Sequence record: MT446416.1
Direction: 5' to 3' (one strand)
DNA: 64,000 nucleotides
Below are positions 1-64,000 of this stretch, piece by piece. The position numbers and the translations under genes were made by a program. The notes below the pieces were generated by a model. The model had not been told where the DNA came from, ran no database searches, and was given only the letters and a program-made list of their open reading frames with translations. Every line of letters begins with the position of its first letter. The first letter of the stretch is position 1.

Positions 1-155
1 TGCTTATTTGTACCTAAAAGTATATACATCCATAATTCACTGTAATGTACATCTTGTGTATAAGGGTTGTTGTAACTTTTTGATACTATAACATCAAATT
101 CAGATGCATGAACCCTTGTGAACTTAAGAATATCTTTTTGTGTTATGATTCTCAT
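1..155 (-). CDS. Array A member, partial (runs off window)
   Basis: Hand translation: MRIITQKDILKF...LWMYILLGTNK. Confidence 0.85.
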   Translation of the reverse strand, partial: MRIITQKDILKFTRVHASEFDVIVSKSYNNPYTQDVHYSELWMYILLGTNK

Positions 156-367
156 ATCTTTTCCTGTATAAGCTTCTTAAGAATCTCAATATGTGAATTA
201 ACAGTTCTTTATTGATGTTGTGTTCCTAAGAGTGTCAGTACTATCATCTCTGAACGCAAAAGATTTTTTTCAAGTTCACTGATATCAGTTCTTGTATCAA
301 GTACTAAAAATTCTTGACTATTTTTTCTGAATAATGCCAAGTACTCTTGGTTTGATATTACCTTCAT
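152..367 (-). pseudogene. Array A member with an in-frame TAA
   Basis: MKVISNQEY...LLGTQHQ*RTVNSHIEILKKLIQEKI. TAA at 209-211 replaces the conserved Glu, and ATGA coupling is kept at both ends. Confidence 0.8.
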
Positions 368-594
368 AGTTTATCCCTGATGCCATTTAAAAGTGCTCTA
401 ATATGCTCATTGACAAAACGCTCTTGGGAATCTGTGTCTAGGGTGAGAAGCATTCTTAAATCTGAACTTTTGATATGATATTCTAAATCATTATTTGATT
501 CTTGCATCAGTTTCTGAAAGGATGAGAAGTTTGCTGCCATTAGTTCAATGTATTCTGCTGTTCCTAGGGGTTTGTGTATGTGCTGTCTGTGCAT
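364..594 (-). CDS. Array A member
   Basis: LDTDSQE variant motif. Confidence 0.8.
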   Translation of the reverse strand: MHRQHIHKPLGTAEYIELMAANFSSFQKLMQESNNDLEYHIKSSDLRMLLTLDTDSQERFVNEHIRALLNGIRDKL

Positions 595-806
595 TTTAAT
601 TGTATTACCCTTTTGAGTGTATTAATGTAATTATACACATTGGCTTCTTGATAGTTAGTTCCTAGAGTAGCTTGAACGTAGATTTCATTTAACTTAATAA
701 TTTTATCCGTATCTGGTAGTTTTGATGTGTTAATGGCAAATAACTTCAAAAACAGTCCATTTATGATTGTTCTGTATTCTTCTCCGGTAATGATTCGCAT
801 TTGCAT
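564..806 (-). CDS. Array A member
   Basis: TLGTNYQE. Confidence 0.85.
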   Translation of the reverse strand: MQMRIITGEEYRTIINGLFLKLFAINTSKLPDTDKIIKLNEIYVQATLGTNYQEANVYNYINTLKRVIQLKCTDSTYTNP

Positions 807-1012
807 GTTCTCAGTACTGATTCTTTAAGTTCATTGATGTAGCACTCTACATATTCTTCTTGTAGGTTTGTTCCGATATGTAACAGTACTCTTAAATCTG
901 CTCTCAGTACTTCTTTGTCATCTTCATCTATATCAGACAGTGTTATGTTTAAGAATTTACTTGAACTCTCTATAAGTAATATTACTGAATCACCTTTGCT
1001 TAAAATTTTCAT
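761..1012 (-). CDS. Array A member
   Basis: IGTNLQE. Confidence 0.85.
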   Translation of the reverse strand: MKILSKGDSVILLIESSSKFLNITLSDIDEDDKEVLRADLRVLLHIGTNLQEEYVECYINELKESVLRTCKCESLPEKNTEQS

Positions 1013-1220
1013 AATCTCTTTTTGCTTTCCTCGCCAAAAGGTACATATACGATTCTTCGTATTGTGCTTGGTAGTTTGTGTTTAAGAGTCGAAACAACTT
1101 CTGTTCTGCTAGAACGAGTTGCTTATCTTCATAACAACGATAGCGTATCAACTTTTTGTATTCGATGTTGATTACATCCATTACTATAAGCCTATGTTCA
1201 TCATCAGTCAAGTGTTTCAT
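990..1220 (-). CDS. Array A member
   Basis: LLNTNYQA. Confidence 0.85.
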   Translation of the reverse strand: MKHLTDDEHRLIVMDVINIEYKKLIRYRCYEDKQLVLAEQKLFRLLNTNYQAQYEESYMYLLARKAKRDYENFKQR

Positions 1221-1458
1221 GCTTTTTTCTTTTCCTGATGTTCTTAGTTAAAAGGTATATTAGTTTTCTATTGTATTCTTCCTGATAGTTTGTTCCTAAT
1301 AGTGCAAGAAGTTTTGCTTCAACTAGAGCTAATTGACGTTCTTCAAATGTGTGTTCCAGTATATACTTTGGGTTTGATTTTTTAGCGTAAGCACTATTAG
1401 TTTTCATTACAATCTTATGATATTCATTAACTGTTAGGATTTTTAAATTCTTGAGCAT
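1204..1458 (-). CDS. Array A member
   Basis: LLGTNYQE. Confidence 0.85.
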   Translation of the reverse strand: MLKNLKILTVNEYHKIVMKTNSAYAKKSNPKYILEHTFEERQLALVEAKLLALLGTNYQEEYNRKLIYLLTKNIRKRKKHETLD

Positions 1459-1684
1459 GTATCTTTTCCTTTATAGAGAATTTAAGATATCGAAGCATAC
1501 TTTCAATGTAATACTCTTGTCTGTCAGTTCCAAGAAAGTACATGAGTTGAATGTATAAAACTTCTGCACTCCTTTCGGCATGTGACTTGTTTGTGTCGTT
1601 TGGAAGTTGATTTGTAAGTTTTCTGGATTTAATTAATCGTTCTTTTAACTCATCGTCTGTTAAGTATATCATTTCACTTTTCAT
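1427..1684 (-). CDS. Array A member
   Basis: FLGTDRQE; close paralog of 1894..2130. Confidence 0.85.
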   Translation of the reverse strand: MKSEMIYLTDDELKERLIKSRKLTNQLPNDTNKSHAERSAEVLYIQLMYFLGTDRQEYYIESMLRYLKFSIKEKIHAQEFKNPNS

Positions 1685-1904
1685 TTACTTTTTCCTTAAT
1701 ACTCATTACAAGATGTTCAATCATATTTTGAACCATAAATTCTTGTTTATCAGTTCCAAGAACGTATGGTAGCTTCTGAAACAATACATTCGCAGACATT
1801 TCATATATTGATTGATTTGGAACGAACTTAAGAGTAATGTTATTGGCTTTTAACATCTTCTCTTGAAATTCTTCATTCGTTAAGTATATCATTTCATTTT
1901 GCAT
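1674..1904 (-). CDS. Array A member
   Basis: VLGTDKQE. Confidence 0.85.
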   Translation of the reverse strand: MQNEMIYLTNEEFQEKMLKANNITLKFVPNQSIYEMSANVLFQKLPYVLGTDKQEFMVQNMIEHLVMSIKEKVNEK

Positions 1905-2130
1905 TTACTTTTTCCTTAATAGTAATTTTGAGATATTTAATTATACGTTCAATGTGATACTCTTGTCTATCAGTTCCCAGAAGATATGGTAGTGATTGGA
2001 ATAAAACTTCTGCACTCCTTTCTGCTGGGGTTTGGTTTGTGTTGTGAGGAAGTTTATTTGTAAGTCTTTTGGATTTAGATAGTCTTTCTGATAACTCATC
2101 ATGTGTTAAGTATATCATTTCCTTTTGCAT
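1894..2130 (-). CDS. Array A member
   Basis: LLGTDRQE. Confidence 0.85.
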   Translation of the reverse strand: MQKEMIYLTHDELSERLSKSKRLTNKLPHNTNQTPAERSAEVLFQSLPYLLGTDRQEYHIERIIKYLKITIKEKVNAK

Positions 2131-2358
2131 TTACATTCTCTCATGTGCATTTTGGGTTAAAAGATCAATCCAGATTTCCACATATCGTTGTTGGTGTTGC
2201 GTCCCTAACAGTACACCTAACTTGGCTTCGGACTCTAATATCATTCTGGTTTTGAACGGTAGACTTTGAAATCCTATTGTAGCATCTAATTTGGTAATTG
2301 CATATTTGATTCGGATGAATCTTTCTTGTAATGTGATGTTGATCATTTCACAGTACAC
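2131..2358 (-). CDS. Array A member
   Basis: LLGTQHQQ. Confidence 0.85.
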   Translation of the reverse strand: MYCEMINITLQERFIRIKYAITKLDATIGFQSLPFKTRMILESEAKLGVLLGTQHQQRYVEIWIDLLTQNAHERM

Positions 2359-2600
2359 CTTAGTGGTTGGGTCATTTGATAAAAGTACAGCTTACCTTTG
2401 ATTTCCATTAGTAATTCATTTAATACGCGTTGGACCTCTGGTTCTTGATAGTTTGTCCCTAACAATGCACCCATCTTTAGCTCACGATACATAATCATCT
2501 TCTTACGGTGTTGAATTTCTGGGTTGTGATAGATTTCATTTCGTTTAGTTGAGATTTTAGCCATGCGTTCATGATATTCATCTGAATTTAAATTAATCAT
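2343..2600 (-). CDS. Array A member
   Basis: LLGTNYQE; start moved to MINLNS by comparison with paralogs. Confidence 0.8.
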   Translation of the reverse strand: MINLNSDEYHERMAKISTKRNEIYHNPEIQHRKKMIMYRELKMGALLGTNYQEPEVQRVLNELLMEIKGKLYFYQMTQPLRCTVK

Positions 2601-2838
2601 TTTTATTCTCCAAAGCATCACATTTATTTTCGATACAATTCATGAGTTCTCTAAGATAGTTTTTTACCTTACCTGACTGATAGTTCGTCCCTAGGAAGTT
2701 GCACAACACGGCTTCTATGATTTTGATTTTCCTGATATCAGGCTTCAATTTTTTGTTATTGAAGATTTGAATCCTTATATCTCTGGATGCATTTAAACGT
2801 TTTTGATATTCATGGTAAGTTAAATTAATCATTTTCAT
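2593..2838 (-). CDS. Array A member
   Basis: FLGTNYQS. Confidence 0.85.
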   Translation of the reverse strand: MKMINLTYHEYQKRLNASRDIRIQIFNNKKLKPDIRKIKIIEAVLCNFLGTNYQSGKVKNYLRELMNCIENKCDALENKND

Positions 2839-3053
2839 TTACGTTTAACCTCTCGCTGGAGGGCATCAATTAACATCAGTACAGCATTCTCTTGATAGTT
2901 TGTTCCTAAGAATGAAAGCATCTTTATATCAGACACTAAAATCAACTTCTTTGAGCGTTCAATAATGTTACTATTATAAACGGCGTTACGTGCTGGATAA
3001 GTTTTTGCAAGACGAACATAATATTCATCTTTACTTAAATTAATCATTTGCAT
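2835..3053 (-). CDS. Array A member
   Basis: FLGTNYQE. Confidence 0.85.
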   Translation of the reverse strand: MQMINLSKDEYYVRLAKTYPARNAVYNSNIIERSKKLILVSDIKMLSFLGTNYQENAVLMLIDALQREVKRK

Positions 3054-3262
3054 TTACTTTTAACCTCTTTAATTAGTGCATCAACCCATAGGTCTACATA
3101 CATTTGTTGATAGTTTGTCCCCAATAGTGCACCTACATAGAGTTCAGCTTTCATTGCGTGCTTTAGGTCAATAGGGATGCTCTTATCGTTTGATATCATT
3201 CTCCTTCTGCTGCCACATGTTTTCAGAAGCTTAACATATTCGTAACCTATTAATTTTCTCAT
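3044..3262 (-). CDS. Array A member
   Basis: LLGTNYQQ. Confidence 0.85.
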   Translation of the reverse strand: MRKLIGYEYVKLLKTCGSRRRMISNDKSIPIDLKHAMKAELYVGALLGTNYQQMYVDLWVDALIKEVKSKCK

Positions 3263-3474
3263 TCTTTTGATATCACCTTGTTGCGTAAGGCACTTAACAA
3301 TACGTCAGTGTAGATGTTTTGATAGTTTGTTCCTACGAATACACCCAACTTCATTTCAGCTATTATAACACATTTGTCCTCTTGTGCAATAGACTTGTCT
3401 AAAGAAATACTAACAACTTTCCTTCTTATAGCTTGTAACCTCCAATGATACTGATACTCATTTAGGGTTATCAT
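3259..3474 (-). CDS. Array A member
   Basis: FVGTNYQN. Confidence 0.85.
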   Translation of the reverse strand: MITLNEYQYHWRLQAIRRKVVSISLDKSIAQEDKCVIIAEMKLGVFVGTNYQNIYTDVLLSALRNKVISKE

Positions 3475-3709
3475 TCTCTCGTCTCCATATCTCGGTTCTA
3501 ATGTGTTGGCATTGTGCTTCGATGAACATATCTATTGATTTGGCAATTGCTTTTTTATCAGTGCCTGTCATCAGTACAAGCATCTCGGCCTCACAGTGAA
3601 GTAAACGCATGATATCATAGGGTAATATTTCAGATACCGTGTCATAGTGTTTCTGTGCCAGTGTCTGCAATAGTTTACAATACATTTTGTGGTTCATTCT
3701 TTGTCGCAT
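3458..3709 (-). CDS. Array A member (diverged)
   Basis: MTGTDKK variant. Confidence 0.7.
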   Translation of the reverse strand: MRQRMNHKMYCKLLQTLAQKHYDTVSEILPYDIMRLLHCEAEMLVLMTGTDKKAIAKSIDMFIEAQCQHIRTEIWRRENDNPK

Positions 3710-3945
3710 TGTTTATTCCATTCTTTTTTGGCCTTGGTGGTTTTATATTGGATTTGGTTTCTTAATGCTGATAAGTATCGTTGAATGAACAGATCTTGAT
3801 AGTTTGTCCCAATGAATTTCATAAGATAAACATCACCGTTGATAACATCCACTTCAGGTACACCATGTAATGCATTGTTATTTCTAAGGGTTCTAATAAG
3901 AGAGAACAGGGCAGTTTGATACTCAACTCCTGATAAAATCTTCAT
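3694..3945 (-). CDS. Array A member
   Basis: FIGTNYQD; likely start MKILSG. Confidence 0.8.
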   Translation of the reverse strand: MKILSGVEYQTALFSLIRTLRNNNALHGVPEVDVINGDVYLMKFIGTNYQDLFIQRYLSALRNQIQYKTTKAKKEWNKQCDKE

Positions 3946-4180
3946 ATTTTGCGTGGATGTATTCATCTAGTTTATCCTGTATAACATTCGTTAATTGATC
4001 GATATATTCTGTGCAAAACTTATCTTGATATTGAGTCCCCATAAAGTACAGCAACCATAGCTCATCAACTTTAGCTCGCATTTGGTTCCATGTAAGGGTG
4101 GGGTCATCGTAGACTATCCTTGCGACTGGGGTTAGTTTACGAACTATAGTTTCATATTCATCTTGTGTTAAGCGTCTCAT
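3923..4180 (-). CDS. Array A member
   Basis: FMGTQYQD. Confidence 0.85.
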   Translation of the reverse strand: MRRLTQDEYETIVRKLTPVARIVYDDPTLTWNQMRAKVDELWLLYFMGTQYQDKFCTEYIDQLTNVIQDKLDEYIHAKYEDFIRS

Positions 4181-4401
4181 TTACCTAAATCCCTGACATG
4201 ACATTTTAAGGCCGTGATGTGGTTGTCTACCATAACCTCCTGATAGTTTGTCCCTACAAATGGTATTAATGTTGAGTCTGTTAGTATAACATACTTTTCA
4301 TTGGATGTTAGTGATTCATCATCGTAAACTTGAAGTCTAAAGTTCTTCCCTTGTTCTAATCGTTTAAGATATTCTTGAGTGTTTATGTCTTTCATTTGCA
4401 T
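4177..4401 (-). CDS. Array A member
   Basis: FVGTNYQE. Confidence 0.85.
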   Translation of the reverse strand: MQMKDINTQEYLKRLEQGKNFRLQVYDDESLTSNEKYVILTDSTLIPFVGTNYQEVMVDNHITALKCHVRDLGK

Positions 4402-4610
4402 TTGTCCATAATGTATTTCTTGAGTGCAACTATGTGCTCATGGACATAACTTTCCTGATAGTTTGTCCCCAGTACAGCCATCATGCGTACATCGGTGGTG
4501 TTTATCTTGTGTTCAAATCGTGTTAAGCCTTTTTTTTGTAAAAGGGTATCGTATTTGTTTAATGCATCAATGATAATTCTCATCTTCTCTATATTACTTA
4601 AATGTTTCAT
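4392..4610 (-). CDS. Array A member
   Basis: VLGTNYQE. Confidence 0.85.
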   Translation of the reverse strand: MKHLSNIEKMRIIIDALNKYDTLLQKKGLTRFEHKINTTDVRMMAVLGTNYQESYVHEHIVALKKYIMDKCK

Positions 4611-4822
4611 ATTTTGTTTCTATGGTGCTCCATGAGTGTTTCTGTGTAGTTCTTCATGAATTTATCTTGAAACTGTGTCCCGATGAATTGTAAGACCCAT
4701 AGTGCATATATTCGTTCTTCCTTGTCCACCAAAGATAAATGTATATTATTATAAATCCTTTGTTCTTTATCTAGGGTAGACAGTACACGAGCCTCGTATT
4801 CACCTTGTGTTATTTTAATCAT
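4607..4822 (-). CDS. Array A member
   Basis: FIGTQFQD. Confidence 0.85.
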   Translation of the reverse strand: MIKITQGEYEARVLSTLDKEQRIYNNIHLSLVDKEERIYALWVLQFIGTQFQDKFMKNYTETLMEHHRNKI

Positions 4823-5034
4823 AGTTTGCTCTTAATGTATTTCTTGAGTGCATTTATATACACATTCAAGAAATGCTCCTGATAGTCTGTTCCCAAGAAT
4901 GCACCCAATAGTATATCATTTTCCAATACCTCGGCTAAGTTTAAATCAGAAGTCTCTTCATATACTATGAGGATTTCAAGTTGTCTGGCAGCAACGCGTT
5001 CGGTATATTGATGTGAGTTTGTAATGATATTCAT
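4819..5034 (-). CDS. Array A member
   Basis: FLGTDYQE, ends KSKL. Confidence 0.85.
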   Translation of the reverse strand: MNIITNSHQYTERVAARQLEILIVYEETSDLNLAEVLENDILLGAFLGTDYQEHFLNVYINALKKYIKSKL

Positions 5035-5242
5035 AGTTTACTCTTAATGTGGTTCTTGAGTGCAAATAAGTATTCCCCTACATAATACTCCTGAAAGTCT
5101 GTATCCAAAAATGCACCCATGAGTAAATCCTTCTCCATTGCCCTTGATAAGTTAAGGTCTACGCTTGAAAGGTATATCAGTAAGATTTCAGCCTGTGCCG
5201 AATTGAAACGTATCTTATATTCTTCTGGTGTTAAAAAATCAT
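5031..5242 (-). pseudogene. Array A member frameshifted in a homopolymer
   Basis: Reads ATG ATT TTT TAA. One more T in the run at 5233-5238 gives MIFLTPEEY...FLDTDFQE...KSKL, a close paralog of 4819..5034. Confidence 0.8.
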
Positions 5243-5445
5243 AGTTTACTCTTTATATCTTTTATTAAATGTAAAATCCAATCATTAACAAAACTTTCTT
5301 GGAAGTTGGTTCCCAGTCCAGCCATCATCCACCACTCCGATAGAATAAACTTTTTTTCATCCCTAGATAACTCATCTGGTATATATATATTCTTTCTATA
5401 TTCGATCATAAGATTATATAGTTGAAATTGTGTGATAATTTTCAT
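5239..5445 (-). CDS. Array A member
   Basis: GLGTNFQE, ends KSKL. Confidence 0.85.
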   Translation of the reverse strand: MKIITQFQLYNLMIEYRKNIYIPDELSRDEKKFILSEWWMMAGLGTNFQESFVNDWILHLIKDIKSKL

Positions 5446-5639
5446 AGTTTACCCGTTATATCTTCAATTAAATATGAAATCCAATCCTTGACATACCTTT
5501 CCTGAAAGTTAGTTCCAATGAATAGTGCCATAACCAATTCACGCTTATAGGCCATACCACGTTCATGTGACTTATACATTATCATAGCCATGTTATTGAT
5601 AAGTCTTTCGTGATGTTCTGCTTGAGTTAAAATACGCAT
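5442..5639 (-). CDS. Array A member (first in operon)
   Basis: FIGTNFQE; GGAG RBS. Confidence 0.85.
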   Translation of the reverse strand: MRILTQAEHHERLINNMAMIMYKSHERGMAYKRELVMALFIGTNFQERYVKDWISYLIEDITGKL

Positions 5640-5665
5640 AGGGACTCCATTAAAAATAATATCAA

Positions 5666-5698
5666 TCCTATAATATACGATTCGTATAAAAAGTCAAT
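5666..5698 (-). promoter_or_regulatory. sigma70-like promoter for array A, with a 15-bp palindrome in the spacer
   Basis: TTGACT-16-TATTAT on the - strand; TATACGA-T-TCGTATA at 5674-5688. Confidence 0.7.
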
Positions 5699-5888
5699 AA
5701 CATTTTATTAGTAATACCCCTTTATCGAAGTCGCTAAGGTTACCCGCAGTTTAGCCCCCTACGCATTTTGCCATAGTCCAATCCCTTTTTATTCATAAAA
5801 GTCAAGGGATTACCTATGCATTTTTTTAACGCTGAAGTTTAAAAATGCCTTGACTTTTTTATGATTCAGTACTAAATCCTTTTACGCA

Positions 5889-6098
5889 TTAATCCTTCGT
5901 TACGCTTACGATTATCTGTGTATCCCCATAGTCCTGCCATACTTCCACGCCAGCCGCCGACCTGGTTAGTCGTGCTGTCATCTGCTTAATGGTCTTAGGC
6001 TTTAGTGGAACCTGTTGCAGTACTGTACGCATGGCACTATCGACGTTATCATGTACGCCTGCAATAGTACCTAGAACGCTGTATACTGTATAGATCAT
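5889..6098 (-). CDS. Hypothetical early protein
   Basis: ORF with a GGAG RBS. Confidence 0.7.
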   Translation of the reverse strand: MIYTVYSVLGTIAGVHDNVDSAMRTVLQQVPLKPKTIKQMTARLTRSAAGVEVWQDYGDTQIIVSVTKD

Positions 6099-6166
6099 GT
6101 GTATGTACTCCTGATATAGTTAAGGCCGCTACAAGGCGGCCTATGATGTTTGATGATGTGTAACGC

Positions 6167-6568
6167 TTACAACCCTAAGATAGTACGTGCTTCGTTACGT
6201 TCCTTAGTTTGCTGCATGATGTAAGCTAACTGGTCCTTGCTAATGTATCCCTTGTCCATAGCTTCACGGATAGATACATCATAAGCACCGAACCCCGTGC
6301 GAACGATACGCACATCATTCAGGTTAGTGTTATATATACCGCCGAGATCAACGGATTCGAATACTGCATCAACTGTATATTCGTTGTTACCGTCATTGAA
6401 GTTTTCAATCTCAATATTACGGGACACGGCCCAACGTTTACAGCTACCGATAATGCGGCAATATTCCGGTTGCATATGACCATTACTTACAGCGTGCTCA
6501 AGGCCAGCTTTACCAAAAGTCCGGGCCAGTACTAAAACGTCAGCGTAAGAAGTGATAGTGAAAGTCAT
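6167..6568 (-). CDS. Hypothetical early protein
   Basis: Start corrected to MTFTITSY (AGGAG RBS); the track extension is promoter/leader sequence. Confidence 0.75.
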   Translation of the reverse strand: MTFTITSYADVLVLARTFGKAGLEHAVSNGHMQPEYCRIIGSCKRWAVSRNIEIENFNDGNNEYTVDAVFESVDLGGIYNTNLNDVRIVRTGFGAYDVSIREAMDKGYISKDQLAYIMQQTKERNEARTILGL

Positions 6569-6657
6569 GATGATACTCCTTAAGTTAGGAGGGAGAACCA
6601 TTTCCCCCTCTCTATGTAAAACATTATACATGAATCTAAGTACTATGCAAGTACTTT

Positions 6658-6990
6658 TTACATTTTAATACCTGGATTCAGGTAGCGGTGAGATCCATAC
6701 TCTGGGTAGGTTTCAGTCCAGTACTGTAAATCTATAGTACCTTTAGCGTTAATCTTGTCTACCAGCTTATTCATCTTAGCGTATACTACATTAGCATCGA
6801 TGCGTTTAAAGCCAGTGGCTTTAGTGAAGTAGTAGTGATTTGCTTCACTATCATTAAGGATATACCGAGCACCGTTTGCCGTTTGTGCAATAATGATTGA
6901 GTATTCTACTTCCCGATCCAGTCCGTCAATGAATACAGATGAAACATTAGTACGGATGAAAGCGTTTACGATAGCGATTGAAGTACTCAT
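6658..6990 (-). CDS. Hypothetical early protein
   Basis: ORF with RBS and its own promoter (~7044-7072). Confidence 0.75.
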   Translation of the reverse strand: MSTSIAIVNAFIRTNVSSVFIDGLDREVEYSIIIAQTANGARYILNDSEANHYYFTKATGFKRIDANVVYAKMNKLVDKINAKGTIDLQYWTETYPEYGSHRYLNPGIKM

Positions 6991-7149
6991 TTTGAATCTC
7001 CTAACTTTGTGGGCCGTCGCACCATTGCCGCCCTACGAGATACATTATTGCAGTACTGCTATACTTTGTCAATAGTTTTTTATTAATAGTTTTAGTACTG
7101 GCAGTACATCCACCAGCAGATAGTTACTCACCGTTATTAACTATATATT

Positions 7150-7240
7150 TTAGATACACCTATGCACCCGGTGGGCTAGTTTTTGTCTATGCGTATATAA
7201 TAGCAAAGGGACTTACCGGAGTCAATCCCTTTTTTATTCT
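7150..7240 (-). ncRNA. Small-RNA-like unit, family 1 (RCCC-AYN-GGGUGC), copy 1
   Basis: TTGACT(7220-25)-17-TATTAT(7197-7202), then GCCCACCGGGTGCATAGGTGTATCTA; no RBS or ORF. Confidence 0.5.
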
Positions 7241-7242
7241 TT

Positions 7243-7500
7243 TTATGAAATATCTTCGATGTAGTCGGCCCATTTCATTTTTTCAGTACTGTCAATGGCT
7301 ACCGGATTATTTGGATCAAACCATTCACCATTACCGCAATACATACCCACGGCTACGGTTTTATAGCCATCCTGTGCCGTATTCCATGACATTGCACGAT
7401 AGATATGGCCTTTAATTGGTGTTAGTACTGGTAACGTTTTATGGTCTTCTACGTAGGCCATAGCTTGAGGATTTACCCGATATTGTGTGAACTGTTCCAT
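7243..7500 (-). CDS. Hypothetical early protein
   Basis: ORF with its own promoter. Confidence 0.75.
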   Translation of the reverse strand: MEQFTQYRVNPQAMAYVEDHKTLPVLTPIKGHIYRAMSWNTAQDGYKTVAVGMYCGNGEWFDPNNPVAIDSTEKMKWADYIEDIS

Positions 7501-7576
7501 TATGTTTCCCCTTGTAGTTAGTAAAGTTATTACATCAGTACTATCAAGCTATGTCAATAGTACTGAAATAAAACTT

Positions 7577-7801
7577 TTAGATTAGATTATTGATACCTTC
7601 GATGGTAGACTCGCTTTCTTCTTTCTCCCATTGTCGGTAGTACTTCCATGTTTCATGATATGTGGCGATTAGTTCATCTTTTTGATCCTGGTTACATGCC
7701 AGTACTGAATCACGGTGAGCGGTGTTATAGATAGAATCGAATGATTTCTTCTCTTCTGCCAGGTTAGCTACTTCCCGCATCAGTTCATCAAAGTTAGCCA
7801 T
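7577..7801 (-). CDS. Hypothetical acidic early protein
   Basis: ORF with an AGGAG RBS. Confidence 0.75.
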   Translation of the reverse strand: MANFDELMREVANLAEEKKSFDSIYNTAHRDSVLACNQDQKDELIATYHETWKYYRQWEKEESESTIEGINNLI

Positions 7802-7868
7802 TTTAATACTCCTTTTAGTGGGGGAGGATATCTCCCCCTATGCAAAACATTATACGCTTTATTCAGTA

Positions 7869-8132
7869 CTATGCAAGTACTTTTTTCATATAAACATTAA
7901 ATTCTACACCGCCGTAACCTTCCACGATGATATGTTTTGCGTTATCACGCTTGCACATAGTGAAACCGTTGTTGATATGTTCTGCATTTTCCAGGGCTAC
8001 ATCACCGATAGCGGCACATACAGCACTAATAACAGTATTCCGCAAAGTACTGGTATCATTAGCGGTCATAGTAGTTTGCAGTACTACGTTGTCATATACG
8101 TGTGCATTGATAGTGATTTCAATAGCGTTCAT
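7869..8132 (-). CDS. Hypothetical early protein
   Basis: Start corrected to MNAIEIT (AGGAG RBS). Confidence 0.75.
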   Translation of the reverse strand: MNAIEITINAHVYDNVVLQTTMTANDTSTLRNTVISAVCAAIGDVALENAEHINNGFTMCKRDNAKHIIVEGYGGVEFNVYMKKVLA

Positions 8133-8253
8133 GGTGTATCTCCTGGACTTGAGGGGAAACCATTTCCCCCTCTCGATGTAAAACATTATACGCGAATTGC
8201 GATAGTATGCAAGTACTTTTTTAAAATAGTTTTCAGTACTGAATACTTATATA

Positions 8254-8340
8254 ATAGATACATTTATGCACCCGGTGGGTTAGATTGTTTTCATGCATAT
8301 ATAATAGCAAAGGGACTGACCTGAGTCAATCCATTTTTTT
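8254..8340 (-). ncRNA. Small-RNA-like unit, family 1, copy 2
   Basis: TTGACT...TATTAT promoter, then ACCCACCGGGTGCATAAATGTATCTA; no ORF. Confidence 0.5.
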
Positions 8341-8348
8341 AATCTTTT

Positions 8349-8933
8349 TTATCGTGTTATAGTTACGGCTTTTACATCACGCTTTTTATAGTACTGATTC
8401 CAGATATTGCGGGTTAAACCGTAATCAAGTACTTTAATCAAGCCGTTACGATCCTGGCCGATATTCTGTTTTCTGATATCTCTTATAGTTAGTGTTGATA
8501 AGGTATCATCAACGTGTTGTAGTGCATCAGCAAAGCGGTGCTGGCGTTCAATGGTATTACGTTTAATATTGCACTTTAATTCGTTGCACGCGTTAACGTG
8601 CTTTACGCTGCCTTTGCTTGCAGTACTCAAACGATCCATAACAATAAACATATTATCAGGATCGCTTAAATGCATATGCACCTTAGCAAAGTACTGTTTC
8701 ATTTGAGGGCGGTCATAATCTAAAAAATTCCATACCTTACATTCAGTTTCATTTTGTTCTACACCCGCATCACAATTCGCGACCTTGATCACTAACCGAT
8801 CATTTAAAGCGAATACTATACGGGAAGAACCCGCACCGATGATCTCAAGACCAGCTAACCGACAAGCTGAAAGGATCTCTTTGTTGGTTTCCATTTCTGA
8901 CAGTGTACGGATAAATTTAGTATAATTACGCAT
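8349..8933 (-). CDS. Protein kinase-like (ePK/APH fold) protein
   Basis: IGAGSSRIV glycine loop, VIK lysine, NETE helix-C Glu, DIRKQN catalytic loop and LDYG; start MRNYTK. Confidence 0.75.
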   Translation of the reverse strand: MRNYTKFIRTLSEMETNKEILSACRLAGLEIIGAGSSRIVFALNDRLVIKVANCDAGVEQNETECKVWNFLDYDRPQMKQYFAKVHMHLSDPDNMFIVMDRLSTASKGSVKHVNACNELKCNIKRNTIERQHRFADALQHVDDTLSTLTIRDIRKQNIGQDRNGLIKVLDYGLTRNIWNQYYKKRDVKAVTITR

Positions 8934-8980
8934 TGCATTTACTCCTTGAATTGATGAAACTATATTACAGTACTTTACTA

Positions 8981-9208
8981 TCAATGGCAACTACTTTTTT
9001 TAACATTAACGGCGTGGATCACTTCCTTAGTGTTTTTAGTACTGAATACTTTTGCCGCTCCTTGTTCGACCGTGATGCGATAGCGACCATTAACATCAAC
9101 CATATTAATAAAGTCCGGCGTGCTGAATGGTGTTGTTTTACATTTCAGTACGGTTAACAGTTCCACCAGCGATGTAGTTTATTTGATACGTTTTTCTAAA
9201 GTAATCAT
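8981..9208 (-). pseudogene. Early gene interrupted by an in-frame TAA at codon 10
   Basis: ATG at 9208 with a GGGG RBS reads MITLEKRIK*TTSLVELL..., TAA at 9179-9181, in frame with track ORF 8981..9166. Confidence 0.55.
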
Positions 9209-9262
9209 TTTGTTTTCCCCCGTGTTGGTATATATACATAGTACTAAAACATTTGAGTACTG

Positions 9263-9517
9263 TCAACGTGAAATTCTTTTAATAGCAGTATTATACTGCT
9301 GGTGCTCATACAAACTAATTTTACCAGTACTCTCGATAACGATTCTATTGTTAGTGTCTACATCGATAACACGCAGTTTACCGTTGCTTAACTTCCTAGG
9401 TAATATGTTACCATTAATAAACTCATTAGCAAGCTGTACGGCCTTTGTGATGATTCTCTGAGGGGCTTTATAGTGTACCCGCAAGATATTATCTTTAGAT
9501 AGTTGTACCTTAATCAT
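9263..9517 (-). CDS. Hypothetical early protein
   Basis: ORF with RBS. Confidence 0.7.
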   Translation of the reverse strand: MIKVQLSKDNILRVHYKAPQRIITKAVQLANEFINGNILPRKLSNGKLRVIDVDTNNRIVIESTGKISLYEHQQYNTAIKRISR

Positions 9518-9579
9518 TTTAGTTTATCCTATAAAAAAAGCGGGAACTGATCCCGCCGTGTTGTTAGTACTGCTAGGTA

Positions 9580-9984
9580 TTAGATAACCTGTCGGCGTTT
9601 ACTGAATACAGTAACACTGTTTCCCTTGCGGTCGTGGCGGATCTCTCGTTGGTTGCGAATCAGTACACTTGGACGCTTCAAGTTAGCCAGATGATCCGCG
9701 TGAGTCCATGCATTCGAATTTACGGAAACTTTAATATCAGAACCCGCGACGAATTCATCTTGAGCGTTAAGAATTGCCGCCAGTTCTTCAGCTTGTTTTT
9801 GTTCTGCTGCTGTCAGTACTGGCTCAGGTGAATTCACAATATCAGAGATTTCTTTGAACTGTACGGCCCAGCGTTGGCCTTTCGGTGCATCTTTGCCCAT
9901 GTCTTTAAATAGCTCACCTTCCTCGCGTGCAACAATACGGGCAGCTTCACGGGTAGCGTAGAATTTAGTAATCATGGTATACAT
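9580..9984 (-). CDS. Hypothetical early protein, paralog of 21493..21756
   Basis: Shared TRE.AR..AR, FKDMG, RWAV and HDRKGN.VTV. Confidence 0.8.
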   Translation of the reverse strand: MYTMITKFYATREAARIVAREEGELFKDMGKDAPKGQRWAVQFKEISDIVNSPEPVLTAAEQKQAEELAAILNAQDEFVAGSDIKVSVNSNAWTHADHLANLKRPSVLIRNQREIRHDRKGNSVTVFSKRRQVI

Positions 9985-10070
9985 CCTATTAGTTAAGTTA
10001 GTACTACAAGCGAGAGTCTATTATAAAGTACTATCTGTGTAATGTCAAATAGTACTTTAAATGGATTCTA

Positions 10071-10394
10071 TTACATGTCTTTCTTACGTTTTACATCGTA
10101 GTAGCGAACTGTTATTTCTTTGTTAATCTCTTTTTCGATGCGGTGAATAACTTTTTCTTTCGGGTTGAAACCTATAACGGTTTCTTTAATGATCTCCAAA
10201 CCAGTGTATTCGCCTTGCGTACCGTAACCGTATGTAAAGGTTTCGTGTCCCAGGTCTTCCCAGCGGTCGCCAATTAACGCAGACACGTAGCAAGAGTGGT
10301 AAGTATTGCCGTTCCGATCAGTCCAGCGATTAACTTTAATGTCAAAGGAGGTTACAATTTTCAGTTCTACTTTCTGGGTAAGGATCATAGCCAT
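10071..10394 (-). CDS. Hypothetical early protein, paralog of 16639..16983
   Basis: Shared RW...GNTY.S, F.YGYG and DVKRKKD. Confidence 0.8.
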   Translation of the reverse strand: MAMILTQKVELKIVTSFDIKVNRWTDRNGNTYHSCYVSALIGDRWEDLGHETFTYGYGTQGEYTGLEIIKETVIGFNPKEKVIHRIEKEINKEITVRYYDVKRKKDM

Positions 10395-10481
10395 TTTTAT
10401 TTCTCTCTTTTAGTTAGGAGGGGAACCATTCCCCTCACTTGATGTAATCTATTATACAGTACTAAGATACTTTGTCAATAC

Positions 10482-10757
10482 TTAAGTATTGTAAATGTCG
10501 TGAATAGTGATAAAGTTTTTACGACCGTAAACCTGTAAATCGGTATCAATGTAGTGTTTATCTAGTACATCCTCGACGCTTAACGCGGTGTCGTGGATAT
10601 CTTCGTAGAATTGAGGATCTACAATCTTGCTTAAGTCATCCGGTGTTAACTTATCGTTAAGCCATTGCACCGCCTGGATATCTGCTTCACGTTTCCAGTC
10701 TTGCAGGTTAGTAGTCAGTACTTGCTCGATTTCGTTAGCTGTCAGTAGAATCCGCAT
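10482..10757 (-). CDS. Hypothetical acidic early protein
   Basis: ORF with an AAGGA RBS and its own promoter. Confidence 0.75.
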   Translation of the reverse strand: MRILLTANEIEQVLTTNLQDWKREADIQAVQWLNDKLTPDDLSKIVDPQFYEDIHDTALSVEDVLDKHYIDTDLQVYGRKNFITIHDIYNT

Positions 10758-10825
10758 TTTAATGTTTCCTTATCAGTGGTTGATGTAAGTATTATACTCG
10801 TTTACTTTCTATTGTCAATCTTTTT

Positions 10826-10901
10826 ATCAGGGGAGTTTTTCGTATGTCTTACTCCTGGACTACTTAACGGGGTTACTTGTTTCGTTCCCCCGTCCTGATG
10901 T
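10826..10901 (-). ncRNA. Structured RNA, family 2 (14-nt-loop hairpin), copy 1
   Basis: Promoter-driven, no ORF; GGAGT-AAGACATACGAAAA-ACTCC hairpin at 10832-10855; near-identical to 20819-20895. Confidence 0.55.
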
Positions 10902-10975
10902 AAAACATTATACTTGATTTTAAGTACAATGCAAGTACTTTTTAAAAATAGTTTTCAGTACTAGCCACCAGCAAA

Positions 10976-11062
10976 TAATAGATACATTTATGCACCCTGT
11001 GGGCTGATTTGTTTCTATGCGTATATAATAGCAAAGGGACTTACCGGAGTCAATCCCTTTTT
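10976..11062 (-). ncRNA. Small-RNA-like unit, family 1, copy 3
   Basis: Promoter, then GCCCACAGGGTGCATAAATGTATCTA; Chi site just downstream (10965). Confidence 0.5.
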
Positions 11063-11071
11063 TAATTATTT

Positions 11072-11221
11072 TTAAACTTGTTTTGGGTTGCGATATGTGA
11101 TAGCGTTCGGGTACATTTGTTTAATGTTATTCCATGCCTGGTTAACATTATAACCACTTGAGCGAATCAGTTGGTTACTACCGACACCTTGAAACACTAC
11201 TTCGAATAAGAATTCTTTCAT
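11072..11221 (-). CDS. Small hypothetical protein (49 aa)
   Basis: Hand translation MKEFLFEVVFQG...; ATGA-coupled to the upstream gene. Confidence 0.65.
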   Translation of the reverse strand: MKEFLFEVVFQGVGSNQLIRSSGYNVNQAWNNIKQMYPNAITYRNPKQV

Positions 11222-11391
11222 GCTTTCACCTCGCGATCTGCTTTACCTTTACGCCACGCTGTTGCTAATTGTTCGCGTTGCCATAAGTCGAGTGATACGT
11301 AAAGTTTTGCATTATCACCCTTCGGATATTCGCCAGTAGTACCAATCCGATAAAACAGATCTTTCAGTACTGTCAATTCTACCTGGATCAT
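11218..11391 (-). CDS. Small hypothetical early protein
   Basis: Start corrected to MIQVELT. Confidence 0.7.
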   Translation of the reverse strand: MIQVELTVLKDLFYRIGTTGEYPKGDNAKLYVSLDLWQREQLATAWRKGKADREVKA

Positions 11392-11477
11392 TATACTTTC
11401 CTCTTTGTTAGGAGGGGAACTATTCCCCTCTCGATATAAAACATTATACACTTTATTCAGTACTGTGCAAGTACTTT

Positions 11478-11690
11478 TTAATCTTTCAGCCAATGATCCT
11501 GAATGAATTTTTCACCAAATCCCTGTTTCATGGATTCTAACAGGCGTTCACGGTGAGCGTTGGCGAATTGCTCCGTACTATGCGTTACACCTGGTTGATA
11601 TCTGGATTCACCATTGGGGGCGATGTATTGCACATCCCACGGTTTAGCGTTAGTATCAGACCATTTACGAACGATTAGTTGACCTTGCAT
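11478..11690 (-). CDS. Hypothetical early protein
   Basis: ORF with its own promoter module. Confidence 0.75.
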   Translation of the reverse strand: MQGQLIVRKWSDTNAKPWDVQYIAPNGESRYQPGVTHSTEQFANAHRERLLESMKQGFGEKFIQDHWLKD

Positions 11691-11776
11691 TTTTCTTTCC
11701 TCTTAGTGGGGAGAATCATTTCTCCCCTTCATGTAAACTATTATACAGTACTATAATCTATTGTCCAGTACTTTTT

Positions 11777-11965
11777 TTACAGTTTATGAATCAATTCTTT
11801 ATCTAAGCGATAGCGTACATTATTAATAGTAACGGCATTGTTTTTAATGCTACGCTGTACTGGTCCACCAGCAATAACAAACGTTGCCTTATTACCCCGA
11901 ACAATGATAGCACTTCCTGGATTGCTGTATTCATCTTGTACTAAAATACTTGATAAGTTTTCCAT
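11777..11965 (-). CDS. Hypothetical early protein
   Basis: ORF with its own promoter module. Confidence 0.75.
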   Translation of the reverse strand: MENLSSILVQDEYSNPGSAIIVRGNKATFVIAGGPVQRSIKNNAVTINNVRYRLDKELIHKL

Positions 11966-12052
11966 TTTTATTTCCTCTTAGTAGGGGAAGATGTTTCCCC
12001 TTGATGTAATACAGTATACACTATCTTTCAGTACTGTCAATACTTTTTAGTA

Positions 12053-12409
12053 TTACGATAAAATCATGATAGGATATTCACTATCGATCAGTACTTCGAA
12101 TCCAAAACCTTCGTACCATTCTTTAAGATTAAAGGCGTTATCTTCTCCCGTATCGCATTCTAAAATGATACAATCGGAATCATCAGCGGCATCAATAAAG
12201 GCATTCATTAATTCGTTACCTTCACCATTGCCCCGACTATCAGGATCAACATAAAGAGAATCAATAAACGCTACACGGTCATAATCAAGATCCGGTGCAA
12301 TGATTCCACGTTTTTCAAACCAGTACTGCAATTGTGCTACTTTGCCCTGTACTTGATAGCCAGTGATCTCGCCATTGTCAGTAGTACGCGTGATATGTTG
12401 TATTCCCAT
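12053..12409 (-). CDS. GNAT-family acetyltransferase
   Basis: Motif A: IDSLYVDPDSRGNGEGNELM; C-terminal WYEGFGF. Confidence 0.85.
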   Translation of the reverse strand: MGIQHITRTTDNGEITGYQVQGKVAQLQYWFEKRGIIAPDLDYDRVAFIDSLYVDPDSRGNGEGNELMNAFIDAADDSDCIILECDTGEDNAFNLKEWYEGFGFEVLIDSEYPIMILS

Positions 12410-12472
12410 GATTTCTATCCTCAGTTAAGATATAAAATATTATACACTATCTTTCAGTACTGTCAATACTTT

Positions 12473-12730
12473 TTATCTCATAGATCTATGCCAACAATTA
12501 CGCGGGGGACGTTTAAAAGTACTATCATGATCCTCCTGGCAAGTTATGCAGTACATGCACCCTACAACGGCCTGGCGTCGATTCTCAGGGATTAAATCAC
12601 CGCAATCATGACAATGTGTTAGTGATTCTCTTTGTGCGTTAATTTGCTTTCTAGCGTGGTTTACGGCGGCCTGAATCACTGCGTTAATCTCGTCTTGTTC
12701 GGCCCCGTCTTTCGCGAATCCTACTGCCAT
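12473..12730 (-). CDS. ybiI: DksA/TraR C4 zinc-finger protein (YbiI-like)
   Basis: MAVGFAKD..., ESLTHCHDCGDLIPENRRQA...CMYCITCQE; closely follows the YbiI/TraR pattern. Confidence 0.85.
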   Translation of the reverse strand: MAVGFAKDGAEQDEINAVIQAAVNHARKQINAQRESLTHCHDCGDLIPENRRQAVVGCMYCITCQEDHDSTFKRPPRNCWHRSMR

Positions 12731-13065
12731 TATTTTAACCTCATTATAAAAATACTATATTACTGTAATGCTACAATAATACTACTAGTACTAATCTTAT
12801 TCAAACCACATGATACTACATATCCACCAGCATTACCACGGATAGTAACGCCTTTGTACTGTCTATATAAATTCAACTGCGTTTATTGCCTTTGATCAAG
12901 AATTGATCAGAATTATACGCCTTATGCTAAATTGATCCAGTACTTTTTGATCATTTATTGATCAATATTATACAGTTACATTTGTGCACCCTATGGGTTG
13001 GTGACGTTCTCGTCTTGATGTAAGTATTATGCCAGTACTGGATGATATTGTCAATAGATTATTTT
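12731..13065 (-). other. Non-coding AT-rich stretch with a family-1 unit, five TTGATC sites and a Chi site
   Basis: GATC at 12894, 12905, 12934, 12949 and 12960; ACCCATAGGGTGCAC motif at ~12985-12999 behind TTGACA-17-CATAAT; CCACCAGC at 12824. Confidence 0.6.
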
Positions 13066-13256
13066 AACTTTTTTCTGTCATTGATTAATGCTTTCAGTAC
13101 TATACTAATGATTTGCAATGATTCATCAATGACTATAAAATTATTATCTTTCATTAGATGATAGTTACCATTGATATTATATTCTAATGAGTACTGTTTA
13201 CGTTTAATTTTTGATAATGTTTCTATTTGTTTTTGTACTGATTTCATGCTAATCAT
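13059..13256 (-). CDS. Hypothetical protein
   Basis: ORF track. Confidence 0.6.
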   Translation of the reverse strand: MISMKSVQKQIETLSKIKRKQYSLEYNINGNYHLMKDNNFIVIDESLQIISIVLKALINDRKKLK

Positions 13257-13361
13257 TGTTAAACGTCCTGTAACGCATTCTAACGATATAAACGGTTTAG
13301 TACTGGCATTGTATAGGGTAAATGATTAAAGCCCACCAGCGTTAACTAGTGGGCTATAATC

Positions 13362-13505
13362 TTACATCTTGCGGATAATCTTAACAGTATCTTTCACCGA
13401 TTTACCGTCTTGCTGGCATTGCTCGATCATCGCGTATTGTTCTGCGGTCAGATCCTCGCCAGTTTTTGCCAGTACTGCATCGATGAATGAATCCAGTGCG
13501 ATCAT
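13362..13505 (-). CDS. Small hypothetical protein (47 aa)
   Basis: Hand translation MIALDSFIDAVLAKTGE...; own promoter; GCCCAC hairpin terminator at ~13331-13354. Confidence 0.65.
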   Translation of the reverse strand: MIALDSFIDAVLAKTGEDLTAEQYAMIEQCQQDGKSVKDTVKIIRKM

Positions 13506-13595
13506 TTTATTTCTCTCTTAGGTTAAGTTAACTACTGTTTATAAAACTTATTATACAGTACTATCAATCTATGTCAATAGTACTGGTAATATATT

Positions 13596-13847
13596 TTATA
13601 CGGGCTGTACCGCCAGTGTATTATCTGTTATAACCTGGTACATAACTTTTACAGTACTGTATGCTTCTTTGATGCTTAGCCCTTGAACTACAGGGACTTC
13701 ATCAGCACCACCAGGAAGGGTACGCGAGATAACCAGTTTATCATTTTCTGAATGTACACAGTAACGATAGGTCATCTGGCGACGGGCTAACGCATCATTC
13801 AAGTACTGTAAGTGGCGTTCTACGTTCTCGCGAGTAATACGGGTCAT
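13596..13847 (-). CDS. Hypothetical early protein
   Basis: Start corrected to MTRITRE (AAGGA RBS). Confidence 0.75.
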   Translation of the reverse strand: MTRITRENVERHLQYLNDALARRQMTYRYCVHSENDKLVISRTLPGGADEVPVVQGLSIKEAYSTVKVMYQVITDNTLAVQPV

Positions 13848-13930
13848 GATTGTTTCCTTAATAGTGTGGACTTGATAAAACTTATTATACAGTACTATCA
13901 ATCTTTGTCAATAGTACTGTGATAATATTT

Positions 13931-14143
13931 TTAGTTAATGATAGTCAGTGTAAAATTGTAATCCCCTGCCTGGTATAGTACTTTGTCGCCGAACGTACCA
14001 ACACGTTTCATATTGCAATAGATACCCATAACACTTTTTACATCTTTGATATTCCGAACGCCTGTGATATCCTTGTTGAAATTTTCATGATCAGAAAATA
14101 AAACTTGTTTTGCATTTTTCAGTACAGTGCAGATATTAGCCAT
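13931..14143 (-). CDS. Hypothetical early protein
   Basis: ORF with promoter module. Confidence 0.75.
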   Translation of the reverse strand: MANICTVLKNAKQVLFSDHENFNKDITGVRNIKDVKSVMGIYCNMKRVGTFGDKVLYQAGDYNFTLTIIN

Positions 14144-14237
14144 TTTGTTTTCTCTTTGTTAGTGGGGAGAATCATTTCTCCCCTTGATGTAACTTATTAT
14201 ACAGTACTATAATCTATTGTCAAACTATTTTTTAATA

Positions 14238-14576
14238 TTATTCGAAATCTTCTGGACCGGACTGATAATCATCTTCACCGTATGCACTTTCTAACTTCTC
14301 GCCAGTGTGATCATCAGTTAGTGAGTCATCCTCATAGTTCACGTCTACGCCCGTGATGTAAAACTGGCTATCGTCTGGATCATTGAAATTAATTTTCTGA
14401 ATGTTTACAATAACTGTATTGATTCCCAGGACACCGCCATCAGCCGTTACAAAGTACTGATAGTTTTCACAACCGCCTGAATTGAAACCGTAATTAATTT
14501 CGGCCCGACCATCATTTAAACGCAGTGCCTGGGCGATGATTTCGTTTTCAAAGTTAGATTGAGCGATTGAGATCAT
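14238..14576 (-). CDS. Acidic hypothetical phage protein
   Basis: YFVTADGG...VNYEDDSL...ESAYG; the pattern resembles an uncharacterised phage family (from memory). Confidence 0.75.
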   Translation of the reverse strand: MISIAQSNFENEIIAQALRLNDGRAEINYGFNSGGCENYQYFVTADGGVLGINTVIVNIQKINFNDPDDSQFYITGVDVNYEDDSLTDDHTGEKLESAYGEDDYQSGPEDFE

Positions 14577-14640
14577 TTTGTAGTTCCTTGTTTGCTTAAG
14601 ATGGGACTATTATATAATAGCCCCGTTGTGTTGTCTAGTA

Positions 14641-15108
14641 CTATTTCACGTTAATTTCAAAGTACTGCTCTTTGATGTTTTCCTGTTGGTAAATCTCGTT
14701 TAATGCTTTAAGATCTAACACCTGTTTACCTGCGGCCCGAATATACTTGTTAAGAGTCGCTAACAGCTTCTCAGGCGTGTTTGTAGTCTTACGTGTTGGG
14801 ATCTTATCGTGTCCCATAGCGTAGTACTGTTTACGTGGAATAGTACTGATAACGCTGCGGTACGGTTCCATGATCAGCTTGTCTGTGTATTCGTCGCTAT
14901 CCCCGAACTTCATACCGTGGATCGCAAAGGTCATCATCATGCGGTCGTTATCGCGGATATTGTGGGGGCAATCGGCAAGCTCGCGAGTCAGTGACATAGT
15001 GATCCCCACGTCGCCACCCAGCGGTAAAGGTCGGGCGATAAAGAAACCGTTAGGGAATACTTTCAGGAAGTTTTCTTGTACTGCTGCGACGAATTCGATG
15101 CTATTCAT
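14641..15108 (-). CDS. Hypothetical early protein
   Basis: 155-aa ORF with promoter module. Confidence 0.8.
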   Translation of the reverse strand: MNSIEFVAAVQENFLKVFPNGFFIARPLPLGGDVGITMSLTRELADCPHNIRDNDRMMMTFAIHGMKFGDSDEYTDKLIMEPYRSVISTIPRKQYYAMGHDKIPTRKTTNTPEKLLATLNKYIRAAGKQVLDLKALNEIYQQENIKEQYFEINVK

Positions 15109-15228
15109 AATTCATTTCCTTAATTAGTGGGGGAAGTTGTTTCCCCTCTCGATGAAAAACATTATACGCCAATTGAGATAGTTTGCAAGTACTTTTTAAA
15201 AATAGTTTTCAGTACTCAATACTTATAT

Positions 15229-15320
15229 AATAGATACACTTATGCACCCGGTGGGCTAGTGAGCTATCTCTCAATGAATATATAATAGCAAAATGGCTGA
15301 CCGAAGTCAACCACTTTTTT
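15229..15320 (-). ncRNA. Small-RNA-like unit, family 1, behind a UUCG terminator-promoter cassette
   Basis: GGTTGACTTCGGTCAGCC cassette, TATTAT, then GCCCACCGGGTGCATAAGTGTATCTA. Confidence 0.5.
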
Positions 15321-15323
15321 CAT

Positions 15324-15464
15324 TTATTTTTTAGCTTTTAGAATCGCCGCCTTTCGCGTCATGCCTTGCTTAATGTACTCCTTTACTTTCGCTTTACGTG
15401 CTTTCGCTTTATTTGCTTTCGTAAATGCCGAACAACTTTTATAGTTTAAACCTGTTGGATTCAT
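15324..15464 (-). CDS. 46-aa Lys/Ala-rich basic protein
   Basis: Hand translation MNPTGLNYKSCSAFTKANKAKARKAKVKEYIKQGMTRKAAILKAKK. Confidence 0.65.
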   Translation of the reverse strand: MNPTGLNYKSCSAFTKANKAKARKAKVKEYIKQGMTRKAAILKAKK

Positions 15465-15703
15465 TTAAATCACCATAAAGAATAGATAGGTTACTAACAA
15501 CGCCGCGATCAATGCACCGATCACCGCCGAACTGTAATAAGCAAATGATTTCATTTTTTAGCCTGGAAGTAATGTTTAATTTGTGCGGCGGTCAGTGCAC
15601 AATTTCGCAGGAAGTTTTCTGTATAACTGCGGCGAGTACTGAAAGAAAATTGACCTTTGCCGTTGCCGATAGTAACATCAAACCGAGCGTTGTATTGTTT
15701 CAT
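15465..15703 (-). CDS. Two small coupled ORFs (50 aa at 15551..15703; 29-aa hydrophobic peptide at 15465..15554)
   Basis: Hand translation; GGAG RBS and ATGA coupling. Confidence 0.55.
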
Positions 15704-15774
15704 TTTGATTCTCCTTGTATCAGGGAGGAACCATTTCCCCCCCCTCTATGTAAAACATTATACAGTACTGAAAA

Positions 15775-15984
15775 CTAATTGCAAGTATTATTTTCTAAAA
15801 AATGATTGTATGCTGAATCAACCACTCTTTCGATAACATACGCCAACGGCCCGTATCCAACTACATGACTACAATAGAAAGGACTACGATTAGAATCATC
15901 GTATGCAAATACTTTTTCAGGATCTGCATCAATCACATACATATTAACCTCTAAGATGTCGATCTTATCCTGTACAGTAAGCAT
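15775..15984 (-). CDS. Hypothetical protein
   Basis: Start corrected to MLTVQDK, coupled to the upstream stop. Confidence 0.65.
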   Translation of the reverse strand: MLTVQDKIDILEVNMYVIDADPEKVFAYDDSNRSPFYCSHVVGYGPLAYVIERVVDSAYNHFLENNTCN

Positions 15985-15985
15985 A

Positions 15986-16237
15986 TTAATTACCTTTTTC
16001 AATGTTTGATAATTCTTCCCAAAAACTTCCCGGATCAATATTATCATAATCCCCTGTAACGTCCTGTAACGCATTCTCAGGCTGTTTAACGGCTGGGGTA
16101 GCCATAGCCATTGCCTGGACTTGTTCGACGCTATAACGCTCATATAGGCGGCATTCTTCCGGTGTTAACATAGCATCAATGCGTTTCATTGGTTTAATGA
16201 TGCTTTCAACTTCATTCAGTACTTGATTAACGTTCAT
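15986..16237 (-). CDS. Hypothetical protein
   Basis: GAGG RBS. Confidence 0.7.
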   Translation of the reverse strand: MNVNQVLNEVESIIKPMKRIDAMLTPEECRLYERYSVEQVQAMAMATPAVKQPENALQDVTGDYDNIDPGSFWEELSNIEKGN

Positions 16238-16288
16238 GGTATAATCCTCAATATAAGCGGCCTAAATCGACCGCTAACGATGTTTTGA

Positions 16289-16558
16289 TTAATAGGTGTA
16301 TGGTTGACGCTCAAACAATGATTGCACGTTGTACGCCCCGCTAATGGGCTTCGCTGGTATGTCGATCTTATATTTCTCACGCTTAAAGATAATAAAACGG
16401 CAATTGTTCTTAACATCAAAATTGATTGAACGTTCCAGGAGTTTTCCATCGTGCACAAATACAAGATAACCGCTCGCTACTTGTTTTGTAGTACTGGTTG
16501 CAACCATTGACCGCCTAACATGCGTACCTGCATCGATTAAAGTACTGATATTTTTCAT
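16289..16558 (-). CDS. Hypothetical protein
   Basis: GAGG RBS. Confidence 0.7.
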   Translation of the reverse strand: MKNISTLIDAGTHVRRSMVATSTTKQVASGYLVFVHDGKLLERSINFDVKNNCRFIIFKREKYKIDIPAKPISGAYNVQSLFERQPYTY

Positions 16559-16638
16559 TTTACTATCCTCTTAATTTGATTTAATTTCTTTCCCCTATGC
16601 AGACACTATATCAAAGTATCTGCATAAAGTAAAGCTAA

Positions 16639-16983
16639 TTAAAGATCTTTTTTGCGTTTAACATCAGTTACCGAACTGTAAACAGTGATATTATTGTCAC
16701 GGCAAAAACGGGAAAGATAAGAACCGCGTAAAAACTCTTTACCTTCCATATTAATAACCTTGCTAAATTCTTCCATTGCTACAGTGTCAAAGTGATCCCC
16801 ATAGCCATATTGGAACGGCACGTTTACTACTTCAATAAATTCGCCATTGATTTCAACATCTACCGTTAAAGAGAAATAAGTATTACCATAAGACGCCTGG
16901 AACCAACGCCGGGCTGCAATATGTACAACTTCAACAGAAGACAGGTTGATGTTTTGTGCTGTGATAGTGTTGATGATAGCCAT
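16639..16983 (-). CDS. Hypothetical early protein, paralog of 10071..10394
   Basis: GNTYFS, FQYGYG, DVKRKKDL. Confidence 0.8.
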   Translation of the reverse strand: MAIINTITAQNINLSSVEVVHIAARRWFQASYGNTYFSLTVDVEINGEFIEVVNVPFQYGYGDHFDTVAMEEFSKVINMEGKEFLRGSYLSRFCRDNNITVYSSVTDVKRKKDL

Positions 16984-17065
16984 TTTTTGTTTCCTCTTAG
17001 TGGGGGAACCATTCCCCTTGATGTAATGTATTATACTTTATCTGATTTACTTTGCAAGTACTTTT

Positions 17066-17293
17066 TTAATTTAATTCATCCAGGCAAAGGATACGTTCTA
17101 CACCTAAATCAGTTAAACTAATAGACGGCACTTGATAGGTTTCAATGTATGCTACACTTGCCCACTGACCGAACTCATTAACGGCCCAGGTATCCATTGC
17201 AAAATGCAATTCCGCACCTGCCTTGTTGGTAATGACTGCAACTACTTGTTCGTTGCCAGTAGTACCAGATACGCGAGTAATGATAATAGCCAT
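17066..17293 (-). CDS. Hypothetical early protein
   Basis: Start corrected to MAIIITR. Confidence 0.75.
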   Translation of the reverse strand: MAIIITRVSGTTGNEQVVAVITNKAGAELHFAMDTWAVNEFGQWASVAYIETYQVPSISLTDLGVERILCLDELN

Positions 17294-17539
17294 TGTTTTG
17301 ATTCCTTTTATTTGGAGGGGAAACTGTTTCCCCCCCTCTCGATGTAAAACATTATACGCTAATCTCTTTATAGTGCAAGTACTTTTTATTACTTTTTGCA
17401 AAATACTTTAAACGCTCTCAATCGCTCTATAACAACATTAACGCCACCAGCTAGGGAAATGCATCAGATATTCAGTTTAATGCGTTAGAATCGTTTCTAG
17501 GCGGTGCTGGTGGCCTGGTAAACGGTAAACACAAAAAAT

Positions 17540-17566
17540 CCCACTGTTTAAGGTGGGCTAGTGATT
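17540..17566 (-). terminator. Hairpin terminator; identical 27-bp copy at 18831-18857
   Basis: CCCACTGTTTAAGGTGGGCTAGTGATT, with a U-tract on the - strand. Confidence 0.75.
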
Positions 17567-17580
17567 CAGTACTTTAATTG

Positions 17581-18063
17581 TTATGCTTCAACTTTGCGAT
17601 GAGCTTCGATCCATTCCTCGCGAGTCAATCCGCTTTCTTTGATAGCATCCAGTACTACCGAAATGCAGTTACCACGCACCGGAATCAGATATTCTTCCCC
17701 GTTATCAAGTACTACCGCTACACGTTCTTGAATCCATTTTTTAGGCTTAGACTCCGGCTTATCTTCCCCATACTTAACCGCCAGGGCTTTTTGTGCCATC
17801 TCGGTAACTACTTCCATATCCAGCCCATCTACTACCGCCTGGATACTTTCAATTGTTGCTTGTAGTTCTGCTTCACGGGCCGCCTTCGCTGCTTCAATCT
17901 CTGCCGCTTTATTTGCTTGTAGTTCTTTCGCAGTACTGTAAGCGATGTTAAAATTATTGCGAACCGCTTTCATGGTATCGTTATCCAGTTCAGCCAGGAT
18001 CTCTGCCGCTACGTTAGTTTCATTTGCTACCAGTGCTTTGATGAATGATTTGATGTTAGCCAT
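17581..18063 (-). CDS. Divergent H-NS/StpA-like protein
   Basis: By-eye alignment to E. coli H-NS: NIKSFIKA vs NIRTLRA; VVDGLD...LAVKYG vs IADGID...LAAVKSG; VLDNGE...RGNCISVVLDAIKESGLTREEW vs VDENGE...[22 protein letters not shown]. Confidence 0.6.
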   Translation of the reverse strand: MANIKSFIKALVANETNVAAEILAELDNDTMKAVRNNFNIAYSTAKELQANKAAEIEAAKAAREAELQATIESIQAVVDGLDMEVVTEMAQKALAVKYGEDKPESKPKKWIQERVAVVLDNGEEYLIPVRGNCISVVLDAIKESGLTREEWIEAHRKVEA

Positions 18064-18127
18064 TAGATAAATCCTCAATTAAAGTTTAGTTTACGTTCAT
18101 TAGTGTATCAAAGTTTAATCGACGTGT

Positions 18128-18181
18128 CCAGTTTTTCGTTCGACTTACTGGCGGTCTACTTAGTGTTCCCCGTCTTGATGT
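18128..18181 (-). promoter_or_regulatory. Family-2 14-nt-loop hairpin in the 5' leader of the H-NS-like gene
   Basis: CCAGT-AAGTCGAACGAAAA-ACTGG at 18128-18151; promoter TTGACA(18209-14)...TAGAAT(18187-92). Confidence 0.6.
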
Positions 18182-18214
18182 AATACATTCTACGCCTTTT
18201 TGCGGTAATGTCAA

Positions 18215-18775
18215 CTATCTTTTTGAATATTTTTTAATGTATCTCATAATCGCTGGCGGTGTAGTATTATACCTTTCAGCTAGTATAATTGAGTTAGCAT
18301 CATGTGAATATGGTTTATACAGTTGTATAACTTCGTTAATCTCTTTTTCAGTTAGTTTTGTCCTAACATGCCTTATACCTTCACTCTCATACTTCACTAT
18401 TTTTTTAATAGGCGTTGCGTCGTCATGTATTCCGGTATCGTGTGCGTGTATTATGTTTTCCTTTCCGGTTGACCATTCCAAATTACTGTAATGATTATTA
18501 CTTTTATTTCTATCCTTATGATTAACCTGGACTTTCTTTCTTTTTGTTTTTTGTGCCCATTCTATTTGTGCAGGTGTCGGAGGGGGTAGATAGTTGGATG
18601 CAACCAATCTTTGAACATACTCAAAATGTTTTGATTTGTCTTCTCTTACAAGCGTTAATCTATGATACCCATCAGGGCGAATTGTTGGAGAAAGAATATT
18701 ACTACCATAACGCCTAACATCCCCATACTCACTAATTTCATAAAGGGGATTCTCTTTTAATTGTTTCCATTCCAT
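18215..18775 (-). mobile_element. NUMOD4/HNH homing endonuclease-like gene
   Basis: W..L...P.YEISEYG N-terminus; VQRLVA..; VNHKDRNKSNNHYSNLEW HNH motif. Confidence 0.85.
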
Positions 18776-18856
18776 TGATTTGATCCTTTTAGTTTCTCCT
18801 TTGTATTATATCACACAAAAACAAAAAAAGCCCACTGTTTAAGGTGGGCTAGTGAT

Positions 18857-19156
18857 TTATAAACAGTTAATTACTCCTGTGTGCGTTACTTTCTCAGTAT
18901 CCATTACAGTGACCGAACCGCGTTTAGTACTGGCATCATAATAAATTGTTGTGCTACCTTTCGCATCTTCTTCATGGAACGGGCCGTTTTTAAATGCTTC
19001 TGGCTGGATCTCTAGATCCTTTAAAACAATATCGCCAGTTCTTTCTTCGGTCATTGCAACAGTGCACTGAATGAATTTTTCACTACTTACATCTAACGAC
19101 GCATTAACAGCGAAAGAGGAAACAGATAAAGCCAGGGAGATGATTGCTACTTTCAT
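18857..19156 (-). CDS. Secreted/periplasmic protein
   Basis: MKVAIISLALSVSSFAVNA signal peptide; two Cys; start corrected. Confidence 0.75.
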   Translation of the reverse strand: MKVAIISLALSVSSFAVNASLDVSSEKFIQCTVAMTEERTGDIVLKDLEIQPEAFKNGPFHEEDAKGSTTIYYDASTKRGSVTVMDTEKVTHTGVINCL

Positions 19157-19264
19157 TTGATTATCCTTAGTTACCAGGGGAACCGTTCCCCCTATGTAAA
19201 ACATTATACGCGTTTAAAAACTATTATCAAGTACTTTAATATAAAAGTATTTGAAAAATAATTG

Positions 19265-19392
19265 TTGACAACTGCATCCAGTACTGGCATAATACCTACA
19301 TAAAGACAAAACAGTCTCCAACCCACCGGGTGCATAGATCCGTCTATTAAATGATTCAGTACTGCAAAATAAAGGGGATCAATTGATCCCCT
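19265..19392 (+). ncRNA. Small-RNA-like unit, family 1, + strand
   Basis: TTGACA(19265)-17-CATAAT, motif ACCCACCGGGTGCATAG at 19321, then the GGGGATC-AATT-GATCCCC hairpin at 19374-19391. Confidence 0.55.
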
Positions 19393-19397
19393 CTGTA

Positions 19398-19619
19398 TTA
19401 CTTAGTAAGGTATAAACAGAAGTCACCTTTATTTGCTACGCCGCCAGTGTAACGCGATGAATAGTTAGAAATATCTTGTACTTCTGCTATTACCAGTGTA
19501 TCATCATTCATTTCGTCGCAGAAGCAAACGGCTGGATCTTTTACGCCGATATTGTCGGCATGTTCCCGCATAGATTTAACCAGTGCTTCCAGTTGAGAAA
19601 GAGTAGTGATATTAGCCAT
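19398..19619 (-). CDS. Hypothetical early protein
   Basis: Start corrected to MANITTL. Confidence 0.75.
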   Translation of the reverse strand: MANITTLSQLEALVKSMREHADNIGVKDPAVCFCDEMNDDTLVIAEVQDISNYSSRYTGGVANKGDFCLYLTK

Positions 19620-19809
19620 TGTATTTTCCTCATTACCAGGGAGAACCATTTCTCCCCTCTATGTAAACTATTATACAGTACTGGAAACTAATTGCAAGTA
19701 CTTAATGGTAAGATCCGCAACGGTTGCAGTAGTTTTATTTGTTCGATCATGATGCTTACTCCTGGTTAAAGGCGGGAACCATTCCCCGCCATTGTCACAG
19801 TACTGAATA

Positions 19810-20049
19810 TTACATTCCAACCATTGCAGCACGGATCGCAGTAGTGCTATACTTGAATCCGTCCGGCGTTGTAGTAGTACCGTTGGCTTTTAATCTGCGG
19901 TACATACATTCCGCTGCAATATCTTTCGTTTTACTTTGAGCGATGCAATTTTGAGCAATCCGGTACAATGATTCATCGTTATTGATCCAAAGGCTTACAT
20001 TCCAATGAGTTTTGTTTTTGTGTCCGTTGTAAGTTTTAGTACTAGCCAT
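19810..20049 (-). CDS. Hypothetical early protein, paralog of 21838..22065
   Basis: NGHKN..HWNVSLWINNDESLY shared. Confidence 0.8.
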   Translation of the reverse strand: MASTKTYNGHKNKTHWNVSLWINNDESLYRIAQNCIAQSKTKDIAAECMYRRLKANGTTTTPDGFKYSTTAIRAAMVGM

Positions 20050-20138
20050 TTTTTAATCCTCTTATATAGTGGGGAACTATTCCCCACCTGATGTAAAGTA
20101 TTATACGCTTTTAAACTTAGTTTGCAAGTACTTTTTAA

Positions 20139-20750
20139 TTAATATGCGATTGATTCTACTACGCCATCAATAACATTGAATTGATATTCGTTACCCTCAA
20201 TCAGTGCCGTAATGTTTTCAGTAGTGAATTGATCCTTATATGCATTCTCTAAATCACGGTAAAACTTGCGTGACAATTCACGAATAGTATCAGTTAGTAG
20301 TTTCTCAAGCTCATTAACTAACGTTTCTTGTTTTGAGGTTAAATCAGTGTAAGCCGATTCAATGTACCCGCTTACAGTGTTCTCATGCGAGTAATGGGAG
20401 TGAGATCGCTTTACACTCATCGCCAAATCATCTTCATTCAGCAGGTGACGGATTGAGCGATACTTAGTTAATGCTCTTACCTTGCGTAAAAACTTCACTG
20501 CGTCAACGTGGTCAGTACTGATTGATGCACCGTCACCCTGGGACCAAAAACCACTGAATTGTATTTCAGCGTCATTAATGCCATATTCTGGTAGTACTGT
20601 TTCTTTATAGTATTCAATTTCACTTTCAGAAAAATAATCGTCGTTTGTGTTTTTTTCACGTTCCCGAACCAGTTCGATAGCTGACGTTTTTTGTTCTGCG
20701 TTCAATTCAGAAAAATCCATAACATAAGTAGTAGTAGTGATAGTTTTCAT
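20139..20750 (-). CDS. Conserved acidic phage/ICE-type hypothetical protein
   Basis: FSELNAE..A and FSGFWSQGDGA motifs; function unvalidated. Confidence 0.75.
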   Translation of the reverse strand: MKTITTTTYVMDFSELNAEQKTSAIELVREREKNTNDDYFSESEIEYYKETVLPEYGINDAEIQFSGFWSQGDGASISTDHVDAVKFLRKVRALTKYRSIRHLLNEDDLAMSVKRSHSHYSHENTVSGYIESAYTDLTSKQETLVNELEKLLTDTIRELSRKFYRDLENAYKDQFTTENITALIEGNEYQFNVIDGVVESIAY

Positions 20751-20818
20751 TTTGTAACCCTCATTCAGTAGTTGATGTAAGTATTATACGCTTTTAAAAA
20801 CAATTGTCAAACTATTTT

Positions 20819-20895
20819 ATCAGGGGAGTTTTTCGTATGCCTTACTCCTGGGCTACTCAACGGGGAGTTACTTATTTCGTTCCCCGTCCTGATGT
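20819..20895 (-). ncRNA. Structured RNA, family 2, second standalone copy
   Basis: GGAGT-AAGGCATACGAAAA-ACTCC at 20825-20848, an ACGGGGA/TCCCCGT stem and an ATCAGG/CCTGAT closing stem; no ORF. Confidence 0.55.
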
Positions 20896-20971
20896 AATAC
20901 ATTATACGCCGTTAAACATAGTATGCAAGTACTTTTTAAAATAGTTTTCAGTACTGAATAGTAAAAAGGTA

Positions 20972-21145
20972 TTGACAGCACTATCCAGTACTGGCATAAT
21001 ATACCCCATGACAACAGCTAACCCACCGGGTGCACAATTGTAACTGTACTAAACTACTTTTTCTATAGATACACTCCCGCACCCCGTGGGCCAAATTGTT
21101 CGTTTCAATAGATACATTATGCCAGTACTGACAAAATAAGTCAAT
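20972..21145. ncRNA. Convergent pair of family-1 units
   Basis: + strand: TTGACA(20972)-17-CATAAT, motif at 21021. - strand: TTGACT(~21139-44)-17-CATAAT, motif GCCCACGGGGTGCGGGAGTGTATCTA at ~21066-21091. Confidence 0.5.
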
Positions 21146-21174
21146 ACTGGCAATTGTAAAGATTTGTAAACTAC

Positions 21175-21405
21175 TTATACTGCAATCGCGTCCAGGCTAT
21201 AATAATAATAAGTGCCGTATTGGTGTACTTTATTACCTTTTATTTCAGTACTGAATGAATCCGAACGATTAGCATATGATGTTAATTTAAAGTACTTTGC
21301 TTTACTAATACGTTGCCATACACCGCAGATCCGCTGTAAGTAAGTAGTTTTATTAGTGGTAGTATCTTTTACGGTTTTAACTTCGGTCATATACATATTA
21401 GCCAT
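21175..21405 (-). CDS. Hypothetical early protein
   Basis: Start corrected to MANMYMT. Confidence 0.75.
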   Translation of the reverse strand: MANMYMTEVKTVKDTTTNKTTYLQRICGVWQRISKAKYFKLTSYANRSDSFSTEIKGNKVHQYGTYYYYSLDAIAV

Positions 21406-21492
21406 TTTTTTAATCCTCTTATGTAGTGGGGAAGTATTCCCCATCTGATATAAAGTATTATACGCTTTTAAACTTAGTATGCAAGTACTTTT

Positions 21493-21756
21493 TTATAGTA
21501 CTGCAATCTTTTTAGTACGGTACACGGTAACGCGATTGCCCTTGCGGTCGTGCTTTATTTCTACTACTCGCCGCGATACACTATCAGGACTTTTTAACGC
21601 CGCCAACCAGTACTGTAAAGATCTGGCTTTACTTTGCTTTACTACCGCCCAACGTTTACCACGTTCCGATTGTCCGCCCATATCTTTAAACGTCGCCCCG
21701 TCCAGACGTGCGGCGATCCGTGCTTGTTCACGCGTCACAAAGTACATAATATTCAT
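21493..21756 (-). CDS. Hypothetical early protein, paralog of 9580..9984
   Basis: Shared motifs as noted for 9580..9984. Confidence 0.8.
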   Translation of the reverse strand: MNIMYFVTREQARIAARLDGATFKDMGGQSERGKRWAVVKQSKARSLQYWLAALKSPDSVSRRVVEIKHDRKGNRVTVYRTKKIAVL

Positions 21757-21837
21757 GCTGTTACCCCATCGTTGACGTATAAAAGAAATCTATTATAAAG
21801 TACTATCACCGTGCAATAGTACTTTAAATATATTCTA

Positions 21838-22065
21838 TTACATTCCAACCATCGCCGCACGCACGCTTGATTTGCTATAACGTGCCCCATCAGGCGTGTG
21901 AGTACCTAAAAGGCGTAACATCCGCTCAACCGCTTTATCTCGCGTGTTGGTGCTTTTAATACTTTCCAGGGCCAATTGGTACAGTGATTCATCGTTATTG
22001 ATCCAAAGGCTTACATTCCAATGGTTGTAGTTTTTATGGCCGTTGAAAGTTTTAGTAGTAGTCAT
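21838..22065 (-). CDS. Hypothetical early protein, paralog of 19810..20049
   Basis: WNVSLWINNDESLY. Confidence 0.8.
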   Translation of the reverse strand: MTTTKTFNGHKNYNHWNVSLWINNDESLYQLALESIKSTNTRDKAVERMLRLLGTHTPDGARYSKSSVRAAMVGM

Positions 22066-22158
22066 TTTTAATTCCTCTTAAGTGCAGCGGGAACCATTCC
22101 CGCTCTCGATGTAATACATTATACGCTATTTGATAGTACTGTCAAACTAATTTTTAAC

Positions 22159-22521
22159 TTATTCGTAAATTTTGCCACTGTCAGCCCATACCAGGAAACG
22201 AGGCATATTATCCCATGCATCTTGTTTTAAATTTAAACCGTGTAATACTTCTGTACTTTCCATTCCTGGTACTGGTTTACTATACACCGCGAACATTTCA
22301 CCCATATACTGATAAGCCATCGTTAAATCACTGGCGATCATCTTATGGATCATCGCATCAAGCATCACGGTAGCGGCGTATTGTTCACGCTTAAGCGGCA
22401 ACATTGCAATAAGTCCACGATAAGCTGAAATGTGAATTTTTACCGTTTCTGCCGGAAGATCTTTCATCTCGTCGCGGAAGTTAACCAGGTTAGCAATAAT
22501 TTTATTGATTTGTGTCGCCAT
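22159..22521 (-). CDS. Hypothetical protein, first gene of the early block
   Basis: ORF with promoter module at 22546-22610. Confidence 0.8.
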   Translation of the reverse strand: MATQINKIIANLVNFRDEMKDLPAETVKIHISAYRGLIAMLPLKREQYAATVMLDAMIHKMIASDLTMAYQYMGEMFAVYSKPVPGMESTEVLHGLNLKQDAWDNMPRFLVWADSGKIYE

Positions 22522-22660
22522 CGTTTTTAATCTCTCTTAAAGTGCAGCGGGAACCATTCCCGCTCTCGATGTAATACATTATACGCCGTTAAACATAGTA
22601 TGCAAGTACTTTCTACAAATACTTTTAAAATAGTTTTCTTTCTATATAGGGGAACTATCT

Positions 22661-22712
22661 TTCAGTACTATCTTTCAGTACTATCATTCAGTACTATCAT
22701 TCAGTACTGAAT
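22661..22712. repeat. 13-bp tandem repeat x4 (TTCAGTACTATCW)
   Basis: Units start at 22661, 22674, 22687 and 22700. Confidence 0.9.
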
Positions 22713-22871
22713 CAATCCACTAAATCATCCCTATACCCCGTAAAACGGCCTCAGACGCATTCTAACGCATTAATACACCTAAGCTATACATTTGCACCAT
22801 TCCAATCATTCCAGGGCTTTACGGGCCGTTGAAACGCGTTAAATTATTTTCAATTATTTTGTTTTTAGGTA

Positions 22872-23170
22872 TTGACTTGATCCTGAAAAAGCGTATAATT
22901 ACTACATAAGCCGGACACAAGGCACTAACCCACAGGGTGCGGAATTACGCCCAAAATTCAAGATATAAAAAAAGGATACACTCCCGCACCCTAGCAGGTC
23001 AACGCACTTTCTCAGTACTGAAATATAGTACCATAGTACTTGCCAGGATAGCAAGCAAATTAATTAAAACTTTTTTGCTTCCAGGGTATTGCTTTATTTT
23101 TTCAGTACTGTATAATAGTTTCATCAAGTCGAGAAAGACTCAAGCCCACCGGGTGCATAGTTACGCCCAA
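22872..23170 (+). ncRNA. Two + strand family-1 units and one degenerate - strand copy
   Basis: Motifs at 22928 (ACCCACAGGGTGC) and 23144 (GCCCACCGGGTGCA), each behind a TATAAT promoter; degenerate copy at ~22976-22999. Confidence 0.5.
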
Positions 23171-23338
23171 AATTCAGTACTGAAAAAATTTTTAAAATAT
23201 CTGTCCAGGCCGTTGACATTGCCCCCAGTTTATAAGATAATGATTCCAGATTCAGAAAAATCTAACTCCAGATACTGCGGGGAAACTATCCCCACGCGGT
23301 AGGGGAACTATTGGAAAAAACAAAATAAAATTTTGATT

Positions 23339-23490
23339 TAGCCGTCTATACTTCCAGACGTGTAACCATCTAGCCGTTTAGCCGTCCAAACGTCTAGCCA
23401 TCCAGCCATCCAGAAATCTAGCCGTTTAGCCGTCTAGATGGATAGCCATCTTTACTTCCATACTTCTGGAGGTCTAGACATATCTACGTC
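23339..23490. repeat. Degenerate 8-bp tandem array, consensus YAGCCRTC, about 19 units
   Basis: Eight YAGCCRTY copies in exact 8-bp phase: 23339, 23371, 23379, 23395, 23403, 23419, 23427, 23443. Confidence 0.85.
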
Positions 23491-23648
23491 CAAAATCCAC
23501 CCAGGGTTACTACACCCAAAATCCGTCAGTACTATACCATAGATCTATCTTTTGAAAGGGAGTATTCAGTACTGCCATCATAGCCCTCACTATGTTACCC
23601 TAGGAGGATGAAGACTATCATGTAGTACTGAATACTGTTAGAGGGAAT

Positions 23649-23668
23649 CCACCAGCTTGTGCTGGTGG
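23649..23668. other. Inverted pair of Chi sites
   Basis: CCACCAGC-TTGT-GCTGGTGG. Confidence 0.85.
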
Positions 23669-24077
23669 CATAATGCTTTAGATTAAAATCAGTACTGACA
23701 CCATTCTGTTAATATCAGTACTGTTATTACGATTTTCATATGAGGTTCAAAAAGATGTACCACCACAGGAGGAACTATCTTTTCTGTACTGTCTCACGAC
23801 AGGAGGTAGAGTAAATGAATTGTTCGCAGCAACTCATCTCTCTATGTAGAACATTATACAGTACTGAATCATAATGTCAATAACTTTCTTTCACCATTCA
23901 GTACTGATATTCTTGAGAACTACCCGTCTACAAACATCATTATATCCCACAAATCATAAACGTCCCAACGTAAATTTCAACTTTCGAAGATCCAACTTTT
24001 ATTTCATAGGTACTCCAAAATTTTTAGGATCGAGATTTAGGATGGAGTACTAACCAACTTTTTGCTGGAGCCTCAAG

Positions 24078-24119
24078 GGGTAATTGAATTTTACCCCGAA
24101 GGGTAAAAGGGTAATTGAA
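24078..24119. terminator. TTTTACCC-CGAA-GGGTAAAA hairpin flanked by GGGTAATTGAA direct repeats
   Basis: Perfect 8-bp stem with a UUCG loop on the - strand (24089-24108). Confidence 0.6.
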
Positions 24120-24587
24120 ATTAAGGTGAAAGTAATAATTCAGTACTAATCATTGCGTGATTACTTTTGATTACATTTGATGTAATTTGCAAAATGGAAA
24201 AGGAGCTTGGAAACTAAAAAGTACGGTAGACTTCCTCTGCCTACTTAGTGGGATATCGACACCTTCAGTACTGAATACTTTTGGGGCAGTACTGCTACGT
24301 TCTTGATTAAACGTGCACATTCCTGTACTCTATTACACTCTAGTACTCACTACTGATCAGTACTGATCACTACAGTGATTATAAATGATTACTTAAATGT
24401 TTATATATGATTACTTATGATTACTTATGACAAAGAGAAGCCAAAAGCTTCTCTGTAGAGTTACGGGGTTTAGCCTGGAGAGAATCCTAGTGATCGCATT
24501 TGTCCAGGCTGAATTTTAACAATTCGCCTGTACATAAAGGTTGTTCACTAGGAGCTTCCCCAGTCTCTATGTGCTCTATATGTTGAA

Positions 24588-24797
24588 TTACTTCCTATAT
24601 ATAAGTATTAACATATAGTAGTACTGATTATGCTGTACATTCTCTTTAATATTATAAGGGTCTATAGCAATCTCGGTACATCTGTTAAATGCATATCTAT
24701 TAAATGCCAGTACTATTAGATTGTTAACCCATGCTTGTTCGTTTTCTTTTAGTTTACTTATATAGTACTCTTTATACTCTTTATACTCTTTATGCAT
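24588..24797 (-). CDS. Array B member
   Basis: KEY x3, encoded by a 9-bp tandem repeat at 24766-24792. Confidence 0.8.
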   Translation of the reverse strand: MHKEYKEYKEYYISKLKENEQAWVNNLIVLAFNRYAFNRCTEIAIDPYNIKENVQHNQYYYMLILIYRK

Positions 24798-24810
24798 AGT
24801 ATTATCTCTA

Positions 24811-24993
24811 TTAATATGATAGTACTAGTGTTAGTACTGAGCACAATTGTTCTTTATAGTTCTTAGGGTATATAGAATCTTTTATGCACTCATTGAAGTG
24901 CCATAGGTATAATCTTGGGTCGCATTCTTTATATATTTTTACGGGGACGAATGTTAGTTTTCTTATATAGAAGTCTTTATGTTCTTTATTCAT
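24811..24993 (-). CDS. Array B member
   Basis: KDFYI...FNECI. Confidence 0.8.
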   Translation of the reverse strand: MNKEHKDFYIRKLTFVPVKIYKECDPRLYLWHFNECIKDSIYPKNYKEQLCSVLTLVLSY

Positions 24994-25195
24994 ATAGGAA
25001 TAGTATACCTATGATGCCTGAGTACAGGTTAGTACTGTTATTATTGTCGTTTGCGTTTAAAGTCATTTGAATACAATTATTGTAGCATAATCTGCCGAAA
25101 TATGTATCAGTACTTAAAGGTGGTGTAGTTCTTAGAAACATTTGTTCTGATGTACTGAGGTGTTTGGAGTAGTATTCTTTATGTTCTTTATTCAT
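24986..25195 (-). CDS. Array B member
   Basis: KEYY...YNNCI. Confidence 0.8.
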   Translation of the reverse strand: MNKEHKEYYSKHLSTSEQMFLRTTPPLSTDTYFGRLCYNNCIQMTLNANDNNNSTNLYSGIIGILFLYE

Positions 25196-25200
25196 ATTAG

Positions 25201-25386
25201 TTAGTGTCTGTATATAAGTAATAGTAAGAATACGTACTGCACCTGTTCATCTTTAGTATTGAGTACTGTACGTATTGCGTCATGGAACAAGAATATAGTA
25301 CTTGGGTCATTAGAATTTAAGGGGTTTACGGGGACGGCGTGTTTGTAGTTCCCTTTAACAAATTGTATATAGTATTCTTTATACAT
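25201..25386 (-). CDS. Array B member
   Basis: MYKEYYI. Confidence 0.8.
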   Translation of the reverse strand: MYKEYYIQFVKGNYKHAVPVNPLNSNDPSTIFLFHDAIRTVLNTKDEQVQYVFLLLLIYRH

Positions 25387-25387
25387 A

Positions 25388-25567
25388 TTAGTACCTGAAT
25401 ATTAGGGCGAGAATGTAGTACATATAATTTTGGTTCACAGCACAGTCAGTATGGTCAATGAATTGTTGGGTCTTTTTCTTATCCTTGAAATCTATTGGGT
25501 TTAGTAGTATAAGCATTTGGGAGTTTATATCCAGATGGCTTACGTAGAATTCTTTATAGTTATTCAT
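25388..25567 (-). CDS. Array B member (59 aa, below track cutoff)
   Basis: MNNYKEFYVSHL...YYILALIFRY. Confidence 0.75.
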   Translation of the reverse strand: MNNYKEFYVSHLDINSQMLILLNPIDFKDKKKTQQFIDHTDCAVNQNYMYYILALIFRY

Positions 25568-25766
25568 AGAAGAATATTAGTCCTATTACACCTGAGTACA
25601 TAATATTTTTGTTATTGTATTCTAATGCGTCTAGAGTACTACGTATACAATTATTAAAGCAATCTCTGGCGTGTTGTGTATCTAAACGTAAAGGTGATAC
25701 ACTCCTTAGAAACATTTGTTCTTCGTTGCTGAGGTATTTGGTGTAGAATTCTTTCTGTTCGTTCAT
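25560..25766 (-). CDS. Array B member
   Basis: KEFY...FNNCI. Confidence 0.8.
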   Translation of the reverse strand: MNEQKEFYTKYLSNEEQMFLRSVSPLRLDTQHARDCFNNCIRSTLDALEYNNKNIMYSGVIGLIFFYE

Positions 25767-25776
25767 ATTGGCCTCT

Positions 25777-25965
25777 TTAGTACACGAAAGCTAGGTACAG
25801 TACATGATACAGTACTTGATTATAGTTGTAATAATTTATCACGCATTTAGTGCACGTAATGAAGTAGTCTTTTTCGTAGTTTATTTCTATACCGCGAGGT
25901 TCATCTTCTAACAGATTACCTTGAAGGTGCGGTGGTAAATCTTTTATGTAGTATTCTTTATACAT
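25777..25965 (-). CDS. Array B member
   Basis: Start corrected to MYKEYYIKDL. Confidence 0.8.
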   Translation of the reverse strand: MYKEYYIKDLPPHLQGNLLEDEPRGIEINYEKDYFITCTKCVINYYNYNQVLYHVLYLAFVY

Positions 25966-25966
25966 A

Positions 25967-26157
25967 TTAGTACCTGAATATAAGTAGGATAGTGTTATAT
26001 AGTTGGTCATAACTACTACTATTTTCTATACTGCGTTCTATGCAGTTATTGAATCCCAGTACTGCCAAATCGTTATCCAGGGGGGGACTTTATATCTGGC
26101 GTAGTATTCAAAAATGCTGGGGAGAAATTGTGTGTAGTATTCTTTGTGGTTGTTCAT
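25967..26157 (-). pseudogene. Array B member frameshifted at a G7 tract
   Basis: G8 at 26080-26086 would restore ...KVPPLDNDLAVLGFNNCIERSI...LLIFRY. Confidence 0.8.
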
Positions 26158-26167
26158 ATTGTTCTCT

Positions 26168-26350
26168 TTAGTACTTATATATTAGGGCGAGGATGTAGTA
26201 CAGTTTATATATTCTATCCTCGTACATTAGGGTGTACTTAGTACATTCTTGAAACATTGTTTTTGCGTCATCTTTTATGCCCAATGCAACGTTTGGTATA
26301 TGGCTCTGTAGATGCATTGGAAGTTTCTCTATGTAGTATTCTTTATACAT
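26168..26350 (-). CDS. Array B member
   Basis: Start corrected to MYKEYYIEKL. Confidence 0.8.
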   Translation of the reverse strand: MYKEYYIEKLPMHLQSHIPNVALGIKDDAKTMFQECTKYTLMYEDRIYKLYYILALIYKY

Positions 26351-27014
26351 AGTTTGAAATATACGTAATGAGGTGATGAATTTTCTTATCAGTACTGATA
26401 AGTTCCTGTACATGTTTTGTTAGTTTGTACGCGTTTTTATAGAGTCCTGGATTATCGATTACAGTACTGTACATGAATTCTTCTTCTGGTGTTAATTCTT
26501 TGTTTTGTAGTTCTTTTAGGAATTGCAGTACTGTAATAGTTTCTTCTGTACGTTGCTGTTGGAAGAAATGCATGTTATCGTGTACTTTTTCTGAACCAAT
26601 GCAGTACATATCGCCGATTTGGAATTGTGCTGTACGGATATCATGGGTGCTATTACAATTCCCGAAGAAGTATACATTCCCGAAAGATAGAATTATAGTG
26701 CACGGGATATTATCCAGGTGCATATAGATATAGATAGATGCGTCCTCTAGTGCTTTTGTGCTGGTATTAGTACTCAATACTTTTAAATCAGTATTATAGA
26801 TATTCATATAATGAACAGCTATATTATTTTTCTTCATGTACAATTCAAGGTTCTTTGATACGTTAACTCCATTTGTACTGGTTTTTTTACTTTTCTTTAG
26901 GTTCTTTAGTACATTAGGGTGATAAGTATATGCATTAGTAATAGATTCAGCCTGGATGGATTGCAAGTACTTAAAGTGCTGTAGGTATCGTTTACTTTGT
27001 GGATTGAGTTTCAT
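26343..27014 (-). CDS. Hypothetical protein, paralog of 35932..36582
   Basis: LELYMKKNNIAVHY vs FELLMRKKNINMHY; LTPEEEFMYSTV vs LSEEQLFQYSLI. Confidence 0.8.
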   Translation of the reverse strand: MKLNPQSKRYLQHFKYLQSIQAESITNAYTYHPNVLKNLKKSKKTSTNGVNVSKNLELYMKKNNIAVHYMNIYNTDLKVLSTNTSTKALEDASIYIYMHLDNIPCTIILSFGNVYFFGNCNSTHDIRTAQFQIGDMYCIGSEKVHDNMHFFQQQRTEETITVLQFLKELQNKELTPEEEFMYSTVIDNPGLYKNAYKLTKHVQELISTDKKIHHLITYISNYV

Positions 27015-27025
27015 ATTGGTTTCCT

Positions 27026-27205
27026 TTATATAGATGCGAGTGCGAGGATTTCCCTGTAGGGATTATCTTGTGTTAGTGCGTGATGAATGCAGCTATTGAG
27101 ATTAATATTTTTAGTACTGTTAGTTGCTAGGTTGTAGTACTTCACGAAGGTGTCGTACATGAAACGGTCTTTAATGCTTATGTGTTCTATATAGTATTCT
27201 TGCAT
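27026..27205 (-). CDS. Array B member
   Basis: Start corrected to MQEYYIEH. Confidence 0.75.
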   Translation of the reverse strand: MQEYYIEHISIKDRFMYDTFVKYYNLATNSTKNINLNSCIHHALTQDNPYREILALASI

Positions 27206-27219
27206 ATTATTCCTTAGAT

Positions 27220-27392
27220 TTAGATTAGTTTTAGTACTTCTCTGTACGTGTACTTTTCGTTTTGTGCTTCTACTGTACATGATAGAAAGTATCGTTTTTA
27301 TCTCTTTTGTTCCCGACTGTGTAGTACCTTTGGAATTGATTATAAATGTATCTATCTTTGTGCTGAAGTTTATAGATATAGAATTCTTGCAT
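27220..27392 (-). pseudogene. Array B member frameshifted at a T5 tract
   Basis: One more base at 27295-27299 gives RDKKRYFLSCTVEAQNEKYTYREVLKLI, matching paralog 27597..27782. Confidence 0.75.
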
Positions 27393-27400
27393 AGAGTACC

Positions 27401-27586
27401 TTAGATAGAGATTAGTTTTAGTACTTCAATATATGTGCGGTACTCTGCTTTAATTAAATTTGTACACACTGTAAGGGAACTTCTTTGTATAAGTTTATTG
27501 CCGCTTTTATACGCATTTCTCCACACATAGAGATGAGATCTTTCTGGCATAGATAGTTTATTTGTATAGTACTCAAATGTATTCAT
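27401..27586 (-). CDS. Array B member
   Basis: MNTFEYY. Confidence 0.75.
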   Translation of the reverse strand: MNTFEYYTNKLSMPERSHLYVWRNAYKSGNKLIQRSSLTVCTNLIKAEYRTYIEVLKLISI

Positions 27587-27596
27587 AGTATTCTCT

Positions 27597-27782
27597 TTAC
27601 ATATCAATAAGTTTCAGTACTGCTCTGTACGTGTACTTAGTTGTTAGTGTTTCTTTTATAGCAGTACAGAAGTAATGTTGTTTGTCTCTAGTACTGACGC
27701 GTTTGTAGTACCATACATGGGAGTTGTGGCTGTACTTGTCCCTGTCGGATAGTTTTTGGTAATAGTAGCTTTTATGATTCAT
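27597..27782 (-). CDS. Array B member
   Basis: KSYYY...KYTYRAVLKLI. Confidence 0.8.
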   Translation of the reverse strand: MNHKSYYYQKLSDRDKYSHNSHVWYYKRVSTRDKQHYFCTAIKETLTTKYTYRAVLKLIDM

Positions 27783-27992
27783 TGTAATGTAATTAGCCTT
27801 ATTATGTTAAAGTACTCGGTCCCTGGTACACCTTGTAGAATATTATCAACTACATTTATTTGGTGCAGGATGAGTACATTCGGTGCGGATCTTTTAAGGT
27901 TTTTTTAAAGTACTGAATTCTTGTTTAAGGATGTTCTGCACATCTTTAGGGAGAATATCTAAGTAGTACTGATGAATGTTCATAGTTTTCAT
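27779..27992 (-). pseudogene. Array B member frameshifted at a T7 tract
   Basis: T6 at 27900-27906 gives ...TLKNLKRSAPNVL...NILQGVPGTEYFNIIRLITLQ, matching 28191..28403. Confidence 0.75.
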
Positions 27993-28003
27993 ATAGTACT
28001 CTT

Positions 28004-28189
28004 TTAGAACTTAAAGATGAGGTTCATGATAGATAAGTACTTAGTTTCAGGAAATTGATGTTCTATTGCATAACGTGTCGCCAGTCTGAAGTCAAATTTA
28101 TAAAAGGGAGTATTCATATCCAGAGGTTCATTGGGGAATGAATCTCGGTATTGCTTGTGCAGCTTACTACAGTAGAATTCTTTATACAT
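28004..28189 (-). CDS. Array B member
   Basis: MYKEFY. Confidence 0.8.
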   Translation of the reverse strand: MYKEFYCSKLHKQYRDSFPNEPLDMNTPFYKFDFRLATRYAIEHQFPETKYLSIMNLIFKF

Positions 28190-28190
28190 A

Positions 28191-28403
28191 TTAGTGCTCG
28201 ATTAATAGGGTAAGGATGTAATAGTATTGCATACTTTCTACCCCTTGTAAAGCATTTCTTATTTTATTATTCCTGTACGAGTTCAAGAGTTTAGGACAAT
28301 GTTTGAGGTTTATATAATTATTTTGTGTATACAGTAGGCTTTCTCGTAGACCTTTTGTTGGTAGTGCATCGATGTAGTACTGTTCAATGTTCATAGTGTT
28401 CAT
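28191..28403 (-). CDS. Array B member
   Basis: IEQYYIDALP. Confidence 0.8.
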   Translation of the reverse strand: MNTMNIEQYYIDALPTKGLRESLLYTQNNYINLKHCPKLLNSYRNNKIRNALQGVESMQYYYILTLLIEH

Positions 28404-28627
28404 AGAGCTACCAGTACTAAGATTTTTGATAATTGTTTATTGCTATCCCCGCAGATGTTGCTGTGTAAAATACTCGCGGTGAGGGTATCAAGTGCACTGT
28501 TCAGCATAAGGTTACATCCAGTACTGTTATGTGTTTTTAGCTCTATCAGCCACGAACTATCCGCGAGAAACTTCGCGTACTCTAGTTCAGTTAGAGTATT
28601 GATGTAGTACTTAAGTGTAGTTGTCAT
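28400..28627 (-). CDS. Array B member (first in operon)
   Basis: LKYYINTL; AGGAG RBS. Confidence 0.75.
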   Translation of the reverse strand: MTTTLKYYINTLTELEYAKFLADSSWLIELKTHNSTGCNLMLNSALDTLTASILHSNICGDSNKQLSKILVLVAL

Positions 28628-28652
28628 GTACAGTTCTCCTTATATTCCTTCT

Positions 28653-28681
28653 ATAGTACACCAGTACTGAAAGGATGTCAA
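28653..28681 (-). promoter_or_regulatory. sigma70 promoter for array B
   Basis: TTGACA-17-TACTAT, with CAGTACTG in the spacer. Confidence 0.75.
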
Positions 28682-28730
28682 GGGTTTTGTTTATGGGGTA
28701 AATATGATATAATGAATAAAGGAGGGAAAT

Positions 28731-29852
28731 ATGTTACCTTTTGTTAGAATGTTTGATTATGGAAATGAAGCACCTGATCCTAGTTCGGGATTTCGAATAA
28801 TAAGTACAGGAGACGCATTACTATTAATTACTGAGAGTGGTGATTTGTGGGTGCGTGGTTATAACCGTTATGGCAAGTTAGGTATAGGTAATAACACCAC
28901 TACCTATGTACTTGATTGGACGAAGGTTAGAAGTGATGTGAAGTTTGCGTGTGGTAGTGGATTGGTAACAGTTATCTTTACTAAGGATAATCGTATATTG
29001 TACTGTGGTGACAAATGGTTTGAAACGGGTGGTGTTGGTAGTGCACAGATTTTCACATGGACAGATGTTACGCACCAATTTGGGGTAGTAGATTTGAGTA
29101 CAGTAAGGGATATGAAAATGTCTTATTACACGATTGGATTATTGACTACTAATAATCAATTATACGCTAAGGGATTTGATAATAACCTATCATTTGGTGG
29201 GGTTACTAATAAGGCGACTGCTGTGTTTATTGCGAATAATGTACAAGAGTTGTATACGAGTTTAGTTAGTACTATCTACGTTGATACAAGTGGTATATTA
29301 CATCGTTGTGGCATGAGTGATAACGGTTCGTTGGGTAATAATGGTAGTTTAACTTCGTATCTAAGTTATTCACAGCCTGGTATGACGATTAAGGACATTG
29401 GAATGATGACTACGAACACTGGGTTATTATATACTGATTCTAGTGCACGCACGAGATATTTTATTGCTGGACAGAACTTGAATAAACAGATGGGTAATGC
29501 GGCGTCTGCGAGTGCCATTACGAGTACTTACACAGAGCTTTCTGGTAGTGTTGATAAGTTTTCTTCTTTATGGGAGAATGATGGGATATTGATGACATTT
29601 GCTGTGGGTAAGAACACTAATCAGTTATTTTATGCTGGGACGAATACTTTTCATGCGAGTGGTGGTGAATCTTCATATGCGGATACATATGAGTTAGTCC
29701 CGATGGTGTTTAATGACATACAGGAAGTGTTATGTGCACAGCGTTTATCGGTGGTACATGATTCTACGAAGTGGTATTACTGTGGTGATGCTAATTCAAT
29801 GTATGGTTTACCGGACGTAAGTACTTTTACTGAGTTACCGTTGCCCTTTTAA
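28731..29852 (+). CDS. RCC1/BLIP-II-like beta-propeller protein 1
   Basis: MLPFVRMFDYGN tag; LWVRGYNRYGKLGIG repeat. Confidence 0.8.
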   Translation: MLPFVRMFDYGNEAPDPSSGFRIISTGDALLLITESGDLWVRGYNRYGKLGIGNNTTTYVLDWTKVRSDVKFACGSGLVTVIFTKDNRILYCGDKWFETGGVGSAQIFTWTDVTHQFGVVDLSTVRDMKMSYYTIGLLTTNNQLYAKGFDNNLSFGGVTNKATAVFIANNVQELYTSLVSTIYVDTSGILHRCGMSDNGSLGNNGSLTSYLSYSQPGMTIKDIGMMTTNTGLLYTDSSARTRYFIAGQNLNKQMGNAASASAITSTYTELSGSVDKFSSLWENDGILMTFAVGKNTNQLFYAGTNTFHASGGESSYADTYELVPMVFNDIQEVLCAQRLSVVHDSTKWYYCGDANSMYGLPDVSTFTELPLPF

Positions 29853-29929
29853 TAATAGGTCAGTACTGAAATATGTACTGGTATTTTTTGTAAATACTAT
29901 ATAATTATTTTAATTTTGGAGATTTAATC

Positions 29930-31099
29930 ATGTTACCTTTTGTTAGAATGTTTGATTATGGGAATGTAGCACCTGCACCACCGAAATTTAAAAAAATACT
30001 CACCAATAACTACAACGTTGCAGTTTTAACAAGCAGTGGGGATTTATATGTACGTGGGAATAATCAAAACGGTCAATTGGGTTTAGGTCACAAAGAAAAA
30101 GTTACTACATGGACGTTTAGTACTTCTGGTGTTCAAGATTTTTGGTTTGGTAGTTCAACACTAGTGGTTAAAAAAACCGATGATGAAATATGGTACAGTG
30201 GACAGTCAACCTCTGTTGGTATGCCAGGGGCATCTGTATCGGGGTGGACTTCTGCCATGCCGACATTCAATACATTAACATTACCAATATTAGATATGGC
30301 AGTTAGTAATCAGACTACAAGTGTATTACTATCAGACCGAACAATATGGAGTACTGGGGTAGGAAGTAATGGTCAATTGGGTAATGGAACTGCGACGAAC
30401 AACATTTCAGGTAAATTCGTCAAAAGTACTGTTTCGACAGAAGAAGAACAATTACCAGTTAAATTGTTTGCCAGTAATTTAATGCATGGATATGTTACCG
30501 AGAACGGCTGGTTATACTACACTGGGCAACCCAATGCAGTTAGCACTAATGGCAGTGCGGTATATAGTGTTTATACTAGTGCTCCTATTAGTCTAAGGAA
30601 TACCATTAATATCAAGTACTATACAAATAATGGAACTTCGATGGCGATGGCTATTGGTACAGATCCAAATGGTAAGACCGTACTTGCTAATGGTGGCCCT
30701 AGGATATTTGGTGCACAGGCTGACGGAGTAAATGGTCAACTAAGTAATATTAGGCCATTTGCTGTTCAAACCGAATCATTGATGCCTCCTGGGGATTTGG
30801 TAAGTATTGCTCATAATACTTCATATTATAACCAAGTTATTGCTACAACAGATGGTATATATTGTTGCGGCTACAACCAATCTACACACGCTGGTATGTT
30901 AGGCATTGGTACATCTACTAACGCATTAGTATATACCAAAGCAATCGTACCTGATGGTTTTGATTATAGTAAATCGCAAATGGCAGGTGAGTATAACCGT
31001 ACTTATATAACTGATGGTAATTTTGTATATAGTACAGGGACAGATGTCACATATGGTGGCATTAATAGCTTAGAATTTGTAATAGATTCACCATTATAA
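29930..31099 (+). CDS. RCC1/BLIP-II-like protein 2
   Basis: LYVRGNNQNGQLGLG; STGVGSNGQLGNG. Confidence 0.85.
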   Translation: MLPFVRMFDYGNVAPAPPKFKKILTNNYNVAVLTSSGDLYVRGNNQNGQLGLGHKEKVTTWTFSTSGVQDFWFGSSTLVVKKTDDEIWYSGQSTSVGMPGASVSGWTSAMPTFNTLTLPILDMAVSNQTTSVLLSDRTIWSTGVGSNGQLGNGTATNNISGKFVKSTVSTEEEQLPVKLFASNLMHGYVTENGWLYYTGQPNAVSTNGSAVYSVYTSAPISLRNTINIKYYTNNGTSMAMAIGTDPNGKTVLANGGPRIFGAQADGVNGQLSNIRPFAVQTESLMPPGDLVSIAHNTSYYNQVIATTDGIYCCGYNQSTHAGMLGIGTSTNALVYTKAIVPDGFDYSKSQMAGEYNRTYITDGNFVYSTGTDVTYGGINSLEFVIDSPL

Positions 31100-31106
31100 A
31101 AAGAAA

Positions 31107-31132
31107 AGCCAGTACTTGATACTGGCTTTTCT
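31107..31132. terminator. GCCAGTACTTGATACTGGC hairpin; similar copies at ~32297, ~34698, ~35905 and ~37793
   Basis: Inverted repeat followed by a T-tract between the RCC1 genes. Confidence 0.75.
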
Positions 31133-31172
31133 TTTTGTATTAAATATAGTATAATGAATAAAGGAGGGAATT

Positions 31173-32282
31173 ATGTTACCTTTTGTTAGAATGTTTGATT
31201 ACGGGAATATTGCACCTGAAGCTCCAAAGATAAAGAAAGTACTGTGCGGTCGTGATAATTTGTACGTCCTCTATGGCGATGGCTCACTTTATGGTTGTGG
31301 GGATAATGCGTATTTTCAGTTAAACGTTAAAAATGCAGCAACAAGAAATACTTGGATATTAATTTCAGAAGGTGTTACTGATGTATGGGCTGGGGCGTAC
31401 AATATTCTTTATCTCAAGGGTGAAGAATTCATAATGCATGGAGTTACCACACAATTAGGCACAGGAGATACTATGATTCCGTTGGGTGGTTTGAATGTTA
31501 CTTCTTCATTTCCACATATATCTAATATTAAAATGATATCAATTGGTGCAGATACAATGCACTACGTTGATGCTAGTGGTTCGATTGTTTATGGTAGAGG
31601 CATGAATGGTAACTATTCACTCGGTGGTGGGTATTCCACGGCTCAGAGTACTTTTGTTTCAGTTATTAATACCGGAGCTAATACAGTCCTTGATATATTG
31701 GGTACACAGAATAACACATTAATATTAACATCAAATGGTGAACTTCTCGGTTGTGGGAGTAGTGGGTATGGTTCACTTGGCGTAAGTCCAGGACAGTATA
31801 CTACACTAGTAAGCAGGTTAACCAGTGTTAAACTGTTTGGTGGTAACAGTACTGGTACTCTTGCTTATTCAGCCAGCAATATATACAACGCAGGTTGGCA
31901 GTATGTTGGTCAACTTGGTAACGGTATTACAACGAACACACTACTATATCCATTTGCATTAAACTCCACTACTATTGATAGTAAGATACATAAAATATCA
32001 AAATCAAGTACAACTTCACGTGTTAATATGTACGCAACAACCGAAGGAAAGATATATAGTACTGGTGAATTTGGTAGAAATGGTTCTGGTGGTAGTTTGA
32101 GTAGATTCACCAATACACTAACTTTAGATAATTACAACCCAGAAAAATCAGCATTATACACATGTGCAAATTTTAGTATAGTATTTGATGGTAATAATCA
32201 AATTTATGCTTGTGGTTCTTTTTTGTATGTGCCAGGTCCTATTACCACGAACTCATGGTCTGCAATTACAATGCCGAAATGA
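31173..32282 (+). CDS. RCC1/BLIP-II-like protein 3
   Basis: LYGCGDNAYFQL; NAGWQYVGQLGNG. Confidence 0.85.
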   Translation: MLPFVRMFDYGNIAPEAPKIKKVLCGRDNLYVLYGDGSLYGCGDNAYFQLNVKNAATRNTWILISEGVTDVWAGAYNILYLKGEEFIMHGVTTQLGTGDTMIPLGGLNVTSSFPHISNIKMISIGADTMHYVDASGSIVYGRGMNGNYSLGGGYSTAQSTFVSVINTGANTVLDILGTQNNTLILTSNGELLGCGSSGYGSLGVSPGQYTTLVSRLTSVKLFGGNSTGTLAYSASNIYNAGWQYVGQLGNGITTNTLLYPFALNSTTIDSKIHKISKSSTTSRVNMYATTEGKIYSTGEFGRNGSGGSLSRFTNTLTLDNYNPEKSALYTCANFSIVFDGNNQIYACGSFLYVPGPITTNSWSAITMPK

Positions 32283-32360
32283 TACTATAAAACTATGCCA
32301 GTACTTGATACTGGCTTTTCTTTTTGATTAAATATAGTATAAAGAATAAAGGAGGGAATT

Positions 32361-33518
32361 ATGTTACCTTTTGCTAGAATGGTTAAGTACGGAAATAGAG
32401 TTCCAGTACCTGTTGGGATTAAGAAGATAAACTCTGTCGGTACTAGTCAGATGATATTGACGAATACAGGCGACGTGTATGCATATGGTCAAAACACCAA
32501 CTGGAGATTTGGTAGTGGTAGTTCTAGTGAGATTAGTGGGGGAGTTCCACAGATGGTAATGCAGGGTGTATCGGATATGATATGTCATCCCAGATGTACA
32601 TTATTAATAATGTCTGATGGACGTTATCTTGCTGCTGGGAACTCTACAGTACTGGGAGGTAGTTCAGGATTGAATTATGTAGATGTTAGTTCTAAGTTCG
32701 CTACATTAGGAACTATCAAGAAAATTGATTTTACCCGAAGGAACAGTACTTCGTATACAGTATATGCATTAAACACTGATGGTGATTTATATGGTATTGG
32801 ATATGGAAACCGTGGTCAATTGGGGTTAGGTAAAAATAATAGTTTAGGTGCATTTACGAAGATAAACACCAATTGCAGGAATTTTGTAAGTTGTTCTTAT
32901 GAGACGATAGTGGCTCTTAAGAATGATAATACTGCGTGGTTCTGTGGAAATTATTCGTTTATTAGTGGTAATACTGATGTTACTACATTTACTAACCTTG
33001 GTGATACTGCAATACTTAATATCTACGGTAATGGTTTAAATGGTGAGTTGTTATACACAAAAAGTGATGGTTTATATTTCCGTGGTTTAGCGTCGAACCG
33101 ATATGGTTATTCATTCAGTTTAGAACAGCGTGCAATTAATAGCAAGATTACATTGCCGTTTGCTTATGATGTAAGTACGTTTAAGATTCTCACAGATGAA
33201 CAGACAACAACCGTCAGTGTGTGGATTTCCAATTCAGACGTTCATTATGGGGTTGGTGCAAATAGCAGTAACACTAACAGAATGGGATTCACCAACCCAA
33301 CTATGCCAGGTGCTGGTTCAAACTTTACATTACAGGATTTCAGTTCAGTGCAGGGCACTATTGAGACTGTTGTTAGTGCAAGTTATTATACAACTCTTAT
33401 AAACTCTAATGGGAAAGTATTTGGCAGTGGGCCTTTTGATGATGATTCTTTAACTTATTTTCCTGGGAATAATCCAAAACTGATGAACTACACAGAAATT
33501 AAATTGAATATAAATTAG
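32361..33518 (+). CDS. RCC1/BLIP-II-like protein 4
   Basis: MLPFARMVKYGN; LYGIGYGNRGQLGLG. Confidence 0.85.
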   Translation: MLPFARMVKYGNRVPVPVGIKKINSVGTSQMILTNTGDVYAYGQNTNWRFGSGSSSEISGGVPQMVMQGVSDMICHPRCTLLIMSDGRYLAAGNSTVLGGSSGLNYVDVSSKFATLGTIKKIDFTRRNSTSYTVYALNTDGDLYGIGYGNRGQLGLGKNNSLGAFTKINTNCRNFVSCSYETIVALKNDNTAWFCGNYSFISGNTDVTTFTNLGDTAILNIYGNGLNGELLYTKSDGLYFRGLASNRYGYSFSLEQRAINSKITLPFAYDVSTFKILTDEQTTTVSVWISNSDVHYGVGANSSNTNRMGFTNPTMPGAGSNFTLQDFSSVQGTIETVVSASYYTTLINSNGKVFGSGPFDDDSLTYFPGNNPKLMNYTEIKLNIN

Positions 33519-33530
33519 GAGAGAATAATT

Positions 33531-34691
33531 ATGTTACCTTTTGCTAGAATGGTTAAGTACGGAAACATTGCACCATCCCCTGCTGCCATTAAAAAATTAG
33601 TTACCGGATATAACTGGGTTATGGTATTGGGTAGTAATGGTAAATTATATACCCGTGGTGCCAATTCAAGTGGTCAGTTGGGTTTAGGAGACAATACAGC
33701 CAGAACATCATGGACATTAACTGCATCGGATGTCATTGATGTATGGTGTGGTCAGTATGCCACAATGATTCACAAATCAGATGGTACATATCAATACACA
33801 GGGAAACAATACAATGTGTGTATGGGTACATCATCTGTTAATGCATGGACTTCTATGCAAACTCTTATTAATCAAGTTAATTCTCAAGGAACAATTACAG
33901 AAATATCACTAGGAAATAACTTCATTTCAATACTTATGAGTAATGGGACCATTTGGTGTGGTGGTTATAACACAGGAGGACAGCTTGGCAATGCTTCTTA
34001 TTCTAACAGTTTTACTACATTAGTAAAATCAATTATACCAAGTGGTGCGGTTCCGAAAAGGATTATTGCAGGTATAAACATGTGTTCATTTATTGCCGAA
34101 AGTGGTAGATTATATTACACAGGTGAAGTTAATGGTGATACTAACAGTACTTCAACCGTGAGTTTTTATAATGTATTCACATTGTCAGATAGATTACCAG
34201 CAACTGTTAGTACTATAGCATTTATAAGTACTGTTAATGATATGGTGCAAGGTATTGCAAGAAACAAAAGCACGTCAGTTGTTTCAGTGTACACAGGTGG
34301 TGATCAATTATATGGACAGGCTGCTACTGGTACTGATACTACAACAAAAATATTGACAACTGTTGTGGCAAATCAACCACAAGGAAATATATTAGATATA
34401 GGATATGGGTACGGATATTACTCTAACTTTGTTATTACTGACACAGGTGTATACGTTGCTGGTAATAACTCAGCGACTTCATACTATGGACAATTAAGTA
34501 CAGGTTCAACTACTAACGTATTAACTTACACTAAGTCTATTACTCCTGATTTAAATTTCAATGATGTTAAAATCCAAAGTTGCTATGGTAAAACATATAT
34601 GACAGATGGAAACAAAATATATTCAAGTGGTACTAACCTAGTATCTGGTGGTACTGCTAGTACTATATTTGTTGAAGATTCACCAATTTAA
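33531..34691 (+). CDS. RCC1/BLIP-II-like protein 5
   Basis: LYTRGANSSGQLGLG; closest to protein 2. Confidence 0.85.
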   Translation: MLPFARMVKYGNIAPSPAAIKKLVTGYNWVMVLGSNGKLYTRGANSSGQLGLGDNTARTSWTLTASDVIDVWCGQYATMIHKSDGTYQYTGKQYNVCMGTSSVNAWTSMQTLINQVNSQGTITEISLGNNFISILMSNGTIWCGGYNTGGQLGNASYSNSFTTLVKSIIPSGAVPKRIIAGINMCSFIAESGRLYYTGEVNGDTNSTSTVSFYNVFTLSDRLPATVSTIAFISTVNDMVQGIARNKSTSVVSVYTGGDQLYGQAATGTDTTTKILTTVVANQPQGNILDIGYGYGYYSNFVITDTGVYVAGNNSATSYYGQLSTGSTTNVLTYTKSITPDLNFNDVKIQSCYGKTYMTDGNKIYSSGTNLVSGGTASTIFVEDSPI

Positions 34692-34761
34692 AATAATGCC
34701 AGTACTCTGTACTGGTATTCTTATTTGTATTAAATATAGTATAATGAATAAAGGAGGAATT

Positions 34762-35898
34762 ATGTTACCTTTTGCAAGAATGGTTAAGTACGGGAATATA
34801 AAAGTAAAGAGTACTATCCAAAAAGTTATCCTTGGTGGTGGTGGTCAATGTGTGGTAACATTACTCAGTGATGGTAGAGTGTATGGACGTGGTTACAACA
34901 CTACACATGGGTTAGGTACTGGTACAACAACATTCGTAAGTGATTGGGTATTAATGGGCGATAATATTGTTGATATCCATTCAAATGGTGTTCCTGGCAC
35001 ATTCCTTATCACCAAAGAAAATAGAATTTTGTATTCTGGTTGGGCGACACCAATCAATGGTACAACTGCACATTATACACGTTTCACTGATTTAACATCA
35101 ACTGTATTTGCTGCGGTGGATGTTAGTAATATTAAAACAATTACTGGAAATATTAATGCTACAATGGTCCTGTTGAATGATGGTTCTCTTTATGGTAGTG
35201 GTGCAAATACAGGTGTTATTGGTAATGGTAGAAATGTTGCATTATCAACACAAACATATGTAACTAATGATGTGAGAGAAGTAAAAACATATGGATCCAT
35301 GACTACTATAACAAAAAATAACAATCAAATACTGGGTAGTGGTCTTTTATACCACGGCGTGAACGGTACAAATTCAATAATAAACACGTCTTCATATACA
35401 TTACTGTACACATTACCGAGTTCTGATTGTTTTCAATTTGCATTTGATGAATATACATTTGGATATGTTGACCCTAGCACTAATACTTCTTATATAAGAG
35501 GTATACCAATAAATGGTTCATTGGGTAATGGTGTTACTAATAATACAGCAGTTACAACATGGGTTACTAAAGTTTGGAATACACCAATTGATAGTTCTAT
35601 ACCTAATAAATCACATACACTTAACCATGTCTCCTTGTTCAATGATGGAAACTTATGGACAACTGGTGCATCTAATGTCGGTTATTCCAATGGTACAAAT
35701 AGCACAACAGCTAATACTTGGACCAGTTCATCTAATTTACCATTCAACACCAATAACATCACAGACTATGCGTTGGGTAGTAATATTACTGTGGTGGTAA
35801 TCGACTACAGGTCTATGTACATACTAGCTAACAACTTAATTGCTGGAACTACATCAACCACTTACAAATTTGAGCCATATAATTCTCCACCAGTTTAA
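34762..35898 (+). CDS. RCC1/BLIP-II-like protein 6
   Basis: Start corrected to MLPFARMVKYGN (AGGAGG RBS). Confidence 0.85.
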   Translation: MLPFARMVKYGNIKVKSTIQKVILGGGGQCVVTLLSDGRVYGRGYNTTHGLGTGTTTFVSDWVLMGDNIVDIHSNGVPGTFLITKENRILYSGWATPINGTTAHYTRFTDLTSTVFAAVDVSNIKTITGNINATMVLLNDGSLYGSGANTGVIGNGRNVALSTQTYVTNDVREVKTYGSMTTITKNNNQILGSGLLYHGVNGTNSIINTSSYTLLYTLPSSDCFQFAFDEYTFGYVDPSTNTSYIRGIPINGSLGNGVTNNTAVTTWVTKVWNTPIDSSIPNKSHTLNHVSLFNDGNLWTTGASNVGYSNGTNSTTANTWTSSSNLPFNTNNITDYALGSNITVVVIDYRSMYILANNLIAGTTSTTYKFEPYNSPPV

Positions 35899-35931
35899 TA
35901 TAATGCCAGTACTTGAGTACTGGCTTTTCTT

Positions 35932-36582
35932 TTACATATTATATAATGTGAATGCAGTCACTTTACCAGTTGTTGTTAGTTCATTATAAAGATACTCCAA
36001 GATTCTCGCACACTCTAAGTATATCTCGATATCATCATGAATAAGTGAGTACTGGAATAGCTGTTCTTCAGATAATTTGTATTGACTCCCTCTTAATGAA
36101 TTGAGAATATCTTTCACATCATCAAGTACTGGGTAAAGTACGAAATCTTCATCATATTTTGAAGCAATAAATTCAAATCCACCACCATCAGTACTAGATA
36201 TACCAATCAGTACTTTATCAATCAAGTTAATGTTTATATAACGGTTGTGATTTGGGTGAATTGAAATCTCAAACATACGAGTACTGTTACAATCAACATC
36301 AATATACAAATATACATCATTGAATTTATAAGTTAAGCAACCATACTCAATGTAATCAGAGCAAATAATTGATGAATTTTTTCTCGTCTCTGCGTAATGC
36401 ATATTGATATTCTTTTTACGCATAAGTAATTCGAACTTTGCACTAAACTTACCACCAGTAAGATAATTAGTATTAGGACGTTTGTAACTGGCAACTGGCC
36501 TATGGGATGATGAAAAGTATCTTTTTGTGAATCGTTTCTGTTTAGTGAAATATTCTTGATAGAACTTATTTCTTTTATTCAT
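35932..36582 (-). CDS. Hypothetical protein inside the RCC1 array, paralog of 26343..27014
   Basis: Start corrected to MNKRNKF (GAGG RBS). Confidence 0.8.
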   Translation of the reverse strand: MNKRNKFYQEYFTKQKRFTKRYFSSSHRPVASYKRPNTNYLTGGKFSAKFELLMRKKNINMHYAETRKNSSIICSDYIEYGCLTYKFNDVYLYIDVDCNSTRMFEISIHPNHNRYININLIDKVLIGISSTDGGGFEFIASKYDEDFVLYPVLDDVKDILNSLRGSQYKLSEEQLFQYSLIHDDIEIYLECARILEYLYNELTTTGKVTAFTLYNM

Positions 36583-36660
36583 GAGTGCCTCAATTAAATT
36601 GCTGTAAAATTGTACGTTATAAAATGAGTAAATAAAGTATAACACAAGGAGATTTTTATT

Positions 36661-37785
36661 ATGTTACCTTTCGTATTGTTATTTGATTATGGGAACGAAA
36701 AACAAGAAAGTTCTTATGATGTTAGTGTATATGGAAACAATAACTACATTTTAAATAAACAAACTGGAAACCTTTTTGCATCTGGTGCTGCGGCATTTAT
36801 GGGTGATAACACCGTTAAGTATTATATTACCCAAATCGAATCAAATGTTCATAGCTGTGAGATAGGCTTCCTATCATCATGGATAATTAAGAAGGACAAA
36901 ACTGTTTTCATTTTAGGAAACAAAAGTTCAATTGGTCTAACCGATTCGACCACATCATGGTTTGAAATTACAAATTTATTTTCTGCTGTTCCTGAAATAT
37001 GGGACAACCTATTTGAATGTAAAGTTCAATTGGGATATAACTGCATACGTGTTATGACACCACTAGGTTCAATCTATGCGATTGGCACAAACACTTATGG
37101 TGCATTGGGTACTGGTACTACATCCTCATCAACTTCGTTCGTTAAAAGTGGTGCTGTGGATGCTGTACGCATGGAATCAACTGAACGTTCAGTTTTCTAT
37201 CAAAACAGTTCTGGAAAATGGTTTGGATGTGGTGATAACACATATGGTATACTAGGTCTAGGAACTACCGCCAGTCGTGTAAACTCATACACCGCACCAG
37301 TATGGACTAATGCAGAAGCTGTTAGCTTCTCTAACCGTGGTATCATATACAGCCTCAATGGTACTCTATACTCATGTGGTGACAAAGTTAATGGTCAGCT
37401 AGGGGATGGATATACACAAAGCATAGACGCTGCCAGGAGCACACCATACACCATAGGAACCGCATTCCAAATTGGTAAGGCAATAACATCAGCTACACAA
37501 GCATCAGCCAACGTATTCATTGGTAAAGATAATAAGTTCTATGGTACTGGTAGTATTGCTGCTGGTATAAATGGTAGTGCTAGTGCTACATTAAGTAAAG
37601 TTACTGCGTTATCAGCATCACTACCACCTGACATTACATACAATGATATTATAACATTTAATACAGGGACCGTAACTTTTATTCAAGCAAAAGGACAACT
37701 ATATTATGTTGGTAGAAGAACTTACATAGATAATAGTTCAGACGTTACCACACAGTTCAGTTTAATTGGTGGCTTAGATAATTAA
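36661..37785 (+). CDS. RCC1/BLIP-II-like protein 7
   Basis: MLPFVLLFDYGN; AIGTNTYGALGTG; CGDKVNGQLGDG. Confidence 0.85.
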   Translation: MLPFVLLFDYGNEKQESSYDVSVYGNNNYILNKQTGNLFASGAAAFMGDNTVKYYITQIESNVHSCEIGFLSSWIIKKDKTVFILGNKSSIGLTDSTTSWFEITNLFSAVPEIWDNLFECKVQLGYNCIRVMTPLGSIYAIGTNTYGALGTGTTSSSTSFVKSGAVDAVRMESTERSVFYQNSSGKWFGCGDNTYGILGLGTTASRVNSYTAPVWTNAEAVSFSNRGIIYSLNGTLYSCGDKVNGQLGDGYTQSIDAARSTPYTIGTAFQIGKAITSATQASANVFIGKDNKFYGTGSIAAGINGSASATLSKVTALSASLPPDITYNDIITFNTGTVTFIQAKGQLYYVGRRTYIDNSSDVTTQFSLIGGLDN

Positions 37786-37821
37786 AATTAATCCAGTACT
37801 ATAATAGTACTGGATTTTTTA

Positions 37822-40261
37822 TTATAACATACGTTTTTTACGAATAGTATTGTGGATATTTTTTAAGTAGTTCACACCTTTACACAACCCATAAAATACA
37901 CCAGCACATACACCAAATACAGGTATCATACATGCAAACATCGTTATCAATTCCCACATCTCCATGCCATCTTGATTCGGTCCAAGGTCAAAGATAACAA
38001 CCGAAACCAAACCTGTGATACTTAGCATATAATATGCCATGAAGATAAAAAAAGAAACAATACCAACATCAGAGCGAACTGAATTTAGCATATTATATAC
38101 TGGGGTTACACAGAAGTAATACAATAACCAAACCAAAGAGCCTAAACTAAACACAATAATAGTAATGATCGAAAATATTTCACGATAACTCATTTTAGTT
38201 CCTCTTACCTAAACGCTCATGGATTTCGGAAATCTTATTATACATCCACGCCATCAACTCAACGGATGCACAGAGAATAACCACACACAGTGTTAGTGAA
38301 CATACCATAATACCAAATGTTATAAAATTCAAACTCGATGTTAATAATGCAACCAGCATTAGAATAAAACCAAAATTGAATGCTGTACTCAACACAGTAT
38401 ATGCTGGACTATATCTCCTTTGTATTACATCATATATATTTGATAATGGTCGCTTATGGAAGTACTTCCCAATGCACACGAATGCATTCAGTGAGAAGAT
38501 AAATGTATACGCCATTACCATTAATTGACCAATAAAAGATAATTCAATATTATTCATGTTATCCTCGTTTGCGGTATTTGATGCTTTGGTGCATTCTCTG
38601 AAAATGTGGAACTAATACATATTGTACGGTTTGCCAAATTACCATCAGATTATGGACAGCACCACCGAGTAGACCAAACATTAGACAGATAATTACCAGT
38701 ACTGGATCACCATCTACCATACCCCATTTGAATATATGTAAAATCCATACAGTGATAAGTAGTAATAAACTAATCCAATACGTAGTAAAAAATCCCGCAT
38801 GTAATTCATAATCATCAGCAATTTCATCGTATACGGTTTCCAAGAAGGATACACAGAAGAACTTGCCAATAATAACAATTGTACTAATAAACAACATAGC
38901 AGTTAATATAATAAGTGCAATTTCCATCACATCCCTCGTTTACGCTTTTGATTGCGTCTAAATTCGGTTAGCCCACGAATAATCGGTGGCATCAGACTAC
39001 ATAAAAAAATAACAGTTGTTGGCAATAACATGAAGTCAATCATTGCTGTATTAACAGGTGGATCACATACCAAATAATACAAACACGTAATACTAATTAT
39101 GGTTGACCCAATAAAAAGAATACAAAATTCTTTTATCTGTTTTTCAACATAATCAAACATCTTCAATACAAATAAAAATCCAACCCAACACATAATAAAA
39201 TAGAATGAATACAACGTGTAAATCAATGTTACGATATCCATTAGTACCTCGCATCAGGAACTTTAGAACGCAATTTATGAACGGCTGGGATCAACAACAA
39301 ACTTACATATGCAATAGTTGAACCCCAATAGAATACTAATATAATTGGTTCACCATTAGAACGTAAACCTCTACTAATCATTGAGTAGTGAATAATAGGC
39401 ATAAACATCGCCATAAAAAACCATGCGTGTAATTTTAATTGCAGCATGTTATCAGAGATGAATACTGAAATTGGTCGTTTAAAGAACCACATCAGAAAGT
39501 AGAACCCAGCACTAACAATATAGTACATAGTACTAACTTTCATATACCACGGCATTAAGTGTAAAAAATATTCCATCATTCCTCCGGTATCTTGTTTCGA
39601 AGTTCAATCATAACACAACAAAGTTTAATGAACAAGTAAAAAACTACACATATCATACCTATGGTTCCATAAACGACTGAAAAAGCTGGTAGTGCTTTTC
39701 CGGCGAGAACAGCCACAACACATGCTATAAATGTTGATGCAAACAATGATTGATTAATGAAAGAATTCATAAAATCTTCACCATTACGCTTATAGAATTG
39801 TCGTTTAAAATACCATCCTAGAAACATAACTACCCAAAATGTTACATAACCTGTTAGAATAATCCCTGCAATTGAATGTGCAACAGAACTACTCTTTAAA
39901 AACTCAAGATAAGATTCAAACATTAGAAGTCCCCACGAATTTTTGCTCTACCATTAATGATGAGATTAAACAAGTATATCAGCACCCAAATTAGTAATCC
40001 AAGGAATACAATATATTGTGATATTGAGTTCAACTGTGGATTAGCACAATAAATTAAGTGTGCGATAAGACCAACAATTGCAAACATACCTTGGATAATA
40101 GTGAAAAGAAGTAGTGAAATGTTTCCATCAGGATACAGTTTGAAAACGATTTTCTTTTTAAAATACCATAGTACTACAACTAGTGCATGATAAAAGAAAA
40201 AACCAAACAGATAAATCAAAGTAATACTAAGCATTGTATCTGAATTAAAAAACTCAAGCAT
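37822..40261 (-). repeat. Tandem array of seven ~105-123 aa three-TM membrane proteins
   Basis: ORFs start (low end) at 37822, 38195, 38559, 38927, 39241, 39576 and 39923. Hydrophobic helices, (W/K)YF(K/H/C) after TM1, basic C-tails. Confidence 0.8.
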
Positions 40262-40328
40262 ATCGTATCTCCGGTGGTGAATATTAAGTTATAGTACTAC
40301 ACTATGGTAGTACTGTCAATACATGTAA

Positions 40329-41099
40329 TTAAATTTTCTCAAGGAACAAGTTTTCGCACTGCTCTTCCCAATCATACGGGTTGTTGTTGTATACTGCTGA
40401 AATCAACAGAGGCATACGCAGTGAAGGAGCACGAAGTGCATCTTCATGTTTCAGCATCCAATTCAGGATTGCTTTGCTACCATTACTATTAACACCTTTA
40501 GTTGACAGGATGTTGGTCTTGTTCATTACGTTTTCAATGTGAATCATGATATCGCTTTTAGTCTGGATCTGTAAGTCAACATACACAGAGCGAGACATAA
40601 GAGCAGCATAGTGAGCAGACATTTTGGTTTTAGCTTTAGCATTCAGTGCTAAATCTTTGTTAGTAATGAATACGATACGACCGTTAAAATCAAAGCTGTT
40701 AGGGATACCGTTGGTAGTTAAGTACTTAGAGCTAGTCATGTAAGACACAGTACGTTTACCGCTGTCCAGTACTGCTTTGAGCAGGTTCATACCGTCTTCT
40801 GAATCAAAGATGCTGTCCATATCATCCAGTACTAATACGTTAGTGCTGTGACGATTCTTGTACAGAACTTCATACAGAGCAAGAGTAGTCATCTTACCAC
40901 TGATAGTAACTACGTTCCATTCTGCTGCGTCATGAGCTTTCTGGAGGCGTTGTGACAGGGTGTAAGTCTTACCAACACCAGGTGCACCGCTGACAACCAT
41001 ACTTTTTACAGTACTGCTATCATCGAGCAAACACTCAAGAGCAACCATCATGGAGTTGAAGTTTTTCTGGATTTGAATGCTACGTGCTTCTCTGGTCAT
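40329..41099 (-). CDS. AAA-family P-loop ATPase
   Basis: Walker A GAPGVGKT; Walker B VLVLDDMD. Confidence 0.85.
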   Translation of the reverse strand: MTREARSIQIQKNFNSMMVALECLLDDSSTVKSMVVSGAPGVGKTYTLSQRLQKAHDAAEWNVVTISGKMTTLALYEVLYKNRHSTNVLVLDDMDSIFDSEDGMNLLKAVLDSGKRTVSYMTSSKYLTTNGIPNSFDFNGRIVFITNKDLALNAKAKTKMSAHYAALMSRSVYVDLQIQTKSDIMIHIENVMNKTNILSTKGVNSNGSKAILNWMLKHEDALRAPSLRMPLLISAVYNNNPYDWEEQCENLFLEKI

Positions 41100-41170
41100 T
41101 TCGTTATCCTCATCAGTTGATGAAATAATTATAGCAAAAAGGGCTGACCGAAGTCAACCCTTTTGTATTG

Positions 41171-42319
41171 TTATTTCTTGTCTAAGATTTGTACTTCACC
41201 ATAAATCTGTACGATTTGCTTTTCTGGATTACCTTCGATAAGTTTTAGAAAAGATTTCAGTACTGCAACGTGGTCTTCATAGTATGCAATCCTAATGAAG
41301 TTGTAACCGTTGTTGATGGCGTACTCAGTTTTTATTGCGTCTTTTATCTTTCTTTGTTCAAAAGCACTTTTGCCGCCCCATAATTTGATTGATTGAAAAT
41401 GTTGTACTCCATCATATTCCAGAAGGATTCGTTTACTTTCAATAAATCGATCAAAAGGTAATGGCTTTTTGAACTTACAATCAATGAAGCGTTTCTCTTT
41501 TATGGTATCATCTTCTAACATACCATCAATATCAACTAAATTCTTACTCTCACCTGATGAACAGGTAGGACATGAAGACTCAGATGATATATAGTTATGA
41601 TATGATGGATAAAATGGGTTATTACAATCATTACACTGTAAATGTAATTTTGTTTTTGATGTTTCATAAACACCTCCCACAAATCCAATAAAGGTATTAT
41701 TACAAACTGCGTTTCTTTTATCTATTTCATATTTGACTACTAGAATATTCAAACGAATCTTTTTTGCCGAGCTGTAATCACGACATTCAACACAATTATG
41801 ACCATTAAGAAAATCATAAATGTTCTCACATAAACGAGTATGGTTGTTTTTACATTTGTACCAAAATTTAGATTTGAATTTTGTAGTAAATTCACCTTCA
41901 AATTTGATAAATGTAATAGATTCACGTTTACACTCTTTTTGTATTTCTTTTAATGCATCAGATTCAGATATTTTGATAGTGTTTTGGTACTCTTTTCTTT
42001 TCTTCTTACCACATATCTGACATCCACCAGAGATAAGATAACTTTTCAGTGAACTTGTACATAAAGTGCTGCATGTTCCACATCTAAACAGAACTTTATT
42101 CTTTTCTAGTCCAAAAAATTGATTACTGTTTGATATCTGTAAGCCAAAAATAGTATCTTCTTTTTCAATGGCTTTTAGTTTAATTTCATCAATTCTAACG
42201 ATAGTTTTTTTATTTTTTACAGGAACATTTTCTATTTTCATGTACTCAAATTTAGTACATAATTCTTCAATAATATAAACTTTCTCACCATCTTCATTTA
42301 AATAGTACTTTTCAAACAT
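41171..42319 (-). mobile_element. Zn-ribbon-repeat plus Vsr/DUF559-like PD-(D/E)XK endonuclease (homing endonuclease-like)
   Basis: Repeated CxxC; PFDRF...LLEYDGVQHF...D..K..YA..NGYNFIRI. Confidence 0.75.
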
Positions 42320-42335
42320 TACTCAATACTCCTTT

Positions 42336-42548
42336 TCAGTACTGAACCCGTCCAGCACCATTAATCTTAGCCTGAATCTTATCTTTTTCGACAAGACCTT
42401 CTTTGTAATCGATGGACGTATTATCGCACTGAATTACATCTAAGTCAAGTACTTCTTGTGTACTTAATGAAGTATTGTCTGCAATTTGTTGTAAAGTAAT
42501 GATATCAGTACCGAAGAATTCTGCTAAACGTATAAAAGATAATTTCAT
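42336..42548 (-). CDS. Hypothetical protein
   Basis: ORF behind a cassette promoter. Confidence 0.7.
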   Translation of the reverse strand: MKLSFIRLAEFFGTDIITLQQIADNTSLSTQEVLDLDVIQCDNTSIDYKEGLVEKDKIQAKINGAGRVQY

Positions 42549-42600
42549 GTGTTACCTCTTAAGTTGATGAAATAATTATAGCAAAAAGGGCCGACCGAAG

Positions 42601-43110
42601 TCAACCATGTTTGAAAGGATTTTTTAATGGTTTTAGTACTGTATGTATTCTGCTGTGTAGTTCTTCTTCCCACAAAACATTTACATTATAAACTAAATCA
42701 TTGTAATCACTGTACTCAAATATAAAATCATACTTTTCATCAAAAGTATGAGAAATCAATTTCATTTTCATCAGTACAATAGAACTTTTAAATTTATATG
42801 TTTCTTTTTCTTCTCCGGTTTTTGAGATTGGTATATTTTTTACAAATTCTTTGAATTCATCATCAGTCATAGTTTAACCATATATTATTTAACCAGTATT
42901 AGTCCCAATATAGTCACTCCATAAATTATATATATTGTTTTCAACACAATCATCATCGCTTAATTCTATCATTGATGATATAAGTACTGATACGGTTTGT
43001 GTGTTCAAATCGGTATCGCGATGTTTCAACCACCATTTCAGGGTGAGGGTGAGTGTTCGTGCTGTGTTTGGATTATTTGTAAATTTATATCTGGTGGTAT
43101 CGAGAATCAT
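42601..43110 (-). CDS. Two hypothetical proteins (42601..42870 and 42889..43110)
   Basis: ORF track; both end with an N..LW helix. Confidence 0.6.
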
Positions 43111-43158
43111 TTTAAATCTTCTTTCATTTAATTATATAAACAAAGTACTCATGTAATT

Positions 43159-43356
43159 TTAATTACTTTTGTATATTGAATCACATTGTCTACTCAATAG
43201 TTTATAGTATGCTTTACCACGAGGAAATAGTTTACGTGTATGTTCTCCTTTTCCCCACGGTCCTAAATATGTTTTACGCGTGTCATGATTATTAAAGTTC
43301 TTTGATACAGTTGATTTTGTACCAATAGGATCTTTCTTACTAAAATAGATAGACAT
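43159..43356 (-). CDS. Small basic hypothetical protein
   Basis: ORF track. Confidence 0.6.
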   Translation of the reverse strand: MSIYFSKKDPIGTKSTVSKNFNNHDTRKTYLGPWGKGEHTRKLFPRGKAYYKLLSRQCDSIYKSN

Positions 43357-43418
43357 TATAAAGTTTTCTCTTTACTAAGTTTATGTATTAACGGACTGAC
43401 CGAAGTCAACCCTTTCCT

Positions 43419-43934
43419 TTAATAATTATTCATTTCATCTTTGATTTGTTCTTCAATTTCGTCGAACATATCAGTACTAGATTCTATATTACTACTTACG
43501 TCCTGCATATCTTTAACGTACTGTGGGCGTTCAACGTCAGTAAATTTATACCACTTAGGCTTCATCTGGAGCTTCTCAATCAAACGCTCACGAGACATTT
43601 TAATCTCTGACTCCGATGGTACGTAGTCATTACAAAACTCAGCAGGGAAGCCGCTAATGTCGTTTACTTCAGTGTTTTGAATCTTCATACCACGACGCAA
43701 ACATTCATTAACAATATCAATATGACGCTTCTGTAAGTACAATAACTTGTTGTAGAAGAATGTTACATGACCTGAACCTAACAGGTAAGTACTGTTAATT
43801 TTGAAATCACGGACTCGCTTACGTGCTTGAACATGTTTTTGTACAGCACCAAACACACGTGGGAGTTCACGATATTCAGCCATCAGATGTTGGTCAGCAA
43901 GTTCTTTAACGTGTACTAAGTTAATGCGTGTCAT
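43419..43934 (-). CDS. denV: Pyrimidine-dimer DNA glycosylase / endonuclease V (T4 DenV family)
   Basis: MTRINL...[37 protein letters not shown]; about 35-aa acidic extension. Confidence 0.95.
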
Positions 43935-44003
43935 GTATTCATCCTCTCGTTTCGATGAAATGATTATAGCAAAAAGGGCTGACCGAAGTCAACCTTTTTC
44001 TTA

Positions 44004-45527
44004 TTATTGTTTTACCCCGCCCCACTTTTCATAGATTGCAATAATCTTATACAAGTTTGTGATGTTAGTTGTTTCCGTGTAACCATCTTTCATTTCATTT
44101 TTGGTAAGTACACCTTTACCAAAAATCCTCTTACACTCCTGTTCTGCTGACCTACAACTTTTGGGAGTGCTGAAATGATAATACAACATTGAAGAAACTT
44201 TATATATACATTTATTGTCTTGGTGCTTCTGGCGGCGACCATGAACCTTTTCAATTCCATATTTCAATGCAATAGGTAACTCACCATCATAGATCACATG
44301 AATGTATGCAAATTGTTGATTATGATTAGAACATTCGGGGCAACCGGAACCACCAAGGTGAGCATTTGGAGTTATTTTGAACTCACCATGTTCGCTACAT
44401 TCAACCTTAACTAATTTATGTGCATTCACATAATTCGTTTTAGGATATGTGTACTTCCCATTATGTACTTTAGATGCCTTTTCAATAAATTCAGGTGTAC
44501 TAGAACGTTCACATCCTGAACATTTAGAACAACCATTTTTTTCATGTAGATGGTGTGTTGGTTGCTGCGTGAACACACCATGTTCTTTACAAACAATCGA
44601 TACTTTAGTTTTTAAGTTTTTATATTTAACTAAAGAATAATCATATTTGTCTCCATGTATTTCATGTGCTTTTTTGATGAACGTTTCGGTAGTTAACGCC
44701 ATCTTTCCACTACACTCTAAACAACCATTGCCAGCCACATGTTTACTGGCAAGTTGCTCAAAATCACCATGTTCTGGACATGTAATTATAACTTTTCCAC
44801 GTCCATTTATATAGATAGTTTTATCATATGAATATTTGTCACCGTGAACTTCTTTACATTTTTTGATGAAATCCGGGGTGTCTTTATATCTATACGTACC
44901 ACTACATTTAGCACATTTAAAACCACTTAGGTGGTTTGCTGGGGTTTGTTCAAAATCACCATGTTCTTTGCATGTTATTGTAACTTTGGTTTTTGAGTTG
45001 ATGTACACAACTTTATCGTATGTGTACTCAAAATTATGTTTAACATTTGCCTTCATGATAAAGTGCTCATTCGTAGAAACTCTTCCCAAGTGTACAATTG
45101 AACCGTCTTTATTCATCTTAGTGCATAAATTACATCCACGTTTTTTTCTTAAATGATCACTAACTCTTTTCTCAAAATCACCATGTTCTGGACATGTTAT
45201 AATTACTCTAGAAGAATTAGAAACATCATCTTGTACCTTATCATAAAGGTACACATCACCAAAAATAGCACGAGACTGTTCGATGAATTTAGCTTTACCC
45301 TTTCGAAAGTGTAGTCCATTTTTTGTATATCTACATTTTTTGCAGCCAGATGACCGTAAATGAGTTCCAGCAATTTGTTCGAACTCACCATGTTCTGGAC
45401 ATGTAATAATCACTGAGGTTCTTGAATTAACATAAACCACTTTAGTATAATCGTACTTAAAATTATGCAATTTATTCGCTTGTTTTACAAACTCTTCTTT
45501 ATTCATTGCGACTGGCATTGTATTCAT
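44004..45527 (-). mobile_element. Homing endonuclease-like protein with six DUF723-type C..HG.F...H...CxxC repeats and a C-terminal GIY-YIG-like domain
   Basis: ITCPEHG repeats x6; AYIH...KYGI...DGYTET. Confidence 0.75.
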
Positions 45528-45573
45528 CCTCTCGTCTTGATGAAATAATTATAGCAAAAAGGGCTGACCGAAG

Positions 45574-45987
45574 TCAACCCTTTTTTCTTTCAATCAAACA
45601 TAGTCTACCAGAATGTACCATGCGATGGTGATTAGAACAAAGAATCATACACTTTCGAATTTCATCTTTGATAGATTCTCGACTTTTACTGAACATAGAA
45701 CTTGGTGTATGTTCTTTGGTATTAGGATCAAGATGGTGAAAGTCTAAACATTCTGGATACTTCATCATACAAATACTACAACCATAAAATGATTTAACTC
45801 TGGTCATGAAATCTTTATTTTTTCTTTTGATTTCTTCAAGTTTTTTGACCTCAGTTTTTTTATTTCTGGTTTTCTTACTGGTAATATTTCTACAATCGTT
45901 GCATGTATTTCTATGTTTCCCAGTATCACTTCTTATACCAAATTCACTAATGTTTTTTTCAATATTACATGTAATACACTTCTTCAT
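45574..45987 (-). CDS. HNH endonuclease
   Basis: CITC...CNDC; GCSIC...LDFHHLDP..K...KCMILCSNHHRMVH. Confidence 0.8.
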   Translation of the reverse strand: MKKCITCNIEKNISEFGIRSDTGKHRNTCNDCRNITSKKTRNKKTEVKKLEEIKRKNKDFMTRVKSFYGCSICMMKYPECLDFHHLDPNTKEHTPSSMFSKSRESIKDEIRKCMILCSNHHRMVHSGRLCLIERKKG

Positions 45988-45999
45988 TGTTTAATCCAT

Positions 46000-46269
46000 T
46001 TATTCAACAATACCCAACTTCACAATCTCATACCCGTCCAGATAGCCGTAGTAACACTCAGGTGTTTCATAAGATGAACCATCATGGATGCCCTGGCATT
46101 GACTTTTGGAATTCTCAAGCAATCGTTGCAGTACTGATACGTCATCATGAACGTAATACAAGTTAGCATATAGGTCAGTTACAATACAGTACTCCAACAT
46201 GTCAAATGTATCAATCGAAATTTCAACCTTAGCAAATCGTTTCTTTTCTTTATTACACAATGCGTACAT
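46000..46269 (-). CDS. Hypothetical protein, probable paralog of 47564..47821
   Basis: M(Y/F)AL.NK..K and VHD...L..LL; start corrected. Confidence 0.7.
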   Translation of the reverse strand: MYALCNKEKKRFAKVEISIDTFDMLEYCIVTDLYANLYYVHDDVSVLQRLLENSKSQCQGIHDGSSYETPECYYGYLDGYEIVKLGIVE

Positions 46270-46270
46270 A

Positions 46271-46541
46271 TTAATCTCCATAATCAAGTTTAACCAACTT
46301 ACCACACAGATACCCAAAGTTTTCAGGCTTCGCATCTGAATAGAAGAAGTCAGTACTTAACTCTGAATTCAATGCTAAAGCACACAACTCCACCCAAAAT
46401 AAACCCCTATGTTGTACTGGCTTACAACGTTTCTGTACAGTTACTAGTCCAGTACATGATGACCACAAAGTAGGACAGATACCAGTATCACTACGCTTGG
46501 AGTACTGCATCCATCAGTCGATTACGAGTACGTAGTTTCAT
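46271..46541 (-). pseudogene. Truncated, frameshifted protein kinase-like remnant
   Basis: CPTLWS...VQKRCKP and DAKPENFG...KLDYG are kept; no glycine loop or VIK. The RBS-linked ATG (46541) is out of frame. Confidence 0.55.
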
Positions 46542-46552
46542 ATAAGTTATCC

Positions 46553-47107
46553 TTATTTCAAAGAATCATAGTAAGCAGTGTCAAAGATTGGAGTCATAAT
46601 AACATAGTCAATACGGTCAATGTAAGTTGAACTCCACATTTCTGGTTTGTCATAAAATTGACGCTCGCGTTCATTCATACGAGTCAGTACTTCTTCCAAT
46701 TTACTACGTGAAGCCATCAATGTATTACGCGATCCATAAGTGAAGTACTCAGTCCATTGATATTCATATTCAGTACTGATAGATTGAATAGTACCATCTT
46801 TGAAATGAGCTAAGGCATATCCTTTCTCTACAAAGTTATCAGGTGGAAGAACACCATCTGGATTAGTTTTCAATGCTTTGGTTAACTTTTCTTTAATTTC
46901 AGTTAACGTGCATACTGAACGAATGTTCTTCAGGTTTGATACTTGAAAATCACTGTACTTTCCAAAGAAAAATACACGCCAATCTTTAGGTTCATTATCA
47001 GATACGGTAATATTCGGATGATGGGCGAGTAAACGAAGAAGGCCAGCTTTGTGACCGTTAATGTAGATCTCATGGATGTGGTTAGCAGTTTTCTTAAAAG
47101 TAATCAT
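46553..47107 (-). CDS. Hypothetical protein
   Basis: 184-aa ORF with its own promoter and hairpin. Confidence 0.75.
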   Translation of the reverse strand: MITFKKTANHIHEIYINGHKAGLLRLLAHHPNITVSDNEPKDWRVFFFGKYSDFQVSNLKNIRSVCTLTEIKEKLTKALKTNPDGVLPPDNFVEKGYALAHFKDGTIQSISTEYEYQWTEYFTYGSRNTLMASRSKLEEVLTRMNERERQFYDKPEMWSSTYIDRIDYVIMTPIFDTAYYDSLK

Positions 47108-47183
47108 GACAATTCCTCGATTGTGGGGATGAGAAGTTCATCCCCTTGATAAACATTATACAGTACTGAATGAGTTTGTCAAC

Positions 47184-47564
47184 TCAAAATAAATTCATTT
47201 CATGTGCGTATTGTGGTTCAAGATGCGATAAGTTTTTGAAGCTTTCTTTCAACTCAGCATCATCTACATACACCGTGCCTGGTACATTCCCCATAGTGAA
47301 ACCTACCCACACAGTCATGTCACCAGTCCCTAAGCGTGGCATTGATAGCGAACCATCAGGTGAAACATCAAACGCTACACTGAAGTCATCAGTAACAACG
47401 TCATAACCATTTTCGAGAATAATACATCCACTATCTTTAAGCTTCTGAATGTGGATAGCAGCCTCTACAGCACGTTTGAAGTTATAGTAAGACTCTTTAT
47501 CCTCAAACATTGATTGTTTAATCAGACGCTTGTTTAGCTCGGTTACTTTGTGCATTTGACGCAT
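47184..47564 (-). CDS. Hypothetical protein
   Basis: ORF track. Confidence 0.75.
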   Translation of the reverse strand: MRQMHKVTELNKRLIKQSMFEDKESYYNFKRAVEAAIHIQKLKDSGCIILENGYDVVTDDFSVAFDVSPDGSLSMPRLGTGDMTVWVGFTMGNVPGTVYVDDAELKESFKNLSHLEPQYAHEMNLF

Positions 47565-47821
47565 TACTTATCCATCTCCAACAGTTGTAGAATTTCATAA
47601 GAGCCTGGTGGTGCTGGATTCCTGATCTCAGGGAATTGAGTACTTTTAGGATTACCACCAGCATTAAATTCATCAAGTAATGATTCGAGTTCATTCCTAT
47701 CATGAACAACAAACACGCAATATCCAGTACCTTCTTCAAGAACAGTAGTTGAACCCGCACAATCCCATACTGTATCAATACATAATAATTCTTTAGTGTT
47801 TTTGTTACGCAATGCAAACAT
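47564..47821 (-). CDS. Hypothetical protein
   Basis: ORF track; see 46000..46269. Confidence 0.75.
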   Translation of the reverse strand: MFALRNKNTKELLCIDTVWDCAGSTTVLEEGTGYCVFVVHDRNELESLLDEFNAGGNPKSTQFPEIRNPAPPGSYEILQLLEMDK

Positions 47822-47830
47822 ATATGTCTC

Positions 47831-48866
47831 CTATCGATTCGGCATATTCTTTCGTAGTCGCAAGAGAAATTCAACCACTGACCATGTTGAAATGAAGGTA
47901 ATATAAGTTGCCAAGAATCCGGTAAGAATAAATGCAACCAGCGTACTACCATTTGGTCCATCTGCTTTAATACCAATTATACCATCAACTACAGTGAAAC
48001 ATGTAGCCATTAGCGTGTAGCAGACGTACAACACAAAGAAGAACTCATTCTCCATTGAAGGGTAGAAACGGTTAAACACTTTATAAAATTTAAAGTACAG
48101 TAGGATTATACCAACAAAGACATAAAATGTAAACAGGGTTGTTATAATATATGAGATTAGGTTCAAATTATACATATTAACGCTCCGGTAAATTATCACG
48201 TAAGGTTTTAATTCGATTATACAATTTCACTGAAACATTACCAAATATACCATATCCAAGTACTAAAATGTATGCAATAAGCATAGTAATAATTACTATA
48301 GTGCCAAAACTATAATGTACACTACTGATACCCAATGTAGTTTCAACGATTATTTGGGAAAGAGAAAGAATCAAAAGTACAACTACAATAGGATGATTTG
48401 GATACATCCTATTAAATAGTGTTTTGTACTTGAAGAAGCAAAGCACTCCACCAAATAAGAAGTAAACAATGTAAATGCAAGCAACAGCATAGGCAAACAC
48501 GTTAGTGTAATAAATCATTATCAATCCTTATTTTTCAGGGATATTAGAACGCCATACATCAAGGCGATGGATCAGCTCAAAAAACAACCATACTGGAAAG
48601 AAAGATATCATAACACCAAGTGATAACCCGGTCAATACCGATACCAGATTTAATTCATCAGTACTATATCCACATATCAGTACTTCTAATATTCCCCACG
48701 TACACGCACAGAATACCAAGAATGAAATCGGTGCATCATAATAGATACGTTCATATAAAGTAGTGTATCGGAAGAATGCAATAATGTAGCAAAACATGAA
48801 ATATACCCACATCAATGACACTACATAGAATGACACTTTATTAATTAATTCAAAATTTTGTTCCAT
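47831..48866 (-). repeat. Three more three-TM membrane paralogs (47831..48175, 48177..48524, 48528..48866)
   Basis: F(K/R)Y..L(F/Y).R.Y motif and LR.N(M/L/I)P ends; similar to the 37.8-40.3 kb array. Confidence 0.75.
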
Positions 48867-48867
48867 T

Positions 48868-49149
48868 TTATACCTTCAAATATTCAGAAAATAATGCATG
48901 AGCTTCTTCTATATTCTTGAGATAATACATATGATATAGATTTGGTTGACCATTTTTATAACTTAAATCGAAGTACTTTAAACTATGCACCTTCATGACA
49001 AAAACAAATAATGACTTAAAACCAATCTCACCGTACTTAATAAACAGTTCATCTAAATGAATGTAACTCTTAGTTTCAGATAATTCCTTCACATCAGCTT
49101 CAATTTCTTGTAAGCGAAGTTTACCGATTAAGTTTTCAAATGAACGCAT
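48868..49149 (-). CDS. Hypothetical protein
   Basis: Likely start MRSFENL. Confidence 0.65.
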   Translation of the reverse strand: MRSFENLIGKLRLQEIEADVKELSETKSYIHLDELFIKYGEIGFKSLFVFVMKVHSLKYFDLSYKNGQPNLYHMYYLKNIEEAHALFSEYLKV

Positions 49150-49160
49150 GATGTTGTTCC

Positions 49161-49574
49161 TTATGCTGGTACACAATTTTTTATAATGAATACACGTTTC
49201 ATGAATGAACTTTCATATACGTACTTCAGTTTACCATTTTCACGCATACGATGAAACACATCTTTACCACTAGTACTCCAGGTTGAACCAGTCTCTGTAT
49301 CAACATTGTTCATAACACCAGATGTTACGTTCACCCCGTACTTGAAGCTAAAGGTACTACCTTCTTCTACCAGAGGGATTGGTGTACTACGTTCATGTTC
49401 CAGTACAAGTTTACTGCCGATGATGTTGTACGAAGTTAGATTGCATTTTAAAACACCCATCTCTTGTGCAGTTGGGTAATTCTTCTCAAACAAATCAGAT
49501 ACTTCATTTGCATAACAAACTGAACTAATCATCAGAAGTAATGAACTGATAGAACGGAAAATAACTTTTAACAT
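49161..49574 (-). CDS. Secreted/periplasmic protein
   Basis: Signal peptide ...SSVCYA; two Cys. Confidence 0.75.
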   Translation of the reverse strand: MLKVIFRSISSLLLMISSVCYANEVSDLFEKNYPTAQEMGVLKCNLTSYNIIGSKLVLEHERSTPIPLVEEGSTFSFKYGVNVTSGVMNNVDTETGSTWSTSGKDVFHRMRENGKLKYVYESSFMKRVFIIKNCVPA

Positions 49575-49638
49575 GTTTGCCTCCAGTAGTTGATGAAATG
49601 ATTATAGCAAAAAGGGCCGACCGAAGTCAACCCTTTTT

Positions 49639-50251
49639 TTATATTTTACATATTATGTCTGGTTTTGGCTTTTCATTCTTTGGCTTTTCAAATGGATTTG
49701 GCTTAGGGGACTTTTTATCTTTGTCATCTTTAGCTTTCTTTTTGTTTTCTTTTTTATCCGATTTGTCAGCTTTGTCTTTCTTATCCTTGGAATCTTTGTC
49801 AGCTTTAGATTGTGGTTCCTCACATACAGCAGCTTTTGGCTCCGGCATATCACATGAGTTATCCACAGGTTTAATGAACTCTTTACAGTTGTAGAAGTAT
49901 AAACTTTCATTGGTAGTAAGATTGTGGAATCTAAAGGTATTTTCACCATTAGTATATACTTTCTTAGTACTCTCAATATCATTACACATTGCAACCGTGT
50001 CACCGGAATTCATGCTCGACACCTAGTACATCAGATTTACGTTCAGATAGTATTCCAGACGTATATCGATCTTTGTTATCAAATGCATTGAACCCTATAG
50101 TTTTATTATTGTCATGTACTAATCCTCTAGTGTAAGACTTAGTATAGAACTCACCGTTTCTAAACTCCTGTCTAGCAATGGAGCACTGGTATTCAGTACT
50201 ATAAGCTATATCAGTAAACAATACAAGTGAAAATAAAACATATTTAAACAT
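49639..50251 (-). CDS. Secreted protein, apparently split into two overlapping ORFs (50000..50251 and 49639..50022); K/D/P-rich tail
   Basis: Signal peptide in the first part; TSG(I/V) and NC motifs shared with 49161..49574; possible single-base frameshift near 50005. Confidence 0.5.
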
Positions 50252-50325
50252 TGCATTACCTCTTATAAAAACCCTCTACAATATTTACAAAAAAAAAGGT
50301 TGACCGAAGTCAACCTTTTAAATGT

Positions 50326-51855
50326 TTATTTTTGATACTTGCTCATGATATCTTTTTCCCAAGAAGTTACGTTACCATTGTCGTAATCCTTGAATGAGTT
50401 ATCAAGTGTAGTTAGTGCATACTCATATGCTTCTGGTGATTCGATGTCAACATCATCTGCACCATTGACTAAATCAGACCAAGCCTTTTGAAGTTTACGA
50501 GCATTATTACCAACATTATTTTTAATCCAACTAATGTTTCTGTTGATACTTTTACTATCAGCCCCGGCTTTTTTACCAATCTCTGATATCCACATCATTA
50601 GCTTTTGAAGTTCATGAATTGAGTTATCGTTCATTTCACGATCTTTAGAAAGTTCTGCTTCCATACCATCGGAACCAGTACTGTCAGATGAACCAACGTC
50701 AATTCCATTTTTAGCTAATAGTTTACCAAGTTCAAAGAATGCAGCTTCAGCAGGGAAGTCATAACCTTTCTCTTTGTAGTTATTCCATGCACTATCAAAC
50801 TCGTCAACAAAACGGTTAGCATAATCTGGATTTTTAACTAATGCTTTATATACTGCCATTGCATGTTCAAAACCTTCTTTATCTGACCCAAACTCTTCCA
50901 TCTCAGGACGATGAATGTATCCATCCATATCAACGGTATCAGGTAGTTCTTCTTGCTCAGGCTCAACATCTTTCTGTTCAACTGCACCTTCTTCATCTTT
51001 ACGTAGTAGATATCCATCAGGTGTCACTTTCTCACCATGTTCTGCTTCATACTTTTTCATGGTATTGAATGCAGCATCCATAGCTGTTACGAAGCGACTT
51101 TTCTCACCTTGTACATAAGATTTAAGTGCACTATTAACAGCGTCAGATACGAGCTTAACCTTATCGTCTTTACCTTCTAAACGGTTTTCAAGTTTAGCCA
51201 GTACATTCTTGACTTGCTGGGCATTAGCACGGTCTGCTTTACCAATACTATCAAAAGTTTTAAGAATACCATCAAGACTTGCTTCACCCTGTTCAGGTTC
51301 TTTGGAATCTTCTTTGTGTGTACCTTCAAGTGCACGCATGATAGTACTGAATACTTCAGTAGGTTCAGTGCTCTTATTACCTTTCATTGCATCAAGTACA
51401 GCTTGTGCTTTACCTTTGAGTTCTTCTTTAGGAACTGCCTGTAGTGCTTTGACAATACCCTGAATCAACTGTGGTTTGTTAGCAAATATCTTACCTAAGT
51501 TATCAGAAAGTTCTTTGACAGGGTTAGATGCTTTTGATTGTGCAGGTGCTTCTGGTTCTACTTCTGGACGTTCTTGTGCATTATCCATTGCAGCTAGTTG
51601 TTCTTTTTGATGAGCATTAAGTAATCCCAAAGCATTCATGTATTTTAATTTTTCATGTGGATTCATTTTGGAAGTATCTGTTACTTCACCTGGCTTTGCA
51701 TTTTCTACACCTTGTGCACCAGTGCTTTGGTTACGACTCATTTTTCTACCACTATGATAGTTTCCAGCAGGGCGGTACTCCGACTTGCGTTTTGAATGTT
51801 GAACAATTGCACCATTTCTGTGCTTCATATCACCATTATTATAATCACTAGGCAT
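50326..51855 (-). CDS. 509-aa acidic helical protein, possibly virion-internal
   Basis: AAGGAGG RBS; TAATAAATA late-promoter-like element upstream; function inferred only. Confidence 0.75.
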   Translation of the reverse strand: MPSDYNNGDMKHRNGAIVQHSKRKSEYRPAGNYHSGRKMSRNQSTGAQGVENAKPGEVTDTSKMNPHEKLKYMNALGLLNAHQKEQLAAMDNAQERPEVEPEAPAQSKASNPVKELSDNLGKIFANKPQLIQGIVKALQAVPKEELKGKAQAVLDAMKGNKSTEPTEVFSTIMRALEGTHKEDSKEPEQGEASLDGILKTFDSIGKADRANAQQVKNVLAKLENRLEGKDDKVKLVSDAVNSALKSYVQGEKSRFVTAMDAAFNTMKKYEAEHGEKVTPDGYLLRKDEEGAVEQKDVEPEQEELPDTVDMDGYIHRPEMEEFGSDKEGFEHAMAVYKALVKNPDYANRFVDEFDSAWNNYKEKGYDFPAEAAFFELGKLLAKNGIDVGSSDSTGSDGMEAELSKDREMNDNSIHELQKLMMWISEIGKKAGADSKSINRNISWIKNNVGNNARKLQKAWSDLVNGADDVDIESPEAYEYALTTLDNSFKDYDNGNVTSWEKDIMSKYQK

Positions 51856-51898
51856 CGTGTGCCCTCCTTTAACATAAAATATATTATTATTTATTATA

Positions 51899-53083
51899 CT
51901 ACTTAATACTGTTCACATCAAGTTCTTGTACATTATATGATTCAATTATTTTTATTAATTTTTCATATTCCGATTCATTGATTGTTTCAGTATACCCGTC
52001 CAAATAATTTATTTTATCAATAACTTTTCTTTTTATGCCACTCATATGTTTAATAAAATATTCAAGTTCTTTGATTAAAATACCATCAGCACTGTAATAT
52101 GTTTTATATTTTTCAGTTCTAAATAAGTTTTTATTATATTGTTCAAATCTGTATATATAGTTGTTTGTTATACCAAATTTATAATATAACCTACCATTAC
52201 CTAGTACTCGATGTATATAAAAATACCCAGGTTTACTTGGGTCATATCCACCTCGACTACAACTTGGACAACCTCTTTTCTTTTGAACAATATTTTGATA
52301 TCGAGTTGTCCATTCAGGATGTTCACATTCTGAACATTTTAATGTAATTAATGTATGTACATTTTTATATATAAATGGTTTATAAGTATATCCGTTAGAT
52401 GTGCAAATTTCATTAAGTCTTTTAATTGATTCATCTTGTGAAAGACAAAGTTTTCTAGCTGTGGATTGATTTCCACATTTTGCACATCCATTACCTTGAT
52501 ATACAAATTTATCATAACTTAAACTAAATTCATCATGGTCGGGATTGCAACATTTTAATGTAATTTTAGTTCTATTATTTTTATATTCAAAAGGTTTATA
52601 AGTATATCCAGTAGTATTACATATGTTATTTACATTTAATTCTGCTTGTTGTTGGGTTAATTTTAACTTTCCACCACATTCAATACATCCATTTTTCTTA
52701 TTAACTAAAGAATTATAATTAGTTTCATGTGGTTTATGGGAGGCAACTCCACAATGAATTATTATTTTTGTTCCTATAGCACCTTTAAAATCAAAGGGTT
52801 CATAAGTATATCCTTTTAATTCACATATTTCATGAACTTTAGTTCTTGCTGTTTTTTCTTTTAAAGAATTTCTTCCTTTACATTCTGGACACCCAGTTCT
52901 TTTATAAATGAATTTACTAAATTTACATTTCCATTCTTCATGTTTAAAGTTATCACATTTAAGTTCTAATATTGTTTTAGTGTTAATATAAGTGAAAGGT
53001 TTATATGTATAATTTTGTTCTAAACATCTGTTCGCTACTATTTTTTCAGCTTCTTCTTGTGTTAATCGTATCCCACTAGCCAT
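51899..53083 (-). mobile_element. Homing endonuclease-like protein with four C..H...CxxC repeats and a GIY-YIG-like C-terminus
   Basis: GCPEC/GCIEC/GCAKC/GCPSC; GYFYIH...YKFGIT...DGYTET. Confidence 0.75.
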
Positions 53084-53162
53084 GAAATATAATCCTTGAA
53101 TCTTTGTTATTTCATATATTTACTATATAAAAAAAAGGCTGACCGAAGTCAACCCCTTTTAA

Positions 53163-53546
53163 TTATTTTTTAAACTTATGTTTTTCGCCGTCAATAGAGT
53201 TCACGATGACATCATGAATCTTGCGAAGGTTATGAGTTTTCTTTAGTGCTTCATGTAGTGCACGGAATGCTGCGTGTACTGTTGCCTTGAAGTGCTCTTT
53301 AGGAGTCACTTTAAGTTTCTCAATGATATCACGTACATAAATTGGATGATCTTCAAATACACGATTCAATTCATGGCCTAGTGATTATAAACTGAAAGCT
53401 TTTTCGCGTGAAGGACGATCATGTGCAAGACTTTGGTCAGGCTTTAGTAGACCTAGTGAATCAAGATACTTATGCTTATGTGCATTATCAATTCCAGAAA
53501 TATCCACATCATGCGATGGATCTTTCTTATTCCATTTATCAACCAT
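53163..53546 (-). pseudogene. Short paralog of the 509-aa protein N-terminus, with an in-frame TAA
   Basis: HKHKYLDSLGLL vs HEKLKYMNALGLL; VFEDHP..VRDIIEKLKVTPKE vs IFANKP..IQGIVKALQAVPKE; TAA at 53385-53387; TATAAATA at 53579-53586. Confidence 0.7.
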
Positions 53547-53657
53547 TTCACACTCCTTAAAGAGATAAATTACTTTAATATTTATACTTCATGTGCTGTT
53601 TATTTCCACAGACACTTAAGATTATATCACATATGAAATGGTTGTTCCAAAGTCAAA

Positions 53658-54101
53658 TCAGTACTGTTTAAGTTCTGAACTGAAGATAAAGGAATCCATA
53701 TCTTCTAGTGTTAACTTCAAGTCCGGTGTGTACTTTAATATCACACATTCAGGTTTCTTAATGGCAGCTTGATAGGCAGCAATTGCCAACTGTTGAAGCT
53801 GCTCTGGTGTGTAGTTCATGCGTTCTGCATTGAATACGATGTTGTTAATATCACCACCTGGCAGCTTCTCAAACTCACGCATAACAGCAGCCATCACATC
53901 ATCAGATGTATTCTTATAAGCCCAATGAGGTAGTTGCATAACATCATAAATCTCGCCATTGTCGTTCATAAGAGAGATCCATTTTTTACCGTCCGATGAA
54001 CTAAACAGACGACCTTTAATAGCAATGTTCTCTACCAAATTAACAAAGGCAAATATGTCTTGCTCATTTAGTTCAATGCTATTAACGTTAATCCAACCCA
54101 T
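53658..54101 (-). CDS. Hypothetical protein
   Basis: Start corrected to MGWINV (GGAG RBS). Confidence 0.7.
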   Translation of the reverse strand: MGWINVNSIELNEQDIFAFVNLVENIAIKGRLFSSSDGKKWISLMNDNGEIYDVMQLPHWAYKNTSDDVMAAVMREFEKLPGGDINNIVFNAERMNYTPEQLQQLAIAAYQAAIKKPECVILKYTPDLKLTLEDMDSFIFSSELKQY

Positions 54102-54114
54102 ACTACATCTCCAG

Positions 54115-54687
54115 TTATAAATCACGAACGACATTCATTAAACACAATTTGGGCTTTATCGCATTCAAAACCCATATGCATTCTTTGTAAGTTGCTATTA
54201 TAGCATCTAAATGCTCAGTTACAATGCTTTCTTGAAAATATTCTTCTTCATTGAGTTTTGCTAAATTAGTCACATCACATGTAGGTACTATAGGTCTGGA
54301 TTGTACACCCATTCCATTATTGATATTGGTAAAATGTAAAAAATTGTACTTCACCACACCGTTATCTACACTTATGATGCATGTCAAATGTTCCAACTCA
54401 GTTAGTTCGGTATTACAAGTGACATGAATGAATCCAGCATTATAGGCTCTATAATCATCTACTAATATCTCAAAATCATTACGTTCAAATATAAGTGAAA
54501 TGAGTTTGTCTTGTGGTTTAACCTTCTGAAATTTTACCGAATTTACGTATGATACTTTAATCTTAGATGAAATTATCTTTTTACTAAGTGCAGTTAATTC
54601 TTCTTTAGCCTTAAAAGTTAAAGTTATAGGTCTAAATCTAGAACTTTTGTTCTTCTTTGATACTTTGAACTTACCTTTTCTATTCAT
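54115..54687 (-). CDS. Hypothetical protein with an EEYFQESI motif
   Basis: ORF track. Confidence 0.75.
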   Translation of the reverse strand: MNRKGKFKVSKKNKSSRFRPITLTFKAKEELTALSKKIISSKIKVSYVNSVKFQKVKPQDKLISLIFERNDFEILVDDYRAYNAGFIHVTCNTELTELEHLTCIISVDNGVVKYNFLHFTNINNGMGVQSRPIVPTCDVTNLAKLNEEEYFQESIVTEHLDAIIATYKECIWVLNAIKPKLCLMNVVRDL

Positions 54688-54741
54688 TAATTAAACCCCA
54701 CATAAAGTAAAAGGGATGGCATATTACCAACCCTATATCTT

Positions 54742-54993
54742 TTATTTTTTAATAGATTCATAAAGCAGAAACAACCAAATAAACATTGATGAACAAACTA
54801 CTACTGGGATTAATGTAAATTCAGTAAAGAATAAAAGTATTCCATAAGTTAGTATGCAACATAAGTTTACGTACATAATTGCTTCTGCATTTTTATTTTT
54901 CATTTTATATGCAATGAATGTTGGTGACCACATTACCAAAAATGCAAACAACGCACATATGATGATTACAGTTTCCATATTACACCTCCGCAA
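54742..54993 (-). CDS. Superinfection immunity (T4 Imm-like) membrane protein
   Basis: W-S-P-x-F-I-A-x-x-x-K-N-K-N...I..VNL resembles the Imm LP..IA..R...N...I...NL pattern. Confidence 0.5.
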   Translation of the reverse strand: MRRCNMETVIIICALFAFLVMWSPTFIAYKMKNKNAEAIMYVNLCCILTYGILLFFTEFTLIPVVVCSSMFIWLFLLYESIKK

Positions 54994-55049
54994 AATAATG
55001 TTCTGTACTGCTATTATTTACAGAGAATATCTAAAAAAATTGATCTAGA

Positions 55050-55274
55050 TCAATTTTTAGTCACTTTACAATTTGAATCTTTTTTGTACTGAACAATCAC
55101 ATTGTTCTTAAGGAAGATGATGGTCCCATAGGAACCTTGGGCTGCAACTTCAACAATATGGTTCTTATATGTTTCAGTATACCCTTCCATCTCGTTGATA
55201 CACACTACATGATACTTTGGTTTAGCACATACAACAGTACTCAAGAATAGCAGTACTAGTACTAGATATTTCAT
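55050..55274 (-). CDS. Small secreted protein
   Basis: Signal peptide MKYLVLVLLFLSTVVCA. Confidence 0.7.
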   Translation of the reverse strand: MKYLVLVLLFLSTVVCAKPKYHVVCINEMEGYTETYKNHIVEVAAQGSYGTIIFLKNNVIVQYKKDSNCKVTKN

Positions 55275-55324
55275 TTTATTACCTTATAAACAAGAACAGG
55301 AATCCTTTTACGGATTCCTATAAT

Positions 55325-56256
55325 TTAGTCCTTTAATGTACCATTGTGTAAACGATTATACACATCATTGCGACGCAACGCAACAATATCTTCAGCGTAC
55401 TTCATTGTAAACGCCCATGCTTTTGGATGCACATTAAGCTTCATACGAATGCGATTCTTCATCAATTCACCGCTTAGGCGAACAAACTCATGAACACCAC
55501 GACTTCCGTACTCTGAAATCAAATCATTGATGTACATGTTGCGAAGGGTTTCGTCTGTACATTCTTTAACCATTTCTACGTCTGCCACGATGCTTGCATT
55601 TACTGAAGTACTGATCATTTTTAAGTTACCTTATTTGAATTGGACTGTAATTTTATCACCTTCAACTACGAACTTACAGTCGTAGCGACGGGCCATATCC
55701 ATATACATATGCTCAGAATACCACGGAACATCAATATCAGGATGCTCTGCGTATTGTAGCACTTCACGGTCACCAACAGTAGTGATGACGAAAGGAATGT
55801 TCATCTCTCGCAAAAACAACTCAGCACCTGGTGAACGATTGACAAACTCAGTGTCGTTACGCAAAGTAAAACCATTGTATTGTAATTTAAGCTTCATGAT
55901 TATCCTCTAAGTTAATACCATTCTTTTAAACCATCAAGTTCGGCTATGTGAGTAATTATAACACAGATCACACTGAGGTCAAGCATTATTTGCTCATAAT
56001 TTAATTTTATTCTATCATCATTGTATGCTCTAAAAACAACATCAAAGTCGAAGTAGTTATCGTTTTCATCATTCATTGGAATGATTCTATATCTACGCCT
56101 ACCATCATCATTGAATACAGTTAAACACTGTTTAAATTTCTTCATTATCTGTGTATTCAATGCATTGTAATATGCAACATCATATTGTGTACAACGTGGG
56201 TCATTGGGTAGATAAAACGATACAAATTTTTTTAATTCTATTTGAGTCTTATCCAT
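55325..56256 (-). CDS. Three hypothetical proteins (55325..55618, 55631..55897, 55912..56256)
   Basis: ORF track, with RBSs. Confidence 0.7.
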
Positions 56257-56689
56257 ATACAGCCTCATGTATTACTCTTTTACTTTGGCGGTACTCATCC
56301 TTTGCTTCTTTCACTGACATGATACGAACCAGTTTAGCACTACCACAATAGTACTGAACCTGACTACGACCAATGTCAACATGATTATCAGGAACTTCAT
56401 ATACTGATACAGCAAACCCTGCACGATGTAATTTACCCAAGTCCATAGTAAAGAACTTAAACAAATCATTCAAACTCTGACAGCCAAATGCCCAGCCACG
56501 TTTGATTGAATAGATTCCATCTTCAGTTGGTTCTGGTTGGAATTGCGAAGGCGTGGTCATGCACAAACGGTCAAATCCATTTTTAGTACTGTATCGTGAA
56601 GAGTACCGTGCGAACGGACCTACTGTTTTTGCTGGATCTAAGTTAGGTTCAATATAACTGAATTTAAGTTCAAAACGATATACGTACAT
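56249..56689 (-). CDS. Conserved phage hypothetical protein (weak ADP-ribosyltransferase-like pattern)
   Basis: VYR...GPF...P.P.ED...FGCQS...GF.VSVYEV...G.SQV. Confidence 0.6.
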   Translation of the reverse strand: MYVYRFELKFSYIEPNLDPAKTVGPFARYSSRYSTKNGFDRLCMTTPSQFQPEPTEDGIYSIKRGWAFGCQSLNDLFKFFTMDLGKLHRAGFAVSVYEVPDNHVDIGRSQVQYYCGSAKLVRIMSVKEAKDEYRQSKRVIHEAVYG

Positions 56690-56744
56690 AATTAAAATCC
56701 CCAGTATTTGATGAAATAATTATAACAAAAAAGGCTGACCGAAG

Positions 56745-56966
56745 TCAACCTTTATTTTGAAGTTCTTGAACTAATTGTCGTACTTCTTTGATGTTATGAC
56801 ACTGCTTTACAGTGAAGTAATCATACTTACGACCATAGGTTCTTGGGTCATCACCTTCCATATACTGCTGCACATCAAAGATTTGTAAGTAGGGATGCTG
56901 CATAACACGAATGTTATCACATTGATAAATCAACATATGTTTAGTCCTCATATTTACACAAGCCAC
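56745..56966 (-). CDS. Hypothetical protein
   Basis: ORF track. Confidence 0.6.
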   Translation of the reverse strand: MACVNMRTKHMLIYQCDNIRVMQHPYLQIFDVQQYMEGDDPRTYGRKYDYFTVKQCHNIKEVRQLVQELQNKG

Positions 56967-57291
56967 CGAATGTTGCCTGTTTTGCTGCCTTACGCATCAT
57001 CACAAGTTTAACATACTGTTCGCCATTACTTTCTTCATATACATCAACTTGAAGAAATGCAAGCATATTGGGATCAGTATCATTCGAGTACTGCGTAAAA
57101 CTAATGTCACCTACAGTATGTTCTTTAACAAAATTATACACTTCACCGTCGATATAAACGATAGTATGGTCATCGCTATCACCTTGGTAAATGTGTTTAA
57201 TATCACCTTCAGTACAGACTAGTCCAGGTAATGGTTCTGCATAAGACATACCACACACAATCATACAAACAAAAAACAAAATTACTTTCAT
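56941..57291 (-). CDS. Secreted protein, paralog of 57682..58047
   Basis: Signal peptide; IDGEVYNF vs VDNEVYRF. Confidence 0.75.
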   Translation of the reverse strand: MKVILFFVCMIVCGMSYAEPLPGLVCTEGDIKHIYQGDSDDHTIVYIDGEVYNFVKEHTVGDISFTQYSNDTDPNMLAFLQVDVYEESNGEQYVKLVMMRKAAKQATFGGLCKYED

Positions 57292-57671
57292 GATTTGTTT
57301 CCTTTGGATAAAATTGATTTCTTCACTTTGTACTGCTTGTAGTTATTATACCAAACATCGGTTACATAAATCAAGTACCAAAGTGATGGATATAATGCTA
57401 GACCAATAAAAACTGAAAAAATACTTGTATTAATAAAATCAATACAGTACAGTGTAAATGCAAAGATTAGAATACCAATGGTAATCATACTAGCTGTATA
57501 TGGTACACTATCAGATGCAAACCATGAATCAATCTTACTAATTAAAGTATACTTTCCAGTACTAACAGCATAAACAATTGCTACTATACCAAATAATGCC
57601 ATTGAAATAGTTATTACTGAGTTAATAAGAATCGGAGTAATTAATACATAAAGCATTACATCGTTTATCAT
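57288..57671 (-). CDS. Three-TM membrane protein
   Basis: Hydrophobic helices, basic tail. Confidence 0.7.
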   Translation of the reverse strand: MINDVMLYVLITPILINSVITISMALFGIVAIVYAVSTGKYTLISKIDSWFASDSVPYTASMITIGILIFAFTLYCIDFINTSIFSVFIGLALYPSLWYLIYVTDVWYNNYKQYKVKKSILSKGNKS

Positions 57672-57681
57672 TTGTTATACC

Positions 57682-58047
57682 TTAAAGTTCACAATGAATA
57701 TTCAATTTATCAATATCCTGATCGCGTTTGTTCGACGAATCTTGATAAATGTCTATGTAAATATCCCCATCCTTTGTCTTGGGGTCCACTATCAATATTA
57801 CATTTGCTATTATACCAGCATCTGATTTATATGTCGATACCTTTTTATTCCCAATCAAACTCTCGGCCCTGAAACGGTAAACCTCATTATCTACGACAAT
57901 ATTGTTTCCATTTTGTGGGTCATTAGAAAGTACATGCCATGTTCCATCGTTTCCCATACAATCAAGGGAAGCAGGTACGGCTGTACTGAACCTTGAATAA
58001 AGCATGAATACTACAAACACCATTATCATTCTTATATATTTTTTCAT
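57682..58047 (-). CDS. Secreted protein
   Basis: Signal peptide; see 56941..57291. Confidence 0.75.
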   Translation of the reverse strand: MKKYIRMIMVFVVFMLYSRFSTAVPASLDCMGNDGTWHVLSNDPQNGNNIVVDNEVYRFRAESLIGNKKVSTYKSDAGIIANVILIVDPKTKDGDIYIDIYQDSSNKRDQDIDKLNIHCEL

Positions 58048-58125
58048 TATAACCTCTAACGAGTAATACTTCTATACAAATAATATGTACAGAAGTATTT
58101 AATACTATTAGAGAATTTTTGAACG

Positions 58126-58452
58126 TTACTTCTTGCTAGTTAGTTTTTCTTTCAGGATATCAATCCAAATGGAAACTTTACCAGCAAACAATGCATTAGC
58201 AAACCATACAATTCCAACAATGTTCTCAACTAAATTCATAATTGAAACAAAAGGTCCAATTGGGAATACAAAACTTACTAACCATGACAGTACTGAAATA
58301 AGTACTACAACAAAGAAGATTCGTGCAATAGGTGAGTCTAGCATAAACAACTCACGAAACTCATCACGCTCGGTTTCGTCTTTAATGAAGAATTCGAAAA
58401 CCATAACCAATAACAGAATTAGAGCAGGAATTGAAATTAGAACTGATAACAT
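58126..58452 (-). CDS. Membrane protein
   Basis: Three hydrophobic segments. Confidence 0.7.
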   Translation of the reverse strand: MLSVLISIPALILLLVMVFEFFIKDETERDEFRELFMLDSPIARIFFVVVLISVLSWLVSFVFPIGPFVSIMNLVENIVGIVWFANALFAGKVSIWIDILKEKLTSKK

Positions 58453-58510
58453 GTTTTATATCCTCAAGTTTAAGTGTTAAGTTTCAGACTACAAGAACCA
58501 TTATACAGTA

Positions 58511-58753
58511 CTACGAACGTTTGTCAACATTTGTTTCTTCAATAAGCATAAGATAACTTAACACGAAGAGTAATACAGATACAATGTCAATAACGGTGAA
58601 GCTTACTGGAATGATAATAGACACTAGAACGAGTGCCACGTTTAGCAAGAATACAGTAGTGATATCTACCAGCTTTCGTTTAGTGGCTACTGCTACTAGT
58701 GTAGGGTAGAACATAAACAATAATGCAACTACAAAACTCAATACTAGATACAT
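58511..58753 (-). CDS. Imm-like membrane protein
   Basis: FYPTLVA...K...VFLLNV. Confidence 0.45.
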   Translation of the reverse strand: MYLVLSFVVALLFMFYPTLVAVATKRKLVDITTVFLLNVALVLVSIIIPVSFTVIDIVSVLLFVLSYLMLIEETNVDKRS

Positions 58754-59406
58754 TTCTTTTTCACCTTAAGAAAATTATAACATAAAACAACCTCAACATC
58801 TGGCTCATCATACAAGTACTCAAAGCGTTCTTTACTACGCTTAGTACCGATGTACTCACCATTCTTATGCCAACGCCACCCACCACTCTCTGGTTGGTCA
58901 GACTTCAGTACTGGATGATAGCACATGACAATTTCTTCTGGACCTTCAATAAGGTTCTTGTACTTCGTCAAAATCTGTTCAAGCGTATCTGCTACACCAT
59001 AAGATGGGTGCATAAGATAAGACTCAGGACGTGGACGACCACTTGGCAGAATGTCATCAGTACTATTAAAGATAGCACGGAAGTCTTCTGACGTGTATAA
59101 ACTTCCATCTTCATGGATCATTGGATATTCATCCACTACATCATAATCAGTGAAGTGCTCGATGGCATGTTCAGGTCTGTAACCTGCGAGAATACCTGTA
59201 TGTTTCGTCTGTACAATAGTCATAACAGATGTACTATTGTTTACATTAGGATCATGAATCTCAGCCCAAAAAGGATGATGAGGATCAAATGTAGCATTAA
59301 CTAAAGTACAATCACCAATGTAGTCGAAATTAGTTTCTTTAAAGTTCAAAGAAACACCACGCAATGCCCAATCAGGAGAAGTGATGAAATTAAGATTTAC
59401 TAACAT
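58744..59406 (-). CDS. Conserved phage hypothetical protein
   Basis: YGVADT.EQ and GGWRWHKNGEYIG motifs. Confidence 0.8.
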   Translation of the reverse strand: MLVNLNFITSPDWALRGVSLNFKETNFDYIGDCTLVNATFDPHHPFWAEIHDPNVNNSTSVMTIVQTKHTGILAGYRPEHAIEHFTDYDVVDEYPMIHEDGSLYTSEDFRAIFNSTDDILPSGRPRPESYLMHPSYGVADTLEQILTKYKNLIEGPEEIVMCYHPVLKSDQPESGGWRWHKNGEYIGTKRSKERFEYLYDEPDVEVVLCYNFLKVKKKCI

Positions 59407-59439
59407 AGTATCCTCAGTTGCAGTTGTTTTTTGATGTAG

Positions 59440-60091
59440 TTATTGTATCAGAGACGTGTCAATTTGTACAACATTTATTGTAACTATTTCGTACATATAT
59501 TCAATTGCATTGAACTCTGCATACCACTCTACAATCTCACAAGCAGCATCAACTTGGTTTTTCGCATTAACACGTCTGGCATAGGTGCTGCTCATTTTGA
59601 ATCTACCATATTCATAGACATTGTAGACACCATGACACCACCACATCTTAGTCATTAATGCTAGGCCATACAGTGAATTGTAAGTCTTGGTATTCAAATT
59701 TACCAATATCATTCTTCTTACGGAATGATTCTTCAACCTGAATTTCTGCGTCGTACTGACCATCGGCCTTTACTACGTACTTAAAATTTTCTACATGTGA
59801 AAAACGATACCCTTCTCCGTCTTGCTTGGATACTTGTACTGACCCTTCAACTAGATATAAATTCATTTGTCATTCTCCATCATATTCTGTGAGTATTACA
59901 CTATGTACTGTTTCAACATAGCGTTGTGTTTTTGGTGTGTTGTACTTAGTTACTTCATCAAACAATTTAAATAGAGCATGTGTGGGGCTTAATGCACGAA
60001 CAAATACATCAATCTTCTGAACTTCTTTCTTATAACCACGTACATTATTAAACTCAGATACATGCTCATAAACAATGTAGTAACGATTCAT
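59440..60091 (-). CDS. Triplet of small probable paralogs (59440..59655, 59648..59866, 59870..60091)
   Basis: Shared V.A....A helix motif; the partial ORF at 63800..64000 is similar. Confidence 0.6.
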
Positions 60092-60603
60092 ATATTAAGT
60101 AGTTCCATAAATTCATCGATCAAGGAAGTTCTAATGCACATAACAAATTCAAAATCAACATCGATAGTATCGAGTAGTTTGAACAACTTTGGTACATTTG
60201 GATCATTCAACTGGAAGTTATGAATCAAGCTCTGTTGAAACACACTTTCTTCAGTACTGTAATCAATAACAAAATATTCAGCTACACCTGGTGGTGAATA
60301 AACATCATATAATATCTGACGTTTATTGTGTGTTTCTGAACCAGGACAATATATAAGTTCTATTTCATACGAACCTGCCGAGGATCTATCATAAAACACA
60401 ATTTCAGTACTGATTATTTCACTACCATCACTACGTTCATAAAAACATACATCGGCATATCGTTTACCATTGGGCTTCAAAATCTCATGAGTTGTTTTAC
60501 CATAACATTTATCAGTTTCAATGTGAATTTTGTCTTGATATTCAGAACGTCTTACATCATTTCCACGATTAAACAATAAGATTAACAACTCATTAATATC
60601 CAT
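60088..60603 (-). CDS. Hypothetical protein with an EESVFQQSLIH motif
   Basis: ORF track. Confidence 0.75.
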   Translation of the reverse strand: MDINELLILLFNRGNDVRRSEYQDKIHIETDKCYGKTTHEILKPNGKRYADVCFYERSDGSEIISTEIVFYDRSSAGSYEIELIYCPGSETHNKRQILYDVYSPPGVAEYFVIDYSTEESVFQQSLIHNFQLNDPNVPKLFKLLDTIDVDFEFVMCIRTSLIDEFMELLNI

Positions 60604-61169
60604 TATTTCGCCTCAATGACTTTAAGGTTAACGAAATCACCTTTTACTTTCATGCATTTGAATTCAGTGCGAGTTTCATCCCCACTATCGCGAGGCCAAT
60701 GAGTAGCAGAGTAGCACTGGTCTGGTGTTTTATATACACCTTCACCAATAGTACGAGTGATTTCACCATTGGTGAGAACTACTGCGAGATATAAAGTAAA
60801 CATGATATTCGCCTTAGAATAATTTATTAATAATAGCACCCACCGCAAGAACTGCAATAATTACAGATACCCACATTACTGCATTCACTGTACCAGTTAG
60901 TTCTTTATCAAACTCCCTGCACTTCTTACGGTACTCTTCCCACTCTTTGTTATTCACACTGCCGCTCCTAATAGGTCGGTAGCTTTCTTCAGTACTACGT
61001 CAATGGTTTCCAGTACTGCACCTTTGTGTTCAATTGATACAATATTATTATAAGTATCAAGGTCCAAGTACTCCATATATTCAGTTTTGAATACACGAAC
61101 ATCAGTACTGGTGATTTTAAGATCGCAACCTTTATCCCAGATGACCTGCATCATTTCATTGGTAGTCAT
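60603..61169 (-). CDS. Small hypothetical proteins (60603..60803, a ~47-aa TM peptide, 60954..61169)
   Basis: ORF track plus hand translation. Confidence 0.6.
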
Positions 61170-61444
61170 TATTCAACCTTATCATAAACAAGTTTGTGTG
61201 TACTTATTACTTTGTTGAGGTGTCCTGGACAATCATATACATACAGACGCTCCTGACGTTTTTCCCAACTCCCACAAATACGTCCTGCTTGTGTACATAT
61301 TTCATATTCGTTAATAAAAGACTTACCTGTGAATGTACAATCCTGACGAACTAAGTCTTTTGCACTAAACCTGCCGTCATCATTACATGCTGTAAGAAAC
61401 ATTGTACAGAATACAAAGACAACAGTCAATAGTTTTTTAATCAT
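61169..61444 (-). CDS. Lipoprotein
   Basis: Lipobox LTAC. Confidence 0.75.
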   Translation of the reverse strand: MIKKLLTVVFVFCTMFLTACNDDGRFSAKDLVRQDCTFTGKSFINEYEICTQAGRICGSWEKRQERLYVYDCPGHLNKVISTHKLVYDKVE

Positions 61445-61809
61445 TGAACATCACCCCAACGGAAGCCATTCATATAATTTAAATTCACCTCAACGAGTTC
61501 ATGTGTTTTTGTACACCAAATTGACAGAGTTTTTGTAAAATCACCTGGTGAACTTTCATATTTCACACAATATCCTTCGATACGGAGAACCGAATGAGTC
61601 CATAATTCCCACTCAATCCAAATTTCATTTGGGTGATATACAATATCTTCGTTTAACTTGTGATATTCATCCAGTGGAAGCTGTGTAGTGATATCAATAT
61701 ATTTTACATTTCGACTGAGTTTTTCAAGCTGATATCGTGTATTAGCTAGATATTCTTCGTCATTCAGACGAGTTAATAAACCTGCTGCACGGGTTGTATC
61801 AAGACTCAT
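61441..61809 (-). CDS. Hypothetical protein
   Basis: ORF track. Confidence 0.7.
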   Translation of the reverse strand: MSLDTTRAAGLLTRLNDEEYLANTRYQLEKLSRNVKYIDITTQLPLDEYHKLNEDIVYHPNEIWIEWELWTHSVLRIEGYCVKYESSPGDFTKTLSIWCTKTHELVEVNLNYMNGFRWGDVQ

Positions 61810-61811
61810 TG

Positions 61812-62057
61812 TTATTCTCCATGAACCACAGATGTATCCACGCGAACTGTACCACTCATATAAGACGTAGTAGTGTTTGCATTAGGGCAATAAACTGTAT
61901 ACAAGGTTACGCCAGAACCATCCTTTTGCATACGATAAATCTTACATCCTGCTTCTTGTAATTCAATAGGGAGAATAAAATCACTTGTGCGTTCTTTGGT
62001 TGAAGCGTCACATGCAGTGAGTAAAAATGCAACGAGTACTGCTACGATATATTTCAT
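61812..62057 (-). CDS. Lipoprotein
   Basis: Lipobox LTAC. Confidence 0.75.
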   Translation of the reverse strand: MKYIVAVLVAFLLTACDASTKERTSDFILPIELQEAGCKIYRMQKDGSGVTLYTVYCPNANTTTSYMSGTVRVDTSVVHGE

Positions 62058-62365
62058 TAACGAACCTCCACTTCTTGAGAAAGAGCATGAGTCAGTGCAT
62101 TTGAATTCGAACCATTCATTTCATGCTGACATACAAACATAATGGCATCTTGTACTGAACCTGCGATTTCATACTCACGACCTTCAGGATCAGTTACCAG
62201 GTGTTCAACGATGCAACCACCACTAAGTACAGAAGCACCAGTACTTACACTAATTCTGTAACCTAAAAAATCAAACTGCATACATGCGTCAGTAGGTTTC
62301 ATCCAATAACCGCTGTTTTGATTCAAATCGATGATTACAAAACCTTGAGTGTTAGTTTGAAACAT
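62057..62365 (-). CDS. Hypothetical protein
   Basis: GAGG RBS; own promoter at ~62459-62487. Confidence 0.75.
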   Translation of the reverse strand: MFQTNTQGFVIIDLNQNSGYWMKPTDACMQFDFLGYRISVSTGASVLSGGCIVEHLVTDPEGREYEIAGSVQDAIMFVCQHEMNGSNSNALTHALSQEVEVR

Positions 62366-62394
62366 AGTTAATTCCTCATTTAATTTAAAAGGGC

Positions 62395-62446
62395 GGGAAC
62401 GCAGTGACGAGTACGATTATGCTGTCTTTCCTTTCACTGCATTCCC
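62395..62446 (-). promoter_or_regulatory. 13-bp-stem 5' leader hairpin
   Basis: GGGAAUGCAGUGA...UCACUGCGUUCCC with a G-U pair and a 26-nt loop. Confidence 0.6.
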
Positions 62447-62582
62447 TTTGATATAAACATTATACAGTACTGATATCTTATGTCAAGTATTAATCACCAA
62501 AAATCATCAGATACCCAAACCAACCCACACAGACGACTAAGCTAACAATACCAAAGACAATCTCTAAAGTCATGTTGCATCC

Positions 62583-62975
62583 TTAATCAAGGATTTTATA
62601 TTCAATATGACCAAAGTATCCAGCCTCAAGGATGCGATTACCATCAGCATCTTCCAAATCCCACCCACGGGATGTTTCGGCAATAATAGTCATGATGTGA
62701 CCTTTAGTGAAGGTTCCACTCATAGTGGATACATCCTCAAGTAATTGAACCTTCTTACCAACATTTGTATTTGATTTAAACATACTTTACCCTTATTCGT
62801 TGATTACGTCAAGTACTTTGTCCAGTTTCTTACCAATACTATCCTTTGGTTTCTCACCATTCTGGAATACATTAGTACTGCAATACTCAGGACGGGTATT
62901 AGGGAACTTCTCGTTCATCCAGGAGTGACCATATACACCAAGAATGATACCTACGATAAGAATGATGATTTGCAT
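62583..62975 (-). CDS. Two small proteins (62583..62783; 62793..62975 with an N-terminal TM segment)
   Basis: ORF track. Confidence 0.65.
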
Positions 62976-62989
62976 GATATATCCTCTAA

Positions 62990-63784
62990 TTAAATTACAT
63001 ACGGTTTATAGTAATGAATCTCGTTTGCGATTGCAGTGAAGACTTTATTATTAAATCTTTCACCATAATCACGAAGTGATTCACCTTCTTCGCTTTCAAT
63101 GAAGTAATTATATACTGGTAGACGTGCGTTGTCAACACCTATAAATGATTTCATGTAAATTTGTACTAAACGATTCATTCCTTCATTTAAGCATTGCACC
63201 TCAAAGTGCTTGATACCTTTGTCTAAATGTTTGAATGCATTAATGATACCACGTTTAAAATCACGCTGCATAGTACTGAATAAATTCTCAGGGAACACGG
63301 TAATAGGTGACATTGATTTAAGAATGTATGTATCTTTGGCATTCTTAATGTACTCAATAAAGCAGTAGTTAACGTCCGGCTCAATTGAACGATCCGCGTT
63401 ATGATACCAGTGTTTAAACTCACTGTACTCAGCAAACTTATGCTGGCGTAATGCGTTACAATCCTCACACAGTGCAGTTATGTTCTCTTTATCATTACCG
63501 CCCTGGAGACAGTCCAGTACATTATGGTCTAACGTCATGCGTACAAGGCGTTTACCTTTAAGTACATAAGGTCTGAATTTATAACGGTCTTTAGTACTGT
63601 GCTTATGTAAAGTGAATACCACATTGGATTCACCACAACAATCACATTTAAAGCCATCACGTGACATTACATGAATGAGTTTTCGAGTATTTGGGCCGAA
63701 CTCAGATTTAGTAATGTTGCCGACAATTTCTGATGGGTCGTAGTATTTTGAATTCCGGCGAATCAATTCATCTATAGTGCTCAT
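62990..63784 (-). CDS. HNH-domain protein
   Basis: RDGFKCDCCG...TLDH......GGND..NITALCEDCN. Confidence 0.75.
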   Translation of the reverse strand: MSTIDELIRRNSKYYDPSEIVGNITKSEFGPNTRKLIHVMSRDGFKCDCCGESNVVFTLHKHSTKDRYKFRPYVLKGKRLVRMTLDHNVLDCLQGGNDKENITALCEDCNALRQHKFAEYSEFKHWYHNADRSIEPDVNYCFIEYIKNAKDTYILKSMSPITVFPENLFSTMQRDFKRGIINAFKHLDKGIKHFEVQCLNEGMNRLVQIYMKSFIGVDNARLPVYNYFIESEEGESLRDYGERFNNKVFTAIANEIHYYKPYVI

Positions 63785-63799
63785 TTTACATTAATCCTT

Positions 63800-64000
63800 C
63801 TATGCTACAACCAATAAGTACTTTTTTCACTTCAATAACTCGTACCAAATAGAATCCATTTGAAAAGTTAAAACTATACATTTGTACTAAGGCATCTGCT
63901 TCAGATTTCGCACGGATACATGATAGATATAGTTCTCGTATATCGCCATCCAACGATGCTTGTTTCTCGTCATTGATAACAATAGAACGAATCTCAAAAC
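63800..64000 (-). CDS. Partial hypothetical protein (starts beyond window)
   Basis: Open frame ...CIRAKSEADALVQMY...LVVA*. Confidence 0.6.

What the first reader, a model, noticed from the sequence alone, without database searches (positions are those of the whole stretch)
7150..23170. Multi-copy family of promoter-driven, ORF-less small-RNA-like units (family 1)
Seen: 11 copies of RCCC-AYN-GGGU-GC(A/G)-N4-UGUA at ~7160, 8270, 10995, 12990, 15250 and 21085 (-), 19321, 21021, 22928 and 23144 (+), plus a degenerate one at 22990 (-). The ten clear copies lie about 15-30 nt after a strong sigma70 promoter with no RBS or ORF, in either orientation relative to flanking genes; two converge at 21.0-21.1 kb. 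The first loop varies (ACC/ACA/ACG/AUA) while the stem is kept, and its G-U pairs work only on the promoter-defined strand, which argues for RNA-level selection. The 5' part (CUAGCCCAC) also matches the 5' arm of the GCCCAC terminators at 13.3, 17.5 and 18.8 kb. Inference: an undescribed early phage sRNA system (protein decoy, anti-defence RNA or trans-antiterminator), or promoter-primed R-loop origins coupled to nearby Chi sites.
Basis: partly seen in the sequence, partly recalled or inferred. Interest (0 to 1): 0.82.

Follow-up and report, generated by a model that had tools for sequence, protein, structure and literature searches.

The report
Repeated early leader RNA, jumbo phage
A giant E. 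coli phage carries ten copies of a short, folded RNA element placed right after strong host-type promoters in its terminal repeat; the element is shared by related giant phages, matches no described RNA family, and its job is still unknown.

Summary
The window is Escherichia phage TH47, an Asteriusvirus (121Q/PBECO4/RaK2-like jumbo phage). Ten copies of the core CCCAYNGGGTGC lie at 7.1-23.2 kb, and an eleventh is only a half copy. Each starts 21-29 nt after the -10 of a sigma70-type promoter. All ten fall inside the inferred direct terminal repeat (window 5737-24245), and the rest of the 352-kb record has none.

A covariance model finds 104 copies in related phages of Escherichia, Klebsiella, Salmonella, Pectobacterium, Cronobacter and Serratia. 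95% of them have a promoter directly upstream. A first hairpin at about +3 covaries strongly. The GC hairpin is nearly invariant but has two compensated copies and tolerates 3- or 4-nt loops, so the element works as RNA. Rfam has no match.

"ORF-less" is only partly right. Six window copies are 5' leaders that run on through a second promoter into genes. About 40% of all copies point against the genes, either ending about 95 nt on at a terminator (window 19.3 kb) or facing a sense copy.

Best reading: an autonomous protein-binding RNA module, acting as a tag or decoy, made at DNA entry. The function is inferred. R-loop origins, Chi coupling and a leader peptide are not supported.

The parts
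5737..24245 (.). Inferred direct terminal repeat (DTR) of the phage. It contains all ten copies. Genes in it run on the minus strand.
   Evidence: The ends of the annotated 21,525-bp DTR of Escherichia phage vB_Ec-M-J map to window 24245 and about 5737. The G17 record starts at the same point. An Asteriusvirus DTR of 20,993 bp was confirmed by restriction digests in PMC13070987.
7143..7225 (-). Unit 1: promoter 7225-7197, leader 7191-7143, core 7175-7164. Sense leader without the H1 stem. A second promoter (7072-7044) and a gene starting at 6990 follow.
   Evidence: 46.8 bits
8247..8329 (-). Unit 2: promoter 8329-8301 with an embedded terminator-like hairpin, leader 8295-8247. Sense leader without the H1 stem. 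A second promoter follows, then a hairpin at 8151-8172, an SD and an ATG at about 8132.
   Evidence: (49.1 bits)
10971..11053 (-). Unit 3: promoter 11053-11025, leader 11019-10971. Sense. Two further promoters follow before the gene at 10757.
   Evidence: (42.3 bits)
12965..13054 (-). Unit 4: promoter 13054-13026, leader 13018-12965 with H1 GACG/CGUC. Sense. About 250 nt precede the next gene.
   Evidence: 36.4 bits
15223..15310 (-). Unit 5: promoter 15310-15282, leader 15276-15223. Sense. A second promoter (15188-15161), a hairpin, an SD and an ATG at 15108 follow.
   Evidence: (64.7 bits)
19265..19403 (+). Unit 6: stand-alone unit antisense to the genes. Promoter 19265-19293, leader 19301-19354, then a bidirectional terminator hairpin at 19374-19391 with its tail. 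The predicted RNA is about 95-100 nt with no ORF.
   Evidence: (65.8 bits)
20972..21056 (+). Unit 7: the antisense member of the convergent pair. Promoter 20972-21000, leader 21007-21056.
   Evidence: (20.7 bits)
21058..21144 (-). Unit 8: the sense member of the convergent pair. Promoter 21144-21116, leader 21112-21058. The predicted start sites of units 7 and 8 are about 102 bp apart, and the cores start 57 nt apart.
   Evidence: 29.6 bits
22872..22961 (+). Unit 9: promoter 22872-22899, leader 22906-22961. It points towards the DTR terminus and the plus-strand genes beyond 24.2 kb.
   Evidence: 44.9 bits
22974..22992 (-). Half copy: only the 3' part of the leader, as a hairpin followed by a T-run. 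It sits where a convergent partner of unit 9 would lie.
   Evidence: (not a model hit)
23089..23177 (+). Unit 10: promoter 23089-23116, leader 23124-23177. A further promoter follows at 23213-23241.
   Evidence: (59.4 bits)

Best explanation
What it is (shown): a family of roughly 50-55-nt structured RNA modules encoded directly downstream of a dedicated class of strong sigma70-type promoters. It is confined to the long direct terminal repeat of RaK2/121Q-like jumbo phages, with 10-12 copies per repeat.

From the predicted start (the A of a conserved CAT) the module has four parts:
- An A-rich segment, usually presented as the loop of a 3-5-bp hairpin (H1) whose stem sequence is free but covaries.
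- A 4-nt linker.
- A near-invariant hairpin H2 (CCC/GGG stem closed by R-U, loop of 3 or 4 nt) followed by an almost invariant UGC.
- A semi-conserved tail. It can form a small third hairpin (UGCR-N4-UGUA in most copies), or alternatively pair with the GGGUG of H2.

How it most likely works (inferred): the RNA module itself is the product. It is made in bulk by host RNA polymerase as soon as the terminal repeat enters the cell. It appears in three forms: as free ~95-105-nt RNAs that end at intrinsic terminators, as the 5' domain of early mRNAs, and from face-to-face promoter pairs.

The invariant H2-UGC element would be the docking site for a partner conserved across Enterobacterales or across these phages, so the RNA would act as a tag or a titrating decoy. 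The near-5'-terminal H1 would add protection of the 5' end.

The partner is not identified. Hfq, the RNase E degradosome and RNA polymerase are candidates from general knowledge only.
For: Reality and promoter coupling:
- establish the copies and their promoters in the window.
- 99 of 104 model hits in 24 loci have a promoter scoring at least 9/12 directly upstream, against 3.6% of random positions.

RNA-level structure:
- H1 is 90.6% paired. All 4 pairs show double changes, with 3-5 pair types each.
- Its covariation score is 0.361 against 0.129 in shuffles (0/500 reach it) and at most 0.048 when partners are slid.
- An alignment-free test of the 5' segment gives a mean z of -1.85.
- H2 is 99% paired. 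The closing pair is A-U in 49 and G-U in 44 sequences. Two copies carry a compensated C-G to U-A change, and eight of 96 distinct copies carry 4-nt loops, which a spaced DNA site would not tolerate.

Function independent of a downstream ORF:
- 41 of 104 copies point against the local gene direction.
- 14 of 25 solo antisense copies end at a GC hairpin plus U-rich tail 91-105 nt from the start, against 4 of 47 solo sense copies.
- 16 convergent pairs are conserved across genera, with start sites 102-128 bp apart.
- In the window, the other strong promoters are all on the gene strand: 10 perfect TTGACA-16/17-TATAAT sites and 11 AAAAAGTACTTGCA-type sites. Leader promoters split 6 sense to 4 antisense.
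- Sense copies are followed by a second strong promoter with its own leader and SD, so the leader promoter is not needed simply to express the gene.

Distribution:
- The copies lie only in the DTR. In CBB all 12 lie inside the annotated 22,456-bp repeat.
- The element is conserved in phages of six host genera and absent from bacterial genomes beyond chance.
- In the distant relative PA5oct the DTR is the highly transcribed early region and yields abundant ORF-less RNAs (PMC7318152).
Against: - No transcript, 5' end, 3' end or binding partner has been observed. Start sites are inferred from promoter geometry.
- H2's stem is almost invariant, so its pairing rests on two compensated copies, the loop-length variation and the R-U closing pair.
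- The third hairpin and the alternative helix are supported only by one-sided, wobble-compatible changes (97.7% compatible), and thermodynamic prediction is mixed (mean P of H2 0.59, of the alternative 0.17).
- The terminators after antisense copies also serve the upstream gene on the other strand, so their presence may reflect location rather than selection for a short RNA.
- In convergent pairs a read-through transcript would bury the motif in a 12-15-bp stem formed with the complement of its partner.
- About a quarter of the copies lack the H1 stem.
- The 96 distinct sequences include many orthologues, so the counts overstate independent events.
- The model alignment is fitted to the structure.
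Confidence: 0.4

Rival explanations
1. Cis-acting co-transcriptional element. The nascent two-hairpin leader binds the RNA polymerase that makes it and changes elongation, either as HK022 put-like antitermination or anti-Rho protection of the long untranslated leaders, or as a programmed promoter-proximal pause.
For: The position is fixed relative to the start, with H1 at about +3 and H2 at about +21 in all copies. Sense transcripts have 130-250-nt untranslated leaders and must cross promoter-embedded terminator hairpins. A near-invariant U (89/96), followed by G in 59/96, lies 9-10 nt after the GGG, and a -10-like hexamer occupies fixed columns at about +47. From general knowledge, both resemble pause-inducing features.
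Against: Antisense copies run straight into strong intrinsic terminators 40-50 nt after the leader, which an antiterminating element would defeat. No terminator lies between the leader and the next promoter in sense copies. The leader is about half the size of put RNA. No Rfam or other model links them. The H2 hairpin ends too close to the putative pause point for a classical hairpin-stabilised pause.
Confidence: 0.2
2. Generic promoter cassette. The leader is just an optimised initial transcribed region plus a 5'-end stabiliser hairpin. It is multi-copy and found in both orientations because promoter-terminator cassettes duplicate and shuffle, as T4-type PeSLs do. It has no specific partner.
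For: Four window promoters carry a terminator-like hairpin over the -35, as PeSLs do (PMC4122927). The units flank small ORFan genes in a plastic region with 33-100% coverage between relatives. H1 lies 2-5 nt from the predicted 5' end, the geometry known for 5' stabiliser hairpins.
Against: Ten or more positions are invariant across phages of six host genera, while the promoters, H1 stems and flanks have diverged. The convergent pairs keep their spacing and their place near the repeat end in TH47, G17, 121Q, CBB and GAP32. Other strong promoters in the same region are never antisense.
Confidence: 0.2
3. DNA-level operator. CCCAYNGGGTGC at +15 to +32 is the binding site of a phage or host repressor that shuts these promoters off.
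For: The site sits within or just beyond the polymerase footprint. It is near-invariant with a degenerate centre. Shut-off of the earliest promoters is common in phages (general knowledge).
Against: H1 covaries as a hairpin on the transcribed strand. The spacing between the CCC and GGG halves varies by one base in 8 of 96 distinct copies, and two copies carry symmetric compensated changes. The R-U closing pair works only on the promoter-defined strand. Orientation relative to the promoter never varies.
Confidence: 0.07
4. One reading: promoter-primed R-loop replication origins coupled to Chi sites.
For: Promoters without nearby ORFs exist, and Chi octamers lie 45-150 nt after three copies.
Against: There are 10-12 copies per repeat on both strands. 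There is no G-run or adjacent unwinding element. Five of the eight minus-strand Chi sites in the repeat are not next to a copy. Chi enrichment and orientation fit protection of the linear ends as a feature of the repeat itself.
Confidence: 0.03
5. Leader peptide or ribosome-loading site: the purine-rich GGGUG acts as an SD for a start codon in the tail.
For: Alignment columns 55-57 read ATG, GTG or TTG in 53 of 96 distinct copies, and C is almost absent from the first of these columns.
Against: 43 of 96 copies have no start codon there. ORF lengths range from 1 to 38 codons with no conserved peptide beyond what the nucleotide motif imposes. The putative SD is paired in H2.
Confidence: 0.02

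Closest known systems
PeSL cassettes (promoter-early stem-loop) of T4-type phages (PMC2839356, PMC4122927)
   Same: They are multi-copy composite regulatory cassettes built around near-consensus sigma70 early promoters with an adjoining terminator stem-loop. They flank small ORFan genes in plastic genome regions. Four window promoters have the hairpin over the -35.
   Different: The conserved part here is the transcribed leader downstream of the start, which PeSLs do not include. About 40% of the copies are antisense or convergent, and the element is confined to the terminal repeat.
HK022 put RNA (cis-acting antiterminator RNA)
   Same: It is a hairpin-containing nascent RNA element placed immediately after early promoters, present in more than one copy, and acting without an ORF.
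   Different: The leader here is about half the size. No sequence or model comparison was possible. Copies here are followed at once by terminators or by a facing promoter. Any effect on polymerase is untested.
5'-terminal stabiliser hairpins of bacterial and phage mRNAs (ompA-type)
   Same: H1 starts 2-5 nt from the predicted 5' end, and its sequence is free as long as it pairs.
   Different: A quarter of the copies lack H1. The invariant H2-UGC and the tail are not explained by 5'-end protection.
Abundant virus-encoded decoy or sponge RNAs (for example pseudo-ToxI repeats of phage PhiTE, RNA anti-CRISPRs, adenovirus VA RNA)
   Same: They are promoter-driven, non-coding, high-dosage RNAs with a conserved protein-binding hairpin, made early.
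   Different: No target is known here. The copies are dispersed over 16 kb rather than tandem. No likeness to a host repeat or antitoxin was tested.
DTR ncRNAs of Pseudomonas jumbo phage PA5oct (PMC7318152)
   Same: They are ORF-less, highly expressed transcripts from the long terminal repeat of a distantly related jumbo phage that also uses host RNA polymerase.
   Different: They are 236 and 451 nt long, single-copy, and do not contain this motif.

Membership tests
Any Rfam 15 family | A covariance-model match at the gathering score, or at least a suggestive E-value | tested here: not met
   There are no gathering-score hits in the 64-kb window. At E up to 5 over 6900-24200 there are only two unrelated weak hits, away from the copies.
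PeSL cassette (T4-type) | A terminator-like stem-loop directly joined to a sigma70-type early promoter | tested here: met
   Units 1, 2, 3 and 5 have a hairpin spanning the -35. G17's annotation calls these terminators. Units 4 and 6-10 do not.
PeSL cassette (T4-type) | The conserved part is the promoter and terminator themselves, with no conserved transcribed element | tested here: not met
   Here the promoters differ and the invariant part is transcribed, from +15 to about +50.
HK022 put-type antiterminator RNA | Two stem-loops in the nascent RNA just downstream of the promoter | tested here: inconclusive
   H1 and H2 fit the general layout.
HK022 put-type antiterminator RNA | Makes the transcribing polymerase resistant to downstream terminators | not testable with these tools
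   There is only indirect counter-evidence: antisense copies are followed by strong terminators.
Hfq-type small RNA gene | Own promoter, no ORF, intrinsic terminator with a U-tail, length about 50-300 nt | tested here: met
   This is met for the stand-alone subclass only: window 19265-19403, G17 14952+, RaK2 7702- and 14770-, Munch 11994- and 3301-. The window copy's U-tail is poor.
Hfq-type small RNA gene | Binding to Hfq, and a single-stranded seed that pairs with targets | not testable with these tools
   The A-rich 5' segment is compatible with binding. The invariant core is paired and has variable central positions, which argues against a seed.
Type III antitoxin-like repeat RNA (pseudo-ToxI type) | Tandem head-to-tail repeats processed into units | tested here: not met
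   The copies are 0.06-4 kb apart, on both strands, and each has its own promoter.
5' stabiliser hairpin | A stem-loop within a few nucleotides of the transcript's 5' end | tested here: inconclusive
   H1 begins 2-5 nt after the predicted +1 in about 70 of 96 copies. The start site is inferred, not mapped.

The most novel reading that the evidence does not exclude
The terminal repeat of RaK2/121Q-like jumbo phages is partly an RNA factory. In the first minutes of infection, twenty or so strong promoters (two repeat copies per genome) flood the cell with one conserved hairpin module. That module captures or disarms a conserved host RNA-binding factor, for example a decay, chaperone or defence component, while the same module marks the phage's own earliest mRNAs. 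This would be a bacterial-virus counterpart of the abundant decoy RNAs of animal viruses.
Probability: 0.2. Interest if true: 0.85.

Novelty: new variant of a known kind. Interest (0 to 1): 0.62.

Why it matters
Non-coding RNA biology of lytic phages is almost unexplored, and the early regions of jumbo phages are annotated as rows of hypothetical proteins. This work defines, by sequence and covariation, a structured RNA family that no database or genome paper consulted here describes. It is multi-copy, tied to the first DNA to enter the cell, and conserved across phages of at least six enterobacterial host genera.

Its layout is unusual: sense leaders, terminated antisense units and fixed-spacing convergent pairs. 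That gives concrete coordinates for transcript mapping and protein-RNA studies. It also corrects existing annotations, for example "terminators" that are really parts of promoters and intergenic regions that hold RNA genes.

If the module proves to be a decoy or tag, it would add an RNA layer to host takeover.

Tried and rejected
- Rfam at gathering score and at permissive thresholds: nothing. tRNA/tmRNA scan: nothing.
- An inner-tail helix (alignment columns 53-55 with 60-64): only 64% paired and no better than slid controls, so rejected.
- Leader peptide: rejected.
- Host homologues: a scan of 185,579 bacterial species genomes gave 27 hits, about the chance level. None were in Enterobacterales and model scores were at most 21.7 bits. 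A cluster in Sulfurovum is unrelated.
- A second viral-collection scan for the 4-nt-loop variant returned more than 120 stretches. All were chance except one further piece of a jumbo contig already known.
- The PA5oct DTR ncRNAs were fetched to look for the motif: absent.
- Pfam scan of 30 DTR ORFs for an RNA-binding partner: none seen.
- A test for a second promoter at a fixed distance, using a strict 10/12 rule, was only weakly above background (22/103 against 13.6%). The tandem promoters in the window rest on direct reading and on the AAAAAGTACTTGCA class.
- The genome papers on CBB, fEgEco12, PA5oct and PeSLs were read. None describes this leader.

The E. coli Chi octamer was used as a search pattern. 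In my reasoning only, I also typed recollected consensus strings for a lambda nut box, the CsrA SELEX site, the T7 class II pause signal and a T4 RegA site. The Chi counts should be read with that in mind.

Full report
**Identity of the window.** Window 7000-23500 is 100% identical to Escherichia virus TH47 (MT446416.1, 352,450 bp, genus Asteriusvirus). It is 88-93% identical in patches to 121Q, PBECO4, G17 and about 200 other records. The window has no tRNA genes and no Rfam family at gathering score.

**The observation.**
- The 12-nt core has ten perfect copies at the stated places and no others.
- Each copy lies 21-29 nt after the -10 hexamer of a sigma70-like promoter scoring 10-11 of 12, on the same strand.
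- The eleventh, "degenerate" copy at 22974-22992(-) is only the 3' half followed by a T-run, and the family model does not recognise it.
- The three terminators at 13349-, 17553- and 18844- do share up to 12 nt with the leader's linker and 5' arm. I have no explanation for this beyond common descent or chance.

**Anatomy.**
- Reading the ten regions on their own strand shows a conserved CAT. Its A lies about 7 nt after the -10, so it is the predicted start.
- Between that start and the core, most copies have a short hairpin whose stem differs from copy to copy but stays complementary. Examples are GACG/CGUC, GAC/GUC, GUC/GAC, GCC/GGC, GAG/CUC and AUUG/CAAU in the window, and GGAG/CUCC, GGAA/UUCC, AGCA/UGCU and ACCG/CGGU in relatives. 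The loop is A-rich.
- I built a covariance model from nine copies with equal loop length. I then searched the window and 23 loci from related phages: G17, 121Q, CBB, GAP32, RaK2, a Klebsiella phage assembly, Salmonella phage Munch, Serratia phage BF and uncultured jumbo contigs from IMG/VR. This gave 104 hits, 96 of them distinct.

**Structure evidence.**
- H1 is paired in 90.6% of cells, all four pairs show changes on both sides, and each has 3-5 pair types.
- Its covariation score is 0.361, against 0.129 +/- 0.008 in shuffles (0 of 500 reach it) and at most 0.048 when partners are slid.
- The alignment was fitted to the model, so I added an alignment-free check. The 5' segments fold better than their shuffles, with mean z of -1.85 and 64% below -1.5.
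- H2 is almost invariant. Its outer pair is A-U in 49 and G-U in 44 distinct sequences. Two copies have a compensated C-G to U-A change. Eight copies of 96 have a 4-nt loop instead of the usual 3.
- About a quarter of the copies, including window units 1, 2, 3 and 7, lack the H1 stem but keep an A-rich 14-15-nt 5' end.
- In the tail, five columns admit only pyrimidines or only purines, in exactly the pattern that allows pairing with the invariant GGGUG (97.7% compatible, against 30-68% when slid).
- In most copies the inner part of this forms a 4-bp hairpin (UGCR, four bases, UGUA) that can coexist with the CCC/GGG stem. The outer part would compete with H2.
- Folding predictions favour H2 (mean pair probability 0.59 against 0.17). 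The tail structure therefore stays open.

**Promoter coupling and distribution.**
- 99 of the 104 hits have a promoter scoring at least 9/12 in the right place, against 3.6% of random positions in the same loci.
- The ends of the annotated 21,525-bp direct terminal repeat of phage vB_Ec-M-J map to window 24245 and about 5737. All ten copies therefore lie in the inferred repeat.
- Scanning the other 288 kb of TH47 piece by piece found none.
- In CBB all 12 hits lie inside its annotated 22,456-bp repeat.
- Asteriusvirus repeats of about 21 kb have been confirmed by restriction mapping (PMC13070987).
- The element is not found in bacterial genomes beyond chance, nor in 689 kb of unrelated viral contigs that happen to contain a core variant.

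**Context: why "ORF-less" is only partly right.**
- The six minus-strand copies in the window point the same way as the genes.
- After the leader comes an A/U-rich stretch. A second strong promoter follows, often of the AAAAAGTACTTGCA type (11 copies in the repeat, all on the gene strand). Then come another hairpin, a Shine-Dalgarno sequence and a start codon 130-250 nt from the first start. These copies are 5' leaders of transcripts that continue into genes.
- Across all loci, however, 41 of 104 copies point against the genes.
- 32 copies form 16 face-to-face pairs with predicted starts 102-128 bp apart, and the spacing is conserved between genera (57 nt between cores in TH47, G17, CBB three times, and GAP32).
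- Of the 25 solo antisense copies, 14 run within 91-105 nt into a GC-rich hairpin with a U-rich tail. Only 4 of 47 solo sense copies do.
- Window unit 6 (19265-19403) is of this kind, as are its counterparts in G17, RaK2 (two) and Munch (two).
- In the window, all other strong promoters are on the gene strand: ten perfect matches and eleven of the second class. Leader promoters are 6 sense to 4 antisense. By my own hypergeometric arithmetic the chance of that split is about 0.007.

**Interpretation.**
- The covarying hairpin, the loop-length freedom and compensated changes of H2, the strand-specific G-U pair and the fixed orientation to the promoter all show selection at the RNA level.
- The antisense and terminated copies, and the redundancy with a second promoter in sense copies, suggest that the leader RNA, or its synthesis, is itself the product.
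- More than ten positions are invariant across phages of six host genera, while promoters, H1 stems and flanks have drifted. That suggests recognition by a conserved partner.
- I therefore favour an autonomous protein-binding RNA module (tag or decoy) made in bulk at DNA entry, at 0.4 confidence. The module's existence and structure I hold with much higher confidence than its function.
- The main rivals are a put-like or pause-type co-transcriptional element (0.2) and a generic promoter/5'-stabiliser cassette that spreads like T4 PeSLs (0.2).
- A DNA operator (0.07), R-loop origins (0.03) and a leader peptide (0.02) are disfavoured, for the reasons given under each rival.

**Surroundings.** The repeat encodes small proteins of mostly unknown function. 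Pfam hits include a ParE-like domain, a GNAT acetyltransferase, a DksA/TraR zinc finger, an HNH homing endonuclease, DUF7249 and a weak kinase-like match. No RNA-binding domain was seen. In the distantly related PA5oct, RNA-seq showed that the 39-kb repeat is highly transcribed early and yields two abundant ORF-less RNAs (PMC7318152). Those RNAs lack this motif.

**Prior description.** The CBB genome paper lists RpoD-like promoters with UP elements but no leader motif (PMC5259590). The fEgEco12 paper has no promoter analysis. Rfam 15 has no matching family. I found no earlier description in the library searched.

**Limits.**
- No transcript data exist for these phages in what I could search, and start sites are inferred.
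- Many of the 96 sequences are orthologues.
- The model alignment leans towards the model structure.
- The terminators after antisense copies also serve the neighbouring gene.

Noticed in passing
whole window; e.g. 23174-23183, 23689-23698, 23715-23724: The palindrome AGTACT occurs 266 times in 64 kb. 123 of these are in the repeat, against 5.9 expected from base composition and 28 for the next commonest 6-bp palindrome. It often appears as CAGTACTG, in promoter spacers and just after the leaders. It may be a DNA-level site for a regulator or a modification enzyme.
   Followed up: partly
window 7110, 9163, 10965, 11865, 12824, 13333, 17444, 23649 (minus strand); 17506, 23661 (plus strand): Chi octamers are strongly enriched in the terminal repeat: 8 on the minus strand and 2 on the plus strand, against 1 in the other 45 kb. 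By my own reasoning from how Chi is read (no tool checked it), they are oriented so that RecBCD entering from either physical end would meet one within about 0.6-1.4 kb.
   Followed up: partly
window 23339-23460: An array of about 14 units with an 8-bp period (variants of TAGCCGTN and CATCCAGN) lies about 0.8 kb from the inferred repeat terminus. It may be an iteron-like or end-associated element.
   Followed up: partly
window 6646-21493, minus strand (11 sites, e.g. 8208-8221, 15184-15197): There is a second promoter class with the shared upstream block AAAAAGTACTTGCA. It is found only on the gene strand. It is usually followed by a GC-rich hairpin just before the Shine-Dalgarno sequence (e.g. 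8151-8172, 15130-15148).
   Followed up: partly
window 10838-10901 and 20831-20895, minus strand: Two near-identical ~65-nt ORF-less segments sit between a second and a third tandem promoter. Each starts ACATCAGGACGGGG and ends ...CATACGAAA. They may be another structured RNA.
   Followed up: no
alignment A3 columns 64-71 (about +47 to +52 of each leader; e.g. window 8249-8254): A -10-like hexamer (T, A, T, A/T, A, T in 55-81% of copies per column, with the fourth column split A 50% / T 42%) sits at a fixed place after the leader. It could be a sigma-dependent pause element, a weak internal promoter, or just the A/T-rich tail.
   Followed up: no
window 9266-9517 (-), 12056-12409 (-), 12476-12730 (-), 18218-18775 (-): Among the small repeat-encoded proteins are a ParE-like toxin-domain protein, a GNAT acetyltransferase, a DksA/TraR-type zinc finger and an HNH/NUMOD4 homing endonuclease.
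   Followed up: partly
L001 (G17, MK327931.1) features at 1198-1219, 3950-3971, 7219-7240 and others: Several 'terminators' annotated in G17 by ARNold lie over the -35 regions of the leader promoters. The published annotation misses the promoters and the leader.
   Followed up: partly
L035, L037, L038, L040, L043, L047-L050 (Sulfurovum genomes): The 24-nt search pattern hits about ten Sulfurovum assemblies with low model scores. This is probably a conserved coding segment unrelated to the phage element.
   Followed up: no

Follow-up and report, generated by a model that had tools for sequence, protein, structure and literature searches.

Three hairpins in a 121Q/PBECO4-type jumbo coliphage are genuine copies of an apparently undescribed structured RNA, which lies just behind strong early promoters in this phage, in phage T7 and in hundreds of other phages of enteric bacteria. 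Our best reading is that it is a gene-independent RNA domain that binds a host factor, the binding and the mechanism being inferred only. The window that we analysed is the whole stretch of 64,000 nucleotides from record MT446416.1 and is 99.8% identical to phage TH47. It has exactly three copies, all on the minus strand, of a hairpin with a near-invariant 14-17-nt loop, (A)UAAG-N-C-NN-ACGAAAA(A/C), preceded by an invariant AAGUAG-N-C strand, and each copy lies 10-50 nt behind a sigma70-type promoter.

Copies of the element in the window and in other phages

The initial annotation had described a conserved loop on a co-varying stem at three sites, and this observation holds. All three sequences were found on the minus strand, namely GGAGU-AAGACAUACGAAAA-ACUCC at 10855->10832, GGAGU-AAGGCAUACGAAAA-ACUCC at 20848->20825 and CCAGU-AAGUCGAACGAAAA-ACUGG at 18151->18128. 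The pattern AGTAAGNCNNACGAAAAACT gives 3 matches in the window as against 0.29 expected from shuffles, and the longer pattern AGTAGN{8,9}TAAGNCNNACGAAAA also gives 3 as against 0.00 expected. A covariance model of the core finds exactly these three at 50-54 bits, whereas the next hit scores 10.7 bits (relatives score 45-61 bits). It may be noted that the ACAUCA start shared by the three copies is generic, since TATAAT-N3-TTACATCA occurs at about 22 promoters in the window, and only GACGGGGAAC is specific to the three copies. The features, all on the minus strand, are as follows.

10907..10934 (-), promoter P1 of copy A: TTGCAT, 16-nt spacer, TATAAT, of the TATAAT-N3-TTACATCA family; the start site is probably A10901.
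10826..10901 (-), copy A, three-way-junction subtype: closing helix AUCAGG (10899-10894) with CCUGAU (10831-10826), then hairpin ACGGGGG...CCCCGU, junction UAAGUAGUCC, and the conserved hairpin GGAGU (10855-10851), loop (10850-10837), ACUCC (10836-10832); MFE -23.9 kcal/mol, z = -3.2; 54.3 bits at 10830-10867.
10791..10818 (-), promoter P2 of copy A: TTGACA, 16-nt spacer, TATAAT, 12 of 12 matches; it drives gene 10757-10482 (91 aa, phrog_14947, unknown function).
18187..18214 (-), promoter of copy B: TTGACA, 16-nt spacer, TAGAAT; the start site is probably A18181.
18121..18181 (-), copy B, short subtype without the extra hairpin: weak closing helix GACG (18174-18171) with CGUC (18124-18121), junction CUAAGUAGACCG, hairpin CCAGU (18151-18147), loop, ACUGG (18132-18128); 53.6 bits at 18126-18163.
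18102..18130 (-), possible weak second promoter overlapping the 3' strand of the copy B hairpin: TGGACA, 17-nt spacer, TG-n-TACACT, 9 of 12 matches; it precedes gene 18063-17581 (160 aa, phrog_27871), and a terminator-like site lies at 17557-17540.
20901..20928 (-), promoter P1 of copy C: TTGCAT, 16-nt spacer, TATAAT; the start site is probably A20895.
20819..20895 (-), copy C, three-way-junction subtype: hairpin GGAGU (20848-20844), loop, ACUCC (20829-20825), with the closing helix 3' strand CCUGAU (20824-20819); z = -2.3; 50.4 bits at 20823-20860.
20783..20810 (-), promoter P2 of copy C: TTGACA, 16-nt spacer, TATAAT, 12 of 12 matches; it drives gene 20750-20139 (203 aa, phrog_5162, unknown function).

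The motif is not peculiar to this phage. It occurs between promoters A1 and A2 of T7 and once per genome in at least 501 T7/T3/K1F-like records, on 14 or more host genera. It also occurs in GAP227, in phiEco32-like podoviruses (phiEco32-like contigs), and in rV5-like and phi92-like myoviruses, with 45 jumbo, rV5-like and phi92-like records in all and one copy per genome in the phages of about 145 kb. Scans of IMG/VR and metagenomes also contribute to this distribution. All hosts are Enterobacterales or Aeromonas. The element is not a copy of a host sequence: 0 matches were found in 5,426 E. coli genomes, the scan of bacterial genomes gave only chance-level hits, and there is no rrn mimicry.

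All copies are in sense orientation behind a promoter. A second promoter starts within -8 to +60 nt of the hairpin end in 60 of 67 instances, as against 5 of 67 in a control window, although in promoter-dense early regions a following promoter may partly be a trivial consequence of where the module was inserted. Copy B and two further copies, designated L112 and L026, lie directly in mRNA leaders with no second promoter, or only a weak one. The same P1-element-P2 cassette precedes different genes in TH47, 121Q, muut, EmilieFrey and A73. In T7 the element (550-594) lies upstream of A2 (626) and A3 (750), whereas boxA lies downstream of A3, so all transcripts carry boxA but not the element.

Covariation support for the fold

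The GG/CC to CC/GG swap between only two sequence types would be weak evidence alone, but it becomes convincing with 24 distinct cores from other phages. Over 24 distinct cores from all lineages, 90.3% of the hairpin cells are paired as against 33-44% when partners are slid, and 4 of 6 pairs change on both sides. In the T7 type, covariation also supports a second hairpin and a pseudoknot. Here, for 23 distinct sequences and three helices, 93.8% of the cells are paired as against 15-35% when slid, 10 of 15 pairs have double changes, and 0 of 500 shuffles reach the observed values. All 5 core pseudoknot pairs are compensated (GUCAA/UUGAC, GAUUAG/CUAAUC, GUCGGU/ACCGAC, GUCAC/GUGAC, GUCAUC/GAUGAC, GCUAA/UUAGC). 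The two hairpins (HP1 and HP2) show 12 G·U or U·G cells and no unpaired cell, so the fold belongs to the sense strand, which is RNA.

The enclosing helix, examined in eight representative non-T7-type sequences from the other lineages, gives Fisher p = 4e-4, although the closing helix of copy B alone is not significant (p = 0.18). The three-way-junction fold that had been proposed for the two 76-nt units rests on thermodynamics, and within that subtype there is no covariation. For the short subtype the thermodynamic stability of single copies is unremarkable (z = -0.2 to -1.7). On examining loop and junction conservation without pattern bias, only UAAG->UCAG and GAAAAA->GAACAA were seen in divergent copies.

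Comparison with known RNA elements

A search with Rfam 15 (4227 models, including riboswitches, ribozymes, sRNAs and phage motifs) gave 0 matches at gathering thresholds in the whole window, and at E <= 10 on copy A and on the T7 and phiA1122 leaders only snoRNA/miRNA-type noise appeared. ARAGORN found 0 tRNA or tmRNA genes in the window. We found no published description in open-access text, to which the literature search was confined, and older T7 papers may mention the conserved sequence.

The interpretation in the initial annotation, a protein-binding element such as a nut/put-like antitermination site, a CsrA decoy or a regulator shared between sRNAs and an hns-like leader, is only partly supported. 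A genuine structured RNA element with a conserved loop on a co-varying stem, in the 5' part of early transcripts, is supported, and a recognition surface for a protein or other partner is the natural reading of the loop. That account did not, however, include the extension of the element beyond the hairpin (invariant AAGUAG junction, enclosing helix or pseudoknot), its presence in T7 and several unrelated phage lineages, or the second promoter that nearly always follows.

The CsrB-like decoy is not supported. CsrA sponges such as CsrB/CsrC, non-coding RNAs that titrate a host RNA-binding protein as the element would in this reading, carry many GGA motifs in hairpin loops, whereas here CAGGACG and CAGGAG lie in helices of the three-way-junction subtype only. 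Copy B has CAAGACG and CGCCAG instead, and the GGA motifs are absent from all T7-type copies, whose cores lack GGA in loops, and from most family members. The H-NS-like gene is not supported either, as the 160-aa protein downstream of copy B has no H-NS family hit, only DUF3846 at 18 bits, which is below the cut-off.

A lambda nut site is also not supported. As with lambda/rrn nut-type sites, a hairpin with an A-rich loop (GAAAAA) lies in an untranslated early leader, and in podovirus lineages a boxA identical or nearly identical to rrn boxA lies downstream in the same leader. But boxB is a 5-bp stem with a GNRA-like pentaloop, bound by an N protein, next to boxA, while here the loop is 14-17 nt and the spacing to boxA is 22-400 nt with promoters in between. 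BoxA (CGCTCTTTAACAA-like) matches in the window are at chance level (10 against 8.3 expected), none is near the three copies, and the other myovirus copies also have no boxA.

HK022 put RNA (putL/putR), a cis-acting factor-independent antiterminator, remains a possible analogue and is similarly a structured RNA of about 60-80 nt with two helices, encoded shortly downstream of early promoters used by host RNA polymerase, and by analogy the present element would need no phage-specific protein. Two or three helices behind a promoter are present here, but the topology differs (pseudoknot or closing helix, with long invariant single strands) and there is no detectable sequence relationship. Put is confined to HK022-like temperate phages, while this element is followed by a second promoter and is carried by only some of the equivalent early transcripts.

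The PeSL (promoter-early stem-loop) cassettes of T4-type phages (PMC2839356, PMC4122927) are, like this element, repeated early-promoter units with a stem-loop, found in regions of small variable early genes and in front of different genes in related phages, which is consistent with modular shuffling. PeSL stem-loops, however, are terminator-like and precede the promoter, and no conserved loop or covariation-supported tertiary fold is part of their definition. Here the hairpin is transcribed from P1, no U-tract follows it, the scan lists no terminator at the three sites, and the invariant loops are shared across phage families. Type III antitoxin RNAs and phage pseudo-ToxI decoys are also small pseudoknotted RNAs with conserved A-rich single strands, and phages can encode them as decoys. 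But ToxI-type RNAs are tandem 34-45-nt repeats next to a toxin gene, whereas the present copies are single units separated by 2.7-7.3 kb, without an Rfam match or an adjacent toxin, the neighbouring ORFs being unrelated proteins of unknown function.

Possible roles of the element in early infection

The sequence comparisons show that the three sites belong to a widespread family of structured RNA domains, proposed here as a new family (the early-leader AAGUAG / ACGAAAA element), made at the very start of early transcripts, those synthesised by the host sigma70 RNA polymerase, in virulent phages of enteric bacteria. They also show its make-up, which is a 5-6 bp hairpin with the conserved loop, the invariant strand before it, and a helix between an upstream segment and the segment directly after the hairpin. 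This enclosing helix is a pseudoknot with the loop of a second hairpin in T7-type phages, and the closing stem of a three-way or two-way junction in the jumbo phage. What follows on function, including any binding, is inferred. In this view the helices act as a scaffold presenting the two invariant single-stranded segments to a partner that all these unrelated phages share, most probably a conserved host component such as a protein or RNA polymerase itself. The domain would work independently of whichever gene lies downstream, having its own strong promoter and being nearly always followed by a second promoter that serves the gene; in T7 only A1 transcripts carry it, although A2 and A3 make the same mRNAs. 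We therefore favour, with a probability of roughly 0.5, a self-contained early non-coding RNA module that captures or redirects a host factor, as yet hypothetical, in the first minutes of infection. It may be noted that there is no terminator after the element, so it is not a classical stand-alone sRNA and the RNA continues into the downstream mRNA. A purely cis effect on elongation or stability of the P1 transcripts is the main alternative.

The first such alternative, which we consider unlikely but the best of the remainder, is a modifier of elongation working like put or as an accessory to a boxA/Nus complex. The nascent domain would stay tethered to its polymerase, which would then resist pausing, intrinsic terminators or Rho, so that transcripts from P1 but not from P2 would read through several downstream units. 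The element does lie in the first 100 nt or less of host-polymerase transcripts and is a compact two-helix RNA of about 60-80 nt. A boxA-like TGCTCTTTAACAA lies within 450 nt downstream on the same strand in 33 of 72 instances (controls: 0 of 64 upstream, 0 of 72 antisense). In the window a terminator-like site follows each copy within 0.6-2 kb (18850-18829, 17557-17540 and 9557-9539), and this reading would give a rationale for ORF-less P1 units ahead of P2. Yet only 3 of about 26 early promoters in the terminal repeat carry the element, and boxA is lacking in the myovirus copies. In T7 only one of three equivalent promoters feeds it, while an element needed in cis would be expected downstream of A3, as boxA is. 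Further, E. coli polymerase starting at the A promoters of T7 still terminates at the early terminator TE, which argues against a strong factor-independent antiterminator.

Less likely still is a 5' stabiliser or processing domain, whereby a tightly folded 5' end protects early transcripts from 5'-end-dependent RNase E attack or directs a cleavage separating leader from mRNA. In the jumbo and phiEco32-like copies the enclosing helix starts 2-8 nt from the predicted 5' end, in T7 another hairpin begins at +2, and an AU-rich single strand follows the element (AUAAAAUAGUUU). But a stabiliser needs only a stem, not near-invariant loop and junction sequences kept across five lineages, and transcripts started at P2 lack it.

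A DNA-level feature, either an UP-like or factor-binding region of P2 or a PeSL-like cassette maintained because it mediates recombination and gene shuffling, with no function for the RNA, is improbable. The A-tract lies upstream of a -35 box in 60 of 67 cases, in T7 GAAAAAC occupies about -49 to -43 of A2 (the position of a proximal UP subsite), the cassette precedes different genes in different phages, and 86-97% identical copies are shared between unrelated phage families. However, the distance from the hairpin to the -35 box varies from -3 to +45 nt, so the register is not fixed, and the stems and pseudoknot change sequence but keep complementarity, using G·U pairs only in the sense orientation. 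Five sequences (designated L009, L016, L021, L039 and L171) keep the pseudoknot although no TTGACA overlaps it. Recombination may well spread the cassette, but it does not explain the compensatory changes. A ligand-sensing aptamer or small self-cleaving ribozyme (pistol or twister-type), although the invariant unpaired nucleotides, co-varying helices and H-type pseudoknot would fit, is equally improbable, as there is no Rfam riboswitch or ribozyme match even at E <= 10, no recognisable expression platform (terminator/antiterminator pair or sequestered RBS), a variable distance to the next gene with a promoter intervening, and no reported self-cleavage of T7 A1 transcripts in decades of in vitro study.

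A bolder and rather unlikely possibility, which the evidence nevertheless leaves standing, is a new class of phage non-coding RNA, a compact pseudoknot or junction RNA made in the first seconds of infection from the strongest early promoters. Unrelated virulent phages of Enterobacterales (T7, T3, K1F, phiEco32-like, rV5-like, phi92-like and 121Q-type jumbo phages) would all use it to capture or reprogram the same conserved host factor, which could be RNA polymerase or its elongation factors, an RNase or a broadly distributed immunity component, and it would have spread horizontally as a promoter-plus-RNA module.

T7 is among the best-studied viruses, yet this domain in its A1 leader has no Rfam model and no function in the literature that could be searched. 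The finding explains the odd ORF-less promoter units in the early regions of jumbo and rV5-like phages, and gives annotators a model for a feature that is at present left blank or mis-called as small ORFs, such as K1F gp0.1. An RNA whose single-stranded parts are almost invariant while its helices co-vary, across at least five phage lineages that share essentially no genes, points to one shared host target of early infection, which thereby becomes directly testable in T7.

Genomic setting and detection of the three copies

The region 10000-21500 of the window is 99.8% identical to Escherichia virus TH47 and 88-92% identical to 121Q, PBECO4 and other Asteriusvirus jumbo phages of about 350 kb. 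In the annotated relative vB_Ec-M-J the homologous cluster of about 53 small genes lies inside a 21.5-kb direct terminal repeat at the left genome end, and this cluster has 26 promoters of the type TATAAT-N3-TTACATC, whereas about 22 such promoters were counted in the window, all on the minus strand between 6.6 and 22.6 kb. The copies therefore lie in the early region transcribed by the host polymerase. The features of this region that surround the copies, or bear upon them, are as follows.

Window 6600-22600, minus strand (in vB_Ec-M-J, terminal repeat 1-21525): a dense family of near-consensus sigma70 promoters, TATAAT-N3-TTACATC, many preceded by a palindromic, A/T-rich module AGTACT...AGTACTTGCA, with roughly one promoter per small early gene.
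Window 8130-8240, minus strand: a unit with the same upstream promoter module (AGTACTGAAAACTATTTTAAAAAAGTACTTGCAT...TATAAT) and a 5′ hairpin GAGGGGGAAAUGGUUUCCCCUC, followed by AAGUCCAGGAG used as the Shine-Dalgarno sequence of a gene.
Window 18850-18829: a terminator-like hairpin.
Window 18215-18775, minus strand: an HNH/NUMOD4 homing-endonuclease ORF (186 aa) wedged between that terminator-like hairpin and the promoter of copy B; vB_Ec-M-J has a different small gene at that place, so this looks like a recent mobile insertion.

The observation made in the initial annotation holds, as all three hairpins (copies A, B and C) were found exactly where it had placed them, on the minus strand. Two different sequence patterns each gave 3 matches, against 0.29 and 0.00 expected by chance, and a covariance model of the core gave three hits of 50-54 bits, with nothing else scoring above 10.7 bits. 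Each copy follows a sigma70-type promoter, but the ACAUCA start shared by the copies is a general feature of the promoter family. The two 76-nt units (copies A and C) fold into a three-way junction as the minimum-free-energy structure (z = -3.2 and -2.3), while copy B folds only into the hairpin (z = -0.2). The unit at 8130-8240 is a fourth, partial relative, related to the 5′ half of copies A and C but lacking the conserved hairpin, and the CCAGGAG found there is simply a Shine-Dalgarno sequence.

Known RNA classes and a coding origin were also considered. No tRNA or tmRNA was found, and Rfam searches at gathering and at permissive thresholds, including the hammerhead, pistol, twister and riboswitch models, returned nothing. 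There is no start codon in copy A, and the only ORFs over the sites are mechanical ones that start inside promoters or lie on the other strand. In several T7-like genomes small "hypothetical protein" ORFs are annotated across the element (for example gp0.1 of phage K1F, at 163-378 of the segment examined), and given the covariation pattern these are probably mis-annotations of a non-coding region.

Distribution of the element in other phages

The motif is not confined to this phage. A blastn search with copy A found 45 records, which include phi92-like phages of about 145 kb (Justusliebigvirus: muut, outra, EmilieFrey) and rV5-like phages (Vequintavirinae: A73, W70), at 86-92% identity and with one copy each. 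In those phages the layout is the same, namely promoter, element, AAAATAGTTTGACA...TATAAT and gene, although the downstream genes differ. The segment from the second promoter (P2) through the start of the 91-aa gene (window 10700-10826, minus strand) is almost identical to positions 2580-2700 of the segment from the Justusliebigvirus phage muut, which indicates recent exchange of a promoter-gene module between unrelated phage families. A blastn search with copy B matched 35 nt at the far left end of T7-group Yersinia phages, and in T7 itself UAAGUAGACAGCCUG-AUAAGUCGCACGAAAAA-CAGG lies at 550-588, that is, between the A1 start (498) and the A2 start (626), where it abuts the -35 box of A2. The A2-A3 interval of T7 (297-365 of our T7 segment, about 646-714 of the T7 record) can form a closing helix GUCAACCG/CGGUUGAC whose 3′ strand is the -35 box of A3, which parallels the A1-A2 element, yet the core model does not find a second copy there.

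A first scan of IMG/VR with a pattern fixed on AGT...ACT stems gave 0 hits. A pattern that leaves the stem bases free found 36 IMG/VR loci instead, of which about 33 are real, mostly on contigs of 38-44 kb, plus 121Q and a 366-kb jumbo contig. The same pattern found 103 metagenome stretches, of which about 36 have a stem of 4 bp or more. A blastn search with the T7-type sequence found at least 501 phage records with one copy each, which span Studiervirinae genera and the Melnykvirinae phage GAP227, and whose hosts include Escherichia, Klebsiella, Salmonella, Yersinia, Enterobacter, Shigella, Citrobacter, Serratia, Erwinia, Cronobacter, Kosakonia, Cedecea, Leclercia and Aeromonas. Two 68-kb contigs that carry the element are phiEco32/Kuravirus-like.

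To see if the element mimics a host sequence, bacterial genomes were searched. No blastn match was obtained in 5,426 E. coli genomes, and in the rrnH operon there was no model hit and no complementarity to the invariant strands. The initial transcribed sequence of rrnH P1 (CCATCGACACGGCGG, at 170-200 of the E. coli segment) does resemble that of T7 A1 (CCATCGAGAGGGACACGGCG, at 145-170 of the T7 segment), and the rrn leader also contains the 8-mer ACGAAAAA, but neither is homologous to the element by the model (4.6 bits). The stem-free pattern gave 36 hits in the bacterial genome scan, close to our rough estimate of about 35 chance hits for a collection of that size, and these are in unrelated taxa except for two T7-like contaminants.

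Covariation of the predicted helices and constancy of the single strands

Across 24 distinct cores from all lineages the hairpin stem takes the forms GCCUG/CAGGC, GCCUG/CAGGU, ACCUG/CAGGU, GCUUG/CAAGC, CCUUG/CAAGG, GCCAG/CUGGU, CCAGU/ACUGG, GGAGU/ACUCC and CCUG/CGGG, with 90.3% of cells paired against 33-44% when the partners are slid, and four of six pairs change on both sides. Generic best-helix scoring of the enclosing helix was not discriminating (a mean of 5.4 for real copies against 5.1 for background) and was replaced by counting at fixed columns and by a minimum-free-energy (MFE) test with shuffled upstream sequence. By fixed-column counting, three helices were tested in 23 distinct T7-type sequences, namely a short upstream hairpin (HP1), the conserved hairpin (HP2) and a pseudoknot between the HP1 loop and the 5-6 nt directly after HP2. 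Of the cells, 93.8% were paired against 15-35% when slid, ten of 15 pairs had changes on both sides, and 0 of 500 shuffles reached the observed values. Every one of the five core pseudoknot pairs was compensated (GUCAA/UUGAC, GAUUAG/CUAAUC, GUCGGU/ACCGAC, GUCAC/GUGAC, GUCAUC/GAUGAC and GCUAA/UUAGC), and divergent copies fetched afterwards keep the pseudoknot, for example GUCAAG/CUUGAC in GAP227. In T7 the 3′ strand of the pseudoknot is the -35 box of A2, but lineages with no TTGACA at that place still pair, so the RNA helix is what is conserved. HP1 and HP2 contain 12 G·U or U·G cells and no unpaired cell; as these would be A·C mismatches on the other strand, the fold belongs to the sense transcript.

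In the jumbo, rV5-like and phiEco32-like copies the segment after HP2 pairs instead with a segment near the 5′ end, as listed below, where L112, L113, L038 and L087 (and L026 further on) denote individual non-T7-type sequences.

Copies A and C: AUCAGG/CCUGAU
L112: GGUCAG/CUGACC
L113: GCGACG/CGUUGC
L038: GCGGC/GUCGC
L087: AUCGGUUA/UAAUCGAU
Copy B: GACG/CGUC

The MFE fold recovers the enclosing helix together with HP2 in most of these sequences, although in L087 and L026 the predicted fold shows an enclosing helix but not HP2. Against shuffled upstream sequence the individual p-values are 0.013-0.44 and Fisher's combination gives 4e-4. Within the three-way-junction subtype alone, the seven copies are too similar to show covariation. 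The junction strand AAGUAG-N-C and the loop (A)UAAG-N-C-NN-ACGAAAA(A/C) are invariant in the pattern-derived set by construction, but copies found by blastn, without that constraint, differ only by UAAG to UCAG and GAAAAA to GAACAA. The flanks and helices vary freely.

Transcriptional context and interpretation

The element always lies in sense orientation, 10-60 nt behind a predicted start site. In 60 of 67 distinct instances a sigma70-like promoter begins within -8 to +60 nt of the hairpin end, against 5 of 67 in a control window, with offsets that range from -3 to +45. In podovirus lineages a boxA (TGCTCTTTAACAA with 2 or fewer mismatches) lies within 450 nt downstream in 33 of 72 instances, while the controls give 0 of 64 upstream and 0 of 72 antisense; no myovirus copy has one, and boxA in the window is at chance level. 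In the terminal repeat of vB_Ec-M-J three of about 26 early promoters carry the element, at 3.7, 6.7 and 14.2 kb from the left end. The three downstream genes in the window encode unrelated proteins of unknown function (phrog_14947, phrog_27871 and phrog_5162).

The interpretation offered in the initial annotation is supported only in part. Of its specific proposals, the CsrA decoy is rejected because the GGA motifs are not conserved, and a leader of an H-NS-like gene is not supported, as the gene after copy B shows no H-NS family signal. The element does not fit the defining features of a lambda nut site, whereas a put-like site remains possible. As regards novelty, there is no Rfam family for the element, and no description was found in open-access full text, including papers that print the T7 sequence only as a promoter fragment and a survey of more than ten thousand candidate phage RNAs, although prior mention of the conserved sequence in older subscription literature on T7 cannot be excluded. 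A literature search on the T7 D111 deletion, which might bear on dispensability, yielded nothing usable.

Our comparisons establish a family of sense-strand RNA structures with a covariation-supported hairpin in all lineages, a pseudoknot in the T7 type, a moderately supported enclosing helix elsewhere and two nearly invariant single strands, confined to early host-polymerase transcripts of virulent phages of Enterobacterales and Aeromonas. What the element binds and what it does are, on the other hand, inferred. Since these phage lineages share essentially no genes, and the element is absent from the E. coli genomes searched and from the rrn operon, the common partner is most likely a conserved host component that would be recognised through the invariant strands. 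The element keeps its own promoter, precedes different genes in related phages and occurs once per genome in phages of 40-145 kb, and in T7 it is carried only by A1 transcripts whereas boxA lies downstream of A3. Therefore, its function is probably independent of the downstream gene.

The main rival to the reading that we favour is a put/boxB-like cis action on the transcribing polymerase. A 5′ stabiliser, an aptamer or ribozyme, and a DNA-level promoter or recombination cassette are weaker alternatives. Recombination at these conserved cassettes probably does explain how the module moved between phage families, since copies 86-97% identical occur in unrelated phages. We favour an autonomous early RNA module that, as inferred from sequence comparison alone, would capture or redirect a host factor.
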